Assembly (NCBI GenBank): GCA_016234925.1
Contig: JACRNI010000024.1
Coordinates: forward strand, 6,555 to 70,554
Origin: Deltaproteobacteria bacterium
GTDB lineage: Bacteria > Desulfobacterota > GWC2-55-46 > UBA9637 > GWC2-42-11
Reading direction: 5' to 3'
DNA: 64,000 bases
Part shown: positions 1-64,000 of the stretch, one piece after another
Numbering within the stretch: the first letter of the stretch is position 1
How the letters are laid out: the number at the start of each line of letters is the position of its first letter
Notes under the pieces: generated by a model
The model's database searches: none
Seen by the model: the letters and a program-made list of their open reading frames with translations, nothing else
What the model was told of the DNA's origin: nothing
Position numbers and translations under genes: made by a program

Positions 1-8
1 TTCTGGAC

Positions 9-1067
9 ATGGTTTTTATAGGGCTTTTTATAAGGCTTTCCGGAGGGTTTAACAGCAATGTGTTTTTAGCATTTTATCTCCTTGTAGCCCTGCATTCTTT
101 TTATTATGGACTATCCAAAGGACTTACGCTTGCGCTTGCATCATCTTTAACATATACGCTGATTGTATTTGACGAGTTGAATGCCATTTTGTGGACAGAT
201 ATGATTTTAAGGGCAGCAACAATGTTTGTTATTGCCGGGTTTCTGGGGTTTCTTTCGGAAAAGACAAGACATGATAAAAATGAGATGTTAAAGGCAAAAA
301 ATGAAATGAAGGGATTAGAGGCAAATCTTACAAAGGCATATAACAATCTACAGGATGTTAAAAAACAGGTAGAGCAGTCTGAAAAACTTGCTTCCATCGG
401 CAGGCTTGTTGCTGAACTAGCCCATGAGATTAACAACCCGCTTGATGGCATAAAGAATTGTTTGAATGTCCTAATGATAGAAACAGAGGATGCAGTTTTG
501 AGGGAAAGGTATTTTCAACTGATGCAGGAAGGTATTAGAGAGATTGAGCAGACTGTAATGGACCTTCTTGAATATGCGAAACAGCATGAGTTTAAACTTG
601 AGCCTGTTGATATAAACGAGGTTATTAAAAGGACAATACTTATGGGAGAGTATAAGTTCAATAAGCAGGGCATAAATGTCAGAACAAATTTGAATGGACA
701 GCCTTTGGATGTTATCGGCGATTCGCACCACTTGCAGCAGGTGTTTTTTAATATTATATTTAATGCGATTGACGCTATGCCAAACGGCGGTATGCTGACA
801 ATTGAAACAAGAAAGGAAAATGGTTTTGCGGCAATTGAAATAACAGACAGCGGCACAGGCATTTCTAAAAAGGATTTGAGCAAGATATTTATGCCTTTTT
901 ATACTACAAAGAAACTTGGGGAAGGAACAGGTCTCGGGCTGCCGATAAGCATGGGTATTGTAAAGAGGCATAATGGGCAGATGGATGTTTATAGTTATGT
1001 TAATATGGGGACTTGTTTCAGGATAACACTGCCGGATGTGCAGGCATTCGGGTCTTATAAACTGTAG
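9..1067 (+). CDS. sensor histidine kinase (membrane N-terminus, HisKA + HATPase_c)
   Basis: H-box 'ELAHEINNPLDGI'; N-box 'FNIIFNAIDAM'; G-boxes 'DSGTGI' and 'GTGLGLPI'. N-terminal TM helices. May be 5'-truncated at the window edge. Confidence 0.8.
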   Translation: MVFIGLFIRLSGGFNSNVFLAFYLLVALHSFYYGLSKGLTLALASSLTYTLIVFDELNAILWTDMILRAATMFVIAGFLGFLSEKTRHDKNEMLKAKNEMKGLEANLTKAYNNLQDVKKQVEQSEKLASIGRLVAELAHEINNPLDGIKNCLNVLMIETEDAVLRERYFQLMQEGIREIEQTVMDLLEYAKQHEFKLEPVDINEVIKRTILMGEYKFNKQGINVRTNLNGQPLDVIGDSHHLQQVFFNIIFNAIDAMPNGGMLTIETRKENGFAAIEITDSGTGISKKDLSKIFMPFYTTKKLGEGTGLGLPISMGIVKRHNGQMDVYSYVNMGTCFRITLPDVQAFGSYKL

Positions 1068-1267
1068 CCCAAAAAATGCAGTTGCATTTTTTGGCAAACG
1101 CAATCTTTGGCCAAATACGGCGTCAAATCTGGCTGTCCAAATACTCACATACTGAAAATAGTATGCTCCGTTTTGTCCAGCCATCTTTTCCTTGTCTTTG
1201 GCTCAAATCTTGCGTTTGACCCGAAAAATAAAAACCAAATGCATTTTTCGGGGTAAGGAATAAATAT

Positions 1268-2629
1268 ATGCGGATTCTTATTATAGAAGATGAAAAGATA
1301 AAAAGGATAACACTGACGGATGCCTTGTTAAAGACAGGCTATGAAGTGTCTGCATTTGATAATCCTTCTGAGGCGATAGATGCGTTTAAAGAAAGCGAAT
1401 TTGATGTCGTGGTCACTGATTTACGGCTGCCTCAGATGGGAGGGCTGGACCTTGTTGAAAAGATAAAGGCGATAAGGCCGGATACGCAGGTGATTGTAAT
1501 GACTGCATACGCAACTGTTGATACCGCTGTAAGGGCGATGAAACTTGGCGCATATGATTATATTACAAAACCTTTTTCATCAGAGGAATTGATATTGATA
1601 CTGGAGAGGCTGAAGGAATTTAAAAAGATTGTCAGCGAGAATATAAAACTTAAAAAACAGATTTCATCCCGTTATAGTTTTAACAACATTGTCGGCAAAG
1701 GCAAGGAGATGCAGGGTGTTTATGAACTTATAGAAACTATCGCCCCGAGGGACACAACAATACTCATCATAGGCGAGAGCGGAACAGGCAAGGAACTTAT
1801 TGCCCATGCCGTACATTATAATAGTTTAAGAAAGGAAAAGCCGCTTGTAAAATTGAGCTGCGCAGCGCTCACAGAAACCCTCCTTGAAAGCGAACTCTTT
1901 GGGCATGAAAAGGGCGCTTTTACAGGGGCAATAAAGGAAAGAAAGGGCAGGTTTGAACTTGCAAATGAAGGCACGATATTTCTGGATGATGTGGACGACA
2001 TACCGCTTTCAATGCAGCCAAAACTGCTGCGGGTGCTGCAGGAGAGGGAATTTGAAAGGGTCGGCGGCACAAAGACAATTAAGGTTGATGTAAGGGTTAT
2101 CTGCGCAACAAAGCAGGATTTAATGACAAAGGTTAAAGAAGGCAGATTCAGGGAAGACCTTTTTTACAGACTGAATGTCGTCCCGATTAAACTTCCTCCG
2201 CTCAGGGAAAGAAGAGAGGATATTCCTTTGCTTACAGAACATTTCTTAAGGAAATACTGCAAGCCGTCTGATAAAAAAATGTTTTCAGCAGAGGCAATGA
2301 AATTGCTGATGGATTATGACTGGCAGGGGAATGTGAGGGAACTTGAAAATATAATTGAAAGGGTTATAGCCACTTCAAAAAAACACGAAATAATGCCGCA
2401 GGATCTGCCTGATACTATTGTGCCTTCATCTCAACGGGTTTGCGACCAGCATCTTACGGATGTAATTGAAAAGGATGCTTCATTTGATGATATTGTTATA
2501 GGGCTTGAGAAGAGACTGCTTTCCATTGCGCTTGAAAAGTCGCATGGAAATAAAAGCGAGGCAGCAAGACTCCTCAAGATGAAAAGGGAGACATTCAGGG
2601 ATAAGATTGAAAAATACGGATTGAAATAA
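1268..2629 (+). CDS. sigma-54-dependent response regulator (NtrC family: REC + AAA+ + Fis HTH)
   Basis: REC domain with 'DLRLPQMGGLDL'; Walker A 'GESGTGKE'; GAFTGA-like 'GAFTGA'; C-terminal HTH. Confidence 0.85.
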   Translation: MRILIIEDEKIKRITLTDALLKTGYEVSAFDNPSEAIDAFKESEFDVVVTDLRLPQMGGLDLVEKIKAIRPDTQVIVMTAYATVDTAVRAMKLGAYDYITKPFSSEELILILERLKEFKKIVSENIKLKKQISSRYSFNNIVGKGKEMQGVYELIETIAPRDTTILIIGESGTGKELIAHAVHYNSLRKEKPLVKLSCAALTETLLESELFGHEKGAFTGAIKERKGRFELANEGTIFLDDVDDIPLSMQPKLLRVLQEREFERVGGTKTIKVDVRVICATKQDLMTKVKEGRFREDLFYRLNVVPIKLPPLRERREDIPLLTEHFLRKYCKPSDKKMFSAEAMKLLMDYDWQGNVRELENIIERVIATSKKHEIMPQDLPDTIVPSSQRVCDQHLTDVIEKDASFDDIVIGLEKRLLSIALEKSHGNKSEAARLLKMKRETFRDKIEKYGLK

Positions 2630-2802
2630 TACGAACGCAATAAATGTCCGACCCATGCTTTGCACGGGTGCCCCACTGCGTTGGGCTCCTCGGAAAATCC
2701 CCAACATACTAAAAAGTATGCCTGCGGTTTTCCATCGTCGTCCGCCTTGTCTAAAGCCATTTCTTGAGTTCGTTATGCTGTCATTTTTTTATTGCGTTTG
2801 TA

Positions 2803-3783
2803 TTAGTTATATACTGCTGAAATACTACGAATATATTTTACAAGCAGACCAATCTCATCCTCTTTTAAAAGACCTTCCCATGCAGGCATTCGTTCTGAAA
2901 TGCCTATCTCCTGTCCGCCTTTTAAAATAACATCTGTTAATTCTTTATCTGTTCTCTTGGACATATGCAGTGTGTCTGTAAGGTCTCTTGGCTTTAGTCC
3001 TGCCTGAAAGAATTGCGCTGTAAGACCGTCTCCCTTGCCGTCTGTTCCGTGACACATTGAACAGTTTTCGCGAAAGAGCAGTTTGGCTTTTGCAAATGGA
3101 TTGACATCTATCTTTTGTGTTTCTATTTTTATTTTTTCCTCGTTAGCGTGACATGCCATGCAAACCTGTTTTTTTGGTATAAACCTTAAAGTTGTCTCTT
3201 CAATCATATCAAAACCAATATGGCATCTAATACACGGGATGCCCATTTCATAGTGTGTATTGTGATTGCTTCTGAGGTTTGTATTCATCCACACCCATCT
3301 GGATTGAGGAGGTTTTTTATCCGAATAATTAAGATGGCATGTCTTGCATTTTGCAGGGATGCTGTTGTCTTTTATTCCAAAGTCAGAAGAATAGATATGG
3401 CAGACCCTGCAAGGATTTTTATCCAACGATGGAGCGTCAGCCTTATTATTGCTAAACCCATGTCCTGCAGGCATCAAGTAATCATCGGTTTTAGCGCTGG
3501 ATGATGCCTCTCTATGACAAAAGGCGCATTCAATCCCAAGATTTGTATGGGTTTTATGTGATATTTGGACAGGATAGTATTTATAAACCAGTTTTTTGCC
3601 AGCCACATTGTGGCATATACTGCAATCCTTGCGCGCCGGAATTATTATTTGTGATGATTTAGATTTTTCCGCGTCATACATAGGAGAGATAAGCATCTGG
3701 TCTTGTTTTACAGATATGCAGGCGGATAAAAGAAATAATAAAAGAAATAATAAAGGAATGAATTTAATCCGGTTGCTGCGCAT
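2803..3783 (-). CDS. multiheme c-type cytochrome lipoprotein (7 CxxCH)
   Basis: Seven CxxCH motifs: CSICH, CAFCH, CRVCH, CKTCH, CIRCH, CMACH, CSMCH. Lipoprotein signal 'LLFLLSAC'. Confidence 0.8.
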   Translation of the reverse strand: MRSNRIKFIPLLFLLLFLLSACISVKQDQMLISPMYDAEKSKSSQIIIPARKDCSICHNVAGKKLVYKYYPVQISHKTHTNLGIECAFCHREASSSAKTDDYLMPAGHGFSNNKADAPSLDKNPCRVCHIYSSDFGIKDNSIPAKCKTCHLNYSDKKPPQSRWVWMNTNLRSNHNTHYEMGIPCIRCHIGFDMIEETTLRFIPKKQVCMACHANEEKIKIETQKIDVNPFAKAKLLFRENCSMCHGTDGKGDGLTAQFFQAGLKPRDLTDTLHMSKRTDKELTDVILKGGQEIGISERMPAWEGLLKEDEIGLLVKYIRSISAVYN

Positions 3784-3830
3784 ATTTATGACGGGGGAGG
3801 TATTCGTTAGAATAGATTTTTTTGCCTGCC

Positions 3831-4014
3831 TCCGTAAAATAGCGATTTAAAACCTCGCTATTTTACAAACCTGCGATTTGCCCGCCATACTTCGTTATCG
3901 GCGCATTTTTGCTCCTCACCGTATTGGTGATATACGGCTCGTCGCAAAAATGGCCTCTGCCTCGTCTGGCAGCCAACTTGCAGGTTTCCCCAAAAATCAA
4001 AGTCTATTTTTGGG
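3831..4014 (+). repeat. ~185-nt structured repeat, family A, copy 1
   Basis: Near-identical to 6577..6783 and, in reverse complement, to 12672..12856 and 25698..25882. Bounded by hairpins 'gtaaaatagcga...tcgctattttac' and 'cccaaaaat...atttttggg'. Confidence 0.6.
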
Positions 4015-4080
4015 CTGCCTTATCACCCCTGATAGGACTGTTGAAAATCCTGTATTATTTGAGGTTGGTTGTAAAAAAAA

Positions 4081-4154
4081 TGGCTGGGGGACAAGGATTC
4101 GAACCTCGATAGACAGAGTCAGAGTCTGCCGTCCTGCCGTTAGACGATCCCCCA
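4081..4154 (-). tRNA. tRNA-Gln (anticodon CUG)
   Basis: Manual cloverleaf: acceptor stem TGGGGGA/TCCCCCA; D-arm GTCT/GGAC; anticodon loop CTCTGAC (CUG); T-arm CGAGG-TTCGAAT-CCTTG; encoded CCA. Confidence 0.8.
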
Positions 4155-4236
4155 GTGTATTTTGTAATGTAATGCAAAATAATTTGCCCAGTCAAGGAAA
4201 ATCTAACAGCCCAAAAGTAGATATTGATAAAAACAC

Positions 4237-4266
4237 TTGACCTTAAATTATTAAAAATAGTATAAT
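4237..4266 (+). promoter_or_regulatory. sigma-70-like promoter (TTGACC-18-TATAAT) for the TPR gene
   Basis: -35 TTGACC 4237..4242; -10 TATAAT 4261..4266; RBS GGAGGTG before the ATG at 4300. Confidence 0.4.
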
Positions 4267-4299
4267 TAAACAATAAAATATTATTCGAGGAGGTGTTTT

Positions 4300-4767
4300 A
4301 TGAAAACACTAATAAAAGGCATTTTGGTTTTTGCTATTGTTTCATTAGCATTTATTGGGTTTGCAAATGCAGATGAAAAAATAGCAGGTCTTTCAAATGA
4401 AGCGGCGGAAAAAAAGGCTATAGCGCATCAAACTAAAGGCAATGCCTATGATGATGATGGAAAACTTAATGATGCGATAATTGAATACAAGGAATCTTTA
4501 AAATACAGCCCTGATAATGTTGATACGCTTTTTAATCTCGGCACGGCTTATTTAAAGGCAAACAAACCTCAAGAGGCTGCATCAACCTTTGAAAAGGTAG
4601 TTAAGATTGACCCAAATGATTTTGAGGCATACAACCTGCTGGGTATTGCATACAGGGGCTGCGGAAAATATGATGACGCAAAGAAATCATGGGAAAAATC
4701 ACTTGCAATAAATCCCAATCAAGCAAAGGTAAAACAAATGATGAATGATAAGATGTCTCAAAAATAA
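4300..4767 (+). CDS. secreted TPR-repeat protein
   Basis: Signal peptide 'ILVFAIVSLAFIGFANA'. TPR-like repeats ('GNAYDDDGKLNDAIIEYKESLKYSPDN...'). Confidence 0.75.
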   Translation: MKTLIKGILVFAIVSLAFIGFANADEKIAGLSNEAAEKKAIAHQTKGNAYDDDGKLNDAIIEYKESLKYSPDNVDTLFNLGTAYLKANKPQEAASTFEKVVKIDPNDFEAYNLLGIAYRGCGKYDDAKKSWEKSLAINPNQAKVKQMMNDKMSQK

Positions 4768-4789
4768 TGTAGATATTGATTGTAAAAAT

Positions 4790-4834
4790 CCCCATAGCCT
4801 ATTTTTAGAAACAGACTATGGGGATATTTTTTTG
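4790..4834 (+). terminator. rho-independent terminator
   Basis: Hairpin ccccatag...ctatgggg followed by a T-run, after the stop at 4767. Confidence 0.5.
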
Positions 4835-4873
4835 CAACAAACAAATTCTTTATAAAAAAGGCAGGTAAAATCA

Positions 4874-6043
4874 ATGTTAGATAGTATAAAGCCAGAAAAG
4901 GTTAATTGGAGGCATTATTTCGGCGGATTGTCATTTATAATGATAATTATGCAATTATTAACAGGGTTGTTTCTAATATTTTTTTATGAACCAACCATTG
5001 CTGATGCCTATAAAACAGTTCAGATAATATCTAATGAGATTACTGCAGGCGGTTTAATTAGAAATCTCCACAGATGGATACCTGCGCTTTTATTTATTGC
5101 TGTGCTTGTTCATACGATAAGGTGTTTTTTAAGAAAAGATTTTTCAAACCAGCAGAAAAAGGTTTTATGGCTGACCGGTGTTCTGCTCCTCCTTCCGATA
5201 TTTCTCCTGATAGCCACAGGTCTGATAATGCCATGGGAATGGAAGGGCTATTGGTTTATGGAGATGGTCCCGAATTATTTTGGGACAATACCGATTATTG
5301 GTGATTCTCTGAAATCATTTTTCATGGAGACATATACAATACCGAGATACTATGTCCTGCATATACTTGTGTTTCCAATAATTACATTTGTGCTTGTTGA
5401 TTATCACATACTTGTAAAGTTGAGGAAGCGGGGAATTTTTCATTATCTCTTAAAGCATGCAATAGTTGTACTGCCATTTTTAATACTCTTGCTTTATCTT
5501 TCAACAACAATGCAAATTCCGTCTAACGACCCTATTGATGTGCCTCTGCCTTTGGAAGGGGCAAATATCATTGCGCCCGAGTGGTATTTTTTAATAATTT
5601 TATTGCCGTTTATGTATCTTAAAGATAGTCCATGGATACCTTTTATATCTATCTTTGCGCCGCTTATTGTGCTTTTTGCCACCGCATTCATGCCGTATTA
5701 TTTAAAGGGCAAAGAAAACAATGAGGAAGAATCTTATGAGGATAAACACCATCACAGGGCAACAGGCATAAAACTTTTATGGCATAAGACTATGAGAAAT
5801 ACCGCTGCGAAAAAGATTGCGAACGGTATTATTGTTACTATAATAACAGTTGTTATAGCAGGTCTTATCTATCTTGGAAATTATAATTCTCCAACATTCG
5901 GATGCAATTCATGCCACAATGTATCAAAAGGCGTGAGGATAGGCATCCCTCCTGATTTTTTCAAAGACCGTTCAAAACTTCCGCTTTTGAATGACAATGA
6001 GTGGATGATGAGGCACTGGTATTATCCAAACGAGGTCTGGTAA
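4874..6043 (+). CDS. cytochrome b-like polytopic membrane protein with C-terminal CxxCH (b/c fusion)
   Basis: Cytochrome b/b6-like His-containing helices ('NLHRWIPALLFIAVLVHTIRCF'), about 9 TM segments, and a C-terminal 'CNSCH' heme c site. Confidence 0.6.
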   Translation: MLDSIKPEKVNWRHYFGGLSFIMIIMQLLTGLFLIFFYEPTIADAYKTVQIISNEITAGGLIRNLHRWIPALLFIAVLVHTIRCFLRKDFSNQQKKVLWLTGVLLLLPIFLLIATGLIMPWEWKGYWFMEMVPNYFGTIPIIGDSLKSFFMETYTIPRYYVLHILVFPIITFVLVDYHILVKLRKRGIFHYLLKHAIVVLPFLILLLYLSTTMQIPSNDPIDVPLPLEGANIIAPEWYFLIILLPFMYLKDSPWIPFISIFAPLIVLFATAFMPYYLKGKENNEEESYEDKHHHRATGIKLLWHKTMRNTAAKKIANGIIVTIITVVIAGLIYLGNYNSPTFGCNSCHNVSKGVRIGIPPDFFKDRSKLPLLNDNEWMMRHWYYPNEVW

Positions 6044-6046
6044 TCT

Positions 6047-6421
6047 ATGAAAAGGAATAAGACCATCCTGTATGCAATTATAGTTATTGCAGTCTTTGCA
6101 GGGGTATATCTATTTTTTGCTGGAGATGATAAAAAGGCTGTGCAGAAGGCAGTAGATGCCTATATGGCTGCTGTAAAGAATAGAAATTTTGATGTCGTAT
6201 ATGCGATGAATGCTTCTTCCCAAAAGCGGACACTTTTTATTTTAACAGGCAGTGATGCGAATAAAGATGAACTCCTGAAACAATATTATAACGAGCAGAA
6301 GACAGCATTTGACTCTGTGCAGGCAGCGGTTAATCTCAAGGATTTGTGGGCTGAAAAGGCAGTCTTTGCGCCTGATATGAAATACAGGATATGCGAAAAG
6401 AGAATCTGCCCCTGCTATTGA
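6047..6421 (+). CDS. hypothetical membrane-anchored protein
   Basis: One N-terminal TM helix; no recognisable motifs; translationally coupled to the cytochrome b gene. Confidence 0.4.
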   Translation: MKRNKTILYAIIVIAVFAGVYLFFAGDDKKAVQKAVDAYMAAVKNRNFDVVYAMNASSQKRTLFILTGSDANKDELLKQYYNEQKTAFDSVQAAVNLKDLWAEKAVFAPDMKYRICEKRICPCY

Positions 6422-6576
6422 AGGCAAAAGTGTAAAAAAGGCAATTTATATTGTCAAGATGATACACAGCAAAAACATCGGAAAGACGATAAAGACAATG
6501 ACCGCAGAAATAGGTGACAGATGGTTGTTTAAAGGGATTGCAATAAAAGACGGAAGTATTATCTATTGGTAATGCT

Positions 6577-6783
6577 TCCGTAAAATAGCGATTAAAAACC
6601 TCGCTATTTTACAAACCTGCGATTTGCCCGACCCAAGCTTCGCTTGGGTGCCCCGACTTCGTTATCAGCCATTTTTGCTCCTCACCGTATTGGTGATATA
6701 CGGCTCGTCGCAAAAATGGCCTCTGCCTCGTCTGGCAGGCAACTTGCAGGTTTCCCCAAAAATCAAAGTCTATTTTTGGGATG
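6577..6783 (+). repeat. family A repeat, copy 2 (extra internal hairpin)
   Basis: Same sequence as 3831..4014 with an inserted hairpin 'acccaagcttcgcttgggtg'. Confidence 0.6.
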
Positions 6784-6886
6784 CTTTAATTTTGTTGACA
6801 GATAAATTAAAAAGTTCTAAATTACACAATTCAAAACACTCCCCTCAACGGAATCAGGGGGCAAAACATAAGGAGGATAAAAGATT

Positions 6887-8047
6887 ATGTCATTAAAAGA
6901 TTTTTTGTTTACATCAGAATCTGTTACAGAAGGGCATCCTGACAAGGTTGCAGACCAGATATCAGATTCGGTTTTGGATGCGATACTTGCGGTTGACCCA
7001 AAGAGCAGGGTTGCATGCGAGACCCTTGTTACAACAGGAGTGGCAATTATCGCTGGTGAAATCACAACCAGCGCAAAACTGGATTATCCCCAGATAGTCA
7101 GGAATGCAATAAAAGACATCGGCTACACAGACGCGGCAATGGGTTTTGATGCGCACACATGCGCTGTTATGGTAACACTAGACAGGCAGTCCCCTGACAT
7201 TGCAATGGGCGTTGACACAACAGAAGGCAAGGAGCAGGGCGCAGGCGACCAAGGTTTAATGTTTGGATATGCCTGCAATCACACGCCTGAACTTATGCCA
7301 ATGCCGATACTATACGCGCATAAACTTACAAAGAGACTTGCTGATGCAAGAAAGAACGGGACTTTAAAATTTTTAAGGCCTGACGGAAAATCTCAGGTTA
7401 CAATAAAGTATGTCAATAACAGACCTGTTAAGGTTGACACAATTGTTATTTCAACACAGCACAGCCCGGATGTTGATAATAAAACCTTGAGAGAGGCGGT
7501 TATGGACGAGGTTATAAAAAAGGTTATTCCAGCAGAGTTTATTGATAAAGATACAAAATATCATATAAACCCGACAGGCAGGTTTGTTGTCGGCGGACCT
7601 CAGGGAGACTGCGGTTTGACTGGAAGAAAAATCATTGTTGACACATACGGCGGGCATGGCAGCCACGGCGGCGGAGCATTTTCCGGCAAAGACCCTTCAA
7701 AGGTTGACAGGAGCGCATCCTATATGGGCAGATATATTGCAAAGAATGTTGTTGCAGCAGGGCTTGCAGATGAGTGCGAGGTTCAACTTGCATATGCAAT
7801 AGGTGTTGCAGAGCCGGTATCTGTAATGGTTGATACATTTGGCACGGAAAAGACTGACCCTGAAAAAATCGTAAAGGCTGTGAAAGAAAACTTCAAGATG
7901 AAGCCGGCAGATATTATAAAGACGCTTGATTTATTAAGACCGATATACAGAAAGACTGCTGCATATGGACACTTTGGCAGGAATGAGCCAGAATTTACAT
8001 GGGAAAAAACAGATAAGGCAGAAGCATTGAAAAACAGTGTTAAGTGA
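6887..8047 (+). CDS. metK: S-adenosylmethionine synthetase
   Basis: '[20 protein letters not shown]' and '[17 protein letters not shown]' signatures; 386 aa. Confidence 0.95.
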
Positions 8048-8107
8048 CAGTGTCAGTGTCGGTTTTTTACTGACACTAATCACTGACACCGACACTAAAA
8101 ACAGTGA

Positions 8108-9263
<1,156 letters not shown>

Positions 9264-9434
9264 AATATAAATCAAAAGTCAAATCTCAAAACTCAAAAGC
9301 AAGCAATGTCATTGCGAGGGACAAAGTCCCAAAGCAATCTCAGAATAAATATAGTTATTCCCCCCATCCCCTTTAGCAACAAGGGGGATGGGGGATTATA
9401 ATCTCTCCGCATAGAACATCTTATATTTTTTCCT

Positions 9435-9463
9435 TTGACAGTCATTTTTTAAGGGCTTATACT
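9435..9463 (+). promoter_or_regulatory. sigma-70-like promoter (TTGACA-17-TATACT)
   Basis: In the 374-bp intergenic region upstream of 9638. Confidence 0.35.
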
Positions 9464-9637
9464 CCCTATACAGAAAGATGAAATCTTATTGAAGAAGGCG
9501 AACCAATTCCCGTATCCCATGTCAAAGAAATGGTTTTTGGGTGATTCAGCCAGAGGTGTGATAAACGAAATACTTCGTCTATTATCCTAAAGTAGTTATC
9601 GGCAACCCGTTGACGACAGTGCTAACATCAAACGACA

Positions 9638-11926
9638 GTGATAAAAATGACAAACCAGACAGAAATTAAACAGAAAATTTGGACAACACTTGACAAACTA
9701 AGGGGCCATTTCCCAATTGGCGACAGCAAACTGTTAGAGTTAATCGCAGCGACAAAAGGAACGGAAAAACTTGACAGCATTTTAGGTGATGTAAAAACCA
9801 TTCAACTTTTGACAAGCAGGTATGACGGTTTTGTTCCACCCCTTTATATTTTCAATTTTATTAACGACCTTTCAAAATCTGTAAATCCTAAATCGCACCT
9901 TGACCCTTGGTTGACACCTTCATCACCTTGTATATTCTTTGACTTTGGGACAACAACAGCATATTGCCTAAACCAAACGGCATCAGAAATTATCAAGACA
10001 GTTTTCGCAAACGCCAAAACTGAAATTCATTTAGGTGATGGTTCAAAGCAACTTGACGGCGTAAAAACAAAATTTGATTTTATCACTTCGTTTCCACCTT
10101 TCGGTATGCGGAAAGAACCAATAGAGATAAACGGTTTCAAAACTTCAAACGACTTTGCTTCTACTCTACTAATTCAATCTTCAATGCTTTTGAACGACAA
10201 CGGGAAAGCAGTTTTCCTAATGTCACCTTCTTTTTTGATTGATAAAAAAAATAAAGAAGTAATAAACAAACTGGGTTTGTTTGTTGATGCAGTTTTTGCA
10301 ATTCCTAATGGAGCATTTTTACCGCAGTCAAACATTGCATCAAATCTTGTTGTCATTACCAAGCAACAAAAAGAAAAAACTTTCATCGCAGAAATATCCA
10401 GTGATGAAAAGGCAAACAAGGCAGTCCTTGACAACTACAAAAATCACAGAGCAGGGAAAGTAATTCAGTTAGGTGCTTTAGTTGACATAAAAGAATTCAA
10501 ATCCTTGCAAGCATTAGTATCAGAAAACGAAATGCAAGAATTAGTAAAACGAATTGGCTATTCGCCAATTCATCTTACTGAATTTGCATCTGCTATCAAT
10601 GCAATGAAACAAGACAACAAAGACGAGGTTGAGCATATTTCAAATTCAATTTATCTCCCGAAAGTTGGCAACAGTCCAGTTGTTACCAATCCATCGGAAA
10701 TGAAAATAAAACCGAAGAACTATTTTCAAATTCAACTTGACGAAACAAAAGCAAATTCAATTTATGTAGCCAACTATTTTAATAGCGCAATAGGTAAGAA
10801 ACTAAGAGAGGGTTTAGAAGTTGGCGCGGTAATTCTGCAAATATCAAAATCGCAACTTTCAAATTGTATTTTGCATTTGCCCGATATAAAAACACAATTA
10901 GAGTTGATTGAAATTGATAGCAAGATTGACCAATTCAGTTTCCGACTTGATGAACTGAAAAGGAATCTTTGGAAACAACCGAGGAGTTACAACTCAATTT
11001 CAAAAGAACTGAAGAGCATAAACCAAGAAGAAAAACTTGAGCATTGGATTGACACTTTACCATTTCCAATTTCTTCAATCTTGTGGCGTTACTACGCCAC
11101 AAAAGAAAATTATAAAAAGGTGGAACACCTTTTTCACTTCTTTGAGGCGTTGTCTGAATTTTTCTCAATGATAATGTTAAGTGCATTGGTTCAAGACAAA
11201 GAGTTTTACAAACAAGAGTGCCACAAATGGATAGACACAGACGAAAGATTTAAAGAGTGGTATTTCAGAGCAACATTCGGCAGTTGGAATATTTTGACAT
11301 CACGACTTTCAAAAGCCACAAGAGAATATCTTGCTGACAAGGACAAACAAGAACTTTGCAAATCAATTTACGGTAATCCAAGTGTAGCATTTTTAACTAT
11401 GCTAACATGCAAAGGGATTGTAAATATTCTTCTTTCTATTGCTGACCTTCGCAACAAGTGGAAAGGACACGGAGGAATTACGAGTGAGGAAGAAAATAAA
11501 CAACGAGTAACGACACTTGAACAACAGTTAAACGAGTTGAGAAAATTTATTGCTGACGGCTTTGAAGAAACAAGGATGCTTTCACCGACAACAAGCAGTT
11601 ACGAAGACGGAGTTTTTACATTCAATGCAAAGAAACTTGTTGGAGCAAGGACACCGTTCAATGAGATTTCTATTCAATCACTCATTCCGCTTGACAAGAA
11701 AAAACTTTACTTGGCGCATTCAAGTCAAAACAAACCTGTTGAGTTATTACCATTCATAAAGTTTGTAGAAGTTTCTGATGCAGTTTATTTCTATACAAGT
11801 ATTGAGAGTAAAAATGTTCGTTGGGTTTCATATCACTTTGACAAAAACCCAGAGATAAATCAACCAGCAGACAATGAATTATTCAAAGCGTTTGAATTCT
11901 TAAAAGGCAATGACAGTAAAATTTGA
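9638..11926 (+). CDS. large SAM-methyltransferase-like protein with C-terminal HEPN-like (Rx5H) motif; candidate defence protein
   Basis: N6-MTase-like motif order 'HLDPWLTPSS' ... 'CIFFDFGTTTAY' (degenerate motif I) ... 'FDFITSFPPFG' (motif IV variant) ... 'AVFLMSPSFL'. C-terminal 'SIADLRNKWKGHGG'. Confidence 0.5.
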   Translation: MIKMTNQTEIKQKIWTTLDKLRGHFPIGDSKLLELIAATKGTEKLDSILGDVKTIQLLTSRYDGFVPPLYIFNFINDLSKSVNPKSHLDPWLTPSSPCIFFDFGTTTAYCLNQTASEIIKTVFANAKTEIHLGDGSKQLDGVKTKFDFITSFPPFGMRKEPIEINGFKTSNDFASTLLIQSSMLLNDNGKAVFLMSPSFLIDKKNKEVINKLGLFVDAVFAIPNGAFLPQSNIASNLVVITKQQKEKTFIAEISSDEKANKAVLDNYKNHRAGKVIQLGALVDIKEFKSLQALVSENEMQELVKRIGYSPIHLTEFASAINAMKQDNKDEVEHISNSIYLPKVGNSPVVTNPSEMKIKPKNYFQIQLDETKANSIYVANYFNSAIGKKLREGLEVGAVILQISKSQLSNCILHLPDIKTQLELIEIDSKIDQFSFRLDELKRNLWKQPRSYNSISKELKSINQEEKLEHWIDTLPFPISSILWRYYATKENYKKVEHLFHFFEALSEFFSMIMLSALVQDKEFYKQECHKWIDTDERFKEWYFRATFGSWNILTSRLSKATREYLADKDKQELCKSIYGNPSVAFLTMLTCKGIVNILLSIADLRNKWKGHGGITSEEENKQRVTTLEQQLNELRKFIADGFEETRMLSPTTSSYEDGVFTFNAKKLVGARTPFNEISIQSLIPLDKKKLYLAHSSQNKPVELLPFIKFVEVSDAVYFYTSIESKNVRWVSYHFDKNPEINQPADNELFKAFEFLKGNDSKI

Positions 11927-12138
11927 AACGACAGTCCTTCGTGGTAAACAGTCGGGTGATGCCGATAACATCAGATTAAATGAAATTTTGAAAAGGGAAA
12001 AATGAGGGACAGCGGCCATTTAAAAAGGGATATGCCAGCAACGGACAGATAATATGGCGGAAAAGACTGGCATCAAACCCAATAGGGCTTCTTTTCCGCC
12101 AAGAACGTTAGCGGAAATGCCCGGATAGAAAGACAAGA

Positions 12139-12333
12139 ATGAAGATTCGTGATATTATAAAATTGATAGAACGCGATGGTTGGTATCAAGTTGATACGAG
12201 AGGAAGCCATCGTCAATATAAACACCCTATGAAGTCAGGCAGGGTAACAATTGCCGGTCATCTTGGCGATGATTTGTCGCCGGGAACTCTCAACAGTATT
12301 TTGAAGCAGGCTAAATTGAAGGAGGTAAAATAA
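12139..12333 (+). CDS. hicA: HicA-family toxin (YcfA-like mRNA interferase)
   Basis: 'TRGSHRQYKHPMKSGRVTIAGH...DLSPGTLNSILKQA'. Confidence 0.8.
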   Translation: MKIRDIIKLIERDGWYQVDTRGSHRQYKHPMKSGRVTIAGHLGDDLSPGTLNSILKQAKLKEVK

Positions 12334-12334
12334 A

Positions 12335-12547
12335 ATGTATCGTTTTCTTATTGTAATCGAAAAGGCAGATGGAAACTATTCTGCATATTCACCTGACTTG
12401 CCCGGATGTGCAGCAACAGGGGCTACACGCGAAGAAGCAGAGCAAAATATGCATGAAGCCATTGAACTGCACTTGCAAGGGCTGAAGGAAGATGGGCTGT
12501 CTATCCCTCAGTCTACTTCCTTTGCAGAGTATGTTGCCGTTAGATAA
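12335..12547 (+). CDS. hicB: HicB-family antitoxin
   Basis: 'YSAYSPDLPGCAATGATREEAEQNMHEAIELHL'; start overlaps the hicA stop. Confidence 0.75.
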   Translation: MYRFLIVIEKADGNYSAYSPDLPGCAATGATREEAEQNMHEAIELHLQGLKEDGLSIPQSTSFAEYVAVR

Positions 12548-12671
12548 AATTTCAGTGCGAGCACTTCCCGTTAACACAGCACAAACGAAAAGACCCCAAA
12601 CCTGATAACTTTGTCTGTGCTGAAACCGTTATCTTCTTATTACAAGAGTGAAAAAGGAACAAAGGCTTGTT

Positions 12672-12856
12672 CCCAAAAATAGACTTTGATTTTTGGGGAA
12701 ACCTGCAAGTTGGCTGCCAGACGAGGCAGCGGACTATTTTTACGACGAGCCGTATGTTCACCGATACGGTGAGGAGTAAAAATTGTCCGATAACGAAGTA
12801 TGGCAGCCAAATCGCAGGTTTGTAAAATAGCGAGGTTTTTAATCGCTATTTTACGG
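12672..12856 (-). repeat. family A repeat, copy 3 (inverted)
   Basis: Reverse complement of 3831..4014. Confidence 0.6.
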
Positions 12857-12869
12857 TTGTTCATAATGC

Positions 12870-12899
12870 TTGAATTCAGAGTGCAAATTGGTATATAAT
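12870..12899 (+). promoter_or_regulatory. possible sigma-70 promoter (TTGAAT-18-TATAAT) for the sigma factor gene
   Basis: Motif match only. Confidence 0.3.
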
Positions 12900-12933
12900 T
12901 TGAAGAAATTTTTAAATTGTGAGGTGAGCAGTA

Positions 12934-13779
12934 ATGTCTTTACCAGTATTATCCAATTCCTTACAGTCATATATTGTCCAAATAAACAGGTTTCCTCTGC
13001 TTTCGAAGGACGAGGAATTTGAACTTGCTGTCCGGTTAAAAAAATATAATGACCTTGATGCAGCGCATAAACTTATAACTGCAAATTTAAGGTTTGTTGT
13101 AAAGATTGCAATGGAATACAGGGACTACGGCTGCAGGCTTGCTGACCTTGTTCAGGAAGGCAACATAGGTTTAATGAAGGCTGTCCGAAAGTTTGACCCG
13201 GACAAGGGTTTAAGGCTCATAACATATGCAGTCTGGTGGATAAGGGCGGGCATTCAGGCATTTATTTTGAAGTCATGGAGTCTAGTTAGCCGCAATGCAA
13301 AAGAACTGAAAAGAAGACTGTTTTATAGATTTACTGAAAGCAGAGATAAAATCATAGAAATAGAAAACAACGGCAATAAAAAACTTGAAGCCAATCCCAG
13401 TGATATGGGAATTGATGAGGATATAAGCCGCGATTTTTCTCTGGATAAGCAGATAGGCACAGATGAGACAACTGAGACAACACACCTTGACATGCTTTCT
13501 GATGCTTCGCAAAATCAGGAATATGCGATTCTGGCTTTAGAAGAAAGCAGGATAAATAAATCTCATATTGAATACTCAATTCAGGTTTTAAATGAAAAGG
13601 AAAGATTTGTAATAGAAAACAGGATTACATCAGATAACCCTCTAACCCTTCAGGAAATCGGCGATAAACTCGGCATAACCCGTGAAAGAGTCCGCCAGAT
13701 AGAAGAAACCGCATTAAAGAAGTTGAGGAAAAGACTTTTGCAGAAGTCGCTGCCTGTGATGAATTGCCAATCCGTGTAA
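12934..13779 (+). CDS. rpoH: RNA polymerase sigma-70 family factor, RpoH (sigma-32)-like
   Basis: Region 2 'QEGNIGLMKAVRKFDPDKGLRLITYAVWWIRAGIQAFI'; RpoH-box-like 'LKRRLFYRF'; region 4 HTH. Confidence 0.65.
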   Translation: MSLPVLSNSLQSYIVQINRFPLLSKDEEFELAVRLKKYNDLDAAHKLITANLRFVVKIAMEYRDYGCRLADLVQEGNIGLMKAVRKFDPDKGLRLITYAVWWIRAGIQAFILKSWSLVSRNAKELKRRLFYRFTESRDKIIEIENNGNKKLEANPSDMGIDEDISRDFSLDKQIGTDETTETTHLDMLSDASQNQEYAILALEESRINKSHIEYSIQVLNEKERFVIENRITSDNPLTLQEIGDKLGITRERVRQIEETALKKLRKRLLQKSLPVMNCQSV

Positions 13780-13787
13780 ATCTACGT

Positions 13788-14897
13788 TTAAACCAATTTC
13801 CCTAAATCCGCATATTCCTTATTCTGCGCCTCTGCAACTGCCTTGCAGGTGATTTTGCCTTTGAAAACATTAACTCCCTTTGCGAGTGCAGGGTCTTTTT
13901 TGACTGCATCGATGCCAGAGTTTGCAAGTTTAATCACATAAGGCAGTGTTGCATTTGTAAGCGCAAATGTGGATGTCCTTGGCACAGAACCCGGCATGTT
14001 TGTAACGCCGTAGTGGATTACTCCGTCCTTTTCATAGACAGGGTTTGAATGGCTCGTTGGTTTTATTGTCTCAACGCACCCGCCTTGGTCTATTGATACA
14101 TCAACAATCACAGAGCCTTTTTTCATCTTTGATACCATTTGTTTTGTGACTAAATGGGGCGCTTTTGCGCCTGTTATCAAAACAGCGCCGATTACAAGGT
14201 CAGATTCAATAACCGCCTTTTCTATGTTAAAGGAATTAGATGCCATTGTTTTTATCCTGCCTCTGAATATATCATCAAGATAACGGAGTCTTTCAAGGCT
14301 TCGGTTTATGATTGTTACATCAGCGCCCATTCCCAAAGCAATCTTTGCCGCATTTGTGCCGACAACGCCTCCGCCGATGATTGCAACCTTGCCGATTTCT
14401 ACGCCCGGCACGCCGCCTAAAAGCACGCCTCTGCCAGCATGCGGCTTCATCAGATAATATGCGCCAACCTGAACAGATAATTTTCCTGCAACCTCGCTCA
14501 TTGGCGTAAGTATAGGCAGACTTCCATCAGGAAGTTCAACTGTCTCATATGCAATTGCAGTTGTACCGCTTTTTACAAGTGCATCAGTAAGTTCAGGAAG
14601 GGGCGCAAGATGTAAAAATGTGAAAAGGATTTTATCTTTTTTTAAGAATAGATATTCCTGCGGCAGAGGCTCTTTGACCTTGATGAGCATATCTGCCTTT
14701 TCAAAAACATCTTTAGCATTATCAATTATCTCAGCGCCTGCATTTTTGAACTCATCATCACTTATGCCGCTGCCGAGTCCAGCAGATTTTTCAATTATCG
14801 CCCTATGTCCTGATTCCTTTAATGCCTTTACACCAGCAGGTATTATGGCAACACGGTATTCATTGTCTTTGATTTCTTTTGGAATTCCGATTATCAT
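13788..14897 (-). CDS. ald: alanine dehydrogenase
   Basis: '[23 protein letters not shown]'; NAD motif '[24 protein letters not shown]'. Confidence 0.9.
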
Positions 14898-15023
14898 ATT
14901 TAACCCCCTTTCCAGCCTAATTTAAAACACTACCATTAAATTGTCAATCAATGGTAATGTAATTTTTAAGATTGACATCCATATAATTATTGTGTTAAAA
15001 ATACTTTTTAAAATATCAGTTAG

Positions 15024-15350
15024 TTGGAGGGTTTGGATATGTATGCAGTAATAAAGACAGGCGGCAAGCAGTATAGAGTGCAGGAGGGCGAGGTGCTTAA
15101 GGTGGAGAAACTCTGCGGCGATGCTGGAGCAGAGATAGAATTAAAGGATGTCTTAATGGTTGGAGCAGGAGATGATGTAAAGGTCGGCAATCCTGTTCTA
15201 AAAAATGCAAAGGTGTTGGCAGAGATAATGGGCAACGGCAAGGCAAAAAAGGTCATTGCATTTAAAAAGAAGAGGAGAAAGGGTTTTGATAAAAAAATCG
15301 GACACAGGCAGGAATTTACAAGTATAAAGATTAAAGAGATAAGGGCATAA
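15024..15350 (+). CDS. rplU: 50S ribosomal protein L21
   Basis: 'MYAVIKTGGKQYRVQEGEVL'. Confidence 0.95.
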   Translation: MEGLDMYAVIKTGGKQYRVQEGEVLKVEKLCGDAGAEIELKDVLMVGAGDDVKVGNPVLKNAKVLAEIMGNGKAKKVIAFKKKRRKGFDKKIGHRQEFTSIKIKEIRA

Positions 15351-15372
15351 TTTATAAATTTGGGAGGAAAGC

Positions 15373-15627
15373 ATGGCGCATAAAAAGGCAGGCGGCAGTT
15401 CTAGAAACGGCAGGGACAGCAATGGTCAGAGAAGGGGAGTAAAGGTATTTTCTGGACAGGTTGTTCCAGCAGGCAGCATCCTTGTTCGTCAGGTTGGCAC
15501 AAGGATTCATCCTGGGCAGAATGTTGGATTAGGCAAAGATTACACCATTTTTGCAAAGGTTTCAGGCATTGTCCAATATGAGGCAAAGGGCAGAGATAAA
15601 AAACAGGTTAGTGTTTATCCGCAATAA
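15373..15627 (+). CDS. rpmA: 50S ribosomal protein L27
   Basis: '[24 protein letters not shown]'. Confidence 0.95.
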
Positions 15628-15685
15628 TAATGTTAAATAAAGCAGACGGGTGGATTGAATACACCACAAAAAGCGAGATACAAAT

Positions 15686-15790
15686 ATTACACAGATTATA
15701 AGGGCAGATTACACAGATTAAGGCAACACGATTACTTTTTTAAATCTGTGTAATCGTTTTTTTTAAAAATCTGTGTAATCAATTTCTTTA
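15686..15790 (+). repeat. ~100-nt repeat, family G ('gattacac...atctgtgtaatc'), copy 1
   Basis: Related to 17906..18004 and 56247..56336. Confidence 0.55.
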
Positions 15791-15791
15791 A

Positions 15792-15820
15792 GCGAGGCGT
15801 GAAATCCTCGCTTTTTTTAT
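15792..15820 (+). terminator. rho-independent terminator after rplU-rpmA
   Basis: gcgagg...cctcgc hairpin followed by TTTTTTT. Confidence 0.5.
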
Positions 15821-15841
15821 TTTGTTGATTCGTAGGCGTAT

Positions 15842-16858
15842 ATGAAATTTATAGATGAAGCAAAAATTTATGTTCATGCCGGCAATGGCGGCAGAGGCTG
15901 TGTCAGTTTCAGGAGGGAGAAGTATGTGCCAAAAGGAGGCCCTGACGGCGGCGACGGCGGAAAAGGGGGAGATGTAACAATAATTGGGGACAGAAGACTC
16001 TCAAGTCTGCTGGATTTTAATTATAAGAGAAATCATATTGCGGAAAGGGGACAGCACGGCAAGGGCAGCAACTGGCACGGCAAGGACGGCAAGTCAATAA
16101 CAATCCATGTTCCTATTGGGACTTTAATAAAAGATGCTGATACAGGCGATGTCATAGAGGACATTACATCCGATGCTCAGGAGATATTGATTGCAAAGGG
16201 CGGAAGAGGGGGAAAAGGAAATGCCCATTTTGTTTCATCAACTTTTCAGGCGCCAAAGTTTGCGCAGCCCGGCGAAGAGGGCGGGGAAAGGCATTTAAAA
16301 CTAGAACTCAAACTCCTTGCAGATGTGGGGATTATCGGCTTTCCAAATGCAGGCAAATCAACGCTAATATCGCATATATCCAAGGCAAAACCAAAGATTG
16401 CAGATTATCCATTCACAACTTTAAAACCGAATCTTGGGGTTGTAAAGGTCGGCGATTATGCAAATTTTGTTATTGCAGATATACCGGGGCTTATTGAAGG
16501 CGCGCATGAAGGCAAAGGGCTTGGCATCAAATTTTTAAAGCATATTGAAAGGACAAGCATCTTCATACATCTGATAGACCTTTCCCCATTTTCAGAACGA
16601 GAGCCAAAAAAAGATTTTGAGATTATAAACAAAGAACTCATTGCATTTAATCCTGATTTGAAGAATAAAAAGCAGGTAATTGCCTTGAATAAGATTGATA
16701 TTCCAGAGGCAAGGGAGAGGCTTTCAAATATCTTGAAATTTTTTAAAACAAAGGGTATAAAAACATTCGCAATATCTGCTGTTACAGGCGAGTGTATTCT
16801 TGAACTTTTAAAATATGTGGCTAAAGTAGTGATAGAGAAAAAATGTCAAAAATCCTGA
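15842..16858 (+). CDS. obg: GTPase Obg/CgtA
   Basis: 'MKFIDEAKIYVHAGNGGRGCVSFRREKYVPKGGPDGGDGGKGG'; G1 'GFPNAGKST'. Confidence 0.95.
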   Translation: MKFIDEAKIYVHAGNGGRGCVSFRREKYVPKGGPDGGDGGKGGDVTIIGDRRLSSLLDFNYKRNHIAERGQHGKGSNWHGKDGKSITIHVPIGTLIKDADTGDVIEDITSDAQEILIAKGGRGGKGNAHFVSSTFQAPKFAQPGEEGGERHLKLELKLLADVGIIGFPNAGKSTLISHISKAKPKIADYPFTTLKPNLGVVKVGDYANFVIADIPGLIEGAHEGKGLGIKFLKHIERTSIFIHLIDLSPFSEREPKKDFEIINKELIAFNPDLKNKKQVIALNKIDIPEARERLSNILKFFKTKGIKTFAISAVTGECILELLKYVAKVVIEKKCQKS

Positions 16859-17550
16859 TAATCATTCCAGCGTTTAATGAAGAGGCGACCATAGGCAGTG
16901 TTATACCTTCTGTTAAAAAAGAAATGCCTGATGCTGATATAGTTGTTGTAAATGACGGTTCACATGACAAGACCTCTCAAATCGCCAAAACACTTGGCGC
17001 AGTCGTTATAGACCTTCCTTACAATCTTGGCATAGGCGCTGCAATGCAGGCAGGCTATAGGTTTGCTAAGTCAATGGGTTATGATATTGCTGTTCAGGTA
17101 GATGCAGATGGCCAGCATCCTGCTAACCAGATTAAAAATCTTATTAAACCGATTGAAGATAATAAGGCTGATGTTATTATTGGCTCAAGATTTCTTGGCA
17201 AGGGTGAATATAAACCGAGTTTAGCAAGATTGGTTGGAATGACTGTATTTGCAAAGGTGGTATCCTTTATAATAAAAAATAAGGTAACAGACACAACATC
17301 AGGCTTTAGGGCAGTTAATAAAAAGGTTGTTAATTTTTTCAGCAGCATCTATCCTGATGACTATCCCGAAGTTGAGGCTTTGGTATTGCTTTACAAGGCT
17401 GGATTCAGTATAATGGATACGGCTGTGATTATGGATGAAAGGCATGGCGGCAAATCATCCATAACGCCTATAAGAGGATTATATTACATGGTAAAGGTAT
17501 TGCTCGCTGTATTTGTTGATACTTTAAAAAGGATTGAAAGGGAAGCATGA
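16843..17550 (+). CDS. GT2 polyprenyl-phosphate sugar synthase (GtrB/DPM1-like)
   Basis: 'ILIIIPAFNEEATIGSVI...VVNDGSHDKT'; DxD-containing GT-A fold; 235 aa. Confidence 0.8.
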   Translation: MSKILIIIPAFNEEATIGSVIPSVKKEMPDADIVVVNDGSHDKTSQIAKTLGAVVIDLPYNLGIGAAMQAGYRFAKSMGYDIAVQVDADGQHPANQIKNLIKPIEDNKADVIIGSRFLGKGEYKPSLARLVGMTVFAKVVSFIIKNKVTDTTSGFRAVNKKVVNFFSSIYPDDYPEVEALVLLYKAGFSIMDTAVIMDERHGGKSSITPIRGLYYMVKVLLAVFVDTLKRIEREA

Positions 17551-17888
17551 CAATACAAATACTTGCAATAATAGTCAGCGTAGTGTTATTCTTGGTTATC
17601 ATAGACCTTATCCGCAGAGGCAGGCTTAAAGAAAGATATTCCATTGTCTGGCTTGCGGCATCTGCTGTTATATTTTTATTGTCAATTTGGAGAGGACTTT
17701 TGGAAGGCATATCATTATGGCTCGGTGTTTTTTATCCGCCTTCCTTTTTGTTTCTTATTGCCTTTTTCTTTTTATTGTTGATTGTTTTGCATTTTTCTGT
17801 TGTATTGTCCCGCATATACAATGAAAATAAAAGACTTGCTCAAGAGATCGGTTTATTAAGGACAGAGGTAAAAGAGTTAAAAAAATAA
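17547..17888 (+). CDS. small membrane protein, DUF2304-like partner of GtrB-type GT2
   Basis: Three TM helices, 'LIRRGRLKERYSIVWL'; start overlaps the GT2 stop. Confidence 0.55.
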   Translation: MTIQILAIIVSVVLFLVIIDLIRRGRLKERYSIVWLAASAVIFLLSIWRGLLEGISLWLGVFYPPSFLFLIAFFFLLLIVLHFSVVLSRIYNENKRLAQEIGLLRTEVKELKK

Positions 17889-17905
17889 TTTAATGAGATG
17901 ATAAT

Positions 17906-18004
17906 GATTACACCGATTATAAAGGCAGATTACACGGATTAAAACAAATAGTAGTCTTAAATCTGCGTAATCGTATTTTAGAAATCTGTGTAATCAATTT
18001 CTTT
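17906..18004 (+). repeat. family G repeat, copy 2
   Basis: Near-identical to 56247..56336. Confidence 0.55.
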
Positions 18005-18019
18005 CATAGGAGGCGTTAC

Positions 18020-19204
18020 ATGACAAAAAAACATCTAATTGCTGCAGTTATTATGATTGCAGCCGCATTTGCAGTTTATTCAAATACATTTTATGCCTCG
18101 TTTCACTTTGATGACATCCCTAACATAGTTGAAAATCCAAAGATAAAAAATGTTAATAACATTCCTGAAATGGTGACAGCAGGCTCAAGGGGAATAACAA
18201 TGGCAACATTTGCATTAAATTATTATTTTGGCGGTTTAAATGTAATCGGTTATCATATTGTAAACATTACAATACATGCCATAAACGGGATACTTGTGTA
18301 TTTCATCCTTTATATGACATTTAATCTGCCGTCACTCCGAGAGACCTTTGGTGATAAGTCATACAGACTTGCCTTGTATGCCTCGCTTTTATTTTTAGTC
18401 CACCCTATACAAACGCAGGCTGTAACATACATAGTTCAGAGATTGGAAATCCTTGCGTCGCTATTTTATCTCCTAGCATTGTTTCTATTTATAAAAGGTT
18501 CTATAGCAGAAGGCGTATTAAAAAAGACGATGTTTTTTAGCGCCGTTGTCTTATCATACATACTTGGTATATTCTCAAAGGAGATTGCAGTAACCCTTCC
18601 TGCTGTAATACTTCTCTATGATTATTATTTTATTGCTGATAAGGATTTAAAGGGGGTTTTAAAAAGGCTCCCTGTCTATGCAATATTGTTTGTTATAACA
18701 ATGGCATTTTCATTTAAGGTGCTTGCAAGCCTTGGCGGTTTTGGCGACTTGAGCGAGCAGTCTGCTGGTTTTGGCGTAAAGACAATATCTCCAAAAGAAT
18801 ATCTCTTTACGCAGTTCAATGTAATATGGACATATATAAGACTCCTGTTCCTGCCGATAAACCAGAACCTTGATTACGATTACCCGATTGCAAAAACGCT
18901 TTTTGAATTTCCAACTATTCTGTCATTTATTGGCATAATTGCCCTTATCGCGACTGCTATTGTATTTCACAGTTCAAAAATTAAGGTTTATGGCGCAAGG
19001 CTCATCTCATTTTTTATCCTCTGGTTTTTCATCATACTTTTGCCGACATCGTCTTTTATCCCGATACTTGATGTAATATTTGAACACAGGATTTATCTTG
19101 CCTCTGTTGGTTTTGCGGCAATATTTGCAGTTGTATTTGACAGGGTCTTTGAAATCATAGAGGCAAAATTGTCAAAATCAAAACCTGCAGAACAAAAGGG
19201 TTAA
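18020..19204 (+). CDS. GT-C family (TMTC/PMT-like) polytopic membrane glycosyltransferase domain protein
   Basis: Paralog of the N-termini of 21081 and 23029 ('FHFDDIPNIVENP', 'LVHPIQTQAVTYI', 'NQNLDYDYP'). Lacks the TPR tail. Confidence 0.6.
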   Translation: MTKKHLIAAVIMIAAAFAVYSNTFYASFHFDDIPNIVENPKIKNVNNIPEMVTAGSRGITMATFALNYYFGGLNVIGYHIVNITIHAINGILVYFILYMTFNLPSLRETFGDKSYRLALYASLLFLVHPIQTQAVTYIVQRLEILASLFYLLALFLFIKGSIAEGVLKKTMFFSAVVLSYILGIFSKEIAVTLPAVILLYDYYFIADKDLKGVLKRLPVYAILFVITMAFSFKVLASLGGFGDLSEQSAGFGVKTISPKEYLFTQFNVIWTYIRLLFLPINQNLDYDYPIAKTLFEFPTILSFIGIIALIATAIVFHSSKIKVYGARLISFFILWFFIILLPTSSFIPILDVIFEHRIYLASVGFAAIFAVVFDRVFEIIEAKLSKSKPAEQKG

Positions 19205-19217
19205 TGGGGCATGGGCA

Positions 19218-19859
19218 ATGGGTTATAGGTTTTCTTTATTACCTATTGCCTATTGCCTTTTTTTTATTCTCTTCTTTTTATCCATTCTGACATATTCAAG
19301 AAATCTTATCTGGACAGACCAGTTTACCCTTTGGTCAGATACTCAAAAAAAATCTCCGAACAAAGCAAGACCTTATAATGATATTGGGAATGTCTATCTG
19401 CTTCAGAATAAGTTCGGCGAGGCAATGGAGATGTATCAAAAGGCGATTTCATTAATGCCTGATTTTTATGAGGCGCATTATAATCTTGGCATAATATATT
19501 CAAGATACGGCATGTGGAGCGGCGCAATAAAAGAATTCAGGAATGCGCTTGACAGCGGCGGTGGCGGAGAATATAGAATCCATTATAGATTGGGCGATGC
19601 CTTTGCTGGAAAAGGGATGTTTGAAGACGCAATAAAGGAATATAGTAATGCACTGATGTTAAGACCTGACGATGCAGATGTTTACTATGGTCTTGCCCGT
19701 GTGTATTCATTAAAAATGGAAAAAGATATTGCTATAGATTATCTTGCAAAGGCAATAAAAAATGGGTTTCAAGATTATGAAATTATGTCAACAGATAAAG
19801 GATTAGATAATATAAGAAATGATAAAAGGTATAAGGCTATTGCTGCTGGAAAAAGGTGA
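19218..19859 (+). CDS. TPR-repeat protein with N-terminal TM helix (possible detached C-terminal half of 18020)
   Basis: 'SPNKARPYNDIGNVY' linker motif shared with the TMTC-like fusions. Different frame from 18020. Confidence 0.55.
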   Translation: MGYRFSLLPIAYCLFFILFFLSILTYSRNLIWTDQFTLWSDTQKKSPNKARPYNDIGNVYLLQNKFGEAMEMYQKAISLMPDFYEAHYNLGIIYSRYGMWSGAIKEFRNALDSGGGGEYRIHYRLGDAFAGKGMFEDAIKEYSNALMLRPDDADVYYGLARVYSLKMEKDIAIDYLAKAIKNGFQDYEIMSTDKGLDNIRNDKRYKAIAAGKR

Positions 19860-20084
19860 TGGTGTCTTTTAAAAGATTTAATCTATGGTCAGGGTGTTTT
19901 GTATTTCTTATAACATCCATTACTATCTTTCTTACTGTCAGGGCTTCGGATGAGGACAGGTGGAGCGACTGGGCTTTTGGTGATGCCTAGACCCTAGTGG
20001 GGAGAGGGGTATATAAATTTTTCTCTTGTATTTGTATTAATGACCTGTTAAATAAAGGGAAGATTTTAAATATTTTAGAAGGGG

Positions 20085-20914
20085 ATGTTAGCCATGTTGA
20101 AAAAAAGTTTTGTCAATATCCTGCTTTTTTCATTCCTGCTTGTGGGTCCTGCCTTTACAGAAGCCCAAACTTGTGCCATTGATTACAACAAGCCCACCAT
20201 AGCCGCAGGGTTCCACCACACCGCGGGGCTCAAGGAAGATGGAATGTGGTGGCAGTGGGATATAATTGCTGTGGCGAAATGGATGTTTCGGATTGGACCA
20301 ATATAAAGGCAATAGCATCTGGATGGTACCACACAGTCGGGCTCAAGGAAGATGGGACTGTGGTGGTAGGGGGTTATTTTACTGAAAAGGTCTCGGATTG
20401 GACCAATATAAAGGCAATAGCAGCTGGATGGACGCACATCGTTGGGCTCAAGGAGGATGGAACTGTGGTGGCAGTGGGATATAACCGGGATGGTCAACTG
20501 GATGTCTCAGGTTGGACAAATATCAAGGCAATTGCTGCTGGAGTGTACCACACCTTGGGGCTCAAGGAGGACGGAACTGTGGTGGCAGTGGGATATAATT
20601 ATTTTGGCCAACTGAATGTCTTGGACTGGACCAATATAAGACAACCGAGTTGCATAATAGAATATACCGCGCTTCCAGAATTTATAAGTACACTACCAGG
20701 CATATCCCCGCAAGTTCTTACCAGCCTTGTATCAAAGGCTAAAAGTGCCATAGCATCATTTGAAAACTGGAATACCGGGGCTGCGATAAATAAGTTAAAT
20801 GCCCTGCTTAATGAGATTACTGCTCAGTCCGGGAAGAAGATAGATGCTGATACAGCAGCTACGCTGACAAAATATGTTCAAAACCTTATAATCTATATTC
20901 AGAGTAATAAATAA
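20085..20914 (+). pseudogene. secreted RCC1-like beta-propeller repeat protein, frameshifted
   Basis: Signal peptide; repeats 'GLKEDGTVVAVGYN...WTNIKAIAAG'. A 1-nt deletion ('ggaatgtgg' versus 'ggaactgtgg' in later repeats) splits it into ORFs 20085..20306 and 20246..20914. Confidence 0.6.
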
Positions 20915-21080
20915 GGCAATCCCCTGCCCCCACCTTTGTCCTCCACCACAAAGGGGGAGGACAAAGGTGGGGAGTATTAAAGTAAGAGAAGGTGAGGTTG
21001 ATGGGGTTTTTCGGGGCAAACAAATCCTATTTTTATACATCCATTGCCTTTCTAAAAACTTTTTGCTATATTAAAAAAAG

Positions 21081-23036
21081 GTGGATGCTTTCAAAGATAC
21101 AAAACCTCTTTTTTATACAATCCTTATTATTATAATCCTTTCTATTTTAGGTTTCTTTGCCTATTCAAATATACTCCATGCCCCATTTGTATTTGATGAT
21201 GACCATTATATTGTAAACAATCCAGAAATAAGAGACCTCTCAAATTTCAAAGACACATACGGCACAAGGTATGTTGGTTTTTTAAGTTTTGCAATAAACT
21301 ATTATTTTAATGGGCTGAATACATTTGGTTACCACCTTGTAAATATTGTAATCCATATCTTAAATGCAATACTTGTATATGTTTTGGTGCAAATTACATT
21401 ACAAAGGGTTCAAGGGTTCAAGGGTTCGAGGGTTCAAGAAAATACTAGACCCCTAGACTCCTTGACCCCTAGAATCCTTCCTTTTGCTGTTTCTCTAATA
21501 TTCCTTGTCCATCCTATACAGACTCAGGCAGTTTCATACATAACGCAGAGGTTTGCATCTCTTGCAGCGTTTTTTTATCTTCTGGCAATTGTGTTGTATG
21601 TAAAGGCAAGGGTTCTAGGGTTCGGGGGTTCAAGGGTTCAAGAAAACACTAGACCCCCAGACCCCTTGACCCCTGGAACCCTTTATGTTTTTTCTATTCT
21701 TTCCGCCATCCTTGCCATGAAAACAAAGGAGATCAGTTTTACCCTGCCGATTATAATCATCCTCTATGAGTTTACATTTTTTAGCGCTAAAGACTCACGG
21801 ACATGGACACGGTTTTTATATCTCGCTCCATTTCTTTTAACACTTGCAATCATTCCTTTAAACCTTTTCTTTTATTCAGGCAAAGGTATTGCGCAACATT
21901 TGAGCGAGCAGCAGGTTGTGGATATAAATAGAAATTCACCTGCATATGACCATTTTATTACGCAGTTTAAGGTAACAGTTACATACATAAGGCTATTATT
22001 TTTACCTGTAAACCAAAATTATGATTATGACTATCCTATGTCCCATTCTGTATTTGAAGTTCAAGCCCTTTTATCATTTCTCTTTTTGCTCTCAATAGTT
22101 ATCGCTGCAATTTATCTATATATACGGTCATGGAAGAGAGATAATGGCTACGGTCTTTTAATTTCCTTTGGCATATTGTGGTTTTTCATAACCTTATCAG
22201 TAGAAGCCCGCATAAGAAATGATATAATCTTTGAACACAGGGTATATCTGCCGAGCGCAGGATTTACATTGTCTTTTATAACATCTATCTTTTACGGTTT
22301 TGAATACCTTGAAAGAAGATTAAAGAGGTCTTTGTTTGCATACCTTTTAATATTCATTTTAACCGCAAGCATTTTTCTTTTATTTGCTGCAATAAAGAGA
22401 AATATGGTTTGGAAAAGCGAAGAGGGTATTTATTTAGATACAGTAAACAAATCTCCAAATAAGGCAAGGCCGCATAATTATCTTGCTGGCTTTTATGAAA
22501 AAACAGGCCGTATTGATGAGGCAATAAAAGAGGTTAACATTGCATTGTCTCTGCCTTCCAGCCTTCACTACTTTCATCATTATAATCTCGGTATCGGGTA
22601 CCAGAAAAAGGGTCTTTTAAATGATGCTGTTGATGAATTTTTGTCAGCCATAAAACTTAAAGTTGATTATTTGGATGCATACCGCAGCCTTGGTATAATA
22701 TTTGTTGAATTGGGCAGATTTGAAGATGCTGAGAAAAATATTAAAAAGGCTTTAGAATTGCAGCCAACATCTAATGTGTTGCATAACACCCTCGGCAATA
22801 TCTATCTTATGCAGGGTAAATATAGAGAATCTATAGTTGAATATGAAAAGGCTTTTAGCCTTGATAAGAATAATGTTGAGGCAATATACAATATTGCAAT
22901 GGCATATGAGAATATTGGCAGTAAAGATAAGTCCATAGAATTCTATAAGAAATTTATTGAAATGTCTCATCCTGATTATGAGAATGAGAAAGAACGCGCT
23001 AAAACACGGATAAAGGAATTAACTAAAAATGATTGA
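21081..23036 (+). CDS. TMTC-like GT-C glycosyltransferase fused to TPR repeats (GTG start)
   Basis: N-terminal polytopic domain with 'FVFDDDHYIVNNP'; C-terminal TPRs; two in-frame repeat-derived segments 'GFKGSRVQENTRPLDSLTPRI' and 'GFGGSRVQENTRPPDPLTPG'. Confidence 0.65.
   Translation: MDAFKDTKPLFYTILIIIILSILGFFAYSNILHAPFVFDDDHYIVNNPEIRDLSNFKDTYGTRYVGFLSFAINYYFNGLNTFGYHLVNIVIHILNAILVYVLVQITLQRVQGFKGSRVQENTRPLDSLTPRILPFAVSLIFLVHPIQTQAVSYITQRFASLAAFFYLLAIVLYVKARVLGFGGSRVQENTRPPDPLTPGTLYVFSILSAILAMKTKEISFTLPIIIILYEFTFFSAKDSRTWTRFLYLAPFLLTLAIIPLNLFFYSGKGIAQHLSEQQVVDINRNSPAYDHFITQFKVTVTYIRLLFLPVNQNYDYDYPMSHSVFEVQALLSFLFLLSIVIAAIYLYIRSWKRDNGYGLLISFGILWFFITLSVEARIRNDIIFEHRVYLPSAGFTLSFITSIFYGFEYLERRLKRSLFAYLLIFILTASIFLLFAAIKRNMVWKSEEGIYLDTVNKSPNKARPHNYLAGFYEKTGRIDEAIKEVNIALSLPSSLHYFHHYNLGIGYQKKGLLNDAVDEFLSAIKLKVDYLDAYRSLGIIFVELGRFEDAEKNIKKALELQPTSNVLHNTLGNIYLMQGKYRESIVEYEKAFSLDKNNVEAIYNIAMAYENIGSKDKSIEFYKKFIEMSHPDYENEKERAKTRIKELTKND
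21406..21477 (+). repeat. family C element (tandem GGGTTCAAG units + 'actagaccc...cttgaccc'), inserted in-frame in a CDS
   Basis: Repeated at 21610..21681, 23348..23419, 23552..23623 and 35426..35484. Confidence 0.65.
21610..21681 (+). repeat. family C element, in-frame in CDS
   Basis: See 21406..21477. Confidence 0.65.
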
Positions 23037-25101
23037 AAAAGAGAAAACATCCATAAGAACCTTTATTATTATAGCAGTGATTTTTATTTTAGGGTTTCTT
23101 ATTTATTCAAACACCCTTTACAACCCATTTATATTCGATGACGAAATCTATATTGTTGATAATTATCAAATAAGAGACATTTTAAATTTTACTGATTTTT
23201 CTGGTACACGATATATTGGTTTGTTAAGTTTTGCTATAAATTATTATTTTGGCGGATTAAATACATTTGGCTACCATCTTGTAAATATTGTAATTCATAT
23301 AATAAATGCAATACTTGTCTATTTTTTGGTGCAAATTACATTACAAAGGGTTCAAGGGTTCGAGGGTTCGAGGGTTCAAGAAAATACTAGACCACTAGAC
23401 TCCTTGACCCCTAGAATCCTTCCTTTTGCTGTTTCTCTAATCTTCCTCGTTCATCCTATACAGACTCAGGCAGTTTCATACATAACCCAGAGATTTACAT
23501 CTCTTGCAACGCTTTTTTATATTCTGGCAATTGTGCTGTATGTAAAGGCAAGGGTTCTAGGGTTCGGGGGTTCAAGGGTTCAAGAAAACACTAGACCCCC
23601 AGACCCCTTGACCCATGGAACCCTTTATGTTTTTTCCATTCTTTCCACCATCCTCGCAATGAAGACAAAGGAGATAAGTTTTACACTGCCTTTTATAATT
23701 GTTCTTTATGAGTTTACATTTTTTAATAATTTGGACTCACGACCCACGATCCGCAATTCACAACTCAAAACACGGCTTTTGTATCTAACCCCATACCTTT
23801 TAACACTTATGATTATTCCATGGGAACTTTTTTTGGCAGGCGAAGGTTTTGAGCAATGGTTAAGACAGCAGCAATTGGCAGATATAAGCAATTTGTCAAA
23901 GCATGATTATCTTCTTACCCAGTTTGGTGTGATAGTTACATATATAAGATTGCTTTTTCTGCCAATCAATCAAAATTTTGATTACGATTACCACATAGCC
24001 CATTCTATATTTGAGGTTTCGACTCTTTTATCATTTCTCTTTTTAATTTCAATATTTTCTTTTGCAATTTATCTATATGTATGGTCACGAAAGACAGGTA
24101 ACAGTTACGGTCTTTTAGCCTCCTTTGGCATGCTTTGGTTTTTTATAACCTTATCAGTAGAATCTTCTATAATACCAATAAGGGATGTTATCTTTGAACA
24201 CAGGGTATATCTGCCAAGCATCGGGGCAATTATTGCATTCAATACAGGTTTATTTTATGGACTTGAAAATGTGAAAACAAGATTGTCTATAAAATCATCT
24301 GTAATAATTGCGTTATTTTTATCTATAATTTCTGCTTTTACCATTATATTTTCTATTGCAACTTACAAGAGAAACTTTATATGGGGAGATTTGATGACTA
24401 TGGCATTGGATATGTTAAAAAAATCTCCGAATAAGGCAGATGTGAGAAATGAAGTAGGTATGCACTATTTTAAAAAAGGTCTTCTAGATAAAGCAAAGAG
24501 CGAGATTCAAAAGGCAATTAGCCTTCAGCCCGATTTTTTTATGGCATATAATAACCTTGGTTTAATATATCTAAAAAAAGGACTATTAGAAGACGCGGAA
24601 AGGTTTTTTAAAAAGGCAATTGAGATAAAGCCTGATTATTCTGCGGCACATGAAAATCTTGGCACTGTACTTTTGGAAAATGGCCTGATTGATGAGGCGC
24701 TAAAAGAGTATGAGATTGCAATTATGATGAAGGAGTCTCCCAGATTATATAATAAAATAGGGGTGCTTTATTTAAAACTAGGTAATAGAGATACTGCTAT
24801 AAAGGCGTTCAAAGAGGCGATAAGACTTGAGCCGCAAGGTGTAACTCCATATGCCAACATGGGTTTTGCGTATTTTGATAAAGGTGATTATGACAAGGCA
24901 ATGGAGATGCATGGAAAGGCAATAAAAATAATGCCGAATTTTGCAAATGCGCATTATGGTTTGGCAGAAGTTTATGAGAAAAAAGGGGTGAGAGATAAGG
25001 CAGTAGAGCATTACAAGAAATATATAAAATATGCAGACCCCAAGGAACAGTTTGTTGAAAAGGCAAAGAAGAAGATTACCGAACTGGGGAAAACTGAGTG
25101 A
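23029..25101 (+). CDS. TMTC-like GT-C glycosyltransferase fused to TPR repeats (tandem paralog)
   Basis: Same architecture and the same two in-frame repeat insertions as 21081..23036. Confidence 0.65.
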   Translation: MIEKEKTSIRTFIIIAVIFILGFLIYSNTLYNPFIFDDEIYIVDNYQIRDILNFTDFSGTRYIGLLSFAINYYFGGLNTFGYHLVNIVIHIINAILVYFLVQITLQRVQGFEGSRVQENTRPLDSLTPRILPFAVSLIFLVHPIQTQAVSYITQRFTSLATLFYILAIVLYVKARVLGFGGSRVQENTRPPDPLTHGTLYVFSILSTILAMKTKEISFTLPFIIVLYEFTFFNNLDSRPTIRNSQLKTRLLYLTPYLLTLMIIPWELFLAGEGFEQWLRQQQLADISNLSKHDYLLTQFGVIVTYIRLLFLPINQNFDYDYHIAHSIFEVSTLLSFLFLISIFSFAIYLYVWSRKTGNSYGLLASFGMLWFFITLSVESSIIPIRDVIFEHRVYLPSIGAIIAFNTGLFYGLENVKTRLSIKSSVIIALFLSIISAFTIIFSIATYKRNFIWGDLMTMALDMLKKSPNKADVRNEVGMHYFKKGLLDKAKSEIQKAISLQPDFFMAYNNLGLIYLKKGLLEDAERFFKKAIEIKPDYSAAHENLGTVLLENGLIDEALKEYEIAIMMKESPRLYNKIGVLYLKLGNRDTAIKAFKEAIRLEPQGVTPYANMGFAYFDKGDYDKAMEMHGKAIKIMPNFANAHYGLAEVYEKKGVRDKAVEHYKKYIKYADPKEQFVEKAKKKITELGKTE
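23348..23419 (+). repeat. family C element, in-frame in CDS
   Basis: See 21406..21477. Confidence 0.65.
23552..23623 (+). repeat. family C element, in-frame in CDS
   Basis: See 21406..21477. Confidence 0.65.
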
Positions 25102-25697
25102 TAAACAAGTCTTCATTTGTAATATATTACTTAATCATTCTTTTATTATCTGTATCCGCTTTTTTGAGAAATTCTATCTGGCATAGTGAGATGGGTTTAT
25201 GGCAGGATGTTATATCAAAATCTCCCAATAACGCATTAGCATTAAATAATCTTTGTGTGTCCCTTTATAAAGAAACAAGATATGATGATGCCTTGAATAC
25301 TTGTTTAAAATCACTTAGACTTGAGCCAGAGGATTGGTCAGTGCATTTAAACCTCTGGCAGGTTTATAAGGCAAAGGGCATGTTGAATGAGGCTCAAGAA
25401 GAATCAAAATTGGGGTTAAAACTTCAAATCGGCAAGCCAGAGGCATACAGCACATTAGGTTATTATCTGATGGAAAAAGGATTGATTGATGAGGCAATCA
25501 GGATATTTAAAATAGCATTAGAGAAAAAGCCCGACCTCGCAGACAGCCATTATGGGCTTGCTGTTAATCTTGAAAAAAAAGGTGATAAACATTCTGCGCT
25601 GATGCGCTATAAAGAATATTTGAGATTTTTAAATCCGGAAGACCCCAGATTTAAAGAGGTTGAAAAAAGGGTTAAAGATATAGAAAAAGGCGAATGA
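25098..25697 (+). CDS. TPR-repeat protein with N-terminal TM anchor
   Basis: 'SPNNALALNNLCVSLY'; TPR repeats. Confidence 0.6.
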   Translation: MINKSSFVIYYLIILLLSVSAFLRNSIWHSEMGLWQDVISKSPNNALALNNLCVSLYKETRYDDALNTCLKSLRLEPEDWSVHLNLWQVYKAKGMLNEAQEESKLGLKLQIGKPEAYSTLGYYLMEKGLIDEAIRIFKIALEKKPDLADSHYGLAVNLEKKGDKHSALMRYKEYLRFLNPEDPRFKEVEKRVKDIEKGE

Positions 25698-25882
25698 CCC
25701 AAAAATAGACATTGATTTTTGGGGAAACCTGCAAGTTGGCTGCCAGACGAGGCAGCGGACAATTTTTGAGACGAGCCGTATGCTCACCGATACGGTGAGG
25801 AACAAAAATTGGTCGATAACGAAGTATGGCAGCCAAATCGCAGGTTTGTAAAATAGCGAGGTTTTTAATCGCTATTTTACAA
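25698..25882 (-). repeat. family A repeat, copy 4 (inverted)
   Basis: Reverse complement of 3831..4014. Confidence 0.6.
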
Positions 25883-25945
25883 AATGACATTTGTCTTGAC
25901 CGTTTCAAAACTGGTGTGATATTTTTAAAACTTTAAAAAGGTATT

Positions 25946-26542
25946 ATGGAATATAATCTTGCGCCGCTGCCAAACTATAGGCAGTGGTTTAAATTTGAAG
26001 AGGCAATTGATTTGTTTTCAAGGCTGTCTATGGCTATGCCTGAAAGACTGCTTTTATCATCAGACGGCTCGCTTACAAGACTTCTTGAATCCGTGTATCT
26101 TTCGCCGATTGAGGTAGAGGTAAAAAATCAAAAGACAGAGCAGATTGATGCTGCCGCTGCTGATTATCTTGGGGTCAGTTCAAATCAGGATGCCGTAATA
26201 AGGGATATATGGCTTACAAAGGGCAGGCAAAGACTTGTTTATGCTAATTCGGTTTTTCCGACCTCTGGATTGGATAAGGGTTTTTTAGAAAAACTTATAA
26301 GAGGATATGAACCACTGGGACACCTCTTGAGAAGTCATAATTTTTTGACACTCAGGGATAACTGGGAGATAGGGATTATACAATGTCCGGATGCGGCATT
26401 GGATTTATCCATTCCTATTGACACACCCCTTTGGGCAAGACGGTACAGGCTGTTGGCGAATCCTTTAACAACAGGGAATGGGATTACTGCGGCAATAATG
26501 GAAATATTTTCTCCAGATGTTTTGCATTACAAAAAATTATAA
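25946..26542 (+). CDS. ubiC: chorismate pyruvate-lyase (UbiC-like)
   Basis: 'LLLSSDGSLTRLLES'; C-terminal 'PLWARRYRLL' resembles E. coli UbiC 'GLWGRRSRL'. Precedes ubiA. Confidence 0.55.
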   Translation: MEYNLAPLPNYRQWFKFEEAIDLFSRLSMAMPERLLLSSDGSLTRLLESVYLSPIEVEVKNQKTEQIDAAAADYLGVSSNQDAVIRDIWLTKGRQRLVYANSVFPTSGLDKGFLEKLIRGYEPLGHLLRSHNFLTLRDNWEIGIIQCPDAALDLSIPIDTPLWARRYRLLANPLTTGNGITAAIMEIFSPDVLHYKKL

Positions 26543-27439
26543 ATGGAAATGAGAGCAATAAGGATGTCCCGAGCAACTTTATTTAATGACAAGATAATTG
26601 CAATAAGTGATTTAATAAGACTAAAAAAGCAGTACGGAACGCTTTTACTCCTTGCGCCGACAATGTGGTCTCTTTTCCTTGCATCAAACGGCGTACCATC
26701 CGTTAAACTTCTTGTCATATTTATATTCGGCACATTTCTTATGCGCAGCGCAGGCTGCGCAATAAATGACATTGCTGACAGAAAATTTGACAGATTTGTT
26801 GAGAGGACAAAATTGCGCCCACTCGCATCAGGCAGAATCGGTTTAAGAGGTGCCATCTTTGTTTTTTCCATGTTTTCACTGCTTGCATTTGTCCTTGTTT
26901 TATTCTTAAATCCTTTTACCATAATGCTTTCATTTGCCGCTATATTTCTTGCGTCTCTTTATCCATTTGTAAAAAGGGTAAGTTATCTGCCGCAGGTATT
27001 TTTAGGCATGGCATTCGGCTGGGGTTCTGTAATGGCATGGTCAGCGGTTAGGAATGAGATAGGCATTCCTGCGGTAACCATATTTTTTGCAAATATATTC
27101 TGGTCAACAGCATATGACACGATTTATGCGCTTATGGATAAGGATGATGATTTAAAGATTGGCGTTAAATCAACAGCGATTTTATTTGGCAAACAGGTTT
27201 ATAATATAACAGCATTGTTTTTTTTATCCGTGTTGATATTGCTTTTTTCACTTGGCTTTATGCTATCGCTTGGCATAGCATATTTTATGTCCATACTTAT
27301 TGCAGCCGTCATATTTTTTTATCAAATAATAATTATTAGAAGGCGCCCTGACAGAGAAACTGCATTCCGCGCCTTTGTTCTTAATGCGGTTGTCGGTCTT
27401 ATAATATTATTCGGGATATTTGCTGATATGCTCATATGA
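26543..27439 (+). CDS. ubiA: 4-hydroxybenzoate polyprenyltransferase (UbiA family)
   Basis: 'AGCAINDIADRKFDRFVERTKLRPLASG' Asp-rich motif; about 8 TM. Confidence 0.85.
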   Translation: MEMRAIRMSRATLFNDKIIAISDLIRLKKQYGTLLLLAPTMWSLFLASNGVPSVKLLVIFIFGTFLMRSAGCAINDIADRKFDRFVERTKLRPLASGRIGLRGAIFVFSMFSLLAFVLVLFLNPFTIMLSFAAIFLASLYPFVKRVSYLPQVFLGMAFGWGSVMAWSAVRNEIGIPAVTIFFANIFWSTAYDTIYALMDKDDDLKIGVKSTAILFGKQVYNITALFFLSVLILLFSLGFMLSLGIAYFMSILIAAVIFFYQIIIIRRRPDRETAFRAFVLNAVVGLIILFGIFADMLI

Positions 27440-28629
27440 CATTTTACAGGGCATTTTTACTGGGCATTTTATTAGGACTTTCATATCTTGCTTTTATGCG
27501 AAACAATATCTGGTTTGATACCTTTTCAATTTGGGACGATACATCCAAAAAGTCTCCAAAAAAGGCAAGGCCTCATAATAATCTCGGCGGCGCATATCAG
27601 ATGAAAGGGCTTAATAGGGAGTCTATAGAGGAATTTAAGATGACCATAAAACTTGAGCCGGGATATTCAGGCGCATACAGTAATCTTGGCGCTGCATATC
27701 TTAATATGGGGCTTTATGACGATTCTCAAAGGGAATTGATGAATGCAATAAATGTAAATCCTGCTGACGCCCGCGCATATACAAATCTCGGGGCATTATT
27801 TCATAGGAGAGGCAAATTGGTGGATGCTGTTGTTGCGTTAAGAAATGCTATAGTGATAAATCCTTATATTGCTGTTGCGCACAATAATCTTGGAAATGTG
27901 TATTTGGCATTAAATCTTTTTGAAGATGCAAAGAGGGAACTCTTTACTGCAATAAGCCTAGACCCAACCCTTGCTATGGCATATGCAAATCTTGGCTCTG
28001 TTTATATGAGGCAGGGCATGATTGACGGCGCAATGAATATGTTCAGGAAAGCAGCGGTATTAGCGCCAAATAATGCAGAGGCGCATGCAAATCTAGGCGG
28101 TATTTATGTTACAAAGGGCATGTTTGACGATGCTGAAAAAGAGTTAAAGAAAGCATTAGATATAAATCCAGATCTTTCAGATGCGCATTATAACATGGGG
28201 GTTGTATATACTAAAAGAGGTATGATAGATGCGGCAATTAGAGAATACAAAACAGCAATCTCTTTAGATCCTAATTTTATTGACAGCCGCATAAATCTTG
28301 GCGCAATATACTATGAAATAAATATGCTTGATGAGGCGGAAGAACAATTTAAGGAGGCAATCAAACTTAATAAGGATTCATTTGAGGCGCACATAAACCT
28401 TGCAAATGTATATGGTAAAAAAGGCGATATGAAAAATGCTGTTAGGGAATTGCAGATTTCCATAAAGTTAAATCCCAATTCATATGATGCGCATTACATA
28501 CTTGGTTTTGCATACGAAAAGACGGGTAATTTTAAAATGGCAAAAAATGAATATGAGACAGCGCTCAAGATAATGCCAGATGCAAGAGATGCGAAAGAGG
28601 CGCTTGCGAAACTTCTATCAAAACGGTAG
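27436..28629 (+). CDS. TPR-repeat protein with N-terminal TM anchor
   Basis: 'SPKKARPHNNLGGAY' followed by about 10 TPRs. Its stop lies inside a REP-like element. Confidence 0.7.
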   Translation: MTFYRAFLLGILLGLSYLAFMRNNIWFDTFSIWDDTSKKSPKKARPHNNLGGAYQMKGLNRESIEEFKMTIKLEPGYSGAYSNLGAAYLNMGLYDDSQRELMNAINVNPADARAYTNLGALFHRRGKLVDAVVALRNAIVINPYIAVAHNNLGNVYLALNLFEDAKRELFTAISLDPTLAMAYANLGSVYMRQGMIDGAMNMFRKAAVLAPNNAEAHANLGGIYVTKGMFDDAEKELKKALDINPDLSDAHYNMGVVYTKRGMIDAAIREYKTAISLDPNFIDSRINLGAIYYEINMLDEAEEQFKEAIKLNKDSFEAHINLANVYGKKGDMKNAVRELQISIKLNPNSYDAHYILGFAYEKTGNFKMAKNEYETALKIMPDARDAKEALAKLLSKR

Positions 28630-28675
28630 CCGCACCCTTTAAGGGTGCGTTACGCAGGCTAAAGCCTGCGGCTAC
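28625..28675. repeat. REP/BIME-like element, family B (ggtagccgc-hairpin-hairpin-gcggctac)
   Basis: Six copies: 28625, 31705, 41041, 42499, 44785, 55773. GTAG...CTAC termini; internal hairpins with TTTA loops. Confidence 0.7.
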
Positions 28676-28692
28676 AAAAAGAAAGGTTTAAA

Positions 28693-30162
28693 ATGATATT
28701 TCACGATTTAAGAGAATTTTTAAGTTTTCTTGAAAAAAAGGGCTTGCTCAAAAGAGTCAAGGCAGAGGTCTCTGCAAATCTTGAGATTGCTGAAGTCATG
28801 GACAGGCTTGTTAAGAAAAACGGGACTGCTGTTATATTTGAAAATGTCCAAGGCTATGATATTCCGGTTGTCGCAAATCTTTTCGGCACAGTTGAGAGGG
28901 TTGCAATGGGGCTGGGCATTACACTGGGCATTACAGAGGATGAACTTGCTGAAATAGGAAAATTCCTTGTCCATCTGCAAAGACCTGAACCGCCGGAAGG
29001 CATATGGGAGGCAATAAAATCAATCCCGTTTTTTGCAAAAATGCTTACGCTCGGCCCAAAGACAATTAGAAATGCGCCGTGTCAGGATGTGGTATTGGAA
29101 GGGGACAAGGTTGATTTGTCAAAATTTCCAATAATAAAATGCTGGCCAGATGATGCAGCGCCTTTAATAACATGGCCTCTAGTTATAACCCAATCGCCTC
29201 AAGGCGGTCCAATAAATGTCGGTGTTTATAGGATGCAGTATATTGATAAGAACCGCGCAATAATGAGATGGCTAAAACACAGGGGCGGAGCGCATCATCA
29301 GATGTTGTGGAAGGAAAAGGCTCAGCCAATGCCTGTTGCGGTTGCAATAGGGTGCGAGCCGGCAACAATCATTGCAGGTGTAACTCCTGTGCCGGAAAAT
29401 ATAAGCGAGTTTCATTTTGCAGGGATACTGCGGAAAAAGGCGATTGAACTTGTTGACTGCAAGACCATACCTCTAAAAGTTCCTGCAAGCGCCGAGATTG
29501 TTCTGGAAGGCATGATTTATCATGATGATTTGGCAGATGAGGGGCCATTTGGCGACCATACAGGTTATTACAATGCAAAGGAAAAATTTCCTGTGTTTCA
29601 TATAAAGTGCATAACGCACAGAAAAGACCCATTGTATCTTACAACAATAACAGGAAGACCTCCAAAAGAGGATGCAGTTATCGGCATTGCATTGAACAAG
29701 ATGTTTCTGCCGAGTCTGCAAATGCAATTCCCTGAGATTAAAGACTTCAACCTTCCGATGGAGGCGGTCTCATACAGGATTGCGGTTGTGTCCATAAAAA
29801 AGCAGTATCCCGGTCATGCAAAAAGGATTATGCTCGGCATATGGGGCATGTTAAAACAGTTTATGTATGTAAAGTATATAATAGTTGTTGATGATGATAT
29901 TGATGTCCATAACTGGAATGATGTAATATGGGCAATCTCAACAAGGGTTGACCCTGAAAGGGATACATGGACTATCAAGGATACGCCGATTGATTATCTT
30001 GATTTTTCCTCGCCTGTTGCTGAACTTGGTTCAAAGATGGGCATAGACGCAACAATGAAAAACCCCCCTGAGGTTTCACGGGAGTGGGGAGAGGTAGTGA
30101 AGATGGATAAGGAAATTATAGATTTGGTTGATAGGAAATGGAAGGAGTATGGGTTAGAATAA
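28693..30162 (+). CDS. ubiD: UbiD-family (de)carboxylase
   Basis: '[22 protein letters not shown]...[13 protein letters not shown]'; 489 aa. Confidence 0.85.
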
Positions 30163-30215
30163 TACAAAGCCCTCTCCCCTTGCGGGAGAGGGCTAGGGTG
30201 AGGAGTAATAAAACT

Positions 30216-31481
30216 ATGCCGATGACAATAACTGAAAAAATTTTAGCAGAGCATGCAGGTTTGAAAGAGGTCGTGCCGGGGCAACTTATAAATGCAAAGG
30301 TTGACATTGCGCTTGGGAATGACATTACTGCGCCGATTGCAATAAAGGAGTTCAGGGAAAGCGGCGCAAAAAAGGTTTATGACAAAGAAAAAGTTGTTCT
30401 TGTGCCTGACCACTTTACGCCCAACAAGGACATAAAGTCAGCAGAGCAGTGCAAGATTTTAAGGGAGTTTGCAAAGGAGCAGGAACTTACAAATTATTTT
30501 GAGGGCGGGGATGTTGGCGTTGAACATGCGCTTCTTCCAGAAAAGGGCATAGTTTTGCCGGGCGACCTTGTTATCGGCGCTGACAGCCATACGTGCACAT
30601 ACGGCGCGCTTGGCGCTTTTGCAACAGGCGTTGGCTCAACAGATTTGGCAGCGTGCATGGTTACAGGCGAGGCATGGTTTAAGGTGCCTGAGTCAATAAA
30701 ATTTATATATAAAGGAAAACTTAATAAATGGGTTGATGGCAAGGATTTGATACTCTACGCAATCGGCAAAATCGGCGTTGACGGCGCGCTTTACAAGGCA
30801 ATGGAGTTTTGCGGAGATACAATAGAAAATCTGTCAATGGACAGCCGTCTTTCAATGTGCAATATGGCGATTGAGGCAGGCGGGAAAAACGGCATAATAG
30901 CGCCTGATAAGATTACAGAGGATTATGTGAAAGAAAGGGCAAAACGCAAATATAAGTTTTATTCCAGCGACAAGGATGCAAAATATTCTCAAATCTTTGA
31001 ATACGATACAGCAAAGATAGCACCGCAGGTTGCATTTCCAAATCTCCCTGAGAATACAAGGAATATAACAGATGTTGGAGATGTTCCCATTGACCAAGTT
31101 GTAATCGGCTCATGCACAAACGGAAGGATGGAGGATTTGAGGATTGCTGCAATGATATTAAAAGGCAAAAAGGTTGCAAAGTATGTGAGGCTTATTGTTA
31201 TTCCAGCAACCCCTTTAATCTATAAGCAGGCTGTGGATGAAGGGCTTTTTGACATATTCCTTGATGCAGGCGCGATAATAAGCCCGCCAACATGCGGGCC
31301 GTGCCTTGGCGGACATATGGGGGTTTTAGCAGAAGGGGAAAGGGCAATTGCAACAACAAACAGAAACTTCATTGGCAGGATGGGACATCCGAAAAGCGAG
31401 GTATATCTATCAAACCCTGCTGTTGCAGCAGCATCGGCAGTCAAGGGCAGGATTGCGCATCCGGATGAGGTGATGAAATGA
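30216..31481 (+). CDS. leuC: 3-isopropylmalate dehydratase large subunit (short/archaeal type)
   Basis: '[15 protein letters not shown]'; aconitase Cys ligands 'GSCTNGR' and 'PPTCGPCLG'. The ORF-track start at 30138 runs through an upstream palindrome. Confidence 0.9.
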
Positions 31482-31702
31482 AAATAACTGCTGACATGAT
31501 TGTTGAGGATGCCTTAACAAAATATCCTGAGACCTTGGATATATTTGTAAAACAGGGGCATTGCTTTGGGCTTCTTGCAAACCCTGTTGCAAGGAAGTCC
31601 CTTGCAAAACTTGTTACAATAGGGACTGCATGCAAACTGCATTTTATAGATATGGAAAAATTGTTAAAGGAATTGAATGAGGCGGTTGAGCCACAAAAAT
31701 AA
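31478..31702 (+). CDS. DUF1858-like small protein
   Basis: '[30 protein letters not shown]'; coupled between leuC and leuD. Confidence 0.45.
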
Positions 31703-31704
31703 TT

Positions 31705-31758
31705 GGTAGCCGCAGGCTTTAGCCTGCGGTATTTACGCAACCTAAAGGTTGCGGCTAC
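31705..31758. repeat. REP/BIME-like element, family B
   Basis: 'ggtagccgcaggctttagcctgcg...cgcaacctaaaggttgcggctac'. Confidence 0.7.
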
Positions 31759-31777
31759 ATTTCAAAATGGAGGTTCA

Positions 31778-32272
31778 ATGAGATTTAAAGGAAAGGCATG
31801 GAAGTTCGGAAAAGATATTGATACTGACCAGATTATTCCTGCAAGGTATTTGAATACATCTGACCCAAAGGAACTGGCAAAGCACTGTATGGAAGACGCA
31901 GACCCTGAATTTGTTAAAAAGATGCAGGCAGGGGATATTATTGTTGCTGACAAGAATTTTGGCTGCGGCTCATCAAGGGAACATGCGCCCATATCAATAA
32001 AGGCAGCAGGCATTTCTTGCGTGATTGCAAAGAGTTTTGCAAGGATATTTTACAGAAATTCATTTAATATGGGACTGCCTATTCTGGAATGTCCAGAGGC
32101 AGTGGATAGTATAAACGAAAGTGATGAGATAGAGGTTGATATTGATACTGGCAAGATTGTGAATCTAACAAAGAATAAAACTTTTAACAGCCAGCCAATC
32201 CCGCCGTTTATGCAGGAACTTATAAATACAGGTGGTTTGATGGAGTGGGTGAAGAAGAAAGTTAAAGCATGA
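31778..32272 (+). CDS. leuD: 3-isopropylmalate dehydratase small subunit
   Basis: '[25 protein letters not shown]'. The ORF-track start at 31703 is an artefact of read-through into the REP element. Confidence 0.9.
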
Positions 32273-32368
32273 AACGGAGAATCGGTGAAACGGAGAACCG
32301 GAGAAATATTTTTCTCCCATTCACCGTTTCCCCCATCTCCGTTTCTTTATTACAAAACAGGGGGATAT

Positions 32369-32587
32369 ATGAGAAAAGAAGGCGGCAGCAGAAGCAAGGT
32401 TGTAACAAGCGACAAACTGCAGATTGAAAATAAAACAATCTATGTGGATTTAAAGGAAAATGACGGAGGCAGGTTTCTGCAGATTGCGGAACTTTCAAAT
32501 GACAGGAGAAGCACAGTTGTAATACCGTGCAGCGGTTTGCCTGTTTTTCTTGAGTCTATTCAAAAAATAAAAAATAACATGGAATAG
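32369..32587 (+). CDS. small Pur-alpha-like (DUF3276-like) nucleic-acid-binding protein
   Basis: 'KLQIENKTIYVDLKENDGGRFLQIAE'. Confidence 0.35.
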   Translation: MRKEGGSRSKVVTSDKLQIENKTIYVDLKENDGGRFLQIAELSNDRRSTVVIPCSGLPVFLESIQKIKNNME

Positions 32588-32599
32588 GGGAAAATTTTA

Positions 32600-33679
32600 A
32601 TGAGCAAATATAAGATTGCTGTTTTATCAGGCGACGGCATAGGTCCTGAAATAGTTGGCGAGGCTGTAAAGGTTTTAAGGGCAATCGGCAAAAAGTATAA
32701 AATCTGTTTTGAAACCAAAGATACCCTTGTCGGCGGCGCATCCATTGATAAATACGGCATACCGCTTACAGATGAAACTTTAAAACTTGCAAAGGAAAGC
32801 GATGCAGTTTTGTTAGGCGCTGTGGGCGGTCCAAAGTGGGAAGGGCTTGATTACTCCATAAGACCAGAAAGGGCTTTGCTTGCCTTGAGAAAAGAACTCG
32901 GACTCTTTGCAAATTTAAGACCTGCAAAAATCTATCCTGTTCTTGCAGATGCATCAACACTCAAAAAAGAGGTTATTGAAGGTGTTGACATTATGGTTAT
33001 AAGGGAACTTACAGGCGGATTATATTTCGGTACGCCAAAGGGCGTTGAAAAACTCCCTGACGGCACAGAGCGCGGGGTTAATACAATGGTCTATACAACT
33101 TCAGAGATTGAAAGGATTGCAAGGGTTGCGTTTGATGTTGCAAGAAAGAGGAGAAAAAAGGTTACATCAGTTGACAAGGCGAATGTGCTTGAAACAACAG
33201 AACTATGGAGAAGGGTTGTTATAAATGTCCACAAAGATTATCAGGATATTGAACTTAATCATATGTATGTTGACAACTGCGCCATGCAGTTGGTTAGAAA
33301 CCCAAAACAGTTTGATGTAATAGTTACTGAAAATATGTTTGGCGATATTTTGTCTGATGAGGCAGCAATGCTTACAGGTTCAATCGGCATGCTCCCATCT
33401 GCAAGCCTTGGCGGCAAAGTTGGCATGTATGAGCCGATTCATGGAAGCGCGCCTGATATTGCAGGAAAGGACATCGCAAATCCCATTGCGACAATTTTGT
33501 CAGTTGCAATGATGCTCAAATTTTCATTTAACCTTGGAAAAGAGGCTGATGATATTGAAAAGGCAGTTGAGAATGTTTTGAATAAAGGCTTTCGTACACA
33601 GGACATAAAACAGGAAGGTATGAAAGTAGTGGGCTGCAGAGAGATGGGGAATGTTATTGTTGAGGAGATAGAAAGATGA
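32600..33679 (+). CDS. leuB: 3-isopropylmalate dehydrogenase
   Basis: '[15 protein letters not shown]'; '[27 protein letters not shown]'. Confidence 0.95.
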
Positions 33680-34509
33680 AAAAGAAAAAATACAATGTCG
33701 CTGTTGCAGGCGCTACAGGCATGGTTGGACAGGAGTTTTTGAAAATCCTTGAACAGAGGGATTTTCCTATTGATAAGATAAAACTTTTGGCATCAGAAAG
33801 GTCTGCCGGGCAATATCTTGAATTCAGGGGCAAAGAGGAAAAGGTTCATCTCCTTTCAAAAGAAACATTTGAAGGAATAGACATCGGGCTTTTTTCACCG
33901 GGCGCATCTGTTTCAAAGGTCTATGCGCCTATTGCAGCAAAGGCAGGGTGTGTTGTTATAGACAATACAAGCCAGTTCAGGATGGAGCCTGATATTCCGC
34001 TTGTTGTGCCAGAGGTGAACCCAAAGGCAATTGCGCAGTATAAAAAGAGAAATATCATTGCAAACCCGAACTGTTCAACAATCCAGATGGTTGTCGCATT
34101 AAAGCCGATACATGATGCGGCAAAAATCAAGGAACTCAAGATGGTGAATGAGACAAAGAAAATCATGGATGATTCTATAAAGGTTACGGCAACGACCGTT
34201 CGTGTGCCTGTTTTTAACAGTCATTCTGAAAGCGTCAACATAGAAACAGAGAAAAAAATCACAGCAAAAGAAGTTAGAAAAATCCTTTCAAATGCGCCCG
34301 GCGTAAAGGTTTTGGATGACCCTGAAAATAAGGTCTATCCAATGCCAATAGAAGCATCCGAAAATGATGAGGTTTTTGTCGGGAGGATAAGAGAGGACGA
34401 TACCATACCGAATGGCATAAATATGTGGATTGTGTCTGACAATATAAGAAAAGGCGCTGCGCTTAATGCCGTGCAGATTGCAGAGGTTTTGATAAAAGAA
34501 TATTTATAA
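33676..34509 (+). CDS. asd: aspartate-semialdehyde dehydrogenase, unusually short (apparent in-frame ~69-aa internal deletion)
   Basis: '[12 protein letters not shown]', '[10 protein letters not shown]', '[13 protein letters not shown]' are present. The 'STYQAVSGAG...' segment between 'IHDAAKIKE' and '[11 protein letters not shown]' is absent. 277 aa versus about 340. Confidence 0.8.
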
Positions 34510-34575
34510 CTACAGGCTATAGGCAATGGGCAAGAGGCAATATGAAAAACCAATGAACCCATAGCCTATCGCCTA

Positions 34576-35421
34576 TTGCCTGTTTTTATGCGTAATATTA
34601 AAATCATCATTGAATACGAAGGCACGAATTATGCTGGATGGCAGGAGCAAAAGGAATCACCTACTATTCAGGGAACAATACAGGACAAAATAAAAATCAT
34701 AACACGCGAAGATGTCCAATTAACCGCAGCAGGCAGGACAGATGCAGCCGTTCATGCGCTTGGACAAACCGCAAATTTTTATTCAAATACCAATATAGAA
34801 TCATTTGCTTTGCAGAGGGGCTTAAACAGCCTTCTGCCGTCAGACATTGTTATAAAAAAAGTTGAGGATGCAAGTCTTGAATTTGATGCAAGGAAAGATG
34901 CAAAGAGTAAAACCTATAAATATCTCATCCTGAACAGAGCCTATCCATCAGCCGTCCATAGAAATTTTTCATGGTTTGTCCCCTATAAACTTGACATAGA
35001 TTTAATGAAAAGAGGCGCAGAGTTTCTTATAGGTGAAAAGGATTTTTCATCATTCAGGGCATCTGCCTGCGAGGCATCTCACGCAATAAGGGAGATAATT
35101 TCAATCACTATTGAAACGTTTACTAACCCCCTCACCTTAATCCTCTCCCCAGAGGGGAGAGCGGGTACCCATCCGAAGGATGGGTGGGGTGAGGGGGGAT
35201 TTTCGGAACAGAGAGAAAAAGATGACTTTATTGCTATTGAAGTTAAAGGTACGGCATTTCTGATGCACATGATTAGGATAATAGTCGGCACACTGACTTT
35301 ACTGGGCAGGGGCAAGATTTCAATTGATGATTTTAAAAATATTATTGAGGCAAAAGACAGGACAAAGGCAGGGATGACAGCGCCTCCGCATGGTTTGTTT
35401 TTAAAAGAGGTAGAGTATTAA
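34576..35421 (+). CDS. truA: tRNA pseudouridine(38-40) synthase
   Basis: 'IEYEGTNYAGWQEQ', 'AAGRTDAAVHALGQ'. Contains the in-frame repeat segment 'PLTLILSPEGRAGTHPKDGWGEGG'. Confidence 0.85.
   Translation: MPVFMRNIKIIIEYEGTNYAGWQEQKESPTIQGTIQDKIKIITREDVQLTAAGRTDAAVHALGQTANFYSNTNIESFALQRGLNSLLPSDIVIKKVEDASLEFDARKDAKSKTYKYLILNRAYPSAVHRNFSWFVPYKLDIDLMKRGAEFLIGEKDFSSFRASACEASHAIREIISITIETFTNPLTLILSPEGRAGTHPKDGWGEGGFSEQREKDDFIAIEVKGTAFLMHMIRIIVGTLTLLGRGKISIDDFKNIIEAKDRTKAGMTAPPHGLFLKEVEY
35127..35202. repeat. G-rich palindromic element, family D ('cccctcaccttaatcctctcccca..ggggagag..gggtgagggggg'), in-frame in truA
   Basis: Also at 50273..50322; partial at 30167..30202. Confidence 0.6.
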
Positions 35422-35425
35422 AAAA

Positions 35426-35484
35426 GGGTTCAAGGGTTCAAGGATTCAAGGGGTCTAGTGAAAAAACACTTCAACCCTCCACCC
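35426..35484. repeat. family C-related element (intergenic)
   Basis: 'gggttcaagggttcaaggattcaaggggtctagtg...'. Confidence 0.55.
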
Positions 35485-35492
35485 CTATTTTT

Positions 35493-36161
35493 ATGCAAAT
35501 ATCTGTAATCATCCCTACGCTAAATGAAGAAAATCAGATTGCAAAGACGTTGGGATCAGTTGGCAGAGGGGTTGAGGTTATTGTAGTTGACGGCGGCAGT
35601 GTTGACAATACAGCATCAATTGCTGAAAAATTTGGCGCAAGGGTAATCAAGTCAGAAAAGGGCAGGGGAGTTCAGCAGGATATTGGCGCCGCTAATGCAA
35701 AAGGCGATGTTTTGTTATTTTTACATGCTGACACAATCCTGCCTTCTGGCTGGCGTGATTTTATTGCTGTAGCGTTGAGCGGCAGCAATGTCATTGGCGG
35801 CGCATTTCTTCTGGGCATAGATTCTTCAAAACCATTGCTAAAGTTTATAATAAAGGCTGCAAATATCCGCGCAAAATATCTTGGGCTTATCTACGGCGAC
35901 CAAGCGATATTTGCAAGGCGGGAAGGTTTTTTTAGAGCAGGCGGTTTTAAAGGGCTTCCAATAATGGAGGATGTGGATTTCATAAGGAGATTAAAAAAGC
36001 AGGGCAAGGTCAAACTTATAATGGAAAAGGTTTTGACATCAGAGAGAAGGTGGGATAAAAAGGGTGTATTGCAAAACACGCTTGATAATTGGTTTCTTTT
36101 ATTGATGTATTATTTGGGATATTCCCCTGAGAGGATTTATAGGCTGTATTATAAAAGATAG
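35493..36161 (+). CDS. GT2 glycosyltransferase
   Basis: 'ISVIIPTLNEENQIAKTLGSV...VIVVDGGSVDNT'. Confidence 0.7.
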   Translation: MQISVIIPTLNEENQIAKTLGSVGRGVEVIVVDGGSVDNTASIAEKFGARVIKSEKGRGVQQDIGAANAKGDVLLFLHADTILPSGWRDFIAVALSGSNVIGGAFLLGIDSSKPLLKFIIKAANIRAKYLGLIYGDQAIFARREGFFRAGGFKGLPIMEDVDFIRRLKKQGKVKLIMEKVLTSERRWDKKGVLQNTLDNWFLLLMYYLGYSPERIYRLYYKR

Positions 36162-36164
36162 GCA

Positions 36165-37193
36165 ATGGTGAAAATTAAAGCATATATGCAGAGGCATAAA
36201 AGGTCTTTTCTTGGCATCGCCCTTATTTTTATAAGTTTCATATCAGGATGGATGCTTAAAGATTTTTTAAGTTCCAGAGATATTGTAGTTTCAGCGGAAA
36301 AGAGAGAGGGTCAATATGGATTTATCAATCCGCTTCTTGAATGTGAAGGCTCTGAAAACCTTATAAGCAGAGAACTTGCGGGATTCAAAGATAAGGTTGA
36401 ATTTCTGATTAAAAAATATAAGGCAGAAAAAAAGATTGATGATATTGCAGTATATTTCAGGGACTTGAATAATGGGCCATGGTTTGGAATAAAAGAAAAA
36501 GAGCCTTTTTTGCCGGGGAGTTTGCTGAAGATTCCGATTATGATGGGCTATCTGGAAGAGGCGGAAACAAACCCATCCATAATGAAACAGCAGATAAAAT
36601 ATGAGCGGAAATTATTTCCGTCAGACCAGTATGTAAAGGTTGCGGAAGAAATGCAGGAGGGAAGGTCTTATACAATTGAAGAACTAATCTACCGGATGGT
36701 TGTCAATTCTGACAATAGCGCCGCATACCTTTTAAGAAAGTTTGATTCAGAGAATGTCTATTATAAAATATATAAAGACCTCCAGATTCCGGTTGCATAT
36801 GAGAATGCCAATGAACTGCCGTATAGTATAAGCGTCCGCAAATACGCCTCGTTTTTCAGGATATTGTTTAATGCGTCTTATTTGGGTAAAGAGATGTCAA
36901 ACAAGGCGCTTGAGTTATTAAGCAATGCGAAATTTCGTGAAGGGCTTGTCAAGGGCATACCGTCTGATATGCCAGCAGCGCATAAATTTGGCGAGCGAAA
37001 TATCTCTGATACCCAAAAGCAGTTTCATGACTGCGGCATAGTCTATTATCCAAAATCTCCATATCTTTTATGTGTGATGACTAGAGGAAGCGATTTTGAC
37101 AATCTTGTTTCAGCAATTCAAGACATTTCAAGGCTGATATACGAAGAGGTTGACAGCCAGAGGAGCAGTTATGCTGTTTCCCAGCAAAAATAA
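36165..37193 (+). CDS. class A beta-lactamase-like serine hydrolase, membrane-anchored
   Basis: SxxK 'GSLLKIP', SDN 'NSDNSAA', KTG-like 'HKFGERN'; N-terminal TM. Confidence 0.5.
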   Translation: MVKIKAYMQRHKRSFLGIALIFISFISGWMLKDFLSSRDIVVSAEKREGQYGFINPLLECEGSENLISRELAGFKDKVEFLIKKYKAEKKIDDIAVYFRDLNNGPWFGIKEKEPFLPGSLLKIPIMMGYLEEAETNPSIMKQQIKYERKLFPSDQYVKVAEEMQEGRSYTIEELIYRMVVNSDNSAAYLLRKFDSENVYYKIYKDLQIPVAYENANELPYSISVRKYASFFRILFNASYLGKEMSNKALELLSNAKFREGLVKGIPSDMPAAHKFGERNISDTQKQFHDCGIVYYPKSPYLLCVMTRGSDFDNLVSAIQDISRLIYEEVDSQRSSYAVSQQK

Positions 37194-37194
37194 T

Positions 37195-38607
37195 ATGCGA
37201 AAAACAAAAATCATAGCGACCATCGGCCCTGCGACAGCGTGTCCTCTGCTTATCCAGAATATTTTATCTGCCGGTGCAGATGTTGTCAGGCTTAATCTTT
37301 CACACGGAGACCACAAATGGCATAGCGCAAGGGTGAAAGATATTAGAAGGGTTGCAAAGGCAATAAACAAGGCGGCTGCTATTATGCTTGACCTTCAAGG
37401 GCCTCGGATAAGGACAGGCCGTTTGAAAAACGCTAGTCCTGTAAATCTCAAAAGAGGGCAGGTTCTTATAATCACCACAAAGGATGTCTTGGGTGATGAA
37501 AATGTAATCTCAACCCCCTATGCCAGTCTGCCGAGAGATGTAAAAAAGGGGAATCGGATTTTGCTTGATAATGGTTTGATAGAACTAAAGGTCATTAAAA
37601 CATCAAAGACAAATGTTTATTGCAGGGTTGTCAACAACGGTATGCTTGGCGAGAACAAGGGCATGAATCTGCCGGGTGTGAATATCAGCGCGCCGACTCT
37701 GACAGAAAAGGATAAAATGGATTTAAGAGCAGCATTAGGCTGGGGCATTGATTATGCTGCAATGTCATTTGTGAGCGGGGCTGATGATATAAACGGGATG
37801 AGGGATTTTATGAAAAAGAGAGGTTATAATATCCCGATAATAGCGAAAGTTGAAAGGCAGGAGGCGATTGATAACATTGATGAAATCCTTGATGCTGCTG
37901 ACGGTGTTATGGTTGCAAGGGGTGATTTGGGTGTTGAGATGACGCCGCAGAAAGTCCCGCTTCTTCAAAAGATGATAATAAAAAAGGCGGATGAAAAGGG
38001 CAAGATTGTAATAACTGCGACGCAGATGCTTGAGTCAATGGTTGAATCGCCAACGCCGACAAGGGCAGAGGCATCGGATGTTGCAAATGCGGTATTGGAC
38101 GGCACAGACGCTGTTATGCTTTCAGAGGAAACCGCAAAAGGCAAATTCCCTGTTAATGCTGTTAAGATGATGGATGTTATAGCAAGAGAGGTTGAGGAGG
38201 AGATGTCTTACACAGCATGGTCGCCTTACCACAAAAAGATAATTCCTTCATGGGCGGTTGCCCATTCTGCGTGCAATGCGGCAGATGAAACAGACGCAAA
38301 GGCGCTTGTGATATTTACGATTTCAGGCAGGACTGCCTTGATGGTTTCAAAGTTCAAACCTGTTATGCCGATAATAGTCTTGACGCCTGACAAGGATGTC
38401 TATAATCGTTTGGCGCTTATAAGGGGCGCTATGCCTTTACTTATACCATTTGGCAATTCAACAGACAAGATGCTTGCAATAGGCGAAAAGACCATACTTG
38501 AAAGCGGGCTTCTTAAAAAAGGCGACACTGTAGTTGTTGTTGCAGGCACAACAAGCATGCGCGGGGCTACAAATATGATGAAGGTTTATAAAATAGGCGA
38601 GAAGTGA
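37195..38607 (+). CDS. pyk: pyruvate kinase
   Basis: 'MRKTKIIATIGPA', 'MVARGDLGVE'. The likely start is the internal ATG at 37195 rather than 37150. Confidence 0.9.
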   Translation: MRKTKIIATIGPATACPLLIQNILSAGADVVRLNLSHGDHKWHSARVKDIRRVAKAINKAAAIMLDLQGPRIRTGRLKNASPVNLKRGQVLIITTKDVLGDENVISTPYASLPRDVKKGNRILLDNGLIELKVIKTSKTNVYCRVVNNGMLGENKGMNLPGVNISAPTLTEKDKMDLRAALGWGIDYAAMSFVSGADDINGMRDFMKKRGYNIPIIAKVERQEAIDNIDEILDAADGVMVARGDLGVEMTPQKVPLLQKMIIKKADEKGKIVITATQMLESMVESPTPTRAEASDVANAVLDGTDAVMLSEETAKGKFPVNAVKMMDVIAREVEEEMSYTAWSPYHKKIIPSWAVAHSACNAADETDAKALVIFTISGRTALMVSKFKPVMPIIVLTPDKDVYNRLALIRGAMPLLIPFGNSTDKMLAIGEKTILESGLLKKGDTVVVVAGTTSMRGATNMMKVYKIGEK

Positions 38608-38617
38608 GGTGTGAGAA

Positions 38618-38709
38618 GTAGGGGTTTGATTTATCAAACCCGAATATCGGGTCGGATAAATCGGGATGGGTAAGGAAAAAGGTTATTTATCCGTCCCATC
38701 GCCCCCTAC
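38618..38709. repeat. REP/BIME-like element, family F (gtagggg-hairpins-cccctac)
   Basis: Second copy at 52756..52810, with hairpins 'ggtttgatttatcaaacc' and 'ggtcggataaatccgacc' in swapped order. Confidence 0.6.
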
Positions 38710-38784
38710 ATTTTTTCGGGTTGCCTTGCTCCGCCTTGCATCTGGGCAATTTTTGAGCGTCAACTTTGCATATAGGGAGACCTC

Positions 38785-39561
38785 TTGGCAGAAATAATTA
38801 CATTTGTGACTGTCTTTGCCTTTGGCGCCTCTATCGGCAGTTTTTTAAATGTCTGCATCTATAGAATACCTGAAGGTAAATCTATAATATCCCCTCCATC
38901 GTCTTGTCCAAACTGCAGCAACCCAATCCGATTCTATGACAATATTCCAATAATAAGTTACCTAATACTTTTTGGCAGATGCAGGAATTGCAAGGCGTCT
39001 ATCAGCATCCAATATCCTATTGTTGAGGCATTGACAGGTTTCTTTGCTGTCCTTATTTTATATTATTTTGGATTTACCATTGATGGTTTAATATATTTTT
39101 TATTTATTGCCAGCCTTATTGTAATCACATTCATTGATTTAAAACTTCAAATCATACCTGATATTATAAGTCTGCCGGGAATAATCGTAGGATTTATATG
39201 CTCATCTTTTTTGCTTCCAACAGGTTTTATAAATTCTCTTTTGGGCATATTTCTTGGCGGCGGCAGTCTTTTTCTTGTTGCATACGGCTATAAAAAAGTT
39301 GCAGGCATAGAAGGCATGGGAGGCGGGGATATAAAACTCATTGCAATGGTCGGCGCATTTTTGGGCTGGAAGGCTGTTATAATGACGATATTTGCAGGCT
39401 CGTTTGTTGGCGCAATAATAGGCACGATTGCAATGCTGATTCAAGGGAAAGATACAAAATATGCAATACCATTCGGGCCGTTTCTGGCATTAGGCGCTGC
39501 GCTTTATCTATTCATTGGACAGGATTTTATCAACTGGTATGTAAGGGTAATGTGGAGATGA
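38785..39561 (+). CDS. pilD: prepilin peptidase (A24 family)
   Basis: 'CPNCSNPIRFYDNIPIISYLILFGRCRNC'; catalytic Asp-containing TM core. Confidence 0.9.
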   Translation: MAEIITFVTVFAFGASIGSFLNVCIYRIPEGKSIISPPSSCPNCSNPIRFYDNIPIISYLILFGRCRNCKASISIQYPIVEALTGFFAVLILYYFGFTIDGLIYFLFIASLIVITFIDLKLQIIPDIISLPGIIVGFICSSFLLPTGFINSLLGIFLGGGSLFLVAYGYKKVAGIEGMGGGDIKLIAMVGAFLGWKAVIMTIFAGSFVGAIIGTIAMLIQGKDTKYAIPFGPFLALGAALYLFIGQDFINWYVRVMWR

Positions 39562-41057
39562 CAAAACTTGGTCTTCGTCCAAAGATTATTATAAATATTG
39601 CAATTATCACTGTTGCGGCAATCATGCTAATCGGCATCATAAGCATAAAAATCATTGAAAGGGATGCCTTTGCGAGAAAGATAAAAAATGGCGAGGAGAT
39701 TATAAAATCTATCAGGTTTTTCTATCAAGAGACCGACGGCGTAAATATCAGCAGATTTATTTCTGCAAGGACTGATATTGAAGGTTTAATAATATTAAAT
39801 GAGGATAAAAGGGCAATATTTAATTATGGCAATATAAAGCATGACAGCATTGATAATGTTTTTTACAACACAGAGATTATAAAGAATATTATCAGCAAAG
39901 ACAGAATAATATTTTTAAGCGGCGTTAAGATAGGCGGAAAAACGGCTTCCATAAGGCTTTCATTATCCCTTGCCGATGTCAACATTGACATTGCAAGCAC
40001 GCGAAGATTTATCATTTTTTATGCCTTTCTGGACAGCATACTAATTATAATCTTTGGCGCATTTTTAATTCACAAATCAGTTATAAGACCAATAAAGGCG
40101 CTTGATATAACTGCCAAAGATATAGCAGACGGCAATCTTGATAAAAGGGCGGCGGTTGCTGCTGGGGATGAGATAGGCAGCCTTGCATTGTCATTCAATG
40201 CAATGACAGACAAACTTAAATCAAATATAAATATGCTTGAACGTATGAATAGGGAACTTGTCGCAGCGCAGGATGATTTGCTCCGTTCTGAAAAACTTGC
40301 AACAGTCGGAAGACTCTCTGCGGGTATTGCACATGAAATCGGCAATCCTTTGGGAGCGATATTGGGTTATATAAACATACTTCAAAAAGGTATTGCAGAT
40401 AAGACAGAAGAAAAAGAAATTTTAAATAGGCTTGATAAAGAGACATCCCGAATAAATGTTATAATTAAAGAGTTTCTTGCTCTTTCAAGACCATCTGAAA
40501 GACAGGGAATAATTGGCAGAGGACAATCTGCTGCAAATGTAAATAAAGTTATAGATGAATCTATCAAATCTATCAGGGCAGTTGCATTTAAGGATAATTT
40601 TAAAATTGAATTGAATTTAGAGAATGGGCTGCCTTTTGCCAAGATTGAAGCGGATAAACTTGAACAGGTTCTTATAAATATATTATTAAATGCAAAGGAT
40701 GCGATGCATAATGGCGGCTTAATCAAGATAGAGACAGGGCTTGCAAATATTGCTGCAAAAGAGCCGGTTCACAGAAGGCAGAGCGACATCTCTGACATGG
40801 ATGTTTTATCTCTCAGAAAAGGGAAGGAAATGATTGGCATTAAAATATCTGACACAGGCTGCGGCATAAAAAAAGAGGATATTGGCAAAATATTTGACCC
40901 GTTTTGGACAACAAAAGATGTCGGCAAAGGCACAGGGTTGGGGCTTACTGTTTCACTTGGCATTGTTCAGACATACGGCGGTGATATAAAGGTGAAAAGC
41001 GAGGCAGATAAAGGAACAACATTTGAAATCCTTCTGCCATGTAGCCGCAACCTTTAG
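39552..41057 (+). CDS. sensor histidine kinase with HAMP domain (PilS-like by context)
   Basis: HAMP 'IRPIKALDITAKDIADGNL'; H-box 'GIAHEIGNPLGAI'; 'GTGLGLTVS'. Confidence 0.7.
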   Translation: MEMTKLGLRPKIIINIAIITVAAIMLIGIISIKIIERDAFARKIKNGEEIIKSIRFFYQETDGVNISRFISARTDIEGLIILNEDKRAIFNYGNIKHDSIDNVFYNTEIIKNIISKDRIIFLSGVKIGGKTASIRLSLSLADVNIDIASTRRFIIFYAFLDSILIIIFGAFLIHKSVIRPIKALDITAKDIADGNLDKRAAVAAGDEIGSLALSFNAMTDKLKSNINMLERMNRELVAAQDDLLRSEKLATVGRLSAGIAHEIGNPLGAILGYINILQKGIADKTEEKEILNRLDKETSRINVIIKEFLALSRPSERQGIIGRGQSAANVNKVIDESIKSIRAVAFKDNFKIELNLENGLPFAKIEADKLEQVLINILLNAKDAMHNGGLIKIETGLANIAAKEPVHRRQSDISDMDVLSLRKGKEMIGIKISDTGCGIKKEDIGKIFDPFWTTKDVGKGTGLGLTVSLGIVQTYGGDIKVKSEADKGTTFEILLPCSRNL

Positions 41058-41097
41058 GTTACGTTGTGAATATCGCAGGCTAAAGCCTGCGGCTACC
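41041..41097. repeat. REP/BIME-like element, family B
   Basis: Supplies the stop codon of the kinase gene. Confidence 0.7.
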
Positions 41098-41107
41098 CGT
41101 AAATCTT

Positions 41108-42466
41108 ATGAGAATCTTAATCATTGACGATGAAGAATCCATGCGGCACATGCTCTCTTTGATATTGAAAAAAGAGGGCTATGATGTTGTCTGTGCTGAT
41201 AATGCCAAGCAAGCCCTTAATGTATTGGCTAAACAAGAGTTTGGTTTCATCCTCTGTGATATAAAAATGCCAGAGATGGATGGTCTTGAGTTCTTAAAGT
41301 CTTTACTAGCCCCTTGCCCCTTACCCCTATCCCCTGTAGTTATTATGATGTCCGCCTACGGCACAATTGACACTGCAATTGAGTGCATGAAACTCGGCGC
41401 ATACGACTATATCTCAAAGCCGTTTAAGTCTGATGAGATTATTCTTACATTAAAAAAGGCGGAAGAGCGGGAAAGATTGAGAAGGGAAAATTTAAGGCTT
41501 AAACACAGCATTGCAAGAGAATATAATTTTGAAAATATTATTACAAAAAGCAAAGAGATGCTGGATGTCTTTAATCTTATAAAAAAGGTTTGCGATTATG
41601 ATACAACAGTTTTGATTACAGGGGAGAGCGGCACAGGAAAGGAACTTGTTGCAAGGGCGATACATTACAGCGGCGCAAGAAAGGATAAACCATTTATTGC
41701 TGTAAACTGCGGCGCAATACCTCATGCCCTTATTGAGAGCGAACTATTCGGACATATTAAAGGCGCTTTCACAGATGCAATAAAAACAAAGGCAGGGCTT
41801 TTTGAAGAGGCTGACAAAGGGACGCTCTTTCTTGATGAAATCGGCGAATTGCCGGCTGATATGCAGGTAAAGTTGCTGCGGGTCTTGCAGGAAGGCGAGG
41901 TAAGAAAAGTTGGGGACACTAAATCAATAAAAATAGATGTCAGGGTCATTTCAGCGACAACAAAAAATCTTTTAGAAGAAATAAAAAAAGGCAGTTTTAG
42001 AGAAGACCTTTTTTACCGTTTGAATGTTGTAGAAATCCATCTGCCGTCTTTGAGGGAAAGGCAGGACGATATACCTATTCTTGCAGATTATTTCCTGAAA
42101 AGGCACTGTATGAAATTTAGTAAGAATATAAGCATGATAGATAAAGATGCTATGGATTTACTTTTAAGTTATAAATGGCAGGGAAATGTGCGTGAACTGG
42201 AAAATGTAATAGAGAGGGCAGTGATATTGGAAGATACAGATGTGATAACTCCAAATAGTCTGCCGTTTCTGAAACAGACACCAGACACTAGACACCAGAC
42301 ACTAGACAAGGCAATGCTTTCCATAAAAAAGGCAGAGGAGTCAATTGAAAAAGAACTCATAAAAAAGGCGCTTGATATGACGAGTGGCAACAAGACCCAT
42401 GCGGCAAAACTCCTTGAAATAAGCCATCGGGCGCTTTTGTATAAAATCAAGGAGTATGGGTTATAA
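41108..42466 (+). CDS. pilR: sigma-54-dependent response regulator (PilR-like by context)
   Basis: REC domain; 'GESGTGKE'; 'GAFTDA'; Fis HTH. Short in-frame 'APCPLPLS' segment in the REC domain. Confidence 0.75.
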   Translation: MRILIIDDEESMRHMLSLILKKEGYDVVCADNAKQALNVLAKQEFGFILCDIKMPEMDGLEFLKSLLAPCPLPLSPVVIMMSAYGTIDTAIECMKLGAYDYISKPFKSDEIILTLKKAEERERLRRENLRLKHSIAREYNFENIITKSKEMLDVFNLIKKVCDYDTTVLITGESGTGKELVARAIHYSGARKDKPFIAVNCGAIPHALIESELFGHIKGAFTDAIKTKAGLFEEADKGTLFLDEIGELPADMQVKLLRVLQEGEVRKVGDTKSIKIDVRVISATTKNLLEEIKKGSFREDLFYRLNVVEIHLPSLRERQDDIPILADYFLKRHCMKFSKNISMIDKDAMDLLLSYKWQGNVRELENVIERAVILEDTDVITPNSLPFLKQTPDTRHQTLDKAMLSIKKAEESIEKELIKKALDMTSGNKTHAAKLLEISHRALLYKIKEYGL

Positions 42467-42498
42467 AGACAGGGGGCAAGGGTCAAGGGGTCAAAAAG

Positions 42499-42556
42499 TG
42501 GTAGCCGCAGGCTTTATGCCTGCGAAATATCGCACCCATAAAGGGTGCGGCTACCT
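42499..42556. repeat. REP/BIME-like element, family B
   Basis: Preceded by GGGTCAAGG 9-mers at 42466..42498. Confidence 0.7.
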
Positions 42557-42673
42557 ATGGATATCAAAAAACTATTGTCGTTCAGTATAACTATTTTGAA
42601 TAACTATTTTTAATTGACAAAAAATAATAGTCATACTATAGTATAACCATTATCATACTGGAGGTAATAGGCA

Positions 42674-42928
42674 ATGAAGGCAGTTAAATTTGCAGTAAGT
42701 ATGCATGAGGAAGATTATAAAGACCTTGAAGCAATAAGGAAGGAAGAAAAATTATCAAGGAGCGGTGTTATTGCAGAGGCTATAAGGCTTTTAAAGGAAT
42801 TCAGGGAAAAAGAGAAACTTGTAAGGCAGTATGAGGAAGGATATAAAAAAATGCCGGAAGAATTGGCGAATATAAAGGCATGGGAAAGGGTTTCTGCGGA
42901 GGTCTTTTCTAAAGGGGAGTGGCAATGA
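42674..42928 (+). CDS. putative antitoxin (MazE/PemI-like) of the downstream MazF
   Basis: 84 aa; overlaps the toxin start. Confidence 0.45.
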   Translation: MKAVKFAVSMHEEDYKDLEAIRKEEKLSRSGVIAEAIRLLKEFREKEKLVRQYEEGYKKMPEELANIKAWERVSAEVFSKGEWQ

Positions 42929-43239
42929 GAAAAGGCGAAGTCTGGTGGGCAGAAATGCCTTCTCCTATTGGAAAGCGGCCTGTGGTGCTGCTTTCAAGAG
43001 ACGAGGCATATGCTGTTAGAAACGCAGTAACGATTGCAGAGGTAACTGCTACTATCCGCAATATACCTGTTGAAGTTCCACTTGGACGGGAAGACGGCTT
43101 GCCAAAAAAATGTGTGGTAAATCTTGACACAATTGCTACTGTGCGTAAAGAGGTTTTAAAAGAAAGGATATGTCTTCTATCAAGTGAAAAGATAGACGAG
43201 ATAAATTCTGCTGTCAAATTTGCATTGGATATTACATAA
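42919..43239 (+). CDS. mazF: MazF/PemK-family endoribonuclease toxin
   Basis: 'RKGEVWWAEMPSPIGKRPVVLLSRDEAY'. Confidence 0.8.
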   Translation: MAMRKGEVWWAEMPSPIGKRPVVLLSRDEAYAVRNAVTIAEVTATIRNIPVEVPLGREDGLPKKCVVNLDTIATVRKEVLKERICLLSSEKIDEINSAVKFALDIT

Positions 43240-43350
43240 TTGCGATAACTATGAAAAAATTTCATAACAAAAATTGGCAATATATCGATTGGTCTGAATT
43301 TGGAATCTTAAAAGCACAGCAATTTTAATATGTTACAAAAATAATAGGTT

Positions 43351-43366
43351 TGGCATTATAATTGCT
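43351..43366 (+). promoter_or_regulatory. sigma-54 promoter (-24 TGGCAT / -12 TTGCT) upstream of the minor-pilin operon
   Basis: TGGCAT-tataa-TTGCT, matching the TGGCAC-N5-TTGCW spacing; downstream of the PilR-like activator. Confidence 0.5.
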
Positions 43367-43379
43367 GTATTAACAGACT

Positions 43380-43484
43380 GTAGTTGCCCAATCCTGCCCC
43401 TGCAGGCTGTAAGCAGGGGTCATTGGGCTGTAGTCGCCGACTTTCAGGTCGGCGGACAAAGCGGACATAAATGTCCGCAACTAC
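43380..43484. repeat. REP/BIME-like element, family I (gtagttgcc-hairpins-gcaactac), in the pilin-operon leader
   Basis: Second copy at 51524..51577. Confidence 0.55.
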
Positions 43485-43536
43485 ATTTTTTAAAAAAACG
43501 CAGATAAATCCGCTAAACTACATTAAAGGATTAGTT

Positions 43537-44097
43537 ATGAACAATCAAAAAGGCATGACACTAATTGAACTCATTATAGTTGTGGTTATTATGGGTGTTA
43601 TGTTTATTATGGCAATACCGACATTTACTTCCACATCACACAGCAAACTTAAATCCGCTGTCAGGGATGTGGCAACAGAATTACAGATGGCAAGGATGAA
43701 GGCAATATATAGGAATGTAGAATTCAGGGTGTTGTTTAGTCCTGGTTCGCCATTTGGCTATAAACTTGAAAAAGGTAATAAGGCATCTGGTTCTGATACA
43801 TGGACAAATGACCATGCTGCAGTTGCAGGTTATAATACAAGTTCTGCATGCAGCAGCAGCAGTCTTAATGCAAATGGTTATTTCTGTATTGAAGGGGTTA
43901 CCATAACAGTTACTGGTTCACTCTCCAGTGGTGCGCAGTTTAATACAAACGGCACATCGTCTTCAGGCAGCATAAGATTCAAAAACCTAAATGATTCAAA
44001 TGACAAATCATACATAAGTTTAAGTGATACTACAGGAAGAGTAAATATAGTAGACTGTACAAAGGTGACGGGTGATACTATATGCGGTGCGTTTTAA
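43537..44097 (+). CDS. type IV minor pilin, FimT/GspH-like
   Basis: Prepilin motif 'QKG|MTLIELIIV' with E at +5; GspH-like 'LKSAVRDVATELQMARMKAI'. Confidence 0.7.
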   Translation: MNNQKGMTLIELIIVVVIMGVMFIMAIPTFTSTSHSKLKSAVRDVATELQMARMKAIYRNVEFRVLFSPGSPFGYKLEKGNKASGSDTWTNDHAAVAGYNTSSACSSSSLNANGYFCIEGVTITVTGSLSSGAQFNTNGTSSSGSIRFKNLNDSNDKSYISLSDTTGRVNIVDCTKVTGDTICGAF

Positions 44098-44108
44098 AAT
44101 AATTATGA

Positions 44109-44765
44109 ATGGATGATGCTATGAAAGACATTTCAAACAATAAAGGCTTTACCCCGTTACACCCAGAAAATCTCACCAAAGTGCTACGGGGTAAATGGCA
44201 TGTAGGACAGGGTGTAACGGGGTTTACCTTCGTAGAGGTTCTTATAGCAATTGCAATCCTTGCCATTGCAGTTATAGGTCTTGCAAGCATGTCTGGCAAT
44301 GCGTATAGAGGCGTTGATTCTGCCAAGAAACTTTCAGCAGCATCAAACCTTGCCGAGTCAAAACTAGAGGCATTGAGGGCAATGGCATATGCAAAACTTG
44401 AGATAACAGGCTTATCAAGTGAATCTGACAGCGGCGGCATTACAAGGACATGCACTCCTCCATACGCCTGCTCTGGCAATACTGCATTATCAAGCATATC
44501 CAGCGCAAACGGCAGCATTACAAGGGCATGCCCTGCATCAGGAACAGGATGCACTACAGTTTATACATGTATACCAACTACAGCAGAACCTCCTATAAAC
44601 AGTGTTACTTACACATGGTTTTGGAAGACTATGATAGTTAATGCTGATGGAAATGGCGAATGTTCATCATCAGGCGATGGATTAAAAATAGTGGATATGT
44701 ATGTTCAATGGACAGACACATTTGGAACAAGGACAGCGCAACTGCAAACATTGAGGGCGAAGTAG
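44109..44765 (+). CDS. type IV minor pilin, PilV-like
   Basis: 'G|FTFVEVLIAIAILAIAVIGL'. Confidence 0.65.
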   Translation: MDDAMKDISNNKGFTPLHPENLTKVLRGKWHVGQGVTGFTFVEVLIAIAILAIAVIGLASMSGNAYRGVDSAKKLSAASNLAESKLEALRAMAYAKLEITGLSSESDSGGITRTCTPPYACSGNTALSSISSANGSITRACPASGTGCTTVYTCIPTTAEPPINSVTYTWFWKTMIVNADGNGECSSSGDGLKIVDMYVQWTDTFGTRTAQLQTLRAK

Positions 44766-44784
44766 ATTGGGCAAATAAAAGTAG

Positions 44785-44838
44785 GTAGCCGCAACCTTTA
44801 GGTTGCGTAAAATACCGCAGGCTAAAGCCTGCGGCTAC
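44785..44838. repeat. REP/BIME-like element, family B
   Basis: Between the PilV-like gene and the giant pilin gene. Confidence 0.7.
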
Positions 44839-44855
44839 AATAGAGGGCAGATACA

Positions 44856-47800
44856 ATGACTATAATAACAACCAAAAAAGGCTTTACAATCGTTGAACTC
44901 ATGATTGCCCTTGCTCTTACAGGTATTATTCTTGCAGCGGTCTATGGCGTTTATATTGCATTTTACAAGACATCAGGCTCGCAGGATTTAATGATAGAGG
45001 CGCAGCAGAATGCAAAGGCAGGCATTGCTGTTATTGAAAGGGATTTGATAAATGCAGGACTTAATGCAGGCACGGCAGATGTTTTTCCGTATAAAACAGC
45101 AACATGGGTAACAACATCCTATTCAATGGTATTTAGATACAGAGACCCGCGAGAAACACTTGATACAACAAAGGCAAAAAAGGAAGTTTGGTATGGTCTG
45201 GTAGATAAAAATGGCGATCAGGTTGTTACAGCTACAGGTGCAGGAACATGCAGCGCCAGCGATGAGCCTTGTCATCTTGTCCGAAAGATTTGTTATGATA
45301 CAGATAATAATGGGGTTTTTGATAATAGTTGCACAGGCAATGAAAAAGTTGTTGCTTATGTTGATAATCTTACATTCACCTATTATGATGGTAATGGCGG
45401 ACTAATAGCCGATACTAGTATTGATGGAAATACTGCTGCTGAACAGGACAACCGAAACCTCATAAGGCTCGTCAAAGTTTCTTTAACCACAAAGACAAGC
45501 GCTAAACTGCCGACAAAGGATGACTATTCAACAGTTACTTTAACAACTCAGGTAAATTTAAGAAACATGGGCGTAACAGGAACGGCTTCAGATACAACAG
45601 CTCCTGACGAGCCGACAAGTGTAGCAGTCAGAGACCCGCAAATCTGCGGCAAGTTGAGTGTCAACTGGACAAAGTCAAATGCAACAGATGTCGCAGGCTA
45701 TAAGATATATTACGGCACAGCAGCAGGCGCATATACAGGCGTAGTCTCTGTTTCGCTTTCAAGCCTTACAGAGTCAAGCGGCACATATACATATACAATC
45801 CAGCCGACAAATCAAGACGGCACTAATGCGCTTCAATATTCAAAATCCGACGGCACAAGCACCACTATGTACTATATAGCAATGAAGGCTTATGATAATT
45901 CTGGTAATTTAAGCGCAAGTTATTCAAATGAGGTGTCAGGCAATCCAACACCAAGCAGCTCAACTCATGGCAGCGGCAGTAATGACACAACCATAAACCC
46001 TGTCAAACCAGCAGCGCCAACTGCATTTACAGGGGCAAATGGACCTGCTAATTATCAGGTAAGTCTTTCATGGACAGGCTCAGGCGCAACTGATTTAGCA
46101 GGCTATAGAATTTATAGAGACACAGCAGCATTTACAACATATCCAATAGATGCATCAAAACAGATTGCATGTGAAACAGGGTGCGCAAATGTAGTTGGCA
46201 AGAGCGCCACCACCTTTACTGATACATCAGCAGGGCTTATAGGCTGTCAGGTCTATTATTATGCAATTGCCGCTGTGAACTGCGATGGAACGCTTGTAAC
46301 AAATGATGCTGGCGATGATGATACAAAGAGATATATCTCAACTAATTATGCAGTAACATACGGCGATGGCGCTGAAAGCGGGGCAGATTCACCTGACGGC
46401 TCTGACACTGCGCCGCCTGACACTGTTGCGCCATCTGCGCCATCAGGTTTTGGTGTCAGGGCAGGCTGGAAAAGGGTTGCAGTATCCCTTACACAGCCGC
46501 CTGATACTGATTTAGACCAAACCTGCGTTTATGCCAATCAGGGCGCCGCTTATCCAACACTAGATACAGGTGCGTCAAAAGAAAGCGGATGTTATCAGGT
46601 TGCTGCCGGCGCCCGTGCCTATGGACCGCCTTCAGATATTTCAACAGACGGTATATTTACAGTTTCTGAACTTGCCGCAAGCACATCAAAGTCTTACTGG
46701 CACAATTCTATGCTAATCTCTACTGACACGCCTTCTCTCCTTGAGACAGGAACATACTCATATGGGGCTGTTGCATTTGACAAATGCGGCAATGCCTCTA
46801 ATGTTGCCCAAGCACAAGACAGCACCACACTCTGCGGCGAAGACCCTATAGGAAAACCCCCTGCTCCAACCGGGCCTCTTGCAAGCGCATGTTCTTCACC
46901 TGTTACCATTACATGGACAGCAGTTCCAAGTATTGCGGGCGGCACAAATTCTGACCTTGCAGGCTATAGGATATTCAGAAGCGCAAATTCTTCGGACTGG
47001 AGCGGGGCGGCTTTACTCAATCCTCCTCCTGATGCACCTTTCTGGGGGACAAGTTATAATGATACGGGCATTGCTGACGGCGGAGAATATTATTACAGGA
47101 TAACATCAACAGACTGTCCTTATGAAAAGGGCGATGATACTGGCGGCATAACCCCAACAATAGCCCAGATGACGAATCATATGTCAACTGGCTTTCTTAA
47201 TTCTGCGCAAGTGGGCCCTGTTTATACAGGCAAGATTGACAGGGATGAAAAGACAAGCGCAGTTCAGGACAGCCATCTTGAGGTATTGACAGGCAAGGAT
47301 GCTAAAATAGGCAGTTCAGAGCCTACTGCATACGATTATTATCACAACACAGTTACCTTGTATTTTGAAAACACAAGTTCAGGCACAGTTATAAGCGGAA
47401 AATCACTTGTAATAACAGGCATAGACCAGATGAGTTGGAATAATCCAAGCGCATGCCTTAAAAAGATTACAATAGGAGGCTCTCCGTCAACAGCAGGGAC
47501 ATCTCAAGAAGTTGTATGGGATAATGCTCTAGTCTGCACAAACCCAACAGGCGTAATTGATGGACTTATAGATAAAGAGATAATGGCTTCTGACAGGCAT
47601 GTGCCAATCACATTTGAATGGACAAAAACAGACGGCACAATTGATAATACCTCTGATATGCGTAATTCCAATGTTCGTGTGAAATTAAAGGTTGAGAATA
47701 ATTCAACAACAGGCACTGACTCATGCAGCGCCTATCTCACATATTCAGGTGGAGATGCGCTAATTTATGTGCCAAGTGGTCCAACTATATATACCCCTTC

Positions 47801-49316
47801 GCAGGATAAACCAAGTTCTTTAACAACACCTTATGAGGCAACAAGCGGTAATAATCCATCAAACAATCCATCAGTTATAAGTGTTGCAGGCGGGAATAAT
47901 GTAAATGTTACTATAACAACAGCAGACGGAACATACGATGGCGTTACTGTGGCCGTTGACAGTGTTGCAGTTGCATCCCCAGCAAATGAATCCGCAAATG
48001 TTGTTTTATATTACATAACCACTGACCAGAGTGTAACACAGGCGCCTCAATACACTGGCGCAAATTATACTGCAATAAATATGTTTAAGACTGCTGCAAA
48101 TACATATAGTCTATTAAGCGGCGCTGCAAGTTGCGCAACAACACCAACTGCAACACATGCAAGCGACAGACGAATCCCTGCGCAGGCAAGCGCAAAGAGG
48201 GTTTGGTATTTTATCGTTGTTAAAGATACAGAAGGCAATTTTGACAGGGCGCCGGAGGTGGTTGATACCAGCGCATATTACACAGCATATACATATGACC
48301 AAGGGGCATTTGCTGTTTGCGATGTAACACCTGCTGCGCCGACAAGCCTTACCGCTAGTCTAGTAACAGATGATGTTACGCTTTCATGGACAGCATCGAC
48401 CACATACAGCGATGGCGGGTGTAAGAGCGCAAGCGATTCCTTCAACTATAGGATATATAGAGGAGGCGCACAGATTGGGGCAGATCAGGCAGGCGCTGCT
48501 ATATGTAACGCAGAAAATATTTGCACTTATGCAGATAACAACCTTGCAAACGGCATATATTCCTACTATGTAAAGGCAAAGAATTCCTGTGCAACAGAGG
48601 AAAGATTGAGCAGCGCATCTAATACTGCTGTGAAGTGCGTTGGCAGCGCCGGACAGGTGTTGTCTGTAGATAAAACCTCAATGCTTGCAAACGATAGTTT
48701 TACCGTAACAGTTAATGATTGCAGTCTGGCAGGGGGTGCAACGCCAGATACTGTAAATAATGTTACAACAAGTTCAAGCAGCAGAGATACTGATATATTC
48801 TCAATTGTAGATAATGGAAATCTAGGGGAATTTACGCAGACAATAACCACCACCACCACACTCCCTGCATCAGATAGTCTGACAGAACTTTATACCAATA
48901 CCTCTGATACCATAACTGTTACATTGGCAGGGGCCACAGGTTCACCCAAGACAATAACTGTTTCAGCTGACCCGTGCAACAATACGCCGAGCGCGCCTGT
49001 ATTAAATTCATCAGTCGTCGTCTCAGGTCAGAACATGACAATTTCGTGGACAGGTGTAACCACTAATACCGATAGCACAGCCATTACTGACCTTGCAGGA
49101 TACAAGATATATGAAAAGTGCGTGAACGGCAGCCAGAACTGCACCGGCGGGACTGACTGGTTTGTAAGGGCAACCGCAGGTTCAACAGCAACATCATATA
49201 CACTCAGCGCGGATTACGGCAACTTACAGCAGAGGACATACTACTTCAAGATTACGGCATATGACAGTTGTTCAACACCTAAAGAAAGCGGATACTCTAA
49301 TACAGTTAATGAATGA
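44856..49316 (+). CDS. giant (1486 aa) PilW-like type IV minor pilin with Fn3-like, Thr/Ser-rich adhesin extension
   Basis: 'KKG|FTIVELMIALALTGIIL'; repeated Fn3-like 'LSWT...DLAGYRIYR' signatures at least five times; no internal stops. Confidence 0.7.
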   Translation: MTIITTKKGFTIVELMIALALTGIILAAVYGVYIAFYKTSGSQDLMIEAQQNAKAGIAVIERDLINAGLNAGTADVFPYKTATWVTTSYSMVFRYRDPRETLDTTKAKKEVWYGLVDKNGDQVVTATGAGTCSASDEPCHLVRKICYDTDNNGVFDNSCTGNEKVVAYVDNLTFTYYDGNGGLIADTSIDGNTAAEQDNRNLIRLVKVSLTTKTSAKLPTKDDYSTVTLTTQVNLRNMGVTGTASDTTAPDEPTSVAVRDPQICGKLSVNWTKSNATDVAGYKIYYGTAAGAYTGVVSVSLSSLTESSGTYTYTIQPTNQDGTNALQYSKSDGTSTTMYYIAMKAYDNSGNLSASYSNEVSGNPTPSSSTHGSGSNDTTINPVKPAAPTAFTGANGPANYQVSLSWTGSGATDLAGYRIYRDTAAFTTYPIDASKQIACETGCANVVGKSATTFTDTSAGLIGCQVYYYAIAAVNCDGTLVTNDAGDDDTKRYISTNYAVTYGDGAESGADSPDGSDTAPPDTVAPSAPSGFGVRAGWKRVAVSLTQPPDTDLDQTCVYANQGAAYPTLDTGASKESGCYQVAAGARAYGPPSDISTDGIFTVSELAASTSKSYWHNSMLISTDTPSLLETGTYSYGAVAFDKCGNASNVAQAQDSTTLCGEDPIGKPPAPTGPLASACSSPVTITWTAVPSIAGGTNSDLAGYRIFRSANSSDWSGAALLNPPPDAPFWGTSYNDTGIADGGEYYYRITSTDCPYEKGDDTGGITPTIAQMTNHMSTGFLNSAQVGPVYTGKIDRDEKTSAVQDSHLEVLTGKDAKIGSSEPTAYDYYHNTVTLYFENTSSGTVISGKSLVITGIDQMSWNNPSACLKKITIGGSPSTAGTSQEVVWDNALVCTNPTGVIDGLIDKEIMASDRHVPITFEWTKTDGTIDNTSDMRNSNVRVKLKVENNSTTGTDSCSAYLTYSGGDALIYVPSGPTIYTPSQDKPSSLTTPYEATSGNNPSNNPSVISVAGGNNVNVTITTADGTYDGVTVAVDSVAVASPANESANVVLYYITTDQSVTQAPQYTGANYTAINMFKTAANTYSLLSGAASCATTPTATHASDRRIPAQASAKRVWYFIVVKDTEGNFDRAPEVVDTSAYYTAYTYDQGAFAVCDVTPAAPTSLTASLVTDDVTLSWTASTTYSDGGCKSASDSFNYRIYRGGAQIGADQAGAAICNAENICTYADNNLANGIYSYYVKAKNSCATEERLSSASNTAVKCVGSAGQVLSVDKTSMLANDSFTVTVNDCSLAGGATPDTVNNVTTSSSSRDTDIFSIVDNGNLGEFTQTITTTTTLPASDSLTELYTNTSDTITVTLAGATGSPKTITVSADPCNNTPSAPVLNSSVVVSGQNMTISWTGVTTNTDSTAITDLAGYKIYEKCVNGSQNCTGGTDWFVRATAGSTATSYTLSADYGNLQQRTYYFKITAYDSCSTPKESGYSNTVNE

Positions 49317-49415
49317 AAATTTGCAGTAAGTAGGGTGGGCTTTGCCCACCAAAAAAGGAAAACATATATATCGGTGGGCAATGCCAACCTTACCACTGAT
49401 GATGGATGAAACAGC

Positions 49416-49916
49416 ATGAAAAAACTTAAACTTTATCTTGATACCTCTGTGCTAAACTTTTTATTTGCTGATGATGCGCCTGAATTTAAGAAGGTTACTA
49501 GAGAGTTTTTTGAGATGGTCAATGCCGGGAAAAACTTTGAGGTTTATATTTCAGATATTGTAATAAATGAAATAACCAAAACGAGCAATACAAGGAAAAA
49601 AAGCCGGCTCTTATCCATTATTGATAATTATCATATTGTAAGGCTGTCTAATGATAAGGATTTTGAAGTAAGTAAACTTGCGGAAATCTATTTAAGCAAA
49701 GGTATCATACCAAAGGTAAAGATAGAAGACGCGCTGCATATTGCCTATGCTGTAGTTTTTGAAATGGATGTGCTTTTAAGTTGGAATTTTAAACATCTTG
49801 CAAATATAAAAAAGGAGAGGGAAGTGCTGTTGACAAACATGGAGAATGGTTATAATTATCCGATAAGAATTGTAACACCGATGGAGGTTGATTATGAAGA
49901 CAACGAAAATTTCTAA
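49416..49916 (+). CDS. PIN-domain protein (VapC-like)
   Basis: 'LYLDTSVLNF', acidic residues, 'LSWNFKHL'. Confidence 0.7.
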   Translation: MKKLKLYLDTSVLNFLFADDAPEFKKVTREFFEMVNAGKNFEVYISDIVINEITKTSNTRKKSRLLSIIDNYHIVRLSNDKDFEVSKLAEIYLSKGIIPKVKIEDALHIAYAVVFEMDVLLSWNFKHLANIKKEREVLLTNMENGYNYPIRIVTPMEVDYEDNENF

Positions 49917-50094
49917 TGCGCTGGAAGAAGTATGGGAATGGAAAAAAAAATGCTATGAAGAGTCAAAGGATATGACAATTCTAAATTATCTAAAGAAGAT
50001 TCATAAGAATGCAGATGCTGTTTTATCGGAAATGGATTTTTTGAAGGGAAAAAGGTTGAGCAAAAAGACGTCCCGTAAATCTGTAAGTTGTTAA
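49888..50094 (+). CDS. hypothetical small protein overlapping the PIN gene 3' end
   Basis: ORF only. Confidence 0.3.
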   Translation: MIMKTTKISNALEEVWEWKKKCYEESKDMTILNYLKKIHKNADAVLSEMDFLKGKRLSKKTSRKSVSC

Positions 50095-50222
50095 CAAGCA
50101 GGGCGGGGTATCCCTGCAAAATGCAGGAGTGCATTTATGACACCTGAAACATCAAAAAATAGGTATATGCCGTTGAATAAAGAGGGGATTATGCAAGGGA
50201 TTACAAATATTTTGGAGCAAAT

Positions 50223-51518
50223 ATGAATAATAAAATTAAAAACCAAAACGGCATTGAATTAAAGCCTTCATCGCCCCTCACCTTAATCCTCTCCCCAAAG
50301 GGGAGAGGGCGGGGTGAGGGGGGCTTTGCCCTTGTTGTAACCCTTCTTCTGATGGTCTCAATATCTCTGATAGGGCTTCTTGCGCTTATGAACGCATCAA
50401 CAGAGACCCTTATTGCAAGGAATGAGAAAGAGCAGAAAATTGCATTCCAACTTGCAGAGGCAGGGCTTAACGAGACGTATGCAAGGCTGCATGTTACAGG
50501 AGGTAATTATATAGGGGAGCCGTCAGGTACTACAACAAGGACTGGCGATGCTGTAGTGGGTAGTGGCATCGCGGCAGGCAGTAGTAGTACAAGCGGAGGT
50601 TTAAATACAGCAAGTGCATCAACAGGTCAATATAGTGTTGTAATAACATATTTGGCAGAGAATTCAACTGATGCATTTTGTAACGGCGGCACATGGGATG
50701 TCCCTACTGATACTGTATATACTGTAGACACCGCCGCCCAATGCACTGGCGCGACAGCAGTTTTGTTTGGTCATGACTTTGGCTTTCCTTATAATATGAG
50801 CCCAAGACCGCCCTTAACAGGCAGAAATCCTGTTTATAAGATTACATCCACTGGGACATATGGCAATACAAACGTTTCATTATATTCGTATATCCCGTCA
50901 ATCGGCCTTAATATTGACCCGGAGGCTGCTGTGTATTCTACTGGTGGTTTGGATGTTAATGGCAACGATACAATCACTGGTGGGGCAAAGTATTGCACCA
51001 CCTATGATGCATCAGGTACTAATACTATATCTCCTGCCGCTACTCCGATTACATCTAATTGTCTTGTTATGGATACATTTATTGGTTATTCTAAATCTGA
51101 ATTATGGAGTATGGCTGATGTGAAGGTAGTTGGCGACGGCGGCGCTGGACTGAAAACTACAGTAACAGACCCTGCGAATGCGGATAAGATTATATTTGTT
51201 GATAATGATGCTGCTGCTGGACCAAGCAGTAACACGACTGCTTCAAATGCGAATATAAATACCAATCAATCCGGAAGCGGTATTTTGATTGTTACCGGCG
51301 ACTTAGCTGTTGGCGGAGGTTTTACATGGACAGGCTTGATATATGTATTCGGCACATTGACTACGAGTGGAAATGTTACGGTAACCGGCGCTGTGGTAGC
51401 AGGAGGCACAGAGGTCACACTGAATGGCACTGTAACTGTAACCTATGACCAGGATGTCCTTAATAATCTGGGGAAAAAGAACAGCACCTCCAGCCTTATC
51501 AGGTGGAGCAGGCAGTAG
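50223..51518 (+). CDS. PilX-like type IV pilus minor pilin with repeat-derived N-terminal leader
   Basis: PilX_N-like 'GFALVVTLLLMVSISLIGLLALMNASTETLIARNE'. The leader 'PLTLILSPKGRGRGEGG' is encoded by the family D repeat. Confidence 0.6.
   Translation: MNNKIKNQNGIELKPSSPLTLILSPKGRGRGEGGFALVVTLLLMVSISLIGLLALMNASTETLIARNEKEQKIAFQLAEAGLNETYARLHVTGGNYIGEPSGTTTRTGDAVVGSGIAAGSSSTSGGLNTASASTGQYSVVITYLAENSTDAFCNGGTWDVPTDTVYTVDTAAQCTGATAVLFGHDFGFPYNMSPRPPLTGRNPVYKITSTGTYGNTNVSLYSYIPSIGLNIDPEAAVYSTGGLDVNGNDTITGGAKYCTTYDASGTNTISPAATPITSNCLVMDTFIGYSKSELWSMADVKVVGDGGAGLKTTVTDPANADKIIFVDNDAAAGPSSNTTASNANINTNQSGSGILIVTGDLAVGGGFTWTGLIYVFGTLTTSGNVTVTGAVVAGGTEVTLNGTVTVTYDQDVLNNLGKKNSTSSLIRWSRQ
50273..50322. 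repeat. family D G-rich palindromic element, inside the CDS 5' end
   Basis: Same as 35127..35202. Confidence 0.6.
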
Positions 51519-51523
51519 GAAGG

Positions 51524-51577
51524 GTAGTTGCCGAGCTTGCTCGGCAGATAAATCAGCCAACCAAGGTTGGCAACTAC
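51524..51577. repeat. REP/BIME-like element, family I
   Basis: 'gtagttgccgagcttgctcggcag...ccaaccaaggttggcaactac'. Confidence 0.55.
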
Positions 51578-51658
51578 AGCCATGTTTCTACGTTTTCTGT
51601 TGTGTGTCTGCCCAATTTATTGGGCGTATTTAAAGACGCCGATAAATCCGCTAGGCTA

Positions 51659-52735
51659 CTACTGCCTTACATTCATAAACATCAATATCCCTATTATCCC
51701 GAACATAAAATTTGCCGACCATGCCGCGAAAAACGGCGGGATTGCTCCGATGTATCCAAGTGACGCTGTTACGGCAAATACAATCCAGTAACTAAAGCCT
51801 ATTATAACGCTCAAAGCGATGCCCATTGCAATGCCGCTGTGCCTGCCTGTTTTTAACGCAAATGGTATGCCGAGTATCACCATTATGATGTTTATAACAG
51901 GAAACGCTATCTTTCCATGAAGGTCAACAATATATCTTGTGGCGTCATAGCCTTCCAAAGACAGTTTTGCGATGTAATCTTTAAGTTCAGTGAAACTCAT
52001 TTCATCTGCAATCTTTTCTGTGATTTGAAGTTCTTCAGGGTTTTCATCTATTGGCGCTGTTCCATTTTTAACAGCAGATATTTTTATAGAACCGTTCCGA
52101 AACTGCCGTTTTGTCCCGTTTGTTATCTGCCATTTTCCATCTAACCATTTTGCCTCTTCCGCATCTATCCTTGACAGCACATTAAAATCCTTGTCAATCT
52201 CATAGATTGTTAAGCCGTGTATTATGCCTTTTTTAGAATCAAGGTGGCTGATGCTGTATATGTTGTCATCGCCCCTGTACCACATTTTATTTTGCTTGAA
52301 AGATGCCGCTTGTTTTTTTCCGTCTATTCTGATTTTTTTAATAGATTCAACTTGTTTTTTTGCAGGGGGGACAATATATTCGTCTATAACAAATGACATT
52401 GCGCTTATAACCAGAGATGCGAGCATGATTGGGAATGTGATTTTTAGGACGCTTATGCCGCCTGCCTTCATCGCAGTAATCTCAACATTGCGGGAAAGTA
52501 TGCCGAGGGACAATAAGGTCGCAAGAAGGACTGCAACAGGGGTTGTCTGATACATGATAAACGGTATCTTGTACAGGAAAAATTTAAACCCTTCGGACAT
52601 GGATGCGTTATTTTCCATGAGGTCGTCTATCTTTTCAAAGAAATCTATCAAGAGATATAACGATACTATTGTTATAATGCAGAGAAAGAATATAAAGAGG
52701 AATTCCTTTAGTATATGTTTGTTTATGATTTTCAT
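51659..52735 (-). CDS. lptG: LPS export ABC permease, LptG-like (YjgP/YjgQ family)
   Basis: 'MKIINKHILKEFLFIFF'; 6 TM with a periplasmic beta-jellyroll insert. Confidence 0.75.
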   Translation of the reverse strand: MKIINKHILKEFLFIFFLCIITIVSLYLLIDFFEKIDDLMENNASMSEGFKFFLYKIPFIMYQTTPVAVLLATLLSLGILSRNVEITAMKAGGISVLKITFPIMLASLVISAMSFVIDEYIVPPAKKQVESIKKIRIDGKKQAASFKQNKMWYRGDDNIYSISHLDSKKGIIHGLTIYEIDKDFNVLSRIDAEEAKWLDGKWQITNGTKRQFRNGSIKISAVKNGTAPIDENPEELQITEKIADEMSFTELKDYIAKLSLEGYDATRYIVDLHGKIAFPVINIIMVILGIPFALKTGRHSGIAMGIALSVIIGFSYWIVFAVTASLGYIGAIPPFFAAWSANFMFGIIGILMFMNVRQ

Positions 52736-52755
52736 CTGAAAAACCCCGTCAAAAA

Positions 52756-52810
52756 TGTAGGGGTCGGATTTATCCGACCTGATATGCGGGTTTGATAAAT
52801 CAAACCCCTA
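52756..52810. repeat. REP/BIME-like element, family F
   Basis: See 38618..38709. Confidence 0.6.
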
Positions 52811-52816
52811 CAATCT

Positions 52817-53998
52817 TCACTTTGAAAATATCCTTTTGAACAGACCAATAATGCTGTTAAAAAATCCTCCAAGCCAGACAAATAATTTTACAGGCGATTC
52901 TTTGCCTGCCTTATAAAAGATGTACAATCCGCAGACACCCATTATGATGTTTGAACCCCATACAGCGAATATCGGATTTATTTTTCCGTTTTCGCCAAAA
53001 GACTCAAATGCTGTTGACAGGACATAGTAGAGCAGCATGACAACGAGGGCTATTATAAAACCCCTGTATCTGCTTGTCCGGACATGCTGGATGGCAAGCG
53101 GGACGCCTAGAAGTCCGAATACAAATACTGCCGCAGGCAGGGCAGCTCTTTTGTGCATATCTATAATATAAGGAGACGGATTTTTTCCTGCCTTTTTTAC
53201 TTCGTTTATCTTTTTTGCAAGTTCCATTACTGTAAGTTCTCTGTTTGACCTGTTTTTATCAGGATTTTTAATGTCAGCCTGTTTCAATCTTAAATTTATG
53301 TCATATGTAGAAAATGTCATATGCGTGTATTTATCAGATTGTTTTCCTGTTTTATGGAGCGTGCCGTTTTGCAGTCTAAGTGTTACTGTCATTGATTCAG
53401 GGTCTACTATAAAGACACCCTTGTTGGCGGTTATAACATCAGATATTTCATCCTGTTTTTCTTCTGACACCATTACGCCGTTTAAGGTGTCTTCGCCTGC
53501 GGCAATATGGTCAGCATACAGGACAATGCCGTCAAATGTGTCATTAAATGTCTTTTCCTTTATACCAGTAGATATTTTTGTTCTCGCCACATCATACAGG
53601 AGTTTTTTTGCAGAAAGGTTAGCCCATGGAAATGCAAAGAGCGTAAGATAGAGGGATAATAAAAATGCGATTGACGCCATCACAATCACAGGCCGTGTCA
53701 ACCTGTATAGATTTATGCCTGCTGTCTTTATTGCAGTGATTTCGCTGTCGCCTGAGAGCCTGTTGAATGCAATCAAGACAGATAAAAGAAACGACAGGGG
53801 TATTACATAGATTAGAAACGAGGGCATTAAAAAGAATAAGAATTTTAGGACTATGAATATGCCTACGCCGTGGTTTACAACAAGTTCAACTAATTTGAGG
53901 AGTTTGCTTAAAAGCAATGTTACTGACAATACACCGCTGCTTATAATAAAAGGGACAGCAAGTTCTTTGAATATGTATGAATCTAAAATGCGTCTCAT
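52817..53998 (-). CDS. lptF: LPS export ABC permease, LptF-like (YjgP/YjgQ family)
   Basis: 'MRRILDSYIFKELAVPF'. Confidence 0.75.
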   Translation of the reverse strand: MRRILDSYIFKELAVPFIISSGVLSVTLLLSKLLKLVELVVNHGVGIFIVLKFLFFLMPSFLIYVIPLSFLLSVLIAFNRLSGDSEITAIKTAGINLYRLTRPVIVMASIAFLLSLYLTLFAFPWANLSAKKLLYDVARTKISTGIKEKTFNDTFDGIVLYADHIAAGEDTLNGVMVSEEKQDEISDVITANKGVFIVDPESMTVTLRLQNGTLHKTGKQSDKYTHMTFSTYDINLRLKQADIKNPDKNRSNRELTVMELAKKINEVKKAGKNPSPYIIDMHKRAALPAAVFVFGLLGVPLAIQHVRTSRYRGFIIALVVMLLYYVLSTAFESFGENGKINPIFAVWGSNIIMGVCGLYIFYKAGKESPVKLFVWLGGFFNSIIGLFKRIFSK

Positions 53999-54129
53999 AG
54001 TTTAATGCTACAATAAAGACAGGCAATAGGCAATAGGCTATAGGCTATAGGCAATTGGGATATACCTTGACCGCTTGATATGTTTTTAGTAAGATTGGAA
54101 AAAATCTAAGGTAAAGAGGAAAAAACAAA

Positions 54130-55714
54130 ATGGTGCAATTTCATGAATTTTTAAAAGAGCCGAAAATCGCTTATTTTTCTATGGAGGTCGGCATGTTGAA
54201 TGACATGCCCACATACAGCGGTGGTCTCGGTGTTCTGGCAGGCGATACAATAAGGTCTGCTGCAGATTTAAAACTTCCGTTTATTGCGGTAACGCTTTTA
54301 AGCAGAAAGGGATTTTTCAATCAGGACATAGATGAAAATGGAAAACAGACAGAGTCGCCTGTTTCATGGGAGCCGTCCAGATTTATGACCCTGCTGTCTG
54401 AAAAGGTTAAGGTGCAAATAGAGGGCAGGGATGTCTATGTGCAGGCATGGCTTTATGTTGTGGAGAGTCTGACAGGCGGCAAGGTTCCTGTGTTTTTTCT
54501 TGATACAGACCTGCCTGAAAATACGCCAAATGACAGGGACATAACTGCGTATCTTTACGGCGGGGATAATAGATATAGATTAAAGCAGGAGATTATCCTC
54601 GGCATCGGCGGCGTAAGGATATTGAATGCCCTTGGTTTTCAAATAAAAAAATATCATATGAATGAAGGACACGCATCATTCTTGACGCTTGAACTTCTAA
54701 TGGAGCATAAGAAGGATATTGAAACAGTATGGGATGAAAGATTTATATGGGACACGGAAAAGGTGAAGGATTTATGCGTTTTTACAACCCATACGCCTAT
54801 AGAGGCAGGGCATGATAAGTTTCCTTACGATATGGTCAAAGATGTGATGGGTGAGGCAATCCCATTTTCTGTGTTAAAGGAACTTGCGGGCAGGGATAAT
54901 CTGAACATGACGCTACTTGCATTGAATTTGACTAAATATGTGAACGGCGTCGCTAAAAAACACGGCGAGGTTTCAAAAAACCTTTTTCCCGGATATGAAA
55001 TCCATGCGATTACAAACGGCGTTCATTCATATACATGGACATGCGAGAGCCTTGCAAGGGTCTTTGATAAATATGATGAACCCTGATGTTTTAACAATTG
55101 GTTTTGCAAGGAGGGCGACTGCGTACAAAAGGGCTGACCTTTTATTCTCTGATGTGAATAGGCTTAAAAAAATCGCAAAAAAAGGGAAACTTCAGATTAT
55201 ATACGCCGGCAAGTCTCATCCGAATGACCAATCCGGCAAAAAACTCATAGAGGCTATACACGGCTATGTTAAAGAATTCAAAGGGGTTATAGATATTGTG
55301 TATCTAAAAAATTACAATATGGATATTGCGCTTAAACTTGTTTCAGGCGTTGATATTTGGCTGAATACTCCGCTGCGTCCAAGAGAGGCGTCAGGCACAA
55401 GCGGGATGAAGGCAGCGCACAACGGCGTTTTGAATTTCAGCGTCCTAGACGGATGGTGGATAGAGGGGCATATAGAAGGTTTCACAGGCTGGTCAATAGG
55501 ACCAGCGCCGTCTGAGGTTACCTTGACTGAAAACATGGATACAAAAGATGCGGACGACCTTTATTCAAAATTGGAAGAGGTTATTATGCCGATGTTTTAT
55601 AAGAACAAGGAAGCGTGGGCGAGGATGATGAAAAACGCTATCAGCAAAAATGCGTATTACTTTAACAGCCATAGGATGATGAGAAGGTATGTTACAGAGG
55701 CGTATATAAGATAA
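54130..55714 (+). pseudogene. glgP: alpha-glucan (glycogen) phosphorylase GT35, frameshifted with probable internal deletion
   Basis: N-terminal ORF 'MPTYSGGLGVLAGD'; C-terminal ORF in another frame with 'EASGTSGMKAAHNG' (PLP lysine). Junction at ~55080. Confidence 0.75.
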
Positions 55715-55772
55715 ATACAGGCAATAGGCGATAGGCTATAGGTGATATATGTCTAGGGGGTTCAAGGGATAT

Positions 55773-55827
55773 GGTAGCCGCAACCTTTACGGTTGCGTTT
55801 TTTCGCAGGCATAAAGCCTGCGGCTAC
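55773..55827. repeat. REP/BIME-like element, family B
   Basis: Preceded by 'gggggttcaaggg'. Confidence 0.7.
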
Positions 55828-55853
55828 CTAGAACCCTACTAATTTATAAGGTA

Positions 55854-56240
55854 GTGTTTATGACATGCTGCGGCAAAAAAATACTTGTTGTAGAAGATAA
55901 TGAACAGAACATGGAACTATTTTGCGATATCCTTGAAGCCAAAGGCTATAAGGTTTTTAAGGCAGTGGATGGCGAGGCAGGTGTTGAACTTGCAAAGAAA
56001 GAAAAACCTGATTTAATAATAATGGATATGCAGCTTCCTCAAATGGATGGATTTGCCGCAGTGAAACTTATAAGGGAAGACCCTATTGTAAAGGGTGTCT
56101 GCATAATTGCCGTTACAGCGCATGCAATGAAGGGCGACGAGGAAAATTTCAAAAAGGCGGGGTGCAGCGCTTACATTCCAAAACCAATAGTAATAAAAGA
56201 TTTTTTAACAAAGGTTGCTAACTGCATGGCAAAAGGATGA
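55854..56240 (+). CDS. single-domain response regulator receiver (CheY/DivK-like)
   Basis: 'ILVVEDNEQN...IIMDMQLPQMDG...KPIVIKDF'. Confidence 0.8.
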   Translation: MFMTCCGKKILVVEDNEQNMELFCDILEAKGYKVFKAVDGEAGVELAKKEKPDLIIMDMQLPQMDGFAAVKLIREDPIVKGVCIIAVTAHAMKGDEENFKKAGCSAYIPKPIVIKDFLTKVANCMAKG

Positions 56241-56246
56241 CGATAT

Positions 56247-56336
56247 GATTACACCGATTATAAAGGCAGATTACACAGATTAAAGCAAAATAGTAGTTTT
56301 AATCTGCGTAATCGTTTTTCAAAATCTGTGTAATTA
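56247..56336 (+). repeat. family G repeat, copy 3
   Basis: See 17906..18004. Confidence 0.55.
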
Positions 56337-56493
56337 TTGACTCCTGTAATATTATAATGTCCTATTCTCGCTTTGTTTGTCATTCCGCACTTGATGCGGA
56401 ATCCAGTCTTTTGCATAAGTATCTGGATTCCCGTTTTCACGGGAATGACGGACATGGGACATTTCTTATACAGTTTTCAATAGTTAAAAAAGG

Positions 56494-59179
56494 ATGATAA
56501 CCATTCATACAAAAAATATTTTTCCAGTTCAAGACAAACCGCTATTTGATGACATAGAGTATCTAAAAAATATCCTTTATCAAGCGCTTGCTGAACAAGC
56601 AGGCAGCCGTTTTCTAAAAATCATAGATAATCTAACCGCTGCCAGCTTAAAACACCCAATCAAAACCCAACTCCCAAATATGATAAGGCAGATTGATATG
56701 ACCATATCCAATCAGGTTATACAGGCATATGCAATAAATTTTCAATTGACAAATCTTGCTGAGGAAAATTTTGGCATGCAGGATAGGCGGCGGCTAATTA
56801 AGAATGGAATGTCTGTGTCCGGCTCTATTGAAGACTGTATAAGCACATTTAAGAAAAACGGCATTTCACCCCGTGCAATAGAAAAGATGCTTGCAAGACT
56901 CTCCATAGTGCCTGTGATTACGGCGCATCCGACAGAGGTAAAGAGGCGGACAGTCCTTGAAAAGCACAGAAATATATATCTCACAATATTCAAGAAAGAA
57001 AACCCAATCTGGACGACAAGGGAAAGGGATTTGTTAAGGGACAATATATTGGGCGATGTTTTAAAACTCTGGCACACAGGCGACATAAGGCTTGAAAAGC
57101 CCAATATAGAGGAAGAGGTTGAAAACGGCCTTTTCTATTTTAATAAAACATTTTTTGAGGTTCTGCCGAAACTGTATGATGAACTAAAATTTCAATTAAG
57201 TAAATATTATCCTGACTATGATTTTAAAATCCCGCAAATCTTGTCATTTGGAAGCTGGGTCGGCGGGGACAGGGATGGAAATCCATTTGTAACAAGTAAA
57301 AAAACAAGATGGACATTTAAGAGGCATAAGGAACTTATTCTGTCAAAATATATTGAAACTGTTTCAAGTTTGATCTCAAGGCTCAGCATCTCAAGACATC
57401 TTGTTTCTGTAAGTAAAGAAATACTTACATCAATCAAAGAAGATGCAATAAACATGGGTATTGATGGGCAGACGCTCATCAGCAGAAATCCGCACGAGCC
57501 GTACAGGCAGAAACTTTCTCTTATAAAAAGGAAACTGGAAAATACATTAAAAACAGGGTCAAGGGTCAATCGTCAAGGGTCAAGGGTAGAAGAAACTGTA
57601 ACTCAAGGCTTTAGCCTTGAAGGCATCAAACCTGAAGGTTTGAGTTACAGATGTTGTAAAGACAGGGTATCTTGCCTTGCCGGAGCATGAAAAAATCAAA
57701 ATATTGTCAAAAGAACTTTTGAGCATAAGGCCCCTTGTGCCTGTTTACAGCCATATTACAGAAGAGACCAGAGAGGTTTTGAACACGTTTAAAAGCATCA
57801 AAGAGGCTCAGGAAGAGATTTCATGGGATGCTGTCGGCTCATATATAATCAGCATGACACACCATGCAAGCGATGTTTTGACGCTGCTGCTCCTTGCAAA
57901 AGAGGTTGGTCTTTGCGGCATAGACGGCGACGGCAGGGTATTTAACAGGATTGATATAGCGCCTTTATTTGAAACAATCGGTGATTTGCAGAGACTGCCG
58001 AAGATATTGAATGACCTGTTTAATAATGAGACATACAAAAGGTATCTTGCAGAAAGGGATGATGTTCAAGAGATTATGCTGGGTTATTCGGACTCATGCA
58101 AAGACGGCGGCATACTTACATCCAACTGGGAATTATACAAGGCGCAGAAAAAAATCACCGCGATTGGGATGGACTGCGGCGTAAACATCAGACTGTTTCA
58201 CGGTAGAGGCGGGACAGTGGGCAGGGGAGGGGGACCAACACATAAGGCAATCCTTGCGCAGCCAAAAGGCACTGTTAACGGCTATATAAAAATGACAGAG
58301 CAGGGCGAGGTCATATCTTCAAAATATGCTAATCTTGGGACAGCGGCATATAACCTGAATCTGCTTGCTGCCGGAGTTATGGAGGCAGCAATAGAAACAG
58401 GGGCAAGGGGCAAGGGGCAGAGGTCAAGAAAAGAAAAGATTTATGAGGATGCGTTTGAGAAAATATCTGAAATATCCTACAGACTATACAGGGAATTGAT
58501 TGAGGATAAAGATTTCCTCACATACTTTGAGCAGGCAACGCCGATTGATGAACTTGAACATCTAAAAATCGGTTCAAGGCCAAGTTATAGGTCAGCCCCT
58601 GATAGATTCAATCAGGGGTTGCCTGACATTAAAAAAGTTGAGGATTTAAGGGCGATTCCTTGGGTTTTTTCATGGAACTTGTCAAGGCATATTATACCGG
58701 GCTGGTATCCGTTTGGCTCTGCAATAAAAAACTGGGTCAAGGGTCAAGGGTCAAGGGACAAGGGGAAAAAACTTTTAAAAGAGATGTATAGAGACTGGTT
58801 ATTCTTCTCTAACCTCGTTGACAATATCCAGATGGTCATTGCAAAGGCAGATATGGATATTGCTAAACTCTACGCCTCTCTTGTAAAGGATAAAAGTGTA
58901 AGAGATGGGATTTATAAAAAAATCAAAAAAGAGTTTGATTTAACCGTTAAAATGATTTTAATGATTACAGGGCAGAAAAATATATTGGATAATGACAAAT
59001 TCTTGCAGCGGTCAATAAATTTAAGAAGGCCAAATATTGACCCTGTTGATTATATGCAGGTGGATTTAATAAGAAAGATAAGGGATAAAAATATAAAGGG
59101 AGAGAAAAGGCAGAGGGTCATAAAAACACTTATGGCAAGCATAAACTGCATATCAGCAGGACTAAGAAATACTGGATGA
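56494..59179 (+). pseudogene. ppc: phosphoenolpyruvate carboxylase, frameshifted at ~57640 next to a GGGTCAAGG repeat insertion
   Basis: 'VITAHPTEVKRRTV' in ORF1; 'GYSDSCKDGG' and 'FHGRGGTVGRGGGP' in ORF2 (TTG-start frame). Repeat-encoded 'GSRVNRQGSRV' and 'GQGSRDKG' segments. Confidence 0.8.
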
Positions 59180-59189
59180 GGAATACGGG

Positions 59190-60917
59190 ATGAGAAAAGA
59201 CAGGGTCAATAGTCAATGGTCAAGGGTAAGTAGAAACATGGCTTTAGCCATGTTAATTAACAGGTCTAAAGACCTGTTTCTACATCTTACATCTCACATC
59301 TTACATCTTACGCTGCTTATTACTGTTTTAACATCCTGCACCAATCCCTCTATCTCCAGCAATTTACCAGATGTCAAAGACAAAACCCCTGCCCACGGCG
59401 ACACAATCATTGAAGGGCTTGGCGCTGAGCCGACTGTCTTGATACCTGTTCTTGCGCAGGACACTGCATCCCATGATGTTGCAGGGCTTGTATTCAATGG
59501 TCTTGTAAAATATGACAAGGACTTGAGTCTAATCGGAGATTTGGCAGAATCATGGGAGATTTCAAAAGACGGGCTTATAATAACATTCCATTTGAGAAAA
59601 GGAGTTAAGTGGACAGACGGCATTGAATTTACAGCAGAGGATGTTTATTTCGGATACAAGACGATTATAGACGAGAAGACGCCGACTGCGTACAAAGAGG
59701 ATTTTTTACAGGTTAAAAATGCAGAGGTCATTGACAAATATACTTTTAGAGTAACTTATGAAAAACCATTTGCGCCAGCCTTGTCAACATGGGGGAGTCT
59801 GCCAATCCTTCCCAAGCATTTGCTGGAAGGCAAGGATATAACAAAGAGTGATTTGGGAAGAAAACCCCTCGGCATGGGGCCATTCATATTCAAGGAATGG
59901 GTTGCAGGACAGAAGGTTGTTTTAGATTCAAACCATGATTATTTTGAAGGCAGACCATATATTGACAGATACATCTACCGCATAATCCCTGACCCTGCAA
60001 CAATGTTTCTTGAATTAAAAACAGGCGCAATTGACTGGATGGGGCTTACACCGCTTCAATTCACAAGGCAGACAGACACACCATATTTTAAAAATAATTA
60101 CAAAAAATACAGATACCCTGTATTTGTTTATACATACATGGGATTTAATCTGAAAGACCCTAGATTTAAAGATAAAAAAATCAGACAGGCGATTGCACAT
60201 GCAATTGACAAAGAGGAGATTGTTAATGGCGTCTTGTTCGGTCTCGGCAGTCCTGCAACAGGGCCATATGTCCCTAACACATGGGTCTATAATCCGAATG
60301 TTAAAAAATATGTATATAATTTAGAAAAGGCAAAGCAACTATTAAAAGATGCTGGCTGGGCAGATACCAATGGAGACGGCATACTTGACAAAAACGGCAG
60401 ACCATTTGAACTTACAATCTCAACAAGCGTTGGAAACACAACAAGAATCAAGGTTGCAACAATAATCCAGTGGAGGCTCCAGAAAATCGGCATCAAGGTA
60501 ACCATTCGCACTTATGAATGGTCAACATTTATAAATGAAAGAATCAACAAGAAAAGATTTGAGGCAGTGATTTTAGGCTGGAGCATAGGTCTTGACCCTG
60601 ACCAGTATGACATATGGCACTCAAGCAAGACAAAGGAAAAGGAATTTAATTTTATAGATTACAAAAATCCCGAGATAGATGAGTTGCTTGAAAAAGGCAG
60701 ACGCACATTTGATATAGAAGAAAGAAAAAAGGCATATTTCAGGATTCAAGAGATTTTGGCAGACGATGTGCCTTACATATTTTTATATGTGCCTGATGCG
60801 CTTGTGATTATAAACTCAAGGTTTCAGGGCATTGAACCCGCTCCCATCGGCATAAGTTACAACCTACATAAATGGTATGTGCCAAAGGAGATGCAGAAAT
60901 ACAGGATGGCGCCGTGA
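59190..60917 (+). CDS. ABC transporter substrate-binding protein, family 5 (Opp/Dpp-like) lipoprotein
   Basis: Lipobox 'LTSC'; SBP_bac_5-like body. The annotated 5' end runs through repeat elements, so the true start is uncertain. Confidence 0.75.
   Translation: MRKDRVNSQWSRVSRNMALAMLINRSKDLFLHLTSHILHLTLLITVLTSCTNPSISSNLPDVKDKTPAHGDTIIEGLGAEPTVLIPVLAQDTASHDVAGLVFNGLVKYDKDLSLIGDLAESWEISKDGLIITFHLRKGVKWTDGIEFTAEDVYFGYKTIIDEKTPTAYKEDFLQVKNAEVIDKYTFRVTYEKPFAPALSTWGSLPILPKHLLEGKDITKSDLGRKPLGMGPFIFKEWVAGQKVVLDSNHDYFEGRPYIDRYIYRIIPDPATMFLELKTGAIDWMGLTPLQFTRQTDTPYFKNNYKKYRYPVFVYTYMGFNLKDPRFKDKKIRQAIAHAIDKEEIVNGVLFGLGSPATGPYVPNTWVYNPNVKKYVYNLEKAKQLLKDAGWADTNGDGILDKNGRPFELTISTSVGNTTRIKVATIIQWRLQKIGIKVTIRTYEWSTFINERINKKRFEAVILGWSIGLDPDQYDIWHSSKTKEKEFNFIDYKNPEIDELLEKGRRTFDIEERKKAYFRIQEILADDVPYIFLYVPDALVIINSRFQGIEPAPIGISYNLHKWYVPKEMQKYRMAP
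59230..59283. repeat. REP/BIME-like element, family E (gtagaaac-hairpin-hairpin-gtttctac)
   Basis: Inverted copy at 63015..63063; hairpins 'aacatggctttagccatgtt' and 'aacaggtctaaagacctgtt'. Confidence 0.65.
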
Positions 60918-61254
60918 CATGACAACTGTTTCGTTTCTTAAAACATCGTTTTGCGAAACAGTATTGACAAAATGAGCCACAATTATTTGTTTATGAGAAA
61001 AATTCAATGCTTTGTTGCCTGTGCTTTCGGGAAAAAGGATGTTGATGAGGTTTATAATAAGGCGATAAAACAAGTGCTTAAAGAATTTAAAATAAGAGTT
61101 GATAAGATAAATCATTAAATTGTGGTGTGGGATAAACAGAAGATTACATTCCTGTCTGTGTGCATGCACCCACAGTCAGAGAGCGGATTATTGCGCAGTG
61201 TTGCAAGGAATAATGATATAATTTGGCAGCCAATAGCAAAAGAGGAGATATTTT

Positions 61255-61572
61255 ATGGACATTGAGATTTATTTAAAAGAGGCTATAAAAAGAATTATAA
61301 GCGAGTTTAATCCATATAAAATAATTCTCTTTGGCTCTTACGCTTATGGGACGCCGACCAAGGACAGCGATATTGACCTGATGGTTGTAATGGATACTGA
61401 TATGAAACCCTATGAAAGATCGCTTCCCATCAGAAAAACCCTGAAATATCTTGGGATGCCAAAGGATGTTATTGTAAGGACCCCGCAGGAGTTTGAGAGA
61501 TTTAAGGATATTGTTGGAACTATAATTTATACCGCTGCTCATAAAGGAAAGGTGATCTATGAAAAGCGATAA
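61255..61572 (+). CDS. nucleotidyltransferase (MNT-type antitoxin)
   Basis: 'LFGSYAYGTPTKDSDIDLMVV'. Confidence 0.75.
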   Translation: MDIEIYLKEAIKRIISEFNPYKIILFGSYAYGTPTKDSDIDLMVVMDTDMKPYERSLPIRKTLKYLGMPKDVIVRTPQEFERFKDIVGTIIYTAAHKGKVIYEKR

Positions 61573-61963
61573 GATAAATGCAGTAAACGCATGGCTCAAA
61601 AAAGCTGAAAACGATATCAGAACCGCTGAATATATTATGACTATGGATGATCCGCCTTATGATACCGTTTGTTTTCATGCTCAGCAATGCGCCGAAAAGT
61701 ATATTAAAGGCTTTTTTACATTTCATGAGATAGATTTTCCTAAAACGCATTCCATTGAAGACCTTGTTTTATTATGTAAGGATATTGCGCCATCCCTTGA
61801 ATCAGAGATTGGAGATGTTGAGGTTTTATCAATTTATGCGGTTGAGACAAGATACCCTTCTGAAATGTACTATGAAATCCCTAAAGAAAAGGCAAGCGAA
61901 GCCATAGAATTTGCAAAAAAGGTTAAATCTGTTATTTTAAAGTATCTTGAAGATAAAATCTAA
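61559..61963 (+). CDS. HEPN-domain protein (toxin partner of MNT)
   Basis: HEPN-like helices '[14 protein letters not shown]'; overlaps the MNT gene. Confidence 0.7.
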
Positions 61964-61965
61964 CC

Positions 61966-62940
61966 ATGCTTACCTATCTATTTAAAAAACTCCTTGAAAT
62001 GCTCCCAACCCTTATAGGGATTACTTTGCTCTCGTTTTTTATAATCCATCTTGCGCCCGGAAAGCCCACAGATATTATGGCTGATTTGAATCCAAAGATT
62101 ACGCCTGAGGCAAGGGAAAGGCTTGAGAAATATTACGGACTTGATAAACCTGTAATTGTCCAGTACGGCATATGGCTCAAAAGGATTGTCAAACTTGATT
62201 TTGGAGAGTCATTCTCTGCTGATAAAAGGCCTGTGTGGGATAAAATCAAAGAGAGGCTGCCGATAACAATACTCATAAATTCACTTTCACTGGTTTTGAT
62301 ACTTTTGATTGCAATCCCAATAGGCGTCTCATCTGCAACGCATCAGTATTCTTTATATGACAGGTTCACAACAGTTTTTGTATTTCTGGGTTTTGCAATC
62401 CCAACATTCTGGCTTGCGCTTTTGCTCATGATTTTATTCGGCGTAAATCTTGGCTGGCTTCCTATTTCAGGCATAAAGTCTTTGGATTACGAGGGTCTTT
62501 CATTTATCAGCAAAATCTGGGATAGAGTCAGCCATTTGATACTCCCGATTTTTCTTGAGGCATTCGGCGGTCTTGCAGGACTTTCCAGATATATGCGTTC
62601 AAACATGCTTGAGGTGGTAAGGCAGGATTACATAACAACAGCAAGGGCAAAGGGTCTGCCAGAATCAAAGGTCATTTACAAACATGCCTTGCGGAATGCG
62701 CTGCTGCCAATCATCACAATACTTGGTCTTTCTGTTCCGGGACTTATTGGCGGAAGCGTTATATTTGAGACAATATTTTCAATCCCAGGCATGGGACAGT
62801 TATTTTATACAGGCGTTATAACAAGGGATTATCCTTTGATAATGGGGATTCTGACAATAGGCGCAATATTGACTTTAGCAGGTAATTTATTGGCAGATAT
62901 TGGGTATGCGATAGCAGACCCCCGCATAAGAACAAGGTAA
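61966..62940 (+). CDS. ABC transporter permease (OppB/DppB-like)
   Basis: '[24 protein letters not shown]'; 6 TM. Confidence 0.85.
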
Positions 62941-63014
62941 GGACAAGATAGTTGACGCTGAAAAACGCCCATCTGCTGTGTTGTCGCTGCGGCTTCTTCG
63001 CTCAACATACAAGC

Positions 63015-63063
63015 GTAGAAACAGGTCTTTAGACCTGTTATTTAACTAAAGCCATGTTTCTAC
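63015..63063. repeat. REP/BIME-like element, family E (inverted copy)
   Basis: Followed by a 40-nt motif, 'ccttgcatctg.gc.atttttgagc.tcaactt', also found at 38727..38775. Confidence 0.65.
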
Positions 63064-63103
63064 AGCCTTGCATCTGTGCGATTTTTGAGCATCAACTTTA
63101 CTT

Positions 63104-63970
63104 TTGAATTTTATAATGGAAATGAAAACTCAAAACTTAAGGAGTCTTTTCTGGCACAGGTTTAAGAAGAATAAACTTGCTGTATCAGGCGGGATTATTG
63201 TCTTCAGCCTCTTTATCATTGCCGTATTTGCGCCGTTTATTGCGCCGCATGACCCTAATGCAATTAATGTCCAGCATATTTTAGAGCCGCCAAATCTAAA
63301 CCATCCATTTGGAACAGATGATTTGGGAAGGGATGTTTTCAGCCGCGTCATATACGGCTCGCGAATATCGCTGACTGTGGGATTTGTTGCAGTAGGGATT
63401 GCAACTATAATCGGGATTTTTCTAGGCGCGGTGTCAGGCTATTACAGCGGCTTGATGGACAGCGTCATAATGCGGTTTGTGGACATAATGCTTTCAGTGC
63501 CGACATTCTTTTTAATCCTTGCTGTGATTGCATTTCTTGAGCCGAGCATACTAAATATAATGATTGTTATCGGACTTACATCATGGATGGGTGTTGCAAG
63601 GCTTGTAAGGGCGGAATTTTTAAGTTTAAGGGAAAGGGAATTTGTCCTTGCTGCAAGGGGGCTTGGCGCAAGCGATATGAGAATCATATTCAGACACATT
63701 TTGCCGAATGCAATGTCGCCTGTTTTAGTCTCAAGCGTGTTGGGCATTGCAGGCGCTGTTCTTGTTGAATCAGCATTAAGTTTCTTAGGCATCGGGGTCC
63801 AGCCTCCAACACCAAGTTGGGGGAATATTTTGACAATAGGCAAGGACAACATTGAAATTGCGTGGTGGTTGTCGGTTTTTCCGGGTCTTGCAATACTTGT
63901 AACAGTTCTTGGCTATAATCTTTTAGGCGAAGGCATAAGGGATGCGATAGACCCGAGATTAAAAATATAG
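63104..63970 (+). CDS. ABC transporter permease (OppC/DppC-like)
   Basis: 'FGTDDLGRDVFSRVIYGSRISL'; 6 TM. Confidence 0.85.
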   Translation: MNFIMEMKTQNLRSLFWHRFKKNKLAVSGGIIVFSLFIIAVFAPFIAPHDPNAINVQHILEPPNLNHPFGTDDLGRDVFSRVIYGSRISLTVGFVAVGIATIIGIFLGAVSGYYSGLMDSVIMRFVDIMLSVPTFFLILAVIAFLEPSILNIMIVIGLTSWMGVARLVRAEFLSLREREFVLAARGLGASDMRIIFRHILPNAMSPVLVSSVLGIAGAVLVESALSFLGIGVQPPTPSWGNILTIGKDNIEIAWWLSVFPGLAILVTVLGYNLLGEGIRDAIDPRLKI

Positions 63971-64000
63971 TCAAATTCTTATATGCAGACCTTTTTCCTT

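Follow-up and report, generated by a model that had tools for sequence, protein, structure and literature searches.

The window, by which we mean the whole 64-kb stretch of DNA analysed here, contains four copies, and no more, of a repeat 183–203 nt in length. Two lie on each strand, all four are intergenic (Table 1), and identity among them exceeds 90%; a dinucleotide-shuffle control returns zero matches to the repeat. Copy 1 lies near a tRNA-Gln gene, while copies 2, 3 and 4 lie beside genes for S-adenosylmethionine synthetase, a sigma-70-family protein and a chorismate-lyase-like protein. Copy 4 also abuts the stop codon of a TPR gene, and the TGA of this codon falls inside the duplication flanking that copy. 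A sequence-only reading of this DNA had described four intergenic copies of the same identity and orientations, one of them close to tRNA-Gln; all of this is confirmed, with the limits given in Table 1. Two ORFs cross copies 1 and 2, and the same reading had judged such an ORF probably non-coding. We agree: because indels of 1–2 nt and modules of arbitrary length differ between copies and disrupt any reading frame, both ORFs are, on the sequence, spurious.

Table 1. Positions of the repeat copies, their parts and neighbouring features in the window.
Feature	Position	Strand	Detail
MITE copy 1	3832-4014	+	183 nt
Copy 1, 5' hairpin	3834-3866		predicted
Copy 1, central imperfect rod	3867-3987		predicted
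Copy 1, 3' hairpin	3989-4014		predicted
Copy 1, target-site duplication	left 3826-3831, right 4015-4020		CTGCCT
ORF crossing copy 1	3878-4240		spurious, on sequence
tRNA-Gln	4081-4154	-	66 nt from copy 1
MITE copy 2	6578-6780	+	203 nt
Copy 2, target-site duplication	left 6572-6577, right 6781-6786		ATGCTT
Copy 2, optional hairpin module	6631-6651		21 nt, ACCCAAGC-TTC-GCTTGGGT
ORF crossing copy 2	6624-6896		spurious, on sequence
Predicted sigma-70-type promoter	6795-6823	+	TTGACA-N17-TAAATT; S-adenosylmethionine synthetase gene (6887-8047)
MITE copy 3	12672-12856	-	185 nt
Copy 3, target-site duplication	12667-12671 and 12857-12861		TTGTT (+ strand)
Predicted promoter	12870-12899	+	TTGAAT-N18-TATAAT; sigma-70-family gene (12934-13779)
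TPR gene	25098-25697		stop codon abutted by copy 4
MITE copy 4	25698-25882	-	185 nt
Copy 4, target-site duplication	25693-25697 and 25883-25887		AATGA (+ strand)
Promoter-like site	25896-25924	+	TTGACC-N17-ATATTT; chorismate-lyase-like gene (25946-26542)

The family across related genomes

An exact 22-mer match recovers 81 stretches from seven related groundwater MAG species; within the loci sampled, each genome has 4–18 complete copies. The copy set used below (n = 70) combines the window with these seven groundwater "Deltaproteobacteria" MAGs, and all genomes in the comparison are metagenome assemblies. Copies outside the window range from 95 to 349 nt, and their flanking sequences are unrelated from copy to copy. 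Some insertions are common to different species, as in the locus pairs L008/L053 and L014/L020.

The central palindrome is highly modular; the optional modules are all hairpins and extend the rod without breaking it. The sequence-only reading had seen an extra inserted hairpin in copy 2. The hairpin is confirmed; the same module recurs in copies from other genomes and is therefore a subfamily marker, not a unique insertion. In the large M4 subfamily, AAACCTGC, which forms the 5' side of the closing helix, has been replaced and GCAGGTTT retained. Modules M1–M5, M7 and M9 are confined to copies of the family in about 0.8 Mb of DNA, and only the CCCCGA...TCGGGG module also occurs free.

We considered whether the optional hairpins could be independent nested mini-transposons. 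One module, CCCTTGACA...TGTCAAGGG, shows 4-bp duplications at two different sites, which would fit this idea, whereas most modules never occur outside family copies in this 0.8 Mb. Solo hairpins of 26–27 nt with flanking duplications were likewise entertained as the smallest mobile units and then downgraded, since locus L090 has a solo hairpin where L083 and L088, which are about 98% identical to it, carry a full copy. This comparison shows solo hairpins to be products of decay, left by deletions between terminal-repeat copies that lie in direct orientation.

Comparison of orthologous loci yielded no clean empty site at near-identical sequence, the intergenic regions compared being too diverged. 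L053 lacks a copy that is present in L008, and L082 lacks copies 1 and 2; in both, the intergenic DNA has diverged too far to define an empty site to the base. A metagenome scan with the cytochrome b gene that lies between copies 1 and 2 returned relatives of at most 86% identity, and exact-protein look-ups with four window genes found no identical protein on record elsewhere. A search of viral contigs found no copies, one of its two patterns being able to match GATTGAAAC variants only, and a literature string search with the element end sequences returned unrelated primers only. Thus, no sequence similarity to the element was found in Rfam, viral contigs or literature strings.

Termini, duplications and predicted fold

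The termini are short imperfect inverted repeats, 5'-CCGTAAAATAG ... CTATTTTTGGG-3', conserved over the 70 copies and read directly from the sequence. Compared with CCCAAAAATAG, the 3' end in reverse complement, CCGTAAAATAG matches at 9 of 11 positions, and at 12 of 19 further in. The outer bases of the element are CC...GG(G), with the exception in the window of copy 4, which starts with TT where the remaining copies start with CC. Each terminal repeat pairs with its own internal inverted copy to give two terminal hairpins, and a TTGA(T/A) motif is present 14 bp inside the tip at both ends.

An exact direct duplication abuts the CC...GG(G) termini in 41 of the 70 copies (5 bp in 25, 6 bp in 15 and 7 bp in one), and 14 more have a near-match duplication. 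The 5-mers at the junctions differ by at most one base in 39 of 70 copies, in 25 of which they are exact. When the junctions are displaced as a control, exact 5-mer matches number 25 at shift 0, 16 at shift 1, and no more than two at every other shift tested. All four window copies are flanked by such duplications. The sequence-only reading had seen neither terminal inverted repeats nor a target duplication, and both statements are refuted by these observations.

Terminal inverted repeats with exact flanking duplications identify the element as a MITE, a non-autonomous cut-and-paste transposon, here with its ends inside hairpins. Its small size, lack of coding capacity, characteristic duplication lengths and many dispersed copies are likewise those of a MITE. 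We consider it likely that the element is a non-coding MITE of about 185 bp, moved in trans by a putative DDE-type cut-and-paste transposase and inserted at a set spacing from promoters.

Hairpins at both ends and strong single-strand folding could instead suggest a REP/BIME/REPIN-like or IS200/IS605-derived element, moved as single-stranded DNA by an HUH (Y1) transposase through recognition of the terminal hairpins, and the earlier failure to see terminal repeats or a target duplication would have favoured such an element. However, HUH/Y1 transposition, as in IS200/IS605 and the RAYTs, produces no target duplication and inserts beside a fixed tetra- or pentanucleotide, whereas here duplications of 5–6 bp and variable sequence occur in the 41 copies above, and flank logos show no conserved tetranucleotide beside the ends. 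This origin is scarcely credible. IS200/IS605, REP-like, bridge-RNA and omega-RNA-like readings, all suggested by the hairpin ends, were dropped once the target duplications had been measured.

The bounding hairpins, long-range pairing and apical stem with a variable loop that the sequence-only reading had described are all recovered by prediction: a 5' hairpin of 12 bp, a 3' hairpin of 9 bp, a long-range closing helix AAACCTGCGA/TTGCAGGTTT, and an apical stem CCGTAT/ATACGG. Predicted folds have z-scores of −7.7 to −12.9. In copy 1, the predicted fold of the antisense strand is the more stable of the two (−84.1 kcal/mol, versus −68.5 kcal/mol for the sense strand), as expected for palindromic DNA.

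This fold raises the alternative that the copies are genes for a multicopy structured small RNA, or cis-acting RNA motifs, with the conserved fold as the functional unit. The stability of the folds, the hairpin nature of every optional module and one weak internal promoter-like site (TTTACA-N18-CATACT) agree with such a role, as do fully compensatory changes in three of 61 pairs (CG/GC, AU/CG and GC/AU). Each of these changes, however, is probably a single subfamily-defining event, and the other 58 pairs show no both-sided change, most pairs being invariant. The three changes show some pressure keeping the central palindrome, which would also fit an RNA or single-stranded-DNA role. At the Rfam gathering threshold, only tRNAs reach score in the window and the long variants, and at E ≤ 10 there are only noise matches of at most 16 bits. 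No T-run or intrinsic terminator follows the 3' hairpin, and the M4 subfamily dispenses with one strand of the closing helix. The better folding of the antisense strand in copy 1 also speaks against an RNA, and the target duplications and terminal repeats show that the family spread as DNA. Evidence for a structured RNA is weak, and we regard this role as very improbable. The sequence-only reading had proposed a multicopy sRNA or a novel non-autonomous element and had called for an Rfam search and a structural comparison. The former found no family match, and the latter gave a mixed answer, with a strong fold and little compensatory change. Of the two proposals, the sRNA is not supported, as no Rfam family matches and the antisense strand folds at least as well; the non-autonomous element is supported, as an ordinary MITE.

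Spacing from neighbouring promoters

An outward-facing TTG(ACA) box of the sigma-70 −35 type lies 13–14 nt from one end of the element, on either side, in 45 of 70 copies. Counted by ends, 28 left ends and 18 right ends of the 70 copies have an outward TTG at an offset of 13 or 14 nt, compared with about 1.5 at each other offset; the counts form a spike at 13–14 nt instead of tailing off from a minimum distance. The aligned flanks (n = 46) give the consensus TTGACA-N15-TG-N-TAnAAT, and a co-oriented ORF starts within 170 nt in 31 of the 46 promoter-bearing flanks. In the window, the −35 box begins 8 nt past the duplication at both copy 2 and copy 3. Copy 2, with a 6-bp duplication, has it 14 nt from its right end, and copy 3, with a 5-bp duplication, 13 nt from its 5' (left) end; beside copy 4 it again begins 13 nt from the 5' (left) end. 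An independent promoter scan recovers the sites beside copies 2 and 3. A TTG at 13/14 nt is absent in 25 of the 70 copies, copy 1 of the window among them, and about eight of these 25 have a near-consensus −35 box at 12–15 nt.

The distance between the element end and the TTG tracks the length of the duplication. Copies with a 5-bp duplication have the TTG at 13 nt (20 of 20), those with 6 bp at 14 nt (10 of 10), and the one with 7 bp at 15 nt (1 of 1), and therefore the promoter-nearest cut always lies 8 nt upstream of TTGACA. The duplication lies between element and promoter, which shows that the promoter was already present at the target and did not arrive with the element. With the duplicated target 8 bp upstream of TTGACA, the element comes to lie about 45–50 bp upstream of the transcription start. 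The adjoining promoters fire away from the copies, with either end of the element facing them (28 versus 18), which is a further argument against the RNA role discussed above.

An upstream TGTCAA together with the element's TAAAAT was also considered as a promoter directed into the element, or as an ECF-type −35/−10 pair, and rejected, as the conserved bases are those of the opposite-strand TTG. The latter has its own TG-N-TAnAAT further out.

The constant position of the cut suggests that a molecular ruler chooses the site, and speaks against selection after insertion. Random insertion followed by selection, either for tolerated sites or for a favoured UP-like or insulator spacing, would draw on the shortness of the intergenic regions, as where copy 4 abuts a stop codon, and on the outward-reading end CTATTTTT, which would lie near the distal position of an UP element. 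Selection of this kind is difficult to reconcile with a spike in place of a lower bound and tail. Moreover, selection for spacing predicts the opposite of what is seen, since it is the cut that stays constant, 8 nt from the TTG, while the distance from element end to promoter shifts. The copies, being more than 90% identical, are also recent, which leaves little time for sorting. We therefore consider later selection improbable as the source of the promoter association.

Putative transposase, related systems and consequences

Our search for an autonomous partner in about 0.9 Mb of sampled DNA found none among pairs of ends with a duplication up to 6 kb apart, and none as a repeated segment of at least 500 bp. 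With no transposase gene flanked by these ends recovered from that DNA, the enzyme family and its chemistry are inferred. In the mechanism that we propose, the transposase, or a promoter-bound partner such as RNA polymerase/sigma-70, would read the TTGACA motif. The promoter-proximal strand-transfer site would then be set at a fixed distance, with the distal cut varying by one base. Since TTGA(T/A) occurs 14 bp inside both element ends, the DNA-binding domain that reads the ends may also read the target. Two versions can be envisaged: a sigma-70-region-4-like helix-turn-helix could read both the hexamer and the TTGA motif inside the ends, or the transposase could dock on promoter-bound RNA polymerase/sigma-70. 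Such a "promoter-hunting" system, with the −35 hexamer positioning the transposase so that strand transfer falls exactly 8 bp upstream of TTGACA, would represent a class of target-site selector new to bacteria; we offer it tentatively, as a serious possibility that falls short of being probable. Landing just upstream of promoters may provide a safe haven that spares genes and core promoters.

The element resembles Correia/NEMIS of Neisseria, ERIC/IRU of enterobacteria, RUP of S. pneumoniae and bcr1 of the Bacillus cereus group in being small (about 100–200 bp), non-coding, multicopy and mostly intergenic, with terminal inverted repeats, target duplications, long hairpins and indel subfamilies. 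Correia and RUP duplicate TA, whereas the duplication here is 5–6 bp and variable in sequence. Unlike these MITEs, the element has each terminal repeat within its own terminal hairpin and inserts 8 bp from a −35 hexamer. A 2024 review of prokaryotic MITEs gives only general intergenic or 3'-UTR insertion preferences, and in the searchable literature we found no report of a bacterial transposon or MITE whose insertions keep a constant distance, exact to the base, upstream of −35 hexamers.

The closest precedent for fixed-distance site hunting is, by analogy, provided by ISAjo2 and other "dif-site hunters" of the IS1202 family, which generate 5-bp target duplications and insert 5 bp from the XerC side of dif/pdif (PMC10132070). 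Harmer, Pong and Hall (2023) propose that the IS1202-family transposase interacts with a bound protein (PMC10132070). Members of this family are autonomous 1.5-kb insertion sequences with TGT...ACA ends and 24–26-bp terminal repeats, and insert in a single orientation (PMC10132070). The resemblance, a short duplication at a fixed distance from a recognised site, is behavioural only: the present element is 185 bp and non-autonomous, with ends of the form CC...GG; its insertions occur in both orientations and its target is the −35 hexamer.

As for parentage, ends of the IS1380 family (e.g., ISEcp1) begin 5'-CC, and its members have a DDE transposase and 4–5-bp target duplications. By analogy, this family is a lead to a possible parent, although 6-bp duplications are frequent in our element, and we know of no promoter-distance targeting in IS1380. 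The Tn3-derived miniature elements (TIMEs) have terminal repeats of about 38 bp starting GGGG; the 5-bp duplication length fits, but our element has 5'-CC...GG-3' ends and an inverted repeat of only about 11 bp. In yeast, the LTR retroelement Ty3 integrates at RNA polymerase III transcription start sites, its integrase being tethered by TFIIIB. It is likewise a mobile element that takes its cue from the transcription machinery or promoter and settles at a fixed distance from it, in a safe haven, but its sequence, chemistry and host are unrelated.

The element is most likely selfish. Host co-option, in which copies would serve as regulatory modules (read-through barriers, protein-binding sites or UP-like T-tracts), is compatible with a promoter-spaced MITE. 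Copies lie near −50 of the promoters of housekeeping genes (those for S-adenosylmethionine synthetase, the sigma factor and the chorismate-lyase-like protein), and the insertions common to different species and the compensatory changes that keep the palindrome are consistent with such use. There is, however, no orientation requirement, near-identical strains lose copies or keep only solo hairpins, and related species are without them, which makes co-option rather unlikely.

The element is ordinary as a MITE but unusual in its choice of target. Recognising it as a MITE puts a known kind of element in place of a speculative novel structured RNA. If its transposase reads TTGACA or promoter-bound RNA polymerase, the family would show how, in a compact genome, a selfish element reaches a safe haven. 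The sequence upstream of many housekeeping promoters would then have been rewired at once, and the system could form the basis of a tool that places inserts at about −45 to −50 relative to promoters. The copies also double as promoter annotation in an uncultivated lineage, marking real −35 boxes and revealing many apparently leaderless genes.

In the numbering of the neighbouring promoter, the T-tract CTATTTTT at the element end would fall at about −58 to −52.

Ends, target duplications and setting of the copies

A 22-mer from the element was scanned against one genome per species and returned 81 stretches, all in seven groundwater MAGs named Deltaproteobacteria bacterium; with the window, these provided 75 copies with both ends and 70 with usable flanks. 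The element starts at its 5' end with CCGTAAAATAG and finishes at its 3' end with CTATTTTTGGG, which are imperfect inverted repeats matching at 9/11 positions, and at 12/19 further in. Immediately outside these ends, 41/70 copies carry an exact direct duplication of 5 bp (n = 25), 6 bp (n = 15) or 7 bp (n = 1), and the others mostly differ by one base. When the flanks were slid against each other as a control, exact 5-mer matches numbered 25 at shift 0, 16 at shift 1 and at most 2 at any other shift. The duplicated sequences are AT-rich, vary between copies and have no consensus; each of the four window copies has one (see table). The sequence-only reading had reported neither terminal inverted repeats nor a target duplication, and both statements are corrected here.

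Variable duplications flanking the ends are the signature of staggered-cut DDE-type transposition. HUH-type single-strand elements, such as REP and IS200/IS605 derivatives, make no target duplication, and an origin of this type is excluded by the duplications observed. The element is small, non-coding and dispersed in many copies, and it has terminal inverted repeats and target duplications; these are the defining features of a MITE, and we are highly confident that it is transposon-derived; of the two proposals made earlier, a multicopy sRNA or a non-autonomous element, the second was right. It is a new MITE family, ordinary in kind: the Correia, ERIC, RUP and bcr1 MITEs are of the same kind but without sequence relationship. 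CC...GG ends with 4-5-bp duplications are reminiscent of the IS1380 family, a possible parent family. The fetched DNA (~0.9 Mb) yielded no autonomous partner, a pattern search found no copies in viral contigs, and the end sequences do not occur in the searchable literature.

The window copies align as one sharply bounded repeat family, a profile search of the window returns exactly these four, and long sub-patterns of the element occur four times each in the window versus none in 100 shuffles, confirming the family as first described. All four copies are intergenic, as had been noted. Copy 1 is flanked by a gene for a multihaem cytochrome c and by tRNA-Gln (4081-4154, minus strand), 66 nt from the tRNA 3' end (previously given as 67 bp); copy 2 is between a small ORF and an S-adenosylmethionine synthetase gene, copy 3 is upstream of a sigma-70-family gene, and copy 4 has a TPR gene on one side and a chorismate-lyase-like gene on the other.

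The insertion point of copy 4 coincides exactly with the stop codon of this TPR gene (25098-25697): the duplicated AATGA supplies the TGA, so that the gene's reading frame stops at the element boundary. Other tRNA neighbours are found among the fetched MAG loci: the copy at L016:984-1300 is 14 nt from the 3' end of a tRNA (1315-1387, minus strand), and the L042 copy immediately precedes a promoter that has a tRNA downstream. The tRNA proximity of several copies may be a simple effect of promoter-rich or short intergenic DNA.

Coordinates of element copies, adjacent promoters and other repeats in the window
Feature	Position	Strand	Sequence	Placement	Basis
Element copy 1	3832-4014	+	duplication CTGCCT		profile search; coordinates rechecked
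Element copy 2	6578-6780	+	duplication ATGCTT		profile search; coordinates rechecked
Extra hairpin of copy 2	6631-6651			within copy 2	alignment
Element copy 3	12672-12856	-	duplication TTGTT		profile search; coordinates rechecked
Element copy 4	25698-25882	-	duplication AATGA (25693-25697)		profile search; coordinates rechecked
Promoter at copy 2	starts 6795		TTGACA-N17-TAAATT	14 nt from right end	independent promoter scan
Promoter at copy 3	starts 12870		TTGAAT-N18-TATAAT	13 nt from left end	independent promoter scan
Promoter-like site at copy 4	starts 25896		TTGACC-N17-ATATTT	13 nt from left end	
Second MITE-like family	1065-1254	+			
8-nt arrays	21396-21691; 23338-23633		AAGGGTTC	within paralogous ORFs	
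Dispersed palindromic element	15683-15727; 17904-17948; 56245-56289		GATTACACAGAT repeats		
Small GC-rich palindromes	31692-31736, 41066-41110, 42499-42557, 55772-55830; and 38618-38662 / 52767-52811		GGTAGCCGCAGGCTTTA...TAAAGCCTGCGGCTACC, and GTAGGGGTTTGATTTATCAAACCC		

Promoters at the insertion sites

Logos of the flanks contain a conserved CAA 14-16 nt left of the element, which is TTG when read outward. An outward TTG at 13 or 14 nt is present at the left end of 28/70 copies and the right end of 18/70, for a total of 45 elements, one of which has it at both ends; other offsets give a background of about 1.5. In about eight further copies, a -35 box close to consensus is located at 12-15 nt. 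The aligned flanks consist of TTGACA, ~15 nt, and then TG-N-TAnAAT, an extended sigma-70-type promoter, with a co-oriented ORF start no more than 170 nt away in 31/46 flanks. In the window, the promoters at copies 2 and 3 are upstream of the S-adenosylmethionine synthetase and sigma factor genes, respectively; copy 1 has no adjacent promoter at the 13/14-nt spacing. Because the duplication separates the element from the -35 box, the promoter belongs to the target rather than arriving with the element.

In 12/46 promoter-adjacent flanks (e.g., those of L075, L003, L021, L030, L038, L046, L047, L060, L063, L067 and L076), the first in-frame ATG is 47-53 nt from the element end, only about 7-10 nt past the -10 box, which suggests from sequence that this lineage commonly has leaderless mRNAs.

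The distance from element to TTG tracks duplication length, being 13 nt for 5-bp duplications (20/20 copies), 14 nt for 6-bp duplications (10/10) and 15 nt for the 7-bp duplication (1/1); the constant is therefore the 8 nt from the promoter-proximal edge of the duplication to the TTG. One target cut is fixed in position, while the other shifts by a base. The association could instead arise from selection for a useful spacing between element and promoter, which predicts a fixed distance from the element end, but what is constant is measured from the target edge; mere tolerance of insertions at such sites predicts a broad distribution of distances rather than the sharp 13/14-nt offset observed. 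Thus the promoter association probably reflects target choice, and from the fixed cut position we infer a molecular ruler, in which something would read TTGACA and place strand transfer at a set distance. Both element ends contain TTGA(T/A) 14 bp inside the tip, so a single domain may recognize both the ends and the target, reading TTGACA directly; alternatively, the machinery could dock on promoter-bound RNA polymerase/sigma-70.

Such a base-precise preference for DNA 8 bp upstream of -35 boxes is apparently undescribed. A 2024 review of prokaryotic MITEs gives insertion preferences only in general terms, as intergenic or 3'-UTR. The nearest precedent for this fixed-distance site hunting is the ISAjo2/IS1202 family: insertion is 5 bp away from dif, on its XerC side, the target duplication is 5 bp, and contact with the protein bound at dif has been proposed (PMC10132070). 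The element is placed outside this family, whose members are autonomous, end in TGT...ACA and always insert in one orientation.

Folding, modules and decay

Each copy is predicted to fold into a 12-bp 5' hairpin, an imperfect central rod of ~120 nt and a 9-bp 3' hairpin, with z-scores of -7.7 to -12.9. The two terminal hairpins, CCGTAAAATAGCGA...TCGCTATTTTAC and CCCAAAAAT...ATTTTTGGG, which the sequence-only reading had also described, arise because the terminal repeat at each end pairs with its own inverted copy a few bases inward. The centre is a long imperfect palindrome with a strikingly modular make-up: copy length varies between 95 and 349 nt across the family, and optional hairpins replace or lengthen it at fixed sites, namely the closing helix, the two arms and the apical loop. 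The 21-nt extra hairpin of copy 2, already recognized as an insertion, is one such module and is common to copies in other genomes; most modules are confined to the element family (~0.8 Mb examined). In a large subfamily AAACCTGC, the 5' strand of the long-range closing pairing noted earlier, is swapped for an unrelated hairpin while GCAGGTTT is kept.

Among 29 distinct canonical copies, 3 of the 61 predicted pairs have fully compensatory changes (CG/GC, AU/CG and GC/AU), each marking a subfamily; some pressure or templated repair process therefore maintains the palindrome. Copy 1 has a better predicted fold on its antisense than on its sense strand, and an Rfam model search with the element gave no match even at E<=10. 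The evidence for a strand-specific RNA is weak, and the sRNA proposal is not supported.

A palindrome of 28-30 nt, CCCTTGACA-loop-TGTCAAGGG, which includes TTGACA, occupies two alternative insertion sites within the copies at L069, L070, L001, L077, L068, L016, L027 and L080. A 4-bp duplication accompanies every insertion, being TCCA in L027 and otherwise CTTG, in some cases doubled in tandem. This palindrome was not found outside the element family in ~0.8 Mb.

Some loci contain solo hairpins, 26-28 nt long and with duplications on either side. These were considered as minimal mobile units, which is contradicted by a comparison of three loci: L083 (4449-4632) and L088 (2090-2273) hold a full 184-nt copy, while L090 (2055-2085), ~98% identical to them, retains at this site just the 26-nt 3' hairpin and a terminal GG. 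The L090 state is a deletion between the directly repeated copies of the terminal repeat, and solo hairpins that begin with CCGTAAAA joined to the 3' hairpin loop fit the mirror-image deletion. Because L090 differs from L083 and L088, copies are polymorphic between close strains. Particular copies are missing in related species, where the intergenic DNA has diverged too far to define empty sites to the base.

Other repeats

A second MITE-like family of ~190 nt has the same build; its terminal hairpins are CCCAAAAAATGCAGTTGCATTTTTTGG and CCCGAAAAATAAAAACCAAATGCATTTTTCGGG. The fetched loci contain at least 8 copies, and the family occurs in the window and at L003:3399-3589, L004:5042-5232, L040, L012, L019, L046 and L041. 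Its flanks are TTAA-like (e.g., TTAA|CCC...CGGG|TTAA), so a different transposase is probably involved.

Four copies of the 8-nt AAGGGTTC followed by the inverted counterpart TAGACCCC/TTGACCCC form arrays that occur twice in the window, within two paralogous ORFs (21081-23036 and 23029-25101), the second with TPR domains; this is an odd placement for palindromic arrays, inside apparent coding sequence. A dispersed palindromic element of GATTACACAGAT repeats is bordered by TTGTTGAAAAA..TTTTTCAACAA hairpins and is also present at L008:~6100-6260 and in L012, where it splits the 3' hairpin of one main-element copy. With the small GC-rich palindromic families listed in the table, short dispersed palindromes are unusually abundant in this genome.

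Follow-up and report, generated by a model that had tools for sequence, protein, structure and literature searches.

PrrC, whose C-terminal nuclease is of the HEPN type with an essential arginine and histidine (PMC3710099), is embedded in the type IC system EcoprrI and is released by the phage factor Stp, following a back-up suicide logic for the case that a phage disables restriction (PMC3874165). The Ronin system consists of HsdM, HsdS and RonA and lacks HsdR; it detects Ocr/ArdA by a route that does not require methylase catalysis, upon which its toxin is set free, and it often occurs in genomes without full type I systems (Silas et al., bioRxiv 10.1101/2023.04.06.535777). An M-half-S fusion from Vibrio vulnificus, the 'minimal intact methyltransferase', is described as a complete methyltransferase (PDB 7eew; Seo et al. 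2022). A survey of HEPN domains linked to restriction-modification (R-M) systems reported nucleases, helicases and ATPases as their fusion partners, and no methylases (Anantharaman et al. 2013, PMC3710099). Defence by HEC-08 depends on the histidine in its Rx4-6H motif (Payne et al., bioRxiv 10.1101/2024.01.29.577857). In the literature, we found neither a fused HsdM/HsdS-HEPN protein nor an inactive-methylase sensor.

The gene studied here is located at 9638..11926 of the 64-kb stretch of DNA that was analysed (the window); this and all the features below are on the + strand. The 762-aa ORF of the initial annotation exists and begins at GTG 9638, the likely true start being ATG 9647 (759 aa) because the aligned N-termini of the homologs point there. 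The protein is a 100% match to NCBI HZB79_01980 (759 aa; homolog P0001). All the peptides that had been quoted were found in it: HLDPWLTPSS at aa 87-96, CIFFDFGTTTAY at aa 98-109, FDFITSFPPFG at aa 146-156, AVFLMSPSFL at aa 191-200 and LLSIADLRNKWKGHGG at aa 598-613. Neither the whole 762-aa protein nor any of three segments of it gave a match in Pfam or NCBIfam. Its parts are, in order, a pseudo-HsdM, a half HsdS, a HEPN-like domain and a beta domain, and the earlier interpretation of a methyltransferase-like sensor fused to a HEPN RNase is partly supported overall. Since its relatives sit in R-M operons across bacteria and archaea, the 762-aa protein most probably represents a back-up anti-phage module that has not been described before, encoded here by a lone mobile gene. 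By analogy with the systems above, we tentatively read it as a PrrC/Ronin-like abortive-infection module, with a pseudo-methylase sensor and a HEPN-like effector, a reading in which our confidence falls somewhat short of even.

The region of aa 1-255 (9638..10402) is HsdM-like, with an N-terminal helical part and a degenerate Rossmann methylase core. The family profile matched PDB 7eew_A, a type I M subunit HsdM, with an E-value of 1.7e-6 over aa 11-245, with a second, weak match of aa 388-438 to the S-like end of 7eew, and the PADLOC models MTase_I (E 6.5e-7) and mad2 matched aa 127-257. Pfam N6_Mtase (PF02384) did not match the 762-aa protein itself; many homologs, including P0100, P0052 and P0027, do pass its cut-off. 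The proposed relation of the N-terminus to N6-adenine methyltransferases therefore holds, through the 7eew profile match, the PF02384 matches of the homologs and MTase_I, and it is to the type I (gamma-class) enzymes. However, the peptide taken for motif I, CIFFDFGTTTAY, was the wrong one: motif I is LDPWLTPSSP (aa 88-97, 9899..9928), which replaces DPxxGxGxF/L and aligns to DPAMGTGG of 7eew. It contains no glycines, and D89, P90, S96 and P97 are invariant within the close clade. Motif IV, SFPPFG (aa 151-156, 10088..10105), is also degenerate, with F152 at the place of the catalytic N/D/S, a residue type missing from the motif in more than 90% of the family as well. Among 110 family representatives, GxG is kept in 38, [DNS]PP[YFW] in 8 and [ND]PP[YFW] in 3. 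The degeneracy of the catalytic motifs noted in the initial annotation is thus confirmed and extends family-wide; it is not universal, since one third of the family keeps GxG and some members keep SPPF or NPPW, so that part of the family may still bind SAM or even be catalytically active.

Names found in the databases for members of the family include 'N-6 DNA methylase', 'subunit M/S' and 'hypothetical'. These source names and the RefSeq annotation speak for an active orphan M/S-fusion DNA methyltransferase with an extra tail, as does the fact that M-half-S fusions can be complete methylases, which is how PDB 7eew is described. We consider this very unlikely: both glycines of motif I and the N/D/S of motif IV are lost, and within the protein, conservation is lowest in the methylase core. 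The 7eew protein is the best solved relative of aa 11-245 and shares the fusion of an M subunit to one TRD and a helix, but it has DPAMGTGG at the place of LDPWLTPSSP and no C-terminal 300-aa domain, whereas the 762-aa protein has lost motifs I and IV.

The region between the methylase core and the C-terminus had been described as a coiled-coil linker, and a specificity subunit as absent. According to PADLOC, PDB and Methylase_S matches, aa 256-465 (10403..11032) are a half-HsdS module made of one TRD-like domain and a conserved-region helix (~aa 421-465), and the specificity module therefore lies within the protein. The PADLOC Specificity_I models matched aa ~320-463 with E-values of 1.9e-6 to 1e-3, the HsdS chains 7vru and 7bst of the PDB matched weakly (E 0.1), and homolog P0027 matched Methylase_S (PF01420) with an E-value of 0.0025, below the cut-off. 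The TRD-like region is homologous over the whole family, where it can be aligned at 23-77% identity, and it bears no resemblance to the HsdS encoded beside it; a shared specificity with the adjacent HsdS was rejected for this lack of similarity. The hypervariability of the TRD, or its shuffling between related systems, that marks HsdS subunits is not seen here, the TRD-like region being better conserved than the methylase core. The mean identity to the 762-aa protein is 0.56 for the MTase core, 0.66 for the TRD and 0.77 for the HEPN-like domain, a gradient that is the reverse of that of a real type I M/S pair. The TRD-like region is inherited vertically across the family, and this, together with its dissimilarity to the local HsdS, argues for a constant ligand rather than a diversifying DNA specificity.

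These observations bear on a DNA-triggered mechanism, in which the M-half-S clamp would bind a DNA sequence or state (unmodified or phage-modified) and thereby switch on the RNase-like domain. In its favour, the module goes back to a protein that binds specific DNA sequences, and it has kept both the TRD-like domain and the conserved helix, with good conservation. A dead methylase, however, would leave orphan copies without self-protection; the TRD neither co-varies with the neighbouring HsdS nor resembles it; and it varies less than the methylase core does, in contrast to systems that diversify their specificity. We regard a DNA trigger as unlikely.

An all-helical, HEPN-like domain follows at aa 466-640 (11033..11557), with invariant residues E503, S515, W550 and R562, E503 being located in HLFHFFEALSEF (11126-11161). 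The RNxxxxH match pointed out in LLSIADLRNKWKGHGG corresponds to a candidate catalytic Rx5H motif, R605-N-K-W-K-G-H611 (11450..11470), at the end of the helix 592-610 and the start of the next loop. Such a match alone is no more than chance, as a shuffled copy of the 762-aa protein holds ~1.06 R-x4-6-H and the real protein three; it is the conservation at the aligned place that gives weight to R605/H611. The pair was found to be strongly conserved: R[ND]x3-4H is present there in ~142/149 cluster representatives at no more than 50% identity (~95%), and R605/H611 (R144/H150 in C-terminal numbering) are invariant in an alignment of 31 diverse sequences reaching down to 31% identity. The residue after the arginine, N606, is N in at least 90% of the sequences and D in a few.

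HEPN domains are defined by an Rx4-6H motif with a polar N/D/H right after the arginine, by the position of this motif where core helix 3 ends and the loop towards helix 4 begins, within a helical bundle of up-down topology, by an insert between helices 2 and 3, and by a conserved acidic residue of helix 2, typically within Ex3[KR] (PMC3710099). The 762-aa protein has both the Rx4-6H and the polar residue. In the AF2 model of the C-terminal region (pLDDT 92), aa 592-610 and 617-638 are predicted as helices joined by a loop (611-616), a long helix coming after the motif, and several short helices lie between another long helix (491-518) and helix 592-610, so that the predicted position of the motif and the helix 2-3 insert agree with the definition. 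The invariant acidic E503 lies in the long helix before the motif, with E/Q and not K/R at +4; Ex3[KR] is thus not present as such. The HEPN-like reading of the initial annotation is supported to this extent by the predicted fold and the position of the motif.

HEPN membership is not established statistically, there being no significant profile or structure match to known HEPN families. The C-terminal domain had no match in Pfam or NCBIfam, and Pfam searches with 31 diverse C-terminal domains revealed no recurrent family. In the PDB, neither the sequence by itself nor two C-terminal profiles found a match to the C-terminus, and Foldseek against the PDB with the pLDDT-92 model gave none at E <= 0.001. 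When the C-terminal profile was compared by hhalign with a DUF86/HepT profile, built from the HEPN toxin of a homolog locus (L063), motif aligned to motif with a non-significant probability of 0.2%. From the model and the conserved motif, we infer a HEPN-type, metal-independent RNase. The alternative is that this conserved domain is not an RNase and has a regulatory, nucleotide-binding or HsdR-interacting role, the family being an accessory or alternative core type I subunit; we think this quite unlikely. The HEPN-like reading places the domain beside the R-M-associated HEPN proteins and HEC-08, which likewise have HEPN-type domains in restriction or defence operons; it differs from them in its fusion to a methylase-derived module and in having no profile link to described HEPN families.

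The C-terminal end, aa 641-762 (11558..11923), is a beta domain of eight strands followed by a helix in the AF2 secondary structure. It contains conserved YFY (aa 717-719) and SYHF (aa 731-734) motifs, with Y256/Y271 conserved in C-terminal numbering. Only poor matches to DH-PH or PH proteins were obtained, and the predicted domain is possibly PH-like.

The family comprises at least 1,169 clusters at 50% identity, spread patchily over bacterial and archaeal phyla. The initial annotation had seen no restriction gene nearby, but distant homologs form part of hsdM-hsdS-hsdR operons: of 36 distant-clade loci, 24 have an hsdR at no more than 8 kb, which shares the strand of the homolog in 21 cases. 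The order is often hsdM-hsdS-[gene]-hsdR, which is the position of prrC; in other loci the gene directly follows hsdR. This arrangement also occurs, with adjoining SIR2 and Pycsar genes, on RefSeq-annotated plasmids. The close-clade copies, including that of the window, are orphans among toxin-antitoxin genes and IS elements; of the 16 close-clade loci that extend at least 4 kb to either side, 13 lack an hsdR up to a distance of 8 kb, and tblastn detected no hsd genes in the window. The copy of homolog locus L012 is 85% identical in nucleotides over 9643-11921 only, without similarity in the flanks; it comes from a MAG labelled uncultured Chlorobiaceae, and the identical protein of the window is labelled Deltaproteobacteria. 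The GC content of the 762-aa gene is 0.35-0.37 vs 0.40-0.45 for its flanks. The proposal of a single-protein module is in line with this picture of a single, horizontally mobile gene in toxin-antitoxin-rich islets. No recurrent small-gene partner was found next to the homologs in the ~85 loci analysed, and a conserved upstream partner (DUF8426 in locus L010, 254-394-aa ORFs elsewhere) was rejected, these genes being mutually unrelated. A tblastn search in the phage collection gave no match.

The frequent position between hsdS and hsdR, or right after hsdR, and the precedent of PrrC (PMC3874165) are what a strict PrrC-type latency would lead one to expect, in which the HsdM-like part would dock on a resident type I enzyme, phage inhibition would free the RNase and orphans would use a system elsewhere in the genome. 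We find this version rather improbable, as the gene moves alone, most of the close-clade loci and the whole window are without hsdR, and no PrrC-like ATPase regulatory domain is present (none was detected in the 762-aa protein with the Pfam, NCBIfam and PADLOC libraries). The family resembles PrrC/RloC in that many members lie amid hsdM, hsdS and hsdR. PrrC differs by its ABC-ATPase-like N-domain, the N-terminal part being here a pseudo-HsdM/half-HsdS, by being a protein of its own that the type I complex holds and by the lack of any sequence similarity to the 762-aa protein; the window copy and most of its clade, moreover, have no adjoining type I genes. With Ronin the family shares the nature of a type I derivative without HsdR. 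In Ronin, however, hsdM and hsdS are two genes that look intact, and the toxin is a membrane protein of 61 aa, whereas here a single chain carries degenerate motifs and a HEPN-like putative effector, and no small gene recurs beside the homologs.

On the same strand, 212 bp downstream of the 762-aa gene, begins the hicAB pair noticed in the initial annotation, which Pfam confirmed as HicA and HicB domains in tandem: hicA at 12139-12333 (PF07927, E 1.3e-22) and hicB at 12335-12547 (PF15919, E 1.6e-12). This proximity could suggest that the 762-aa protein is coupled to hicAB, for example in a three-gene toxin-antitoxin or defence unit, but the comparative context largely refutes it: homolog loci with Pfam-annotated genes have no HicA/HicB domains, the toxin-antitoxin families beside the homologs vary by locus (PemK, ParDE, Gp49/HI1420, RES-Xre, PIN), no small-gene partner recurs and the L012 homology stops at the ORF borders. 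We judge such a coupling very improbable, and hicAB appears, from the comparison of loci, to be an independent neighbour and not a component of the module. The significance that had been given to the adjacency of hicAB and of metK-ahcY likewise falls, as it is conserved in no homolog locus, and for this reason neither the SAM cycle genes nor hicAB were retained as functional partners.

Upstream, the gap to ahcY is 374 bp, as stated in the initial annotation, which had called it palindrome-rich; this was overstated, the one real hairpin being a G/C-rich one after ahcY (9361..9394), which probably marks the end of the upstream unit and is not part of the module. The best sigma-70-like promoter match, TTGACA-17-TATACT (11/12, 9435..9463), would give a leader of ~175-185 nt. 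The near-consensus site that had been proposed is real, but it is a consensus match only, because the scan returned 18 sites vs ~10 expected in this AT-rich stretch. The region upstream of the 762-aa gene is not common to the homolog loci, and Rfam gave no match in 5500-14000. Inverted repeats of ~200 nt at 6578-6781 and 12671-12856 bracket metK-ahcY, the gene and hicAB; a composite element formed by them was rejected, as this repeat occurs four times in the window.

In HEPN RNases, an active site is formed by two domains together. By inference from half-S and M-half-S proteins, two chains of the 762-aa protein would pair through the S-type helix into an M2S-like, non-methylating clamp, and this pairing would unite two HEPN-like domains. 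By analogy, the clamp would serve as a sensor or decoy, and a phage factor aimed at type I enzymes, most likely a DNA-mimic anti-restriction protein of the Ocr/ArdA kind, would occupy or distort it and turn on the RNase. The HEPN-type helical domain would then act as the effector, cutting RNA and thereby halting the growth of the infected cell (abortive infection). Within the hsdM-hsdS-hsdR operons of distant relatives, the gene would be a back-up for that system, as prrC is, and the clade of the window would have become an autonomous, horizontally moving single gene. More doubtful is the further idea of a family of single-chain 'decoy' type I methyltransferases, in which a dead M-half-S clamp would bait DNA-mimic anti-restriction proteins, or other phage factors directed against type I enzymes, and directly switch on the fused RNase, a HEPN family member not recognised before, one clade having escaped from its parent R-M operon to spread as a one-gene immune module.

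If the abortive-infection reading is true, a compact single chain with sensor and effector would join the 'anti-anti-restriction' back-up systems (PrrC, PARIS, Ronin, retrons), and the earlier general statement that methylase-type subunits are not among the fusion partners of R-M-linked HEPN domains (PMC3710099) would be contradicted. The C-terminal 300-aa domain has no Pfam/NCBIfam model or solved relative, and defining it would annotate more than 1,000 protein clusters that at present go by 'N-6 DNA methylase' or 'hypothetical'. In both bacteria and archaea, a type I methylase would have been put to new use as a sensor without catalysis.

The 762-aa open reading frame of the initial annotation is present at 9638-11926 on the forward strand when read from GTG, and all five of the five peptides quoted from it were found in the protein. 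The same protein is deposited at NCBI as the hypothetical protein HZB79_01980 of the Deltaproteobacteria MAG, with an ATG start at 9647 and 759 aa, and the N-termini of the homologs are consistent with this start; residues are numbered here on the 762-aa form. The GC content of the gene is 0.35-0.37 against 0.40-0.45 for its flanks. The 374-bp gap on its 5' side contains one G/C hairpin (9361-9394, +) and a promoter-like site, TTGACA-17-TATACT (9435-9463, +), which is the best such match of the region. The downstream hicA (12139-12333, +) and hicB (12335-12547, +) are both genuine genes.

We also observed that ahcY, coding for S-adenosylhomocysteinase, is broken into two ORFs, 8114-8353 (79 aa) and 8319-9263 (314 aa), which overlap and differ in frame, either a frameshift pseudogene or a MAG assembly error. 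A dispersed and highly structured intergenic repeat of ~185-205 nt is present in four copies in the window, at 3834-4037 (+), 6578-6781 (+), 12671-12856 (-) and about 25690-25882 (-), with a core more than 90% identical; the RNA fold of one copy had an MFE of -85.8 kcal/mol (z = -9.9 vs shuffles), and two copies scanned against Rfam gave no match. This repeat may represent either a MITE/REP-like element or an RNA family that lacks annotation, and two inverted copies flank metK-ahcY, the gene and hicAB by happenstance.

The window protein matched nothing in Pfam or NCBIfam. PADLOC type I methylase models matched aa 127-257, and a dozen PADLOC type I specificity-subunit models matched aa about 320-463. 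A profile built from 33 homologs aligned aa 11-245 with the type I M subunit 7eew, a Vibrio vulnificus M-half-S fusion, with an E value of 1.7e-6, and matched weakly the S-like end of 7eew and other HsdS chains; many homologs pass the Pfam N6_Mtase cut-off. The N-terminal 465 aa thus are an M-half-S fusion of the 7eew type, called a 'minimal intact methyltransferase' in its reference. Because the specificity-subunit models and the homolog profile match there, the region previously described as a coiled-coil linker is half an HsdS, with one TRD and the conserved helix. Motif I of the window protein, LDPWLTPSSP, is aligned to DPAMGTGG of 7eew and is devoid of glycine, and motif IV, FPPF, is devoid of N/D/S; the peptide first taken for motif I, CIFFDFGTTTAY, is located after the true one.

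The two methylase motifs were surveyed in 110 full-length representatives of the family. GxG was retained in the motif I region of 38 of them, [DNS]PP[YFW] in 8/110, [ND]PP[YFW] in 3/110 and both motifs in 4/110, while any xPPx was kept in 51/110 only. A few members are full HsdM_N + N6_Mtase proteins with the same C-terminal domain (such as the homolog P0218, 280 bits), so the family descends from working M-half-S fusions, with catalysis largely lost and the C-terminal motif kept. That the window protein is an active orphan methylase is an unlikely rival reading, against which its decayed motifs argue. Members from all parts of the family can be aligned in the TRD-like region, at 23-77% identity, and this region showed no meaningful similarity to the HsdS of the same locus; it behaves in the opposite way to true specificity subunits, which shuffle their TRDs. 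Activation triggered by DNA is a less likely rival reading of a protein that keeps a TRD. The constant TRD and the decayed catalytic site both argue that the protein would sense a constant ligand and would not be a DNA-specific modifier.

The C-terminal 300 aa are the most conserved part of the protein, with a mean identity to 32 homologs of 0.77 for aa 466-640 and 0.75 for aa 641-755, compared to 0.56 for the methylase core. An exhaustive profile search retrieved representatives of 1,169 clusters at 50% identity, 587 of them with E <= 1e-30; most measure 740-800 aa and carry the domain at their C-terminal end, and about ten others, of 290-340 aa, consist of this domain alone. Ten residues (P475, P477, L482, F501, E503, S515, W550, R605, H611 and Y717) were invariant among 31 sequences whose identity went as low as 31%, and R[ND]x3-4H occupies the aligned position in about 142/149 of the representatives listed, the exceptions being mostly fragments. 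As about one R-x4-6-H is expected by chance per shuffled copy of the window protein, the weight of the R605/H611 motif comes from its conservation and not from the match itself. A second R-x4-H, RWVSYH (aa 728-733, nt 11819-11836), lies in the beta domain and is invariant within the close clade, with only Y732 at least 90% conserved across the wide family.

No recurring family was found by Pfam among 31 members, and hhalign against a DUF86/HepT profile placed RN..H on RN..H with a probability of 0.2%. In the AF2 model, R605-N606 end helix 592-610, H611 opens the loop preceding helix 617-638, and E503 lies in a long helix ahead of the motif, with helical inserts between the two. This predicted placement agrees with the HEPN description, in which the motif elements occupy corresponding places and a polar residue following R is specified (PMC3710099). 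On the model, we lean towards HEPN membership of the helical domain as the likely assignment, with RNase activity as its presumed function; a non-RNase accessory subunit is a less likely rival. The topology of the beta domain and poor DH-PH/PH matches hint at a PH-like fold.

A MAG labelled uncultured Chlorobiaceae contains a copy with 85% DNA identity, confined to 9643-11921, so the ORF moves alone, and hicAB and metK-ahcY are incidental neighbours. Six close homologs for which long contigs were available stand as single genes and have no neighbour in common; they are surrounded by PemK, ParDE, Gp49/HI1420, RES-Xre and PIN toxin-antitoxin genes, an IS3 transposase and housekeeping genes; one is immediately upstream of hsdM-hsdS-hsdR. 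Functional coupling to hicAB is a very unlikely rival reading. When neighbours were clustered at 79 loci of species-representative genomes, the sole families to recur were HsdR, at 33 loci, and HsdM/HsdS, at 30 loci, mostly encoded on the same strand as the gene. In the distant clade (C-terminal identity of 41% or less; loci with at least 4 kb on both sides), hsdR was within 8 kb in 24/36 loci, on the same strand in 21/24, usually as hsdM-hsdS-[gene]-hsdR or hsdM-hsdS-hsdR-[gene]; in the close clade hsdR was within 8 kb in 3/16 loci. The distant clade would suit a protein that depends strictly on a type I enzyme in the same cell, and the close clade and the 64-kb window, in which no type I gene was found, speak against it. 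A Streptomyces plasmid (RefSeq) carries a lone family gene next to a Pycsar effector and transposases, and no copy was found in the phage collection.

The Gordonia plasmid pJH63-1 (RefSeq; L071/L091) carries hsdM-hsdS-hsdR followed by the family gene as two CDS (7384-8832 and 8848-9903), with a SIR2 gene near. In loci L071, L091, L059, L066 and L077 the M/S-like and HEPN-like parts occur as adjacent ORFs of their own or as truncated genes, which may be real split forms or pseudogenes. Pedobacter sp. UYP30 (L013) has tandem full-length family genes (3882-6182 and 7907-10207) with a 490-aa ORF between. Seven archaeal methanogen loci (L034, L037, L039, L041, L042, L043 and L046) have a conserved ~284-aa ORF at +1 on the same strand, possibly a clade-specific partner; in six of the seven, an opposite-strand ORF of 411 aa comes next. 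A DUF8426 protein lies immediately 5' of the homolog preceding hsdM-hsdS-hsdR in L010 (1163-2113) and in L011, a duplicate of that contig; beyond these, a relative is present in a single locus (L072), ~6 kb off on the opposite strand.

The window protein does not belong to PrrC, Ronin or active HsdM, and PrrC and Ronin are the closest working models. PrrC, an anticodon nuclease of HEPN type, stays latent within EcoprrI and is released when T4 Stp attacks the enzyme (PMC3874165); Ronin, an HsdMS without HsdR, detects Ocr/ArdA in a manner that does not depend on methylase catalysis and sets a toxin free, as 'decoy immunity' (bioRxiv 10.1101/2023.04.06.535777). The 2013 HEPN survey reported R-M-associated HEPN fused to nucleases, helicases and ATPases 'but not to the methylases' (PMC3710099). 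The C-terminal domain has no model in PADLOC-DB 2.0, Pfam or NCBIfam, and literature text searches turned up no description of this architecture. The 'guilt-by-embedding' study, which deals with genes lying inside type I, BREX and Hma systems, reports other HEPN candidates including HEC-08, and a term search of its main text found no protein of this architecture (bioRxiv 10.1101/2024.01.29.577857).

We class the family as akin to R-M-linked HEPN-type abortive-infection modules and type I-derived decoys. The methyltransferase-HEPN defence protein first proposed is partly supported, and is reframed as an R-M-derived pseudo type I M/S module joined to a HEPN-like effector. The analysis establishes the architecture, the decay of the motifs, the pattern of conservation and the link to R-M; RNase activity, dimerisation and the trigger are inferred. 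A dead M-half-S clamp, which may dimerise via its S-type helix, joined to a HEPN-like domain would be a one-chain version of the PrrC/Ronin logic. As a candidate defence module the family is concrete, widely distributed and cheap to test, and its core is an unannotated domain.

Follow-up and report, generated by a model that had tools for sequence, protein, structure and literature searches.

Described systems with related components

Two systems in which a GT2 synthase is paired with a DUF2304 protein have been characterised: GacI/GacJ/GacL, responsible for the GlcNAc side chain of the group A carbohydrate, and PpgS/Rv3632/Rv3779, responsible for the GalN on mycobacterial arabinogalactan. The products of these GT2-DUF2304 pairs are GlcNAc-P- or GalNAc-P-prenol, and in both systems polysaccharides are decorated, not proteins. 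GacI has a lower Km for Und-P when bound by GacJ, a protein of 113 aa, and PpgS is stimulated by Rv3632. Fusions of GacI and DUF2304 were already noted by Rush et al. in Geobacter, Desulfuromonas and Desulfurivibrio.

Proteins are the acceptors of eukaryotic TMTC1-4 (CAZy GT105), O-mannosyltransferases acting on cadherins, whose full-length prokaryotic homologues were noted, though not studied, in 2021 (PMC7801869). Further precedents are TfpW of Pseudomonas aeruginosa, a pilin O-arabinofuranosyltransferase in which an 11-TM GT-C and a periplasmic TPR domain are combined, and the streptococcal GtrB/PgtC2 and PgfS/PgfM1, which glycosylate Ser/Thr-rich regions.

A polyprenyl-P-sugar synthase together with a GT-C enzyme acting outside the cytoplasm is a feature that the locus described here is predicted to share with the Gtr-type (GtrA/GtrB/Gtr*), GT136 pentofuranose, streptococcal GtrB/PgtC2 and PgfS/PgfM1, and actinobacterial Ppm1/Pmt systems. 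Those systems differ from it in their GT-C families (YfhO, GT136, GT39), in their longer, GtrB-type synthases with TM helices of their own, where GT2 and DUF2304 are found here, and in the dedicated flippase gene, which is usual there and absent from the present cluster.

Organisation of the locus

The window, that is, the whole stretch of 64,000 nucleotides that was analysed, comes from a MAG contig, which we count as a caveat on the interpretation favoured below. An ORF check of the window placed all the ORFs named in a preliminary description of this DNA on the + strand, and both the ORFs and the motifs quoted for them lie where that description had located them. It had treated the span 16843-28629 as one system; eight genes can be retained as its parts, and three others within the span are unrelated (Table 1).

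Table 1. Genes of the cluster and unrelated genes within the same span
Feature	Coordinates	Strand	Properties
GT2	16843..17550	+	235 aa; PF00535 (E 1.6e-26); predicted polyprenyl-phosphate monosaccharide synthase, GacI/PpgS type
DUF2304 small membrane protein	17547..17888	+	113 aa; PF10066 (E 2.8e-26); predicted GacJ/Rv3632-like activating partner of GT2
GTCa	18020..19204	+	394 aa; TMTC-like GT-C, membrane domain only, about 10 TM, no TPR
TPRa	19218..19859	+	one TM helix, junction motif and TPR array; TPR Pfam matches
GTCb	21081..23036	+	651 aa; TMTC-like, 11-TM GT-C domain and periplasmic TPR array (predicted)
GTCc	23029..25101	+	690 aa; TMTC-like, 11 TM and about 7 TPR
TPRb	25098..25697	+	stand-alone TM11-junction-TPR module; TPR Pfam matches
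TPRc	27436..28629	+	397 aa, about 10 TPR; stand-alone TM11-junction-TPR module; TPR Pfam matches
RCC1-repeat ORF or fragment	20246-20914		unrelated gene inside span
Chorismate lyase	25946-26542		unrelated gene inside span
UbiA	26543-27439		unrelated gene inside span

The GT2 stop and the DUF2304 start overlap by 4 nt, which suggests translational coupling of the two genes. Overlaps of 8 nt and 4 nt connect GTCb with GTCc and GTCc with TPRb, respectively, and a gap of 13 nt separates GTCa from TPRa. Among the eleven large + strand ORFs of 16843-28629 (the eight parts, the RCC1-repeat ORF, chorismate lyase and UbiA), no flippase of the GtrA/SMR, Wzx or MATE type was detected by Pfam and/or NCBIfam, so that the cluster differs from the Gac system in having no Wzx-like counterpart of GacK.

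The synthase pair

By its matches, GT2 is of the polyprenyl-phosphate-sugar synthase class, as had been proposed. Apart from PF00535, its best NCBIfam match is PpgS, followed by Dol-P-hexose transferase and AglJ, and its best solved relatives are the Dol-P-Man synthase DPMS (5mlz, 49.7 bits), GtrB (5ekp, 36.9 bits) and ArnC. The PpgS score of 113 bits lies far under the 370-bit cut-off; GT2 is thus not an equivalog of PpgS, and the sugar is not assignable from it. GT2 lacks the C-terminal TM helices that GtrB has and is followed by a DUF2304 membrane protein of about 110 aa, an arrangement of the GacI/GacJ and PpgS/Rv3632 type, in which a short GT2 without TM helices stands beside an activating DUF2304 protein of roughly 113 aa. 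Orthologues of GT2 (198-318 bits) are found upstream of a GT-C gene in 22 loci, in which the adjoining DUF2304 gene is kept and no conserved flippase-like neighbour was observed.

TMTC-like membrane proteins

The motifs FxFDD...N, LVHPIQTQAV and NQNxDYDY were found in all three membrane proteins, and they correspond to invariant or nearly invariant columns in the alignment of a 121-member family. The FDD follows TM1 directly in each protein, as an acidic motif of the first extracytoplasmic loop, and aligns to the DD of TMTC4. In the 121-member alignment each of the two Asp residues (D37 and D38 in GTCc) shows a conservation of 90 % or more, and the first (D31 of GTCa) is invariant in an alignment of 23 TM-only members. 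GTCb and GTCc are tandem paralogues with 59 % identity, and GTCc matches exactly a protein of the MAG 'Deltaproteobacteria bacterium' that is annotated only as a TPR protein.

The membrane domains have the polytopic fold of the GT-C superfamily, and ArnT, which modifies lipid A, is among the best structural matches; the AF2 model of GTCc has a pLDDT of 91.6 and a pTM of 0.90. Wzy_C gave no Pfam match and an O-antigen-ligase or PglL-type fold was not found, which removes an objection foreseen in the preliminary description, namely that these domains might be O-antigen ligases. Solved GT-C structures were not reached by sequence search, even with a profile. With phmmer, homology to the TMTC4 membrane domain was detected over the N-terminal 11-TM domain at 34-59 bits (up to 59 bits for GTCb). 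The family HMM scored 92-124 bits on TMTC4 membrane domains vs. at most 4.5 bits on controls (shuffled or reversed TMTC4 and unrelated membrane proteins), and in an hhalign comparison with the TMTC4 membrane domain the family gave 99.8 % (E 4.5e-29) over 420 columns, i.e., the whole membrane domain. Judged from these comparisons, the kinship of the three bacterial proteins with the human protein O-mannosyltransferases of the TMTC type is genuine; they also resemble TMTC1-4 in the presence of several paralogues per genome.

The kinship does not extend to every TMTC feature. DUF1736 (PF08409), the TMTC signature of the TM7-TM8 loop, had been suggested as a profile to search with; it gave no match in the three window proteins at E up to 10 and was found in none of the 23 TM-only members. 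The Pfam lists precomputed for 120 homologues do not include it either, whereas it is present in all TMTC4 proteins. Using the motif set M1-M7 of Eisenhaber et al. 2021, we determined that M1 (DD), M4 (KExxxT) and M7 (E..R..Y) align to invariant family columns and that the Asp of M5 is kept, with Trp replaced by Tyr. Unlike in TMTC1-4, only the Arg (and a downstream Asn) of M2 and only the Arg of M3 are retained, the M3 Asp and M6 (PxxP) not being conserved and the H-K of M2 being absent.

The sole annotation as 'tetratricopeptide repeat protein' and the lack of a Pfam catalytic domain match would suit non-catalytic paralogues, that is, TPR proteins serving as scaffolds or chaperones, with a degenerate GT-C-like domain as their membrane anchor. 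We regard this as highly improbable, as the catalytic DD, KE...T, D-Y and E-H-R-x-Y are invariant or nearly so in the 121 members and all three window proteins, and a donor-synthase cassette is conserved beside the GT-C.

The relationship to TMTC and the Dol-P-Man synthase as best solved relative of GT2 are both in line with the pathway originally envisaged, in which an Und-P-Man synthase and TMTC-like mannosyltransferases would O-mannosylate a giant pilin (44856) and a PilX-like protein (50223). The existence of these pilin-like proteins was confirmed, with Ser+Thr making up 21-24 % of their residues, and TfpW, to which the window proteins can be likened by description, is a precedent for a pilin glycosylated by a GT-C+TPR enzyme. 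Mannose is nevertheless disfavoured, because HexNAc-P-prenol is the product of the DUF2304-partnered synthases characterised so far and the H-K lost from M2 was modelled as the mannose contact. The choice of pilins fares no better: their genes lie 15-25 kb off, with ubi, leu and regulatory genes in between, and of the 82 related loci only 3 have a prepilin-like ORF no more than 10 kb from the GT-C gene, whereas tfpW is located directly downstream of pilA. O-mannosylation of the pilins therefore seems very unlikely.

A conserved GT2-DUF2304-GTCa cassette

Of the 29 loci of the TM-only clade, 20 have GT2-DUF2304 immediately upstream of the GT-C gene in the same orientation, vs. 2 of 63 loci of the TPR-fused clade, to which GTCb belongs (Fisher p 2e-11). 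The order GT2-DUF2304-GT-C recurs in Nitrospirota and Thermodesulfobacteriota, and only with the clade of GTCa. As this synteny is conserved across phyla, gene order supports the view that GT2-DUF2304 and a GT-C work together. The coupling proposed for the GT-C/TPR proteins in general, and the co-occurrence across genomes that was to be checked, thus apply to the GTCa type and not to the TPR-fused type. TPR-fused relatives are almost never linked to GT2-DUF2304 elsewhere, so it is only proximity in the window that points to a sharing of the donor by GTCb and GTCc. The cassette itself, as well as the possible split enzyme considered further below, is an addition of the present analysis.

The clade of GTCa is almost entirely membrane-only, and 18020 is therefore not a broken fusion; the initial view of 18020 and 19218 as an enzyme separated from its TPR half was rejected on this ground. 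Such a clade without TPR, encoded beside its own donor synthase, has no parallel in TMTC1-4. GTCa is also unlike GacL and Rv3779, the GT-C enzymes of the characterised systems, in being TMTC-like, and is predicted to resemble them in using a prenol-P-sugar outside the cytoplasm.

The same donor pathway might serve a glycan or glycolipid acceptor (LPS, capsule or another envelope polysaccharide side chain), as in GacIJL, PpgS/Rv3632/Rv3779 and Gtr, with the TPR arrays docking to polysaccharide export or assembly machinery and not to substrate proteins. Besides the polysaccharides modified by both characterised GT2-DUF2304 systems, this would fit the DUF2062, GT2, GT4 and GT2 genes that flank the Nitrospirota cassette, the independent GT2-DUF2304 pairs that lie within MBOAT/AlgX/Wzx-like/epimerase polysaccharide clusters in two loci (L083, L084), the absence of TPR from the cassette-linked GT-C and the structural match to ArnT. 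We consider a glycan acceptor a serious rival to a protein acceptor, possible although on balance doubtful. For the periplasmic protein O-glycosylation of the preliminary description, TMTC and TfpW offer plausible analogues; a protein acceptor is suggested by this analogy and is not a finding, and the characterised GT2-DUF2304 systems decorate polysaccharides.

Proposed pathway

We favour, as reasonably probable, an extracytoplasmic glycosylation from a lipid-linked donor, of the 'three-component' type and arranged around bacterial TMTC homologues, with envelope proteins as the probable acceptors. The gene content, the enzyme classes, the GT-C fold, the TMTC homology and the conserved GT2-DUF2304-GTCa cassette are established by the analyses described here; for the lipid carrier, the sugar, its flipping, the acceptor and the use of one donor by GTCb and GTCc, we infer the following route. 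At the cytoplasmic face, GT2 and DUF2304 would act as a GacI/GacJ-type pair and load undecaprenyl phosphate, in place of the dolichyl-P of the TMTC pathway, with one sugar residue taken from a nucleotide sugar; analogy makes a HexNAc more likely than mannose. The lipid-linked sugar would then cross the membrane via a putative flippase, and the absence of a flippase gene from the cluster counts against the proposal. In the periplasm, the GT-C enzymes would pass the sugar to acceptors; transfer would depend on the invariant DD that lies in the first periplasmic loop, together with the motifs KE...T, D-Y and E-H-R-x-Y. GTCa would be dedicated to this donor and evolutionarily conserved in that role; for GTCb, GTCc and the stand-alone TM11-TPR modules, acceptors would most likely be chosen by the periplasmic TPR arrays. 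Modification would probably take place on Ser/Thr of envelope proteins, as with TMTC1-4 and TfpW.

TPR arrays and stand-alone TPR modules

In GTCb and GTCc the TPR array is joined after TM11. GTCa ends after about TM10 and itself has no TPR domain, an observation that we counted against the pathway favoured above. The membrane-to-TPR junction, R[NS]xxWx[SD]ExxL[FW]...P.[NK]A, occurs in vertebrate TMTC4 as well, and the 11-TM model together with TMTC/GT-C family topology would place the C-terminal arrays on the non-cytoplasmic side, as in TMTC1-4.

TM11 and the junction 'RNxxW...SPxKA' are common to the fused enzymes and the stand-alone TPR proteins TPRa, TPRb and TPRc. As read from the translations, the junction is 'SRNLIWTDQFTLWSDTQKKSPNKA' in TPRa and 'RNNIWFDTFSIWDDTSKKSPKKA' in TPRc; in TPRb the motif 'RNSIWHSEMGLWQDVISKSPNNA' begins at residue 24. 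Three further TM-anchored TPR proteins had been listed, of which those at 25098 and 27436 are of this kind, and the third (4300-4767) is a signal-peptide TPR protein without TM11 and the junction.

In the fused enzymes, TM11 and the TPR half appear to be the equivalent of TPRa, which is a candidate partner of GTCa in trans. TPRa-like modules adjoin GTCa orthologues in Desulfobacterales-type loci, not in Nitrospirota. Taken further, there could be a split TMTC-like enzyme in which GTCa, as catalytic core, pairs in the membrane with interchangeable TM11-TPR adaptors (TPRa, TPRb, TPRc and relatives) for a combinatorial choice of protein substrates and is supplied by its own GacI/GacJ-type Und-P-HexNAc synthase. 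Widespread in Thermodesulfobacteriota, Nitrospirota and other phyla, it would be the prokaryotic counterpart of the eukaryotic TMTC pathway. We view this as unlikely; if true, it would amount to a widespread uncharacterised system of periplasmic protein O-glycosylation and a possible source of the eukaryotic pathway.

TPRc, which homology suggests as a member of the system, is encoded between ubiA and ubiD, its start overlapping the ubiA stop by 4 nt. At the closest related locus (L005), ubiD directly follows ubiA, with no TPR gene between them.

Gene organization of the cluster

All genes of the cluster region, from obg to UbiD, run on one strand (Table), and the GT2, DUF2304, TPR and ubi assignments are backed by Pfam and NCBIfam. 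GTCc is an exact match to a protein encoded by a MAG contig of 72.7 kb, 'Deltaproteobacteria bacterium', where its sole annotation is as a TPR protein. Scanning for promoters and terminators returned counts no better than chance.

Table. Features of the cluster region in the window
Feature	Position (nt)	Description	Family support
obg	15842-16858	5′ of GT2; overlaps GT2 start	
GT2	16843-17550	235 aa, family-2 glycosyltransferase	Pfam, NCBIfam
DUF2304	17547-17888	113-aa membrane protein; shares 4 nt with GT2	Pfam, NCBIfam
GTCa	18020-19204	polytopic membrane protein, 394 aa	
TPRa	19218-19859	one TM helix, TPR repeats	
RCC1 ORF	20246-20914	RCC1 repeats	
GTCb	21081-23036	membrane domain and TPR	
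GTCc	23029-25101	membrane domain and TPR	
TPRb	25098-25697	one TM helix, TPR repeats	
ubi genes (chorismate lyase, UbiA)	25946-27439		
TPRc	27436-28629	one TM helix, TPR repeats	
UbiD	28693-30162	decarboxylase, ubiquinone type	

The motifs quoted in the preliminary description were found in all three TMTC-like membrane proteins (GTCa, GTCb and GTCc). When 121 family members are aligned, these positions (FDD, HPIQTQ, QR, KE...T, NQN.DYDY and EHRxYLP) are invariant or nearly so. The gene content described there is thus confirmed, with one exception: the protein encoded at 4300-4767, earlier grouped with TPRb and TPRc, has a signal peptide and TPR repeats and lacks the junction motif of the stand-alone modules, and so is not of the same kind.

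Several other features were also observed. The RCC1 region (19862-20914) sits amid the GT-C genes; its ORF has a GTG start and a FIMAH-like tail, and is probably a truncated gene remnant, as the repeat units continue 5′ of the GTG across two in-frame stop codons. Within 25946-30162, TPRc breaks up a ubiquinone-type operon (chorismate lyase-UbiA-UbiD), its start overlapping the ubiA stop by 4 nt; at the closest related locus (L005) ubiD directly follows ubiA, and at L001/L002 a UbiA-family gene lies ~2 kb from two TPR-fused GT-Cs. A 762-aa ORF at 9638-11926 had no Pfam matches at E up to 1e-4.

Membrane domains are related to TMTC proteins

The membrane domains of GTCa, GTCb and GTCc were unrecognised in Pfam, NCBIfam and PDB sequence searches. 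Full-length queries were unsuited here, because TPR matches drown out the membrane domain. A profile of 23 natural members of the family consisting of the membrane domain alone gave zero PDB matches at E up to 10. Two of these 23 showed a weak match to PMT_2, and none matched DUF1736 in Pfam, the search suggested initially. Fold search, by contrast, identified a GT-C fold and ruled out that of an O-antigen ligase; ArnT is among the best structural matches of the membrane domain, and ALG12, PIG-U, STT3B, PglB and others come lower in the ranking.

For direct comparison, a human TMTC4 N-terminus was used as bait only, and the TMTC4 proteins fetched with it, all carrying PF08409, were compared locally. 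Single window proteins scored 34-59 bits against TMTC4 membrane domains in phmmer and the family HMM 92-124 bits, while alignment of the family with the TMTC4 membrane domain by hhalign reached 99.8 % probability (E 4.5e-29, 420 columns). Controls (shuffled or reversed TMTC4, unrelated polytopic proteins of the window) gave ≤4.5 bits. Judged by sequence, these scores place the window membrane domains far closer to TMTC than to any solved GT-C; no experimental TMTC structure was met in the PDB searches.

Of the TMTC motifs catalogued by Eisenhaber et al. (PMC7801869), the bacterial family keeps M1 (DD), M4 (KExxxT), M7 (E/R/Y) and the Asp of M5; from M2 and M3 it retains just the Arg residues. 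The H-K of M2, modelled as a mannose contact (PMC7801869), and the PxxP of M6 are not conserved. The junction between TM11 and the TPR array, R[NS]xxWx[SD]ExxL[FW]...P.[NK]A, is common to the bacterial family and vertebrate TMTC4, suggesting homology of the GT-C+TPR fusion in the two groups and not convergence. In the GTCc model, ~7 TPRs come after 11 TM helices; under standard GT-C topology the TPR array would then be periplasmic, on the side of the DD loop. This topology is based on AF2 helices and GT-C/TMTC precedent, crude hydropathy having given nothing usable.

GTCa belongs to a conserved three-gene cassette

A synteny scan with one genome per species yielded 79 loci from Nitrospirota, Thermodesulfobacteriota, Omnitrophota, Bacteroidota, Planctomycetota and others. 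At 22 of them, close orthologues of GT2 (198-318 bits) and DUF2304 lie just 5′ of the GT-C gene, with GT2 on the strand of the GT-C in 20 and divergent in two (L028, L050). Clades were taken from a neighbour-joining tree without bootstrap. The clade of GTCa comprises ~400-aa proteins made of the membrane domain alone and ending after ~TM10; a fused TPR array occurs in 2 of its 31 other members (L016, L021). Nearly all members of the clade of GTCb and GTCc are TPR-fused; these two proteins are 59 % identical and are recent tandem duplicates.

Linkage to the cassette was seen for 20/29 in the GTCa clade vs. 2/63 in the TPR-fused clade (Fisher p 2e-11). GT2-DUF2304-GTCa is therefore conserved as a unit of three genes, and the membrane-only form of GTCa is its native state; it is not a broken fusion split from its TPR half as had been proposed. 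A frameshift or pseudogene origin of the 18020/19218 split was rejected as well: orthologues in 29 other genomes also stop after ~TM10.

Stand-alone TM11-junction-TPR modules of the TPRa/b/c type adjoin GTCa orthologues in a Desulfobacterales-type subclade, so membrane core and TPR modules could possibly pair in trans; in the Nitrospirota subclade such modules are not clustered beside GTCa orthologues. Tandem arrays are frequent among the TPR-fused paralogues, with up to six genes (L076, L077). Both loci are striking local family expansions: a Bacteroidales MAG has six TPR-fused TMTC-like genes (L076, 7032-19935), and an Omnitrophota MAG has five full-length ones together with a fragment where the contig ends (L077, 1419-11806).

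No conserved acceptor or flippase candidate was found around the 22 cassette loci. Subsets of them have extra GT2/GT4 genes, a ThiL-like gene, DUF2062 or a radical-SAM gene as neighbours. In Nitrospirota (L012, L017, L018), a ThiL-like AIR-synthase-family gene, DUF2062 and a membrane GT2 precede the cassette, and GT4 and GT2 follow it; this larger glycosylation cluster is conserved there and missing from the window.

GT2 and DUF2304 form a putative donor module

The best NCBIfam matches of GT2 are all polyprenyl-phosphate glycosyltransferases (PpgS with 113 bits, a haloarchaeal Dol-P-hexose transferase and AglJ), all scoring under the equivalog cut-offs of these models. Its nearest solved relatives are the Pyrococcus Dol-P-Man synthase (5mlz), GtrB (5ekp) and ArnC. 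Unlike GtrB, GT2 is short and without C-terminal TM helices, being coupled to the DUF2304 protein instead. The same architecture is found in GacI/GacJ: GacJ, a 113-aa DUF2304 protein complexed with the short GT2 GacI, lowers the GacI Km for Und-P from 18.7 to 1.1 uM (Rush et al., bioRxiv 10.1101/180810). In the same work, the mycobacterial homologue Rv3632 boosts PpgS, the products GlcNAc-P-Und and GalNAc-P-prenol are consumed by GT-C enzymes outside the cytoplasm, and GacI-DUF2304 fusions are pointed out in Geobacter, Desulfuromonas and Desulfurivibrio (bioRxiv 10.1101/180810). The designation of GT2 as GtrB/DPM1-like thus holds at class level, with GacI/GacJ as the closest functional model. 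The proposed mannose donor is not supported: the product of the two DUF2304-partnered synthases that have been characterised is HexNAc-P-prenol and not Man-P-prenol.

A GT2-based metagenome scan (reverse synteny) gave six loci. Two of them carry GT2-DUF2304, in both cases within a polysaccharide cluster that has no TMTC-like GT-C, which marks the pair as a general module that also occurs outside this system.

Nature of the acceptor

The best-supported reading, which we hold with moderate confidence, is extracytoplasmic glycosylation from a lipid-linked donor with protein as the acceptor. GT2/DUF2304 would make an Und-P-monosaccharide, a flippase would export it, and the TMTC-like GT-C enzymes would transfer the sugar in the periplasm. 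Protein is favoured because the nearest characterised homologues are protein O-mannosyltransferases, because pilin is O-glycosylated by TfpW, a bacterial GT-C that likewise has 11 TM helices and TPRs in the periplasm, and because streptococcal GtrB-type synthases and GT-C enzymes glycosylate Ser/Thr-rich regions. Transfer to a glycan is, in our estimate, less likely but a serious rival; it would agree with the decoration of polysaccharides by both characterised GT2-DUF2304 systems, with the glycosyltransferase genes surrounding the Nitrospirota cassette and with GTCa having no TPR domain.

As for protein acceptors, nearby pilins had been named as possible substrates. The type IV pilus cluster (38785-51518) is real, encoding a prepilin peptidase (PilD), a PilS/PilR-like two-component pair, a FimT/GspH-like minor pilin, a PilX_N protein and a protein of 1486 aa that has poly-Thr stretches and, at its N-terminus, a methylation motif; the pilin-like proteins are Ser/Thr-rich. 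The pilin-substrate idea is nevertheless weak, because these genes lie 15-25 kb from the cluster and just 3/82 related loci have a prepilin-like ORF close to the GT-C. A PIN-domain gene is inserted in the pilus cluster at 49416.

Relation to known systems

TMTC enzymes constitute a separate animal protein O-mannosylation pathway, recognised only in 2017-2021. The general logic is already known from Gtr systems, GacIJL, PpgS/Rv3779, streptococcal PgtC2/Pgf and actinobacterial Ppm1/Pmt. Full-length prokaryotic TMTC homologues, one from Deltaproteobacteria, were remarked on in 2021 and left uncharacterised (PMC7801869); our literature search on bacterial TMTC-like function found nothing beyond that remark and no functional study. 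GT105, the CAZy family of TMTC, is also mentioned in papers on the CAZyme content of bacteria and gut microbiomes. TMTC relatives abound in bacteria, labelled merely 'TPR proteins': phmmer with the TPR-less GTCa matched 61,472 cluster representatives with an E cut-off of 1e-3 and 8,497 with one of 1e-30.

The conserved GT2-DUF2304-TMTC-like cassette, the recognition of the TM-only clade as its partner and the stand-alone TM11-TPR modules appear to be new. The cassette gives bacterial TMTC relatives a predicted donor pathway and, with only three genes, is compact enough for direct tests of the sugar, the class of acceptor and what the TPR modules do. Should proteins be the acceptors, environmental Gram-negative phyla would have a large protein-glycosylation system that has gone unrecognised; if glycans, the three-component glycan-decoration model would extend to a new GT-C family.

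A repeat element within GTCb and GTCc

An imperfect palindrome of ~76 nt occurs four times (21404-21479, 21608-21683, 23346-23421 and 23550-23625), confined to GTCb and GTCc with two matching sites per gene. It is composed of AAGGGTTC octamer repeats, a loop and a complementary arm, and its RNA fold has an energy of -37.2 kcal/mol (z -4.3). Translated in frame, it reads 'GF.GSRVQENTRP.D.LTP', located in low-confidence loops; this peptide is limited to the four closest homologues (P0001-P0004). This pattern suggests a small repeat element that inserted in frame within one lineage.

What the first reader, a model, noticed from the sequence alone, without database searches (positions are those of the whole stretch)
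21406..23623. Palindromic repeat (family C: tandem GGGTTCAAG units) inserted in-frame into loops of both TMTC-like paralogs, twice each, and into other genes
A ~70-nt element ('gggttcaagggttc.agggttcaag aaaa.actagaccc..agac.ccttgacccctagaa.cc') occurs at two positions in each of the tandem paralogs 21081 and 23029. It preserves the reading frame and adds ~23-aa segments ('GFKGSRVQENTRPLDSLTPRI', 'GFGGSRVQENTRPPDPLTPG') exactly where the insertion-free paralog 18020 has short loops ('LRETFGDKSYRLA', 'SIAEGVLKKTM'). Related GGGTCAAGG 9-mer runs are in-frame in ppc (57557..57592 and 58735..58768) and in the SBP 5' end (59203..59228). A related short segment sits in the pilR REC domain ('APCPLPLS'). 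This behaves like Rickettsia RPEs or Neisseria NEMIS: mobile palindromes that seed new peptide segments in proteins.
Basis: seen in the sequence. Interest (0 to 1): 0.6.

Follow-up and report, generated by a model that had tools for sequence, protein, structure and literature searches.

The report
Hairpin repeats translated inside protein loops
A 76-base hairpin-forming DNA repeat that normally sits between genes has been taken up, in frame, into two flexible loops of a membrane glycosyltransferase in an uncultured groundwater bacterium, and related genomes have filled the same two loops with different repeats, so this is a recurrent way of adding protein loop segments and not a one-off.

Summary
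Four 76-nt copies of a palindromic repeat lie in frame in two tandem GT-C/TPR ("TMTC-like") paralogs, and a fifth copy is intergenic. Each arm holds four 8-nt GGGTTCAA-type units.

- The four copies reflect two acquisitions. They reached both paralogs by duplication and a gene-conversion tract.
- The "9-mer" runs elsewhere are 7-mers.
- The ppc gene is broken at its element, not cleanly extended.

The segments are not family-wide loops. Of 120 homologues, only four proteins carry them. AlphaFold places them as the only low-confidence coils of a confident GT-C model.

Other homologues carry different hairpin repeats, in frame, at the same two loops. TruA shows the same pattern at one loop, with an empty allele in a relative. 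GGGTTCAA arrays occur in MAGs of many phyla. About 8% are read in frame (RecG, UvrD, EPSP synthase, UbiX, Slt).

Best reading: an RPE-like dispersed palindrome that lands at A-rich Lys-codon sites in permissive loops and survives when one frame is open. How it moves is unknown, and I found no transposase among the 50 ORFs scanned. I rate it a new variant of a known kind, of moderate interest.

The parts
21404..21479 (+). Family-C element, copy A1 (site 1 of paralog A). It has 4 GGGTTCAA/G units, the loop AAGAAAATACTA and 4 TAGACCCC-type units, and encodes RVQGFKGSRVQENTRPLDSLTPRI.
   Evidence: -37.1 kcal/mol, z -4.3; 1 of 6 frames open. AF2 coil at aa 111-128, pLDDT 47-65.
21608..21683 (+). 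Family-C element, copy A2 (site 2 of paralog A). It encodes RVLGFGGSRVQENTRPPDPLTPGT.
   Evidence: (-43.3 kcal/mol). AF2 coil at aa 179-197, pLDDT about 62. 67/76 identical to A1.
23346..23421 (+). Family-C element, copy B1 (site 1 of paralog B).
   Evidence: 74/76 identical to A1.
23550..23625 (+). Family-C element, copy B2 (site 2 of paralog B).
   Evidence: 75/76 identical to A2.
35420..35492 (-). Intergenic family-C copy filling the whole truA-GT2 spacer, from the stop TAA (35419-35421) to the ATG at 35493. It is in the opposite orientation to the genic copies and its right arm has decayed.
   Evidence: (I13, I15, I16: 82-86% complementary to the genic copies). Relatives carry other elements at this spacer.
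55753..55839 (+). Partial family-C-like arms (CTAGGGGGTTCAAGGGATAT ... TAGAACCCTAC) bracketing a nested GGTAGCCGC-hairpin-hairpin-GCGGCTACC element (55773-55828).
21081..23036 (+). Host gene, paralog A: a GT-C-fold membrane glycosyltransferase with C-terminal TPR repeats (TMTC-like architecture).
   Evidence: TPR only in Pfam; models; Foldseek hits to AglB, PglB, STT3, Pmt, ArnT, Emb and ALG6.
23029..25101 (+). Host gene, paralog B, in tandem with A.
   Evidence: P0002.
21318..21734 (+). Tract that is 90-98% identical between paralogs A and B (partner about 23260-23676), spanning both elements. Read as a gene-conversion tract.
   Evidence: Flanking 60-nt windows are 40-78% identical. The gene in L001 is a mosaic of A and B.
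18020..19204 (+). Paralog lacking both family-C segments (membrane domain only).
19194..19265 (+). Heptamer-array hairpin (GGGCAAT type) at the junction that separates ORF 18020-19204 from its TPR half (ORF 19218-19859). The stop TAA and the next ATG both lie inside the element.
   Evidence: The same split is present in L001.

Best explanation
Family C is one member of a class of dispersed palindromic repeats. On either strand the 5' arm is a short array (about 4 units) of a G-rich 7- or 8-nt unit, and the 3' arm is its complement. The ends are often A-rich on the left and T-rich on the right.

In this lineage such elements normally fill short spacers between same-direction genes, flush with the stop codon and the next ATG. 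They turn over quickly between relatives.

I infer that two copies entered an ancestral GT-C/TPR gene at two loops whose host codons (T-F-K-T and Y-V/I-K) form A-rich sites resembling the element ends. They survived for two reasons. The one open frame of six matched the host frame, and the about 24-aa hydrophilic, Gly/Pro/Arg-rich peptides sit in disordered loops between membrane helices.

Tandem gene duplication, together with a gene-conversion tract, then placed near-identical copies in both paralogs.

Shown: lineage restriction, the intergenic counterpart, hairpin potential, frame filtering, loop location, recurrence at the same loops with other repeat families, and in-frame copies of the same class in other genes and genomes.

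Inferred: the order of events, the A-rich target preference (or a short-homology replacement of the original loop), and that the segments are translated. The mobilising mechanism is unknown.
For: - Statistics and structure of the copies.
- Only P0001-P0004 of 120 homologues carry the peptides, and most have short loops there.
- A separately assembled relative (L001) has both elements in frame, with the site-2 loop remodelled by +3 nt.
- Conversion tract.
- Inserts are the only internal low-pLDDT coils.
- Other homologues carry AGGCAAT-, AGGTATA-, GGGCAAT- and CAGCAAT-type arrays, and the nested GGTAGC...GCTACC element, in frame at the same two loops.
- The TruA loop has an empty allele and four different filled alleles at one A-run.
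- Orthologous spacers hold different elements in four relatives.
- The 18-mer occurs in more than 120 stretches from many phyla (about 17 expected by my own estimate). 28 of 124 runs have a downstream partner arm and none an upstream one. 10 of 124 lie in long ORFs; I ran Pfam on five of these, and all five are recognised genes.
- A-rich leaders occur in 21% of arrays against 3.7% background, and stop triplets within 15 nt upstream in 68% against 37%.
Against: - No filled/empty allele pair was found for the family-C sites themselves. The nearest element-free homologues are only 53-56% identical.
- No target-site duplication can be recognised, because the flanks are part of the palindrome.
- No transposase or HUH enzyme was found among the 50 ORFs scanned with Pfam.
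- The exact subfamily centre is essentially absent from JGI metagenomes, and its peptide from the protein collection. Recent activity of this subfamily is therefore not shown.
- Site 1 is unusually conserved (74/76 between genomes), which could also mean selection on the nucleic-acid structure.
- Translation of the segments is untested.
Confidence: 0.7

Rival explanations
1. The hairpins are kept in these genes because the nucleic-acid structure itself is functional. It could act as an intragenic attenuator or terminator, an RNase site, an mRNA-stabilising stem, or a switch between hairpin and G-quadruplex, since each 5' arm has exactly four GGG tracts. On this reading the peptide is a tolerated by-product.
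For: - Site 1 is 74/76 identical between genomes whose genes are 84% identical overall.
- Very stable folds.
- Site 2 is followed by TTTATGTTTTTT.
- G-rich heptamer arrays in Xanthomonas and Nostoc show a strong bias to four units and form G4 in vitro (PMC4692102).
- The arrays here also have about 4-5 units.
Against: - Site 2 in L001 has lost much of its inner pairing and changed its loop while staying in frame. This argues for a frame constraint more than a structure constraint.
- No compensatory changes were seen.
- The terminator scan does not flag the elements.
- Neighbouring windows that encode conserved helices are as conserved as the elements.
- Different lineages hold unrelated sequences at the same loops.
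Confidence: 0.15
2. The elements arose in place, by replication slippage of a short G-rich motif followed by a local inverted duplication. On this reading the similarity to intergenic arrays is convergent, and nothing moved.
For: - Heptamer arrays are thought to expand by polymerase slippage (discussed in PMC4692102 and PMC4679880).
- Many different unit sequences share one architecture in the window.
- Single-arm arrays are commoner than paired ones.
Against: - Sites 1 and 2 share 66-67 of 76 positions, including the non-repetitive loop AAGAAAA(T/C)ACTAG and the same pattern of variant units. They are copies of one sequence.
- The intergenic copy shares the GGGGTCTAGTG inner end (I13-I16).
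- The nested GGTAGC...GCTACC element found in frame in P0010 is not a tandem array at all, yet matches five intergenic copies in the window.
Confidence: 0.08
3. The segments are ancestral loops of this protein family, or artefacts of assembling a repeat-rich metagenome.
For: - Both loops vary in length across the family.
- The contig does carry suspicious defects: an asd deletion, fragmented phosphorylase and split ppc.
Against: - Only 4 of 120 homologues have the peptides.
- The same elements occur in a separately assembled Logan contig (L001) and in a protein from another NCBI MAG (P0004).
- The reading frames are intact over 651 and 690 aa, and the model is confident.
Confidence: 0.03

Closest known systems
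Rickettsia palindromic elements (RPEs)
   Same: Dispersed palindromic repeats found both between genes and in frame inside unrelated housekeeping genes. They add peptide segments at positions compatible with the fold (PMC10969869). This is the best functional analogy.
   Different: RPEs are about 100-150 bp, are specific to Rickettsia, encode a conserved peptide in each family, and do not have arms made of tandem 7- or 8-nt units. Family C is 76 nt, belongs to a class seen in many phyla, and many unrelated unit families use the same host loops. I could not test sequence relatedness, as no RPE sequences were available to me.
G-rich heptameric simple-sequence repeats of Xanthomonas and Nostoc (GGGAATC, GGGGA(C/T)T; Rehm et al. 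2015, PMC4692102), and cyanobacterial STRR heptamers (from my own knowledge)
   Same: G-tract units in arrays of about four. They lie mostly between same-direction ORFs, within about 50 bp of the stop codon, and vary extensively in length and sequence between close relatives. Some pairs can form inverted repeats. The window's intergenic arrays behave the same way.
   Different: That paper reports these arrays as under-represented in coding regions, and the passages I read do not mention in-frame protein segments. Here the unit can be 8 nt, paired arms forming long hairpins are common, and whole hairpins are translated.
Bacterial MITEs (Correia/NEMIS, ERIC, Nezha, Coxiella QMITE1/2)
   Same: Small non-autonomous inverted-repeat elements that are sometimes inserted in frame or extend ORFs (PMC10969869, PMC5896051).
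   Different: MITEs have defined terminal inverted repeats matching an IS, and target-site duplications. Here I found no duplication and no parent IS, the centre is variable, and the arms are arrays of short units.
Eukaryotic foldback transposons (Drosophila FB, Tetris)
   Same: Long inverted arms built from short tandem subrepeats, with a variable centre (PMC4079207 was listed; the architecture is from my own knowledge).
   Different: These are eukaryotic and kilobase-scale, and some copies carry a transposase. No relation beyond the architecture is implied.
REP/BIME and REPIN elements
   Same: Short extragenic palindromes at gene ends that form hairpins, and are present in many copies.
   Different: REPs are 20-40 bp with GTAG or CGTC heads and are linked to RAYT transposases (PMC3733652 abstract). 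No such head or enzyme was seen here, and REPs are defined as extragenic.

Membership tests
Rickettsia palindromic elements (RPE) | Palindromic repeat inserted in frame into unrelated protein genes, as well as lying between genes | tested here: met
   for the GT-C genes. for RecG, UvrD, EPSP synthase, UbiX and Slt in other genomes.
Rickettsia palindromic elements (RPE) | Belongs to one of the described RPE sequence families (about 100-150 bp, Rickettsia) | tested here: not met
   The length is 76 nt and the host is an uncultured 'Deltaproteobacteria' MAG. Sequence comparison with RPEs was not possible with these tools.
MITE | Terminal inverted repeats and small size (about 50-500 bp) | tested here: met
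   Two 32-nt arms in a 76-nt element.
MITE | Target-site duplication flanking the element | tested here: inconclusive
   The flanks (AAAGG ... CCTT) continue the palindrome. At the TruA loop, GAAA is retained on both sides of two other element families.
MITE | A parent IS or transposase with matching ends in the genome | not testable with these tools
   None was found among the 50 ORFs of the window scanned with Pfam. The rest of the MAG was not available.
G-rich heptameric SSR arrays (Rehm et al. 2015) | Tandem G-tract units, about four per array, next to stop codons between same-direction ORFs, and variable between relatives | tested here: met
   Family C has an 8-nt unit instead of 7 nt.
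G-rich heptameric SSR arrays (Rehm et al. 2015) | Forms a G-quadruplex | not testable with these tools
   The motif G3N5G3N5G3N5G3 is present in each 5' arm.
REP/REPIN | 20-40 bp palindrome with a GTAG or CGTC head, associated with a RAYT | tested here: not met
   The element is 76 nt with no such head, and no RAYT-like gene was found in the window.
Intrinsic terminator | G+C-rich hairpin followed directly by a T-run | tested here: not met
   The consensus scan flags none of the tandem-unit hairpins. Its rules do not allow the periodic mismatches, so this is weak negative evidence. Intergenic copies do end in TTTTT.
GT-C glycosyltransferase with TPR (TMTC-like) - host gene | GT-C membrane fold | tested here: met
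   Foldseek with the membrane-domain model gives top hits to AglB, PglB, STT3, Pmt1/2, Pmt4, ArnT, EmbA/B and ALG6, at probability 1.0 or 0.99.
GT-C glycosyltransferase with TPR (TMTC-like) - host gene | C-terminal TPR repeats, and an acidic motif in the first external loop | tested here: met
   TPR Pfam hits. D39 is invariant and D40 nearly invariant in FxFDD.
GT-C glycosyltransferase with TPR (TMTC-like) - host gene | Matches a curated sequence model of TMTC/PMT (e.g. DUF1736, PMT_2) | tested here: not met
   No Pfam family matches even at E up to 10, and there is no PDB sequence hit.

The most novel reading that the evidence does not exclude
These elements may be a cross-phylum, undescribed class of bacterial 'foldback' repeats: arrays of G-rich 7- or 8-nt units, always with the G-rich arm 5', and often with A-run and T-run ends. 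They would spread not by classical cut-and-paste but by landing at, or exchanging between, short ATAAA...TTTAT-like sites. That would repeatedly overwrite gene spacers and permissive protein loops, making them a general generator of loop diversity, and occasionally of gene fission, in uncultured anaerobes.
Probability: 0.25. Interest if true: 0.7.

Novelty: new variant of a known kind. Interest (0 to 1): 0.5.

Why it matters
In-frame uptake of palindromic repeats is known mainly from Rickettsia. This case shows the same process in free-living, uncultured groundwater and sediment bacteria, using a repeat class whose arms are arrays of short G-rich units. It also shows the same two loops of one enzyme family, and one loop of TruA, being colonised independently by different repeats.

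That offers a natural map of permissive loops. It warns annotators that odd low-complexity loop peptides and split genes in MAGs can come from repeats. It also provides a system for asking how such hairpins move, what they do in spacers that leave no room for a ribosome-binding site, and whether the hairpin or G-quadruplex structure matters.

Tried and rejected
- Rfam at gathering threshold found only one tRNA.
- No paper in the library holds the unit sequence.
- The metagenome scan with the element centre, AGGGTTCAAGN{4,12}CTAGACCCC, gave 13 hits. Nearly all look like chance matches and none is in a GT-C gene.
- The viral-contig scan gave 15 sparse hits and no phage link.
- A protein search with the two encoded peptides gave three weak hits in short hypothetical ORFs.
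- P0004's DNA is not on record.
- My first hairpin detector demanded too strict a register and was replaced.
- Foldseek with the full-length model was dominated by the TPR repeats. I repeated it with the membrane domain alone.
- The consensus terminator scan did not flag the elements, so 'terminator-like' rests only on my reading of the A/T-run flanks.
- I considered and rejected 'ancestral loops' and 'assembly artefact' (see the rival explanations).
- I considered a reverse-transcriptase or telomere-like origin for the G-rich arrays, but nothing supports it.
- Membrane topology of the two loops could not be settled. Counting helices allows either side. The K/R-rich native loops suggest the cytoplasmic side, which is inference only.


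Full report
**What is there**

The window (40% G+C) comes from a 72.7-kb contig of an uncultured 'Deltaproteobacteria bacterium' MAG.

At 21404-21479 and 21608-21683 (ORF 21081-23036), and at 23346-23421 and 23550-23625 (ORF 23029-25101), lie four copies of a 76-nt element. Each has four units of GGGTTCAA/G, a short loop AAGAAAA(T/C)ACTA, and four units of the near-complement (T/C)(A/T)GACCCC.

A 14-nt two-unit probe with up to two mismatches hits 18 times in the window, against 0.34 expected. Each copy folds into a long hairpin with one mismatch per unit, at -33 to -43 kcal/mol and z about -3.5 to -4.4. Rfam has nothing like it.

A fifth copy, in the opposite orientation and with a decayed arm, fills the whole spacer between truA and a GT2 gene (35420-35492). 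A partial pair of arms brackets another repeat at 55753-55839.

**Reading frame**

Each genic copy is open in exactly one of six frames. That frame is the host frame, and all four copies sit in the same codon phase.

A perfect array is open in all three sense frames but has TGA in every antisense frame. For the right arm to be read through, the one unit whose first triplet falls in frame must not start with TAG. In both sites that unit is TTG, while its neighbours are TAG, CAG or TGG (and direct reading of the sequence).

The encoded peptides are RVQGFKGSRVQENTRPLDSLTPRI and RVLGFGGSRVQENTRPPDPLTPGT. Both are hydrophilic and basic (GRAVY -0.96 and -0.82).

**Two events, not four**

- Copies at the same site in the two paralogs are 74/76 and 75/76 identical.
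- Site 1 and site 2 copies are 66-67/76 identical, including the non-repetitive loop.
- The stretch 21318-21734, which spans both elements, is 90-98% identical between the paralogs, while the flanks are 40-78% identical.

L001 is a syntenic contig from a close relative (Logan SRR22388055), 84-94% identical at the nucleotide level. It has a single element-bearing gene that is a mosaic of A and B. It lacks window 19883-22382.

I read this as two acquisitions in an ancestral gene, followed by tandem duplication and gene conversion. In L001 the site-1 element differs at two positions from each window copy. The site-2 element has a remodelled centre (+3 nt) but is still in frame.

**The host protein**

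Pfam sees only the C-terminal TPR repeats, and no PDB sequence matches.

An AlphaFold model built on 66 homologues is confident (pLDDT 90.5, pTM 0.89). A model of the membrane domain alone scores pLDDT 88.4 and pTM 0.91. With Foldseek it hits only GT-C glycosyltransferases at the top: AglB, PglB, STT3, Pmt1/2, Pmt4, ArnT, EmbA/B and ALG6.

'TMTC-like' is therefore right as an architecture (GT-C fold plus TPR), though no curated sequence model matches.

In both models the only internal low-confidence coils are residues about 111-128 and 179-197. These are the two element-encoded segments, lying between long membrane helices.

**Not ancestral loops**

Among 120 homologues, only the two window paralogs, P0003 (L001) and P0004 (another NCBI MAG) carry these peptides. 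Most members have short loops at both places.

**Recurrence at the same loops**

Several more distant homologues have odd, palindrome-like peptides at the same two loops. Their DNA shows other repeat families read in frame:
- **P0005:** AGGCAAT-type heptamer hairpins at both sites.
- **P0008:** AGGTATA and GGGCAAT hairpins, with AAAACAGG...CCTGCTTTTAT ends.
- **P0119:** CAGCAAT arrays.
- **P0010, site 2:** the nested GGTAGC-hairpin-hairpin-GCTACC element, which occurs five times between genes in the window.
- **P0017:** a duplication of the segment between the two sites.

The host codons on the left of both sites (T-F-K-T, reading ACATTTAAAAC, and Y-V/I-K, reading TATGTAAAG or TATATAAAA) and on the right (TTTTATAGCC or TTTAT) resemble the palindromic ends of the window's intergenic elements (ATAAA(A/G)ACAGG ... 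CCTGTTTTTAT).

This could explain why these loops are hit again and again. It could also explain why the net gain (+10 and +13 aa relative to paralog 18020) is smaller than the 25 codons of the element. This is inference, not a demonstrated mechanism.

**TruA gives a filled/empty series**

The family norm is 245 aa, but the window's TruA has 277. Close relatives carry nothing (P0124, 74% identical) or different segments of 9-50 aa at one loop.
- The empty allele reads ATAGAAAAAGAAGATGAC.
- The window holds a 71-nt nested double hairpin there (35127-35197).
- L129 holds a member of the GTAGGGC...GCCCTAC family.
- L127 and L128 hold a simple G/C hairpin.
- GAAA is kept on both sides in the window and L129.

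**Turnover in spacers**

The spacers on either side of truA hold different elements in four relatives.
- **Downstream:**
  - window: family C
  - L129: an AGGCAAT hairpin
  - L127: an unrelated hairpin
  - L128: ACGCATA heptamers
- **Upstream:**
  - window: AGGCAAT
  - L129: TACATCT
  - L128: CTTCAGC

These elements run from the stop codon to the next ATG and leave no recognisable ribosome-binding site.

**The class is widespread**

The 18-mer GGGTTCAAGGGTTCAAGG occurs in more than 120 stretches of GTDB representative genomes (Desulfobacterota, Nitrospirota, Acidobacteriota, Bacteroidota and others). I estimate about 17 hits by chance.
- Many share the layout: A-run, array, TCRAGTGAAAA, variable centre, TCACTYGA, complementary array, T-run.
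- Of 124 runs, 28 have a strong complementary arm downstream and none upstream. The G-rich arm is therefore always 5'.
- A-rich leaders (21% against 3.7% background) and nearby upstream stop triplets (68% against 37%) are enriched.
- Ten runs lie in long ORFs, always in the G-rich sense. Pfam, run on five of them, identifies RecG (KGSRVQGFKGSK...LDTLTPD), UvrD/PcrA, EPSP synthase (domain match split in two), a UbiX-type flavoprotein and an Slt transglycosylase.

The exact family-C centre is almost absent from JGI metagenomes, and its peptide from the protein collection. So the subfamily is lineage-restricted while the class is not.

- The runs in ppc, the SBP gene and pilR are 7-mer arrays.
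- ppc is split at the element 57553-57650. ORF1 reads through it to a stop at 57688, ORF2 is in another frame, and Pfam positions 355-439 are missing.
- The two further ppc runs and two pilR runs are single arms read in frame with small net length changes.

The contig also has defects unrelated to repeats. asd carries a clean 62-aa in-frame deletion, and the glycogen phosphorylase is in fragments. The ppc break may therefore be real or an assembly fault. The family-C copies are backed by separately derived sequences (L001 and P0004).

**Comparison with what is known**

In function this is closest to Rickettsia RPEs, the classic case of palindromic repeats inserted in frame into many genes (PMC10969869).

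In sequence architecture and intergenic behaviour it is closest to the G-rich heptamer arrays of Xanthomonas and Nostoc. Those have about four units, lie next to stop codons between same-direction genes, vary between relatives and can form G-quadruplexes (PMC4692102). The TAACTGA heptamers of Beggiatoaceae are another heptamer-array precedent (PMC4679880).

It is not a member of the RPE, Correia/NEMIS or REP families. It meets only the size and inverted-repeat criteria of MITEs. I found no transposase or HUH enzyme among the 50 ORFs of the window scanned with Pfam.

**Verdict**

The finding is real and the RPE-like reading is right in essence. It is better described as two old acquisitions of a lineage-restricted member of a widespread class of tandem-unit hairpin repeats. 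The same permissive loops have been colonised independently by other members in other genomes. How the elements move remains unknown.

Noticed in passing
window 19194-19265: A GGGCAAT-type heptamer hairpin sits exactly where the 18020 paralog is separated from its last membrane helix and TPR half (ORF 19218-19859). The stop TAA and the next ATG both lie inside the element. Paralogs A and B have this as one ORF, so this looks like gene fission caused by a repeat. L001 has the same split.
   Followed up: partly
window 56494-59179 (ppc), element at 57553-57650: ppc is in two ORFs in different frames, joined at a GGGTCAA array plus a nested hairpin. Pfam PEPcase positions 355-439 are missing. This could be a pseudogene, a repeat-mediated deletion or an assembly collapse.
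   Followed up: partly
window 35127-35197 (inside truA, 34588-35421): A 71-nt nested double hairpin (CCCCCTCACC ... GGGGTGAGGGGG) is read in frame in a TruA loop. Relatives have nothing, or other repeats, at the same A-run.
   Followed up: yes
window 31704-31767, 41032-41110, 42500-42555, 44783-44838, 55773-55828: A second repeat family: an outer stem GGTAGCCGC/GCGGCTACC enclosing two small hairpins (a three-way-junction shape). It is intergenic here, but is read in frame in the site-2 loop of homologue P0010 (L126), and a related form lies in TruA of L129. Rfam has no match at gathering threshold.
   Followed up: partly
window 25698-25880, 12672-12854, 3832-4014 (-), 6580-6781 (-): A repeat of about 185 nt with 4-5 copies, 92-100% identical. 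The copy at 25698-25884 is absent from the syntenic relative L001, so it is a recent insertion or deletion difference.
   Followed up: partly
window 34512-34583 and 35420-35492; L127, L128, L129: Hairpin elements fill the spacers completely, from the stop codon (TAA plus an A-run) to the next ATG (a T-run plus ATG), with no recognisable Shine-Dalgarno sequence. This raises the question of how the downstream genes are translated.
   Followed up: partly
window 33676-34509 (asd); 54130-55714 (glycogen phosphorylase fragments); 8319-9263 (AdoHcy hydrolase): asd has a clean 62-aa in-frame deletion relative to the orthologue in L128. The phosphorylase is reduced to two small overlapping ORFs, and AdoHcy hydrolase lacks its N-terminal part. 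There is no repeat at the asd breakpoint; I did not inspect the phosphorylase or AdoHcy hydrolase breakpoints. This suggests either a degraded population genome or assembly faults.
   Followed up: partly
window 41306-41337 and 42273-42308 (pilR-like ORF 41108-42466); 42469-42494: The sigma-54 activator carries two in-frame arrays. One is antisense GGGG(A/T/C)AA x4 in the receiver domain, and the other is CAGACAC x5 in the linker before the HTH. A third array starts 3 nt after its stop codon (42464-42466).
   Followed up: partly
L124 (P0017, gene 887-3154): In this homologue the conserved segment between the two loop sites (with the HPxQTQAV motif) is duplicated. The SNEQRAMSNEQ-type repeat peptides at the boundaries are consistent with unequal crossing-over between repeats at the two sites.
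   Followed up: no
window 20183-20914: An RCC1-repeat ORF built from 114-nt tandem repeats lies between the TPR gene and paralog A. This whole block (19883-22382) is absent from the syntenic contig L001.
   Followed up: no
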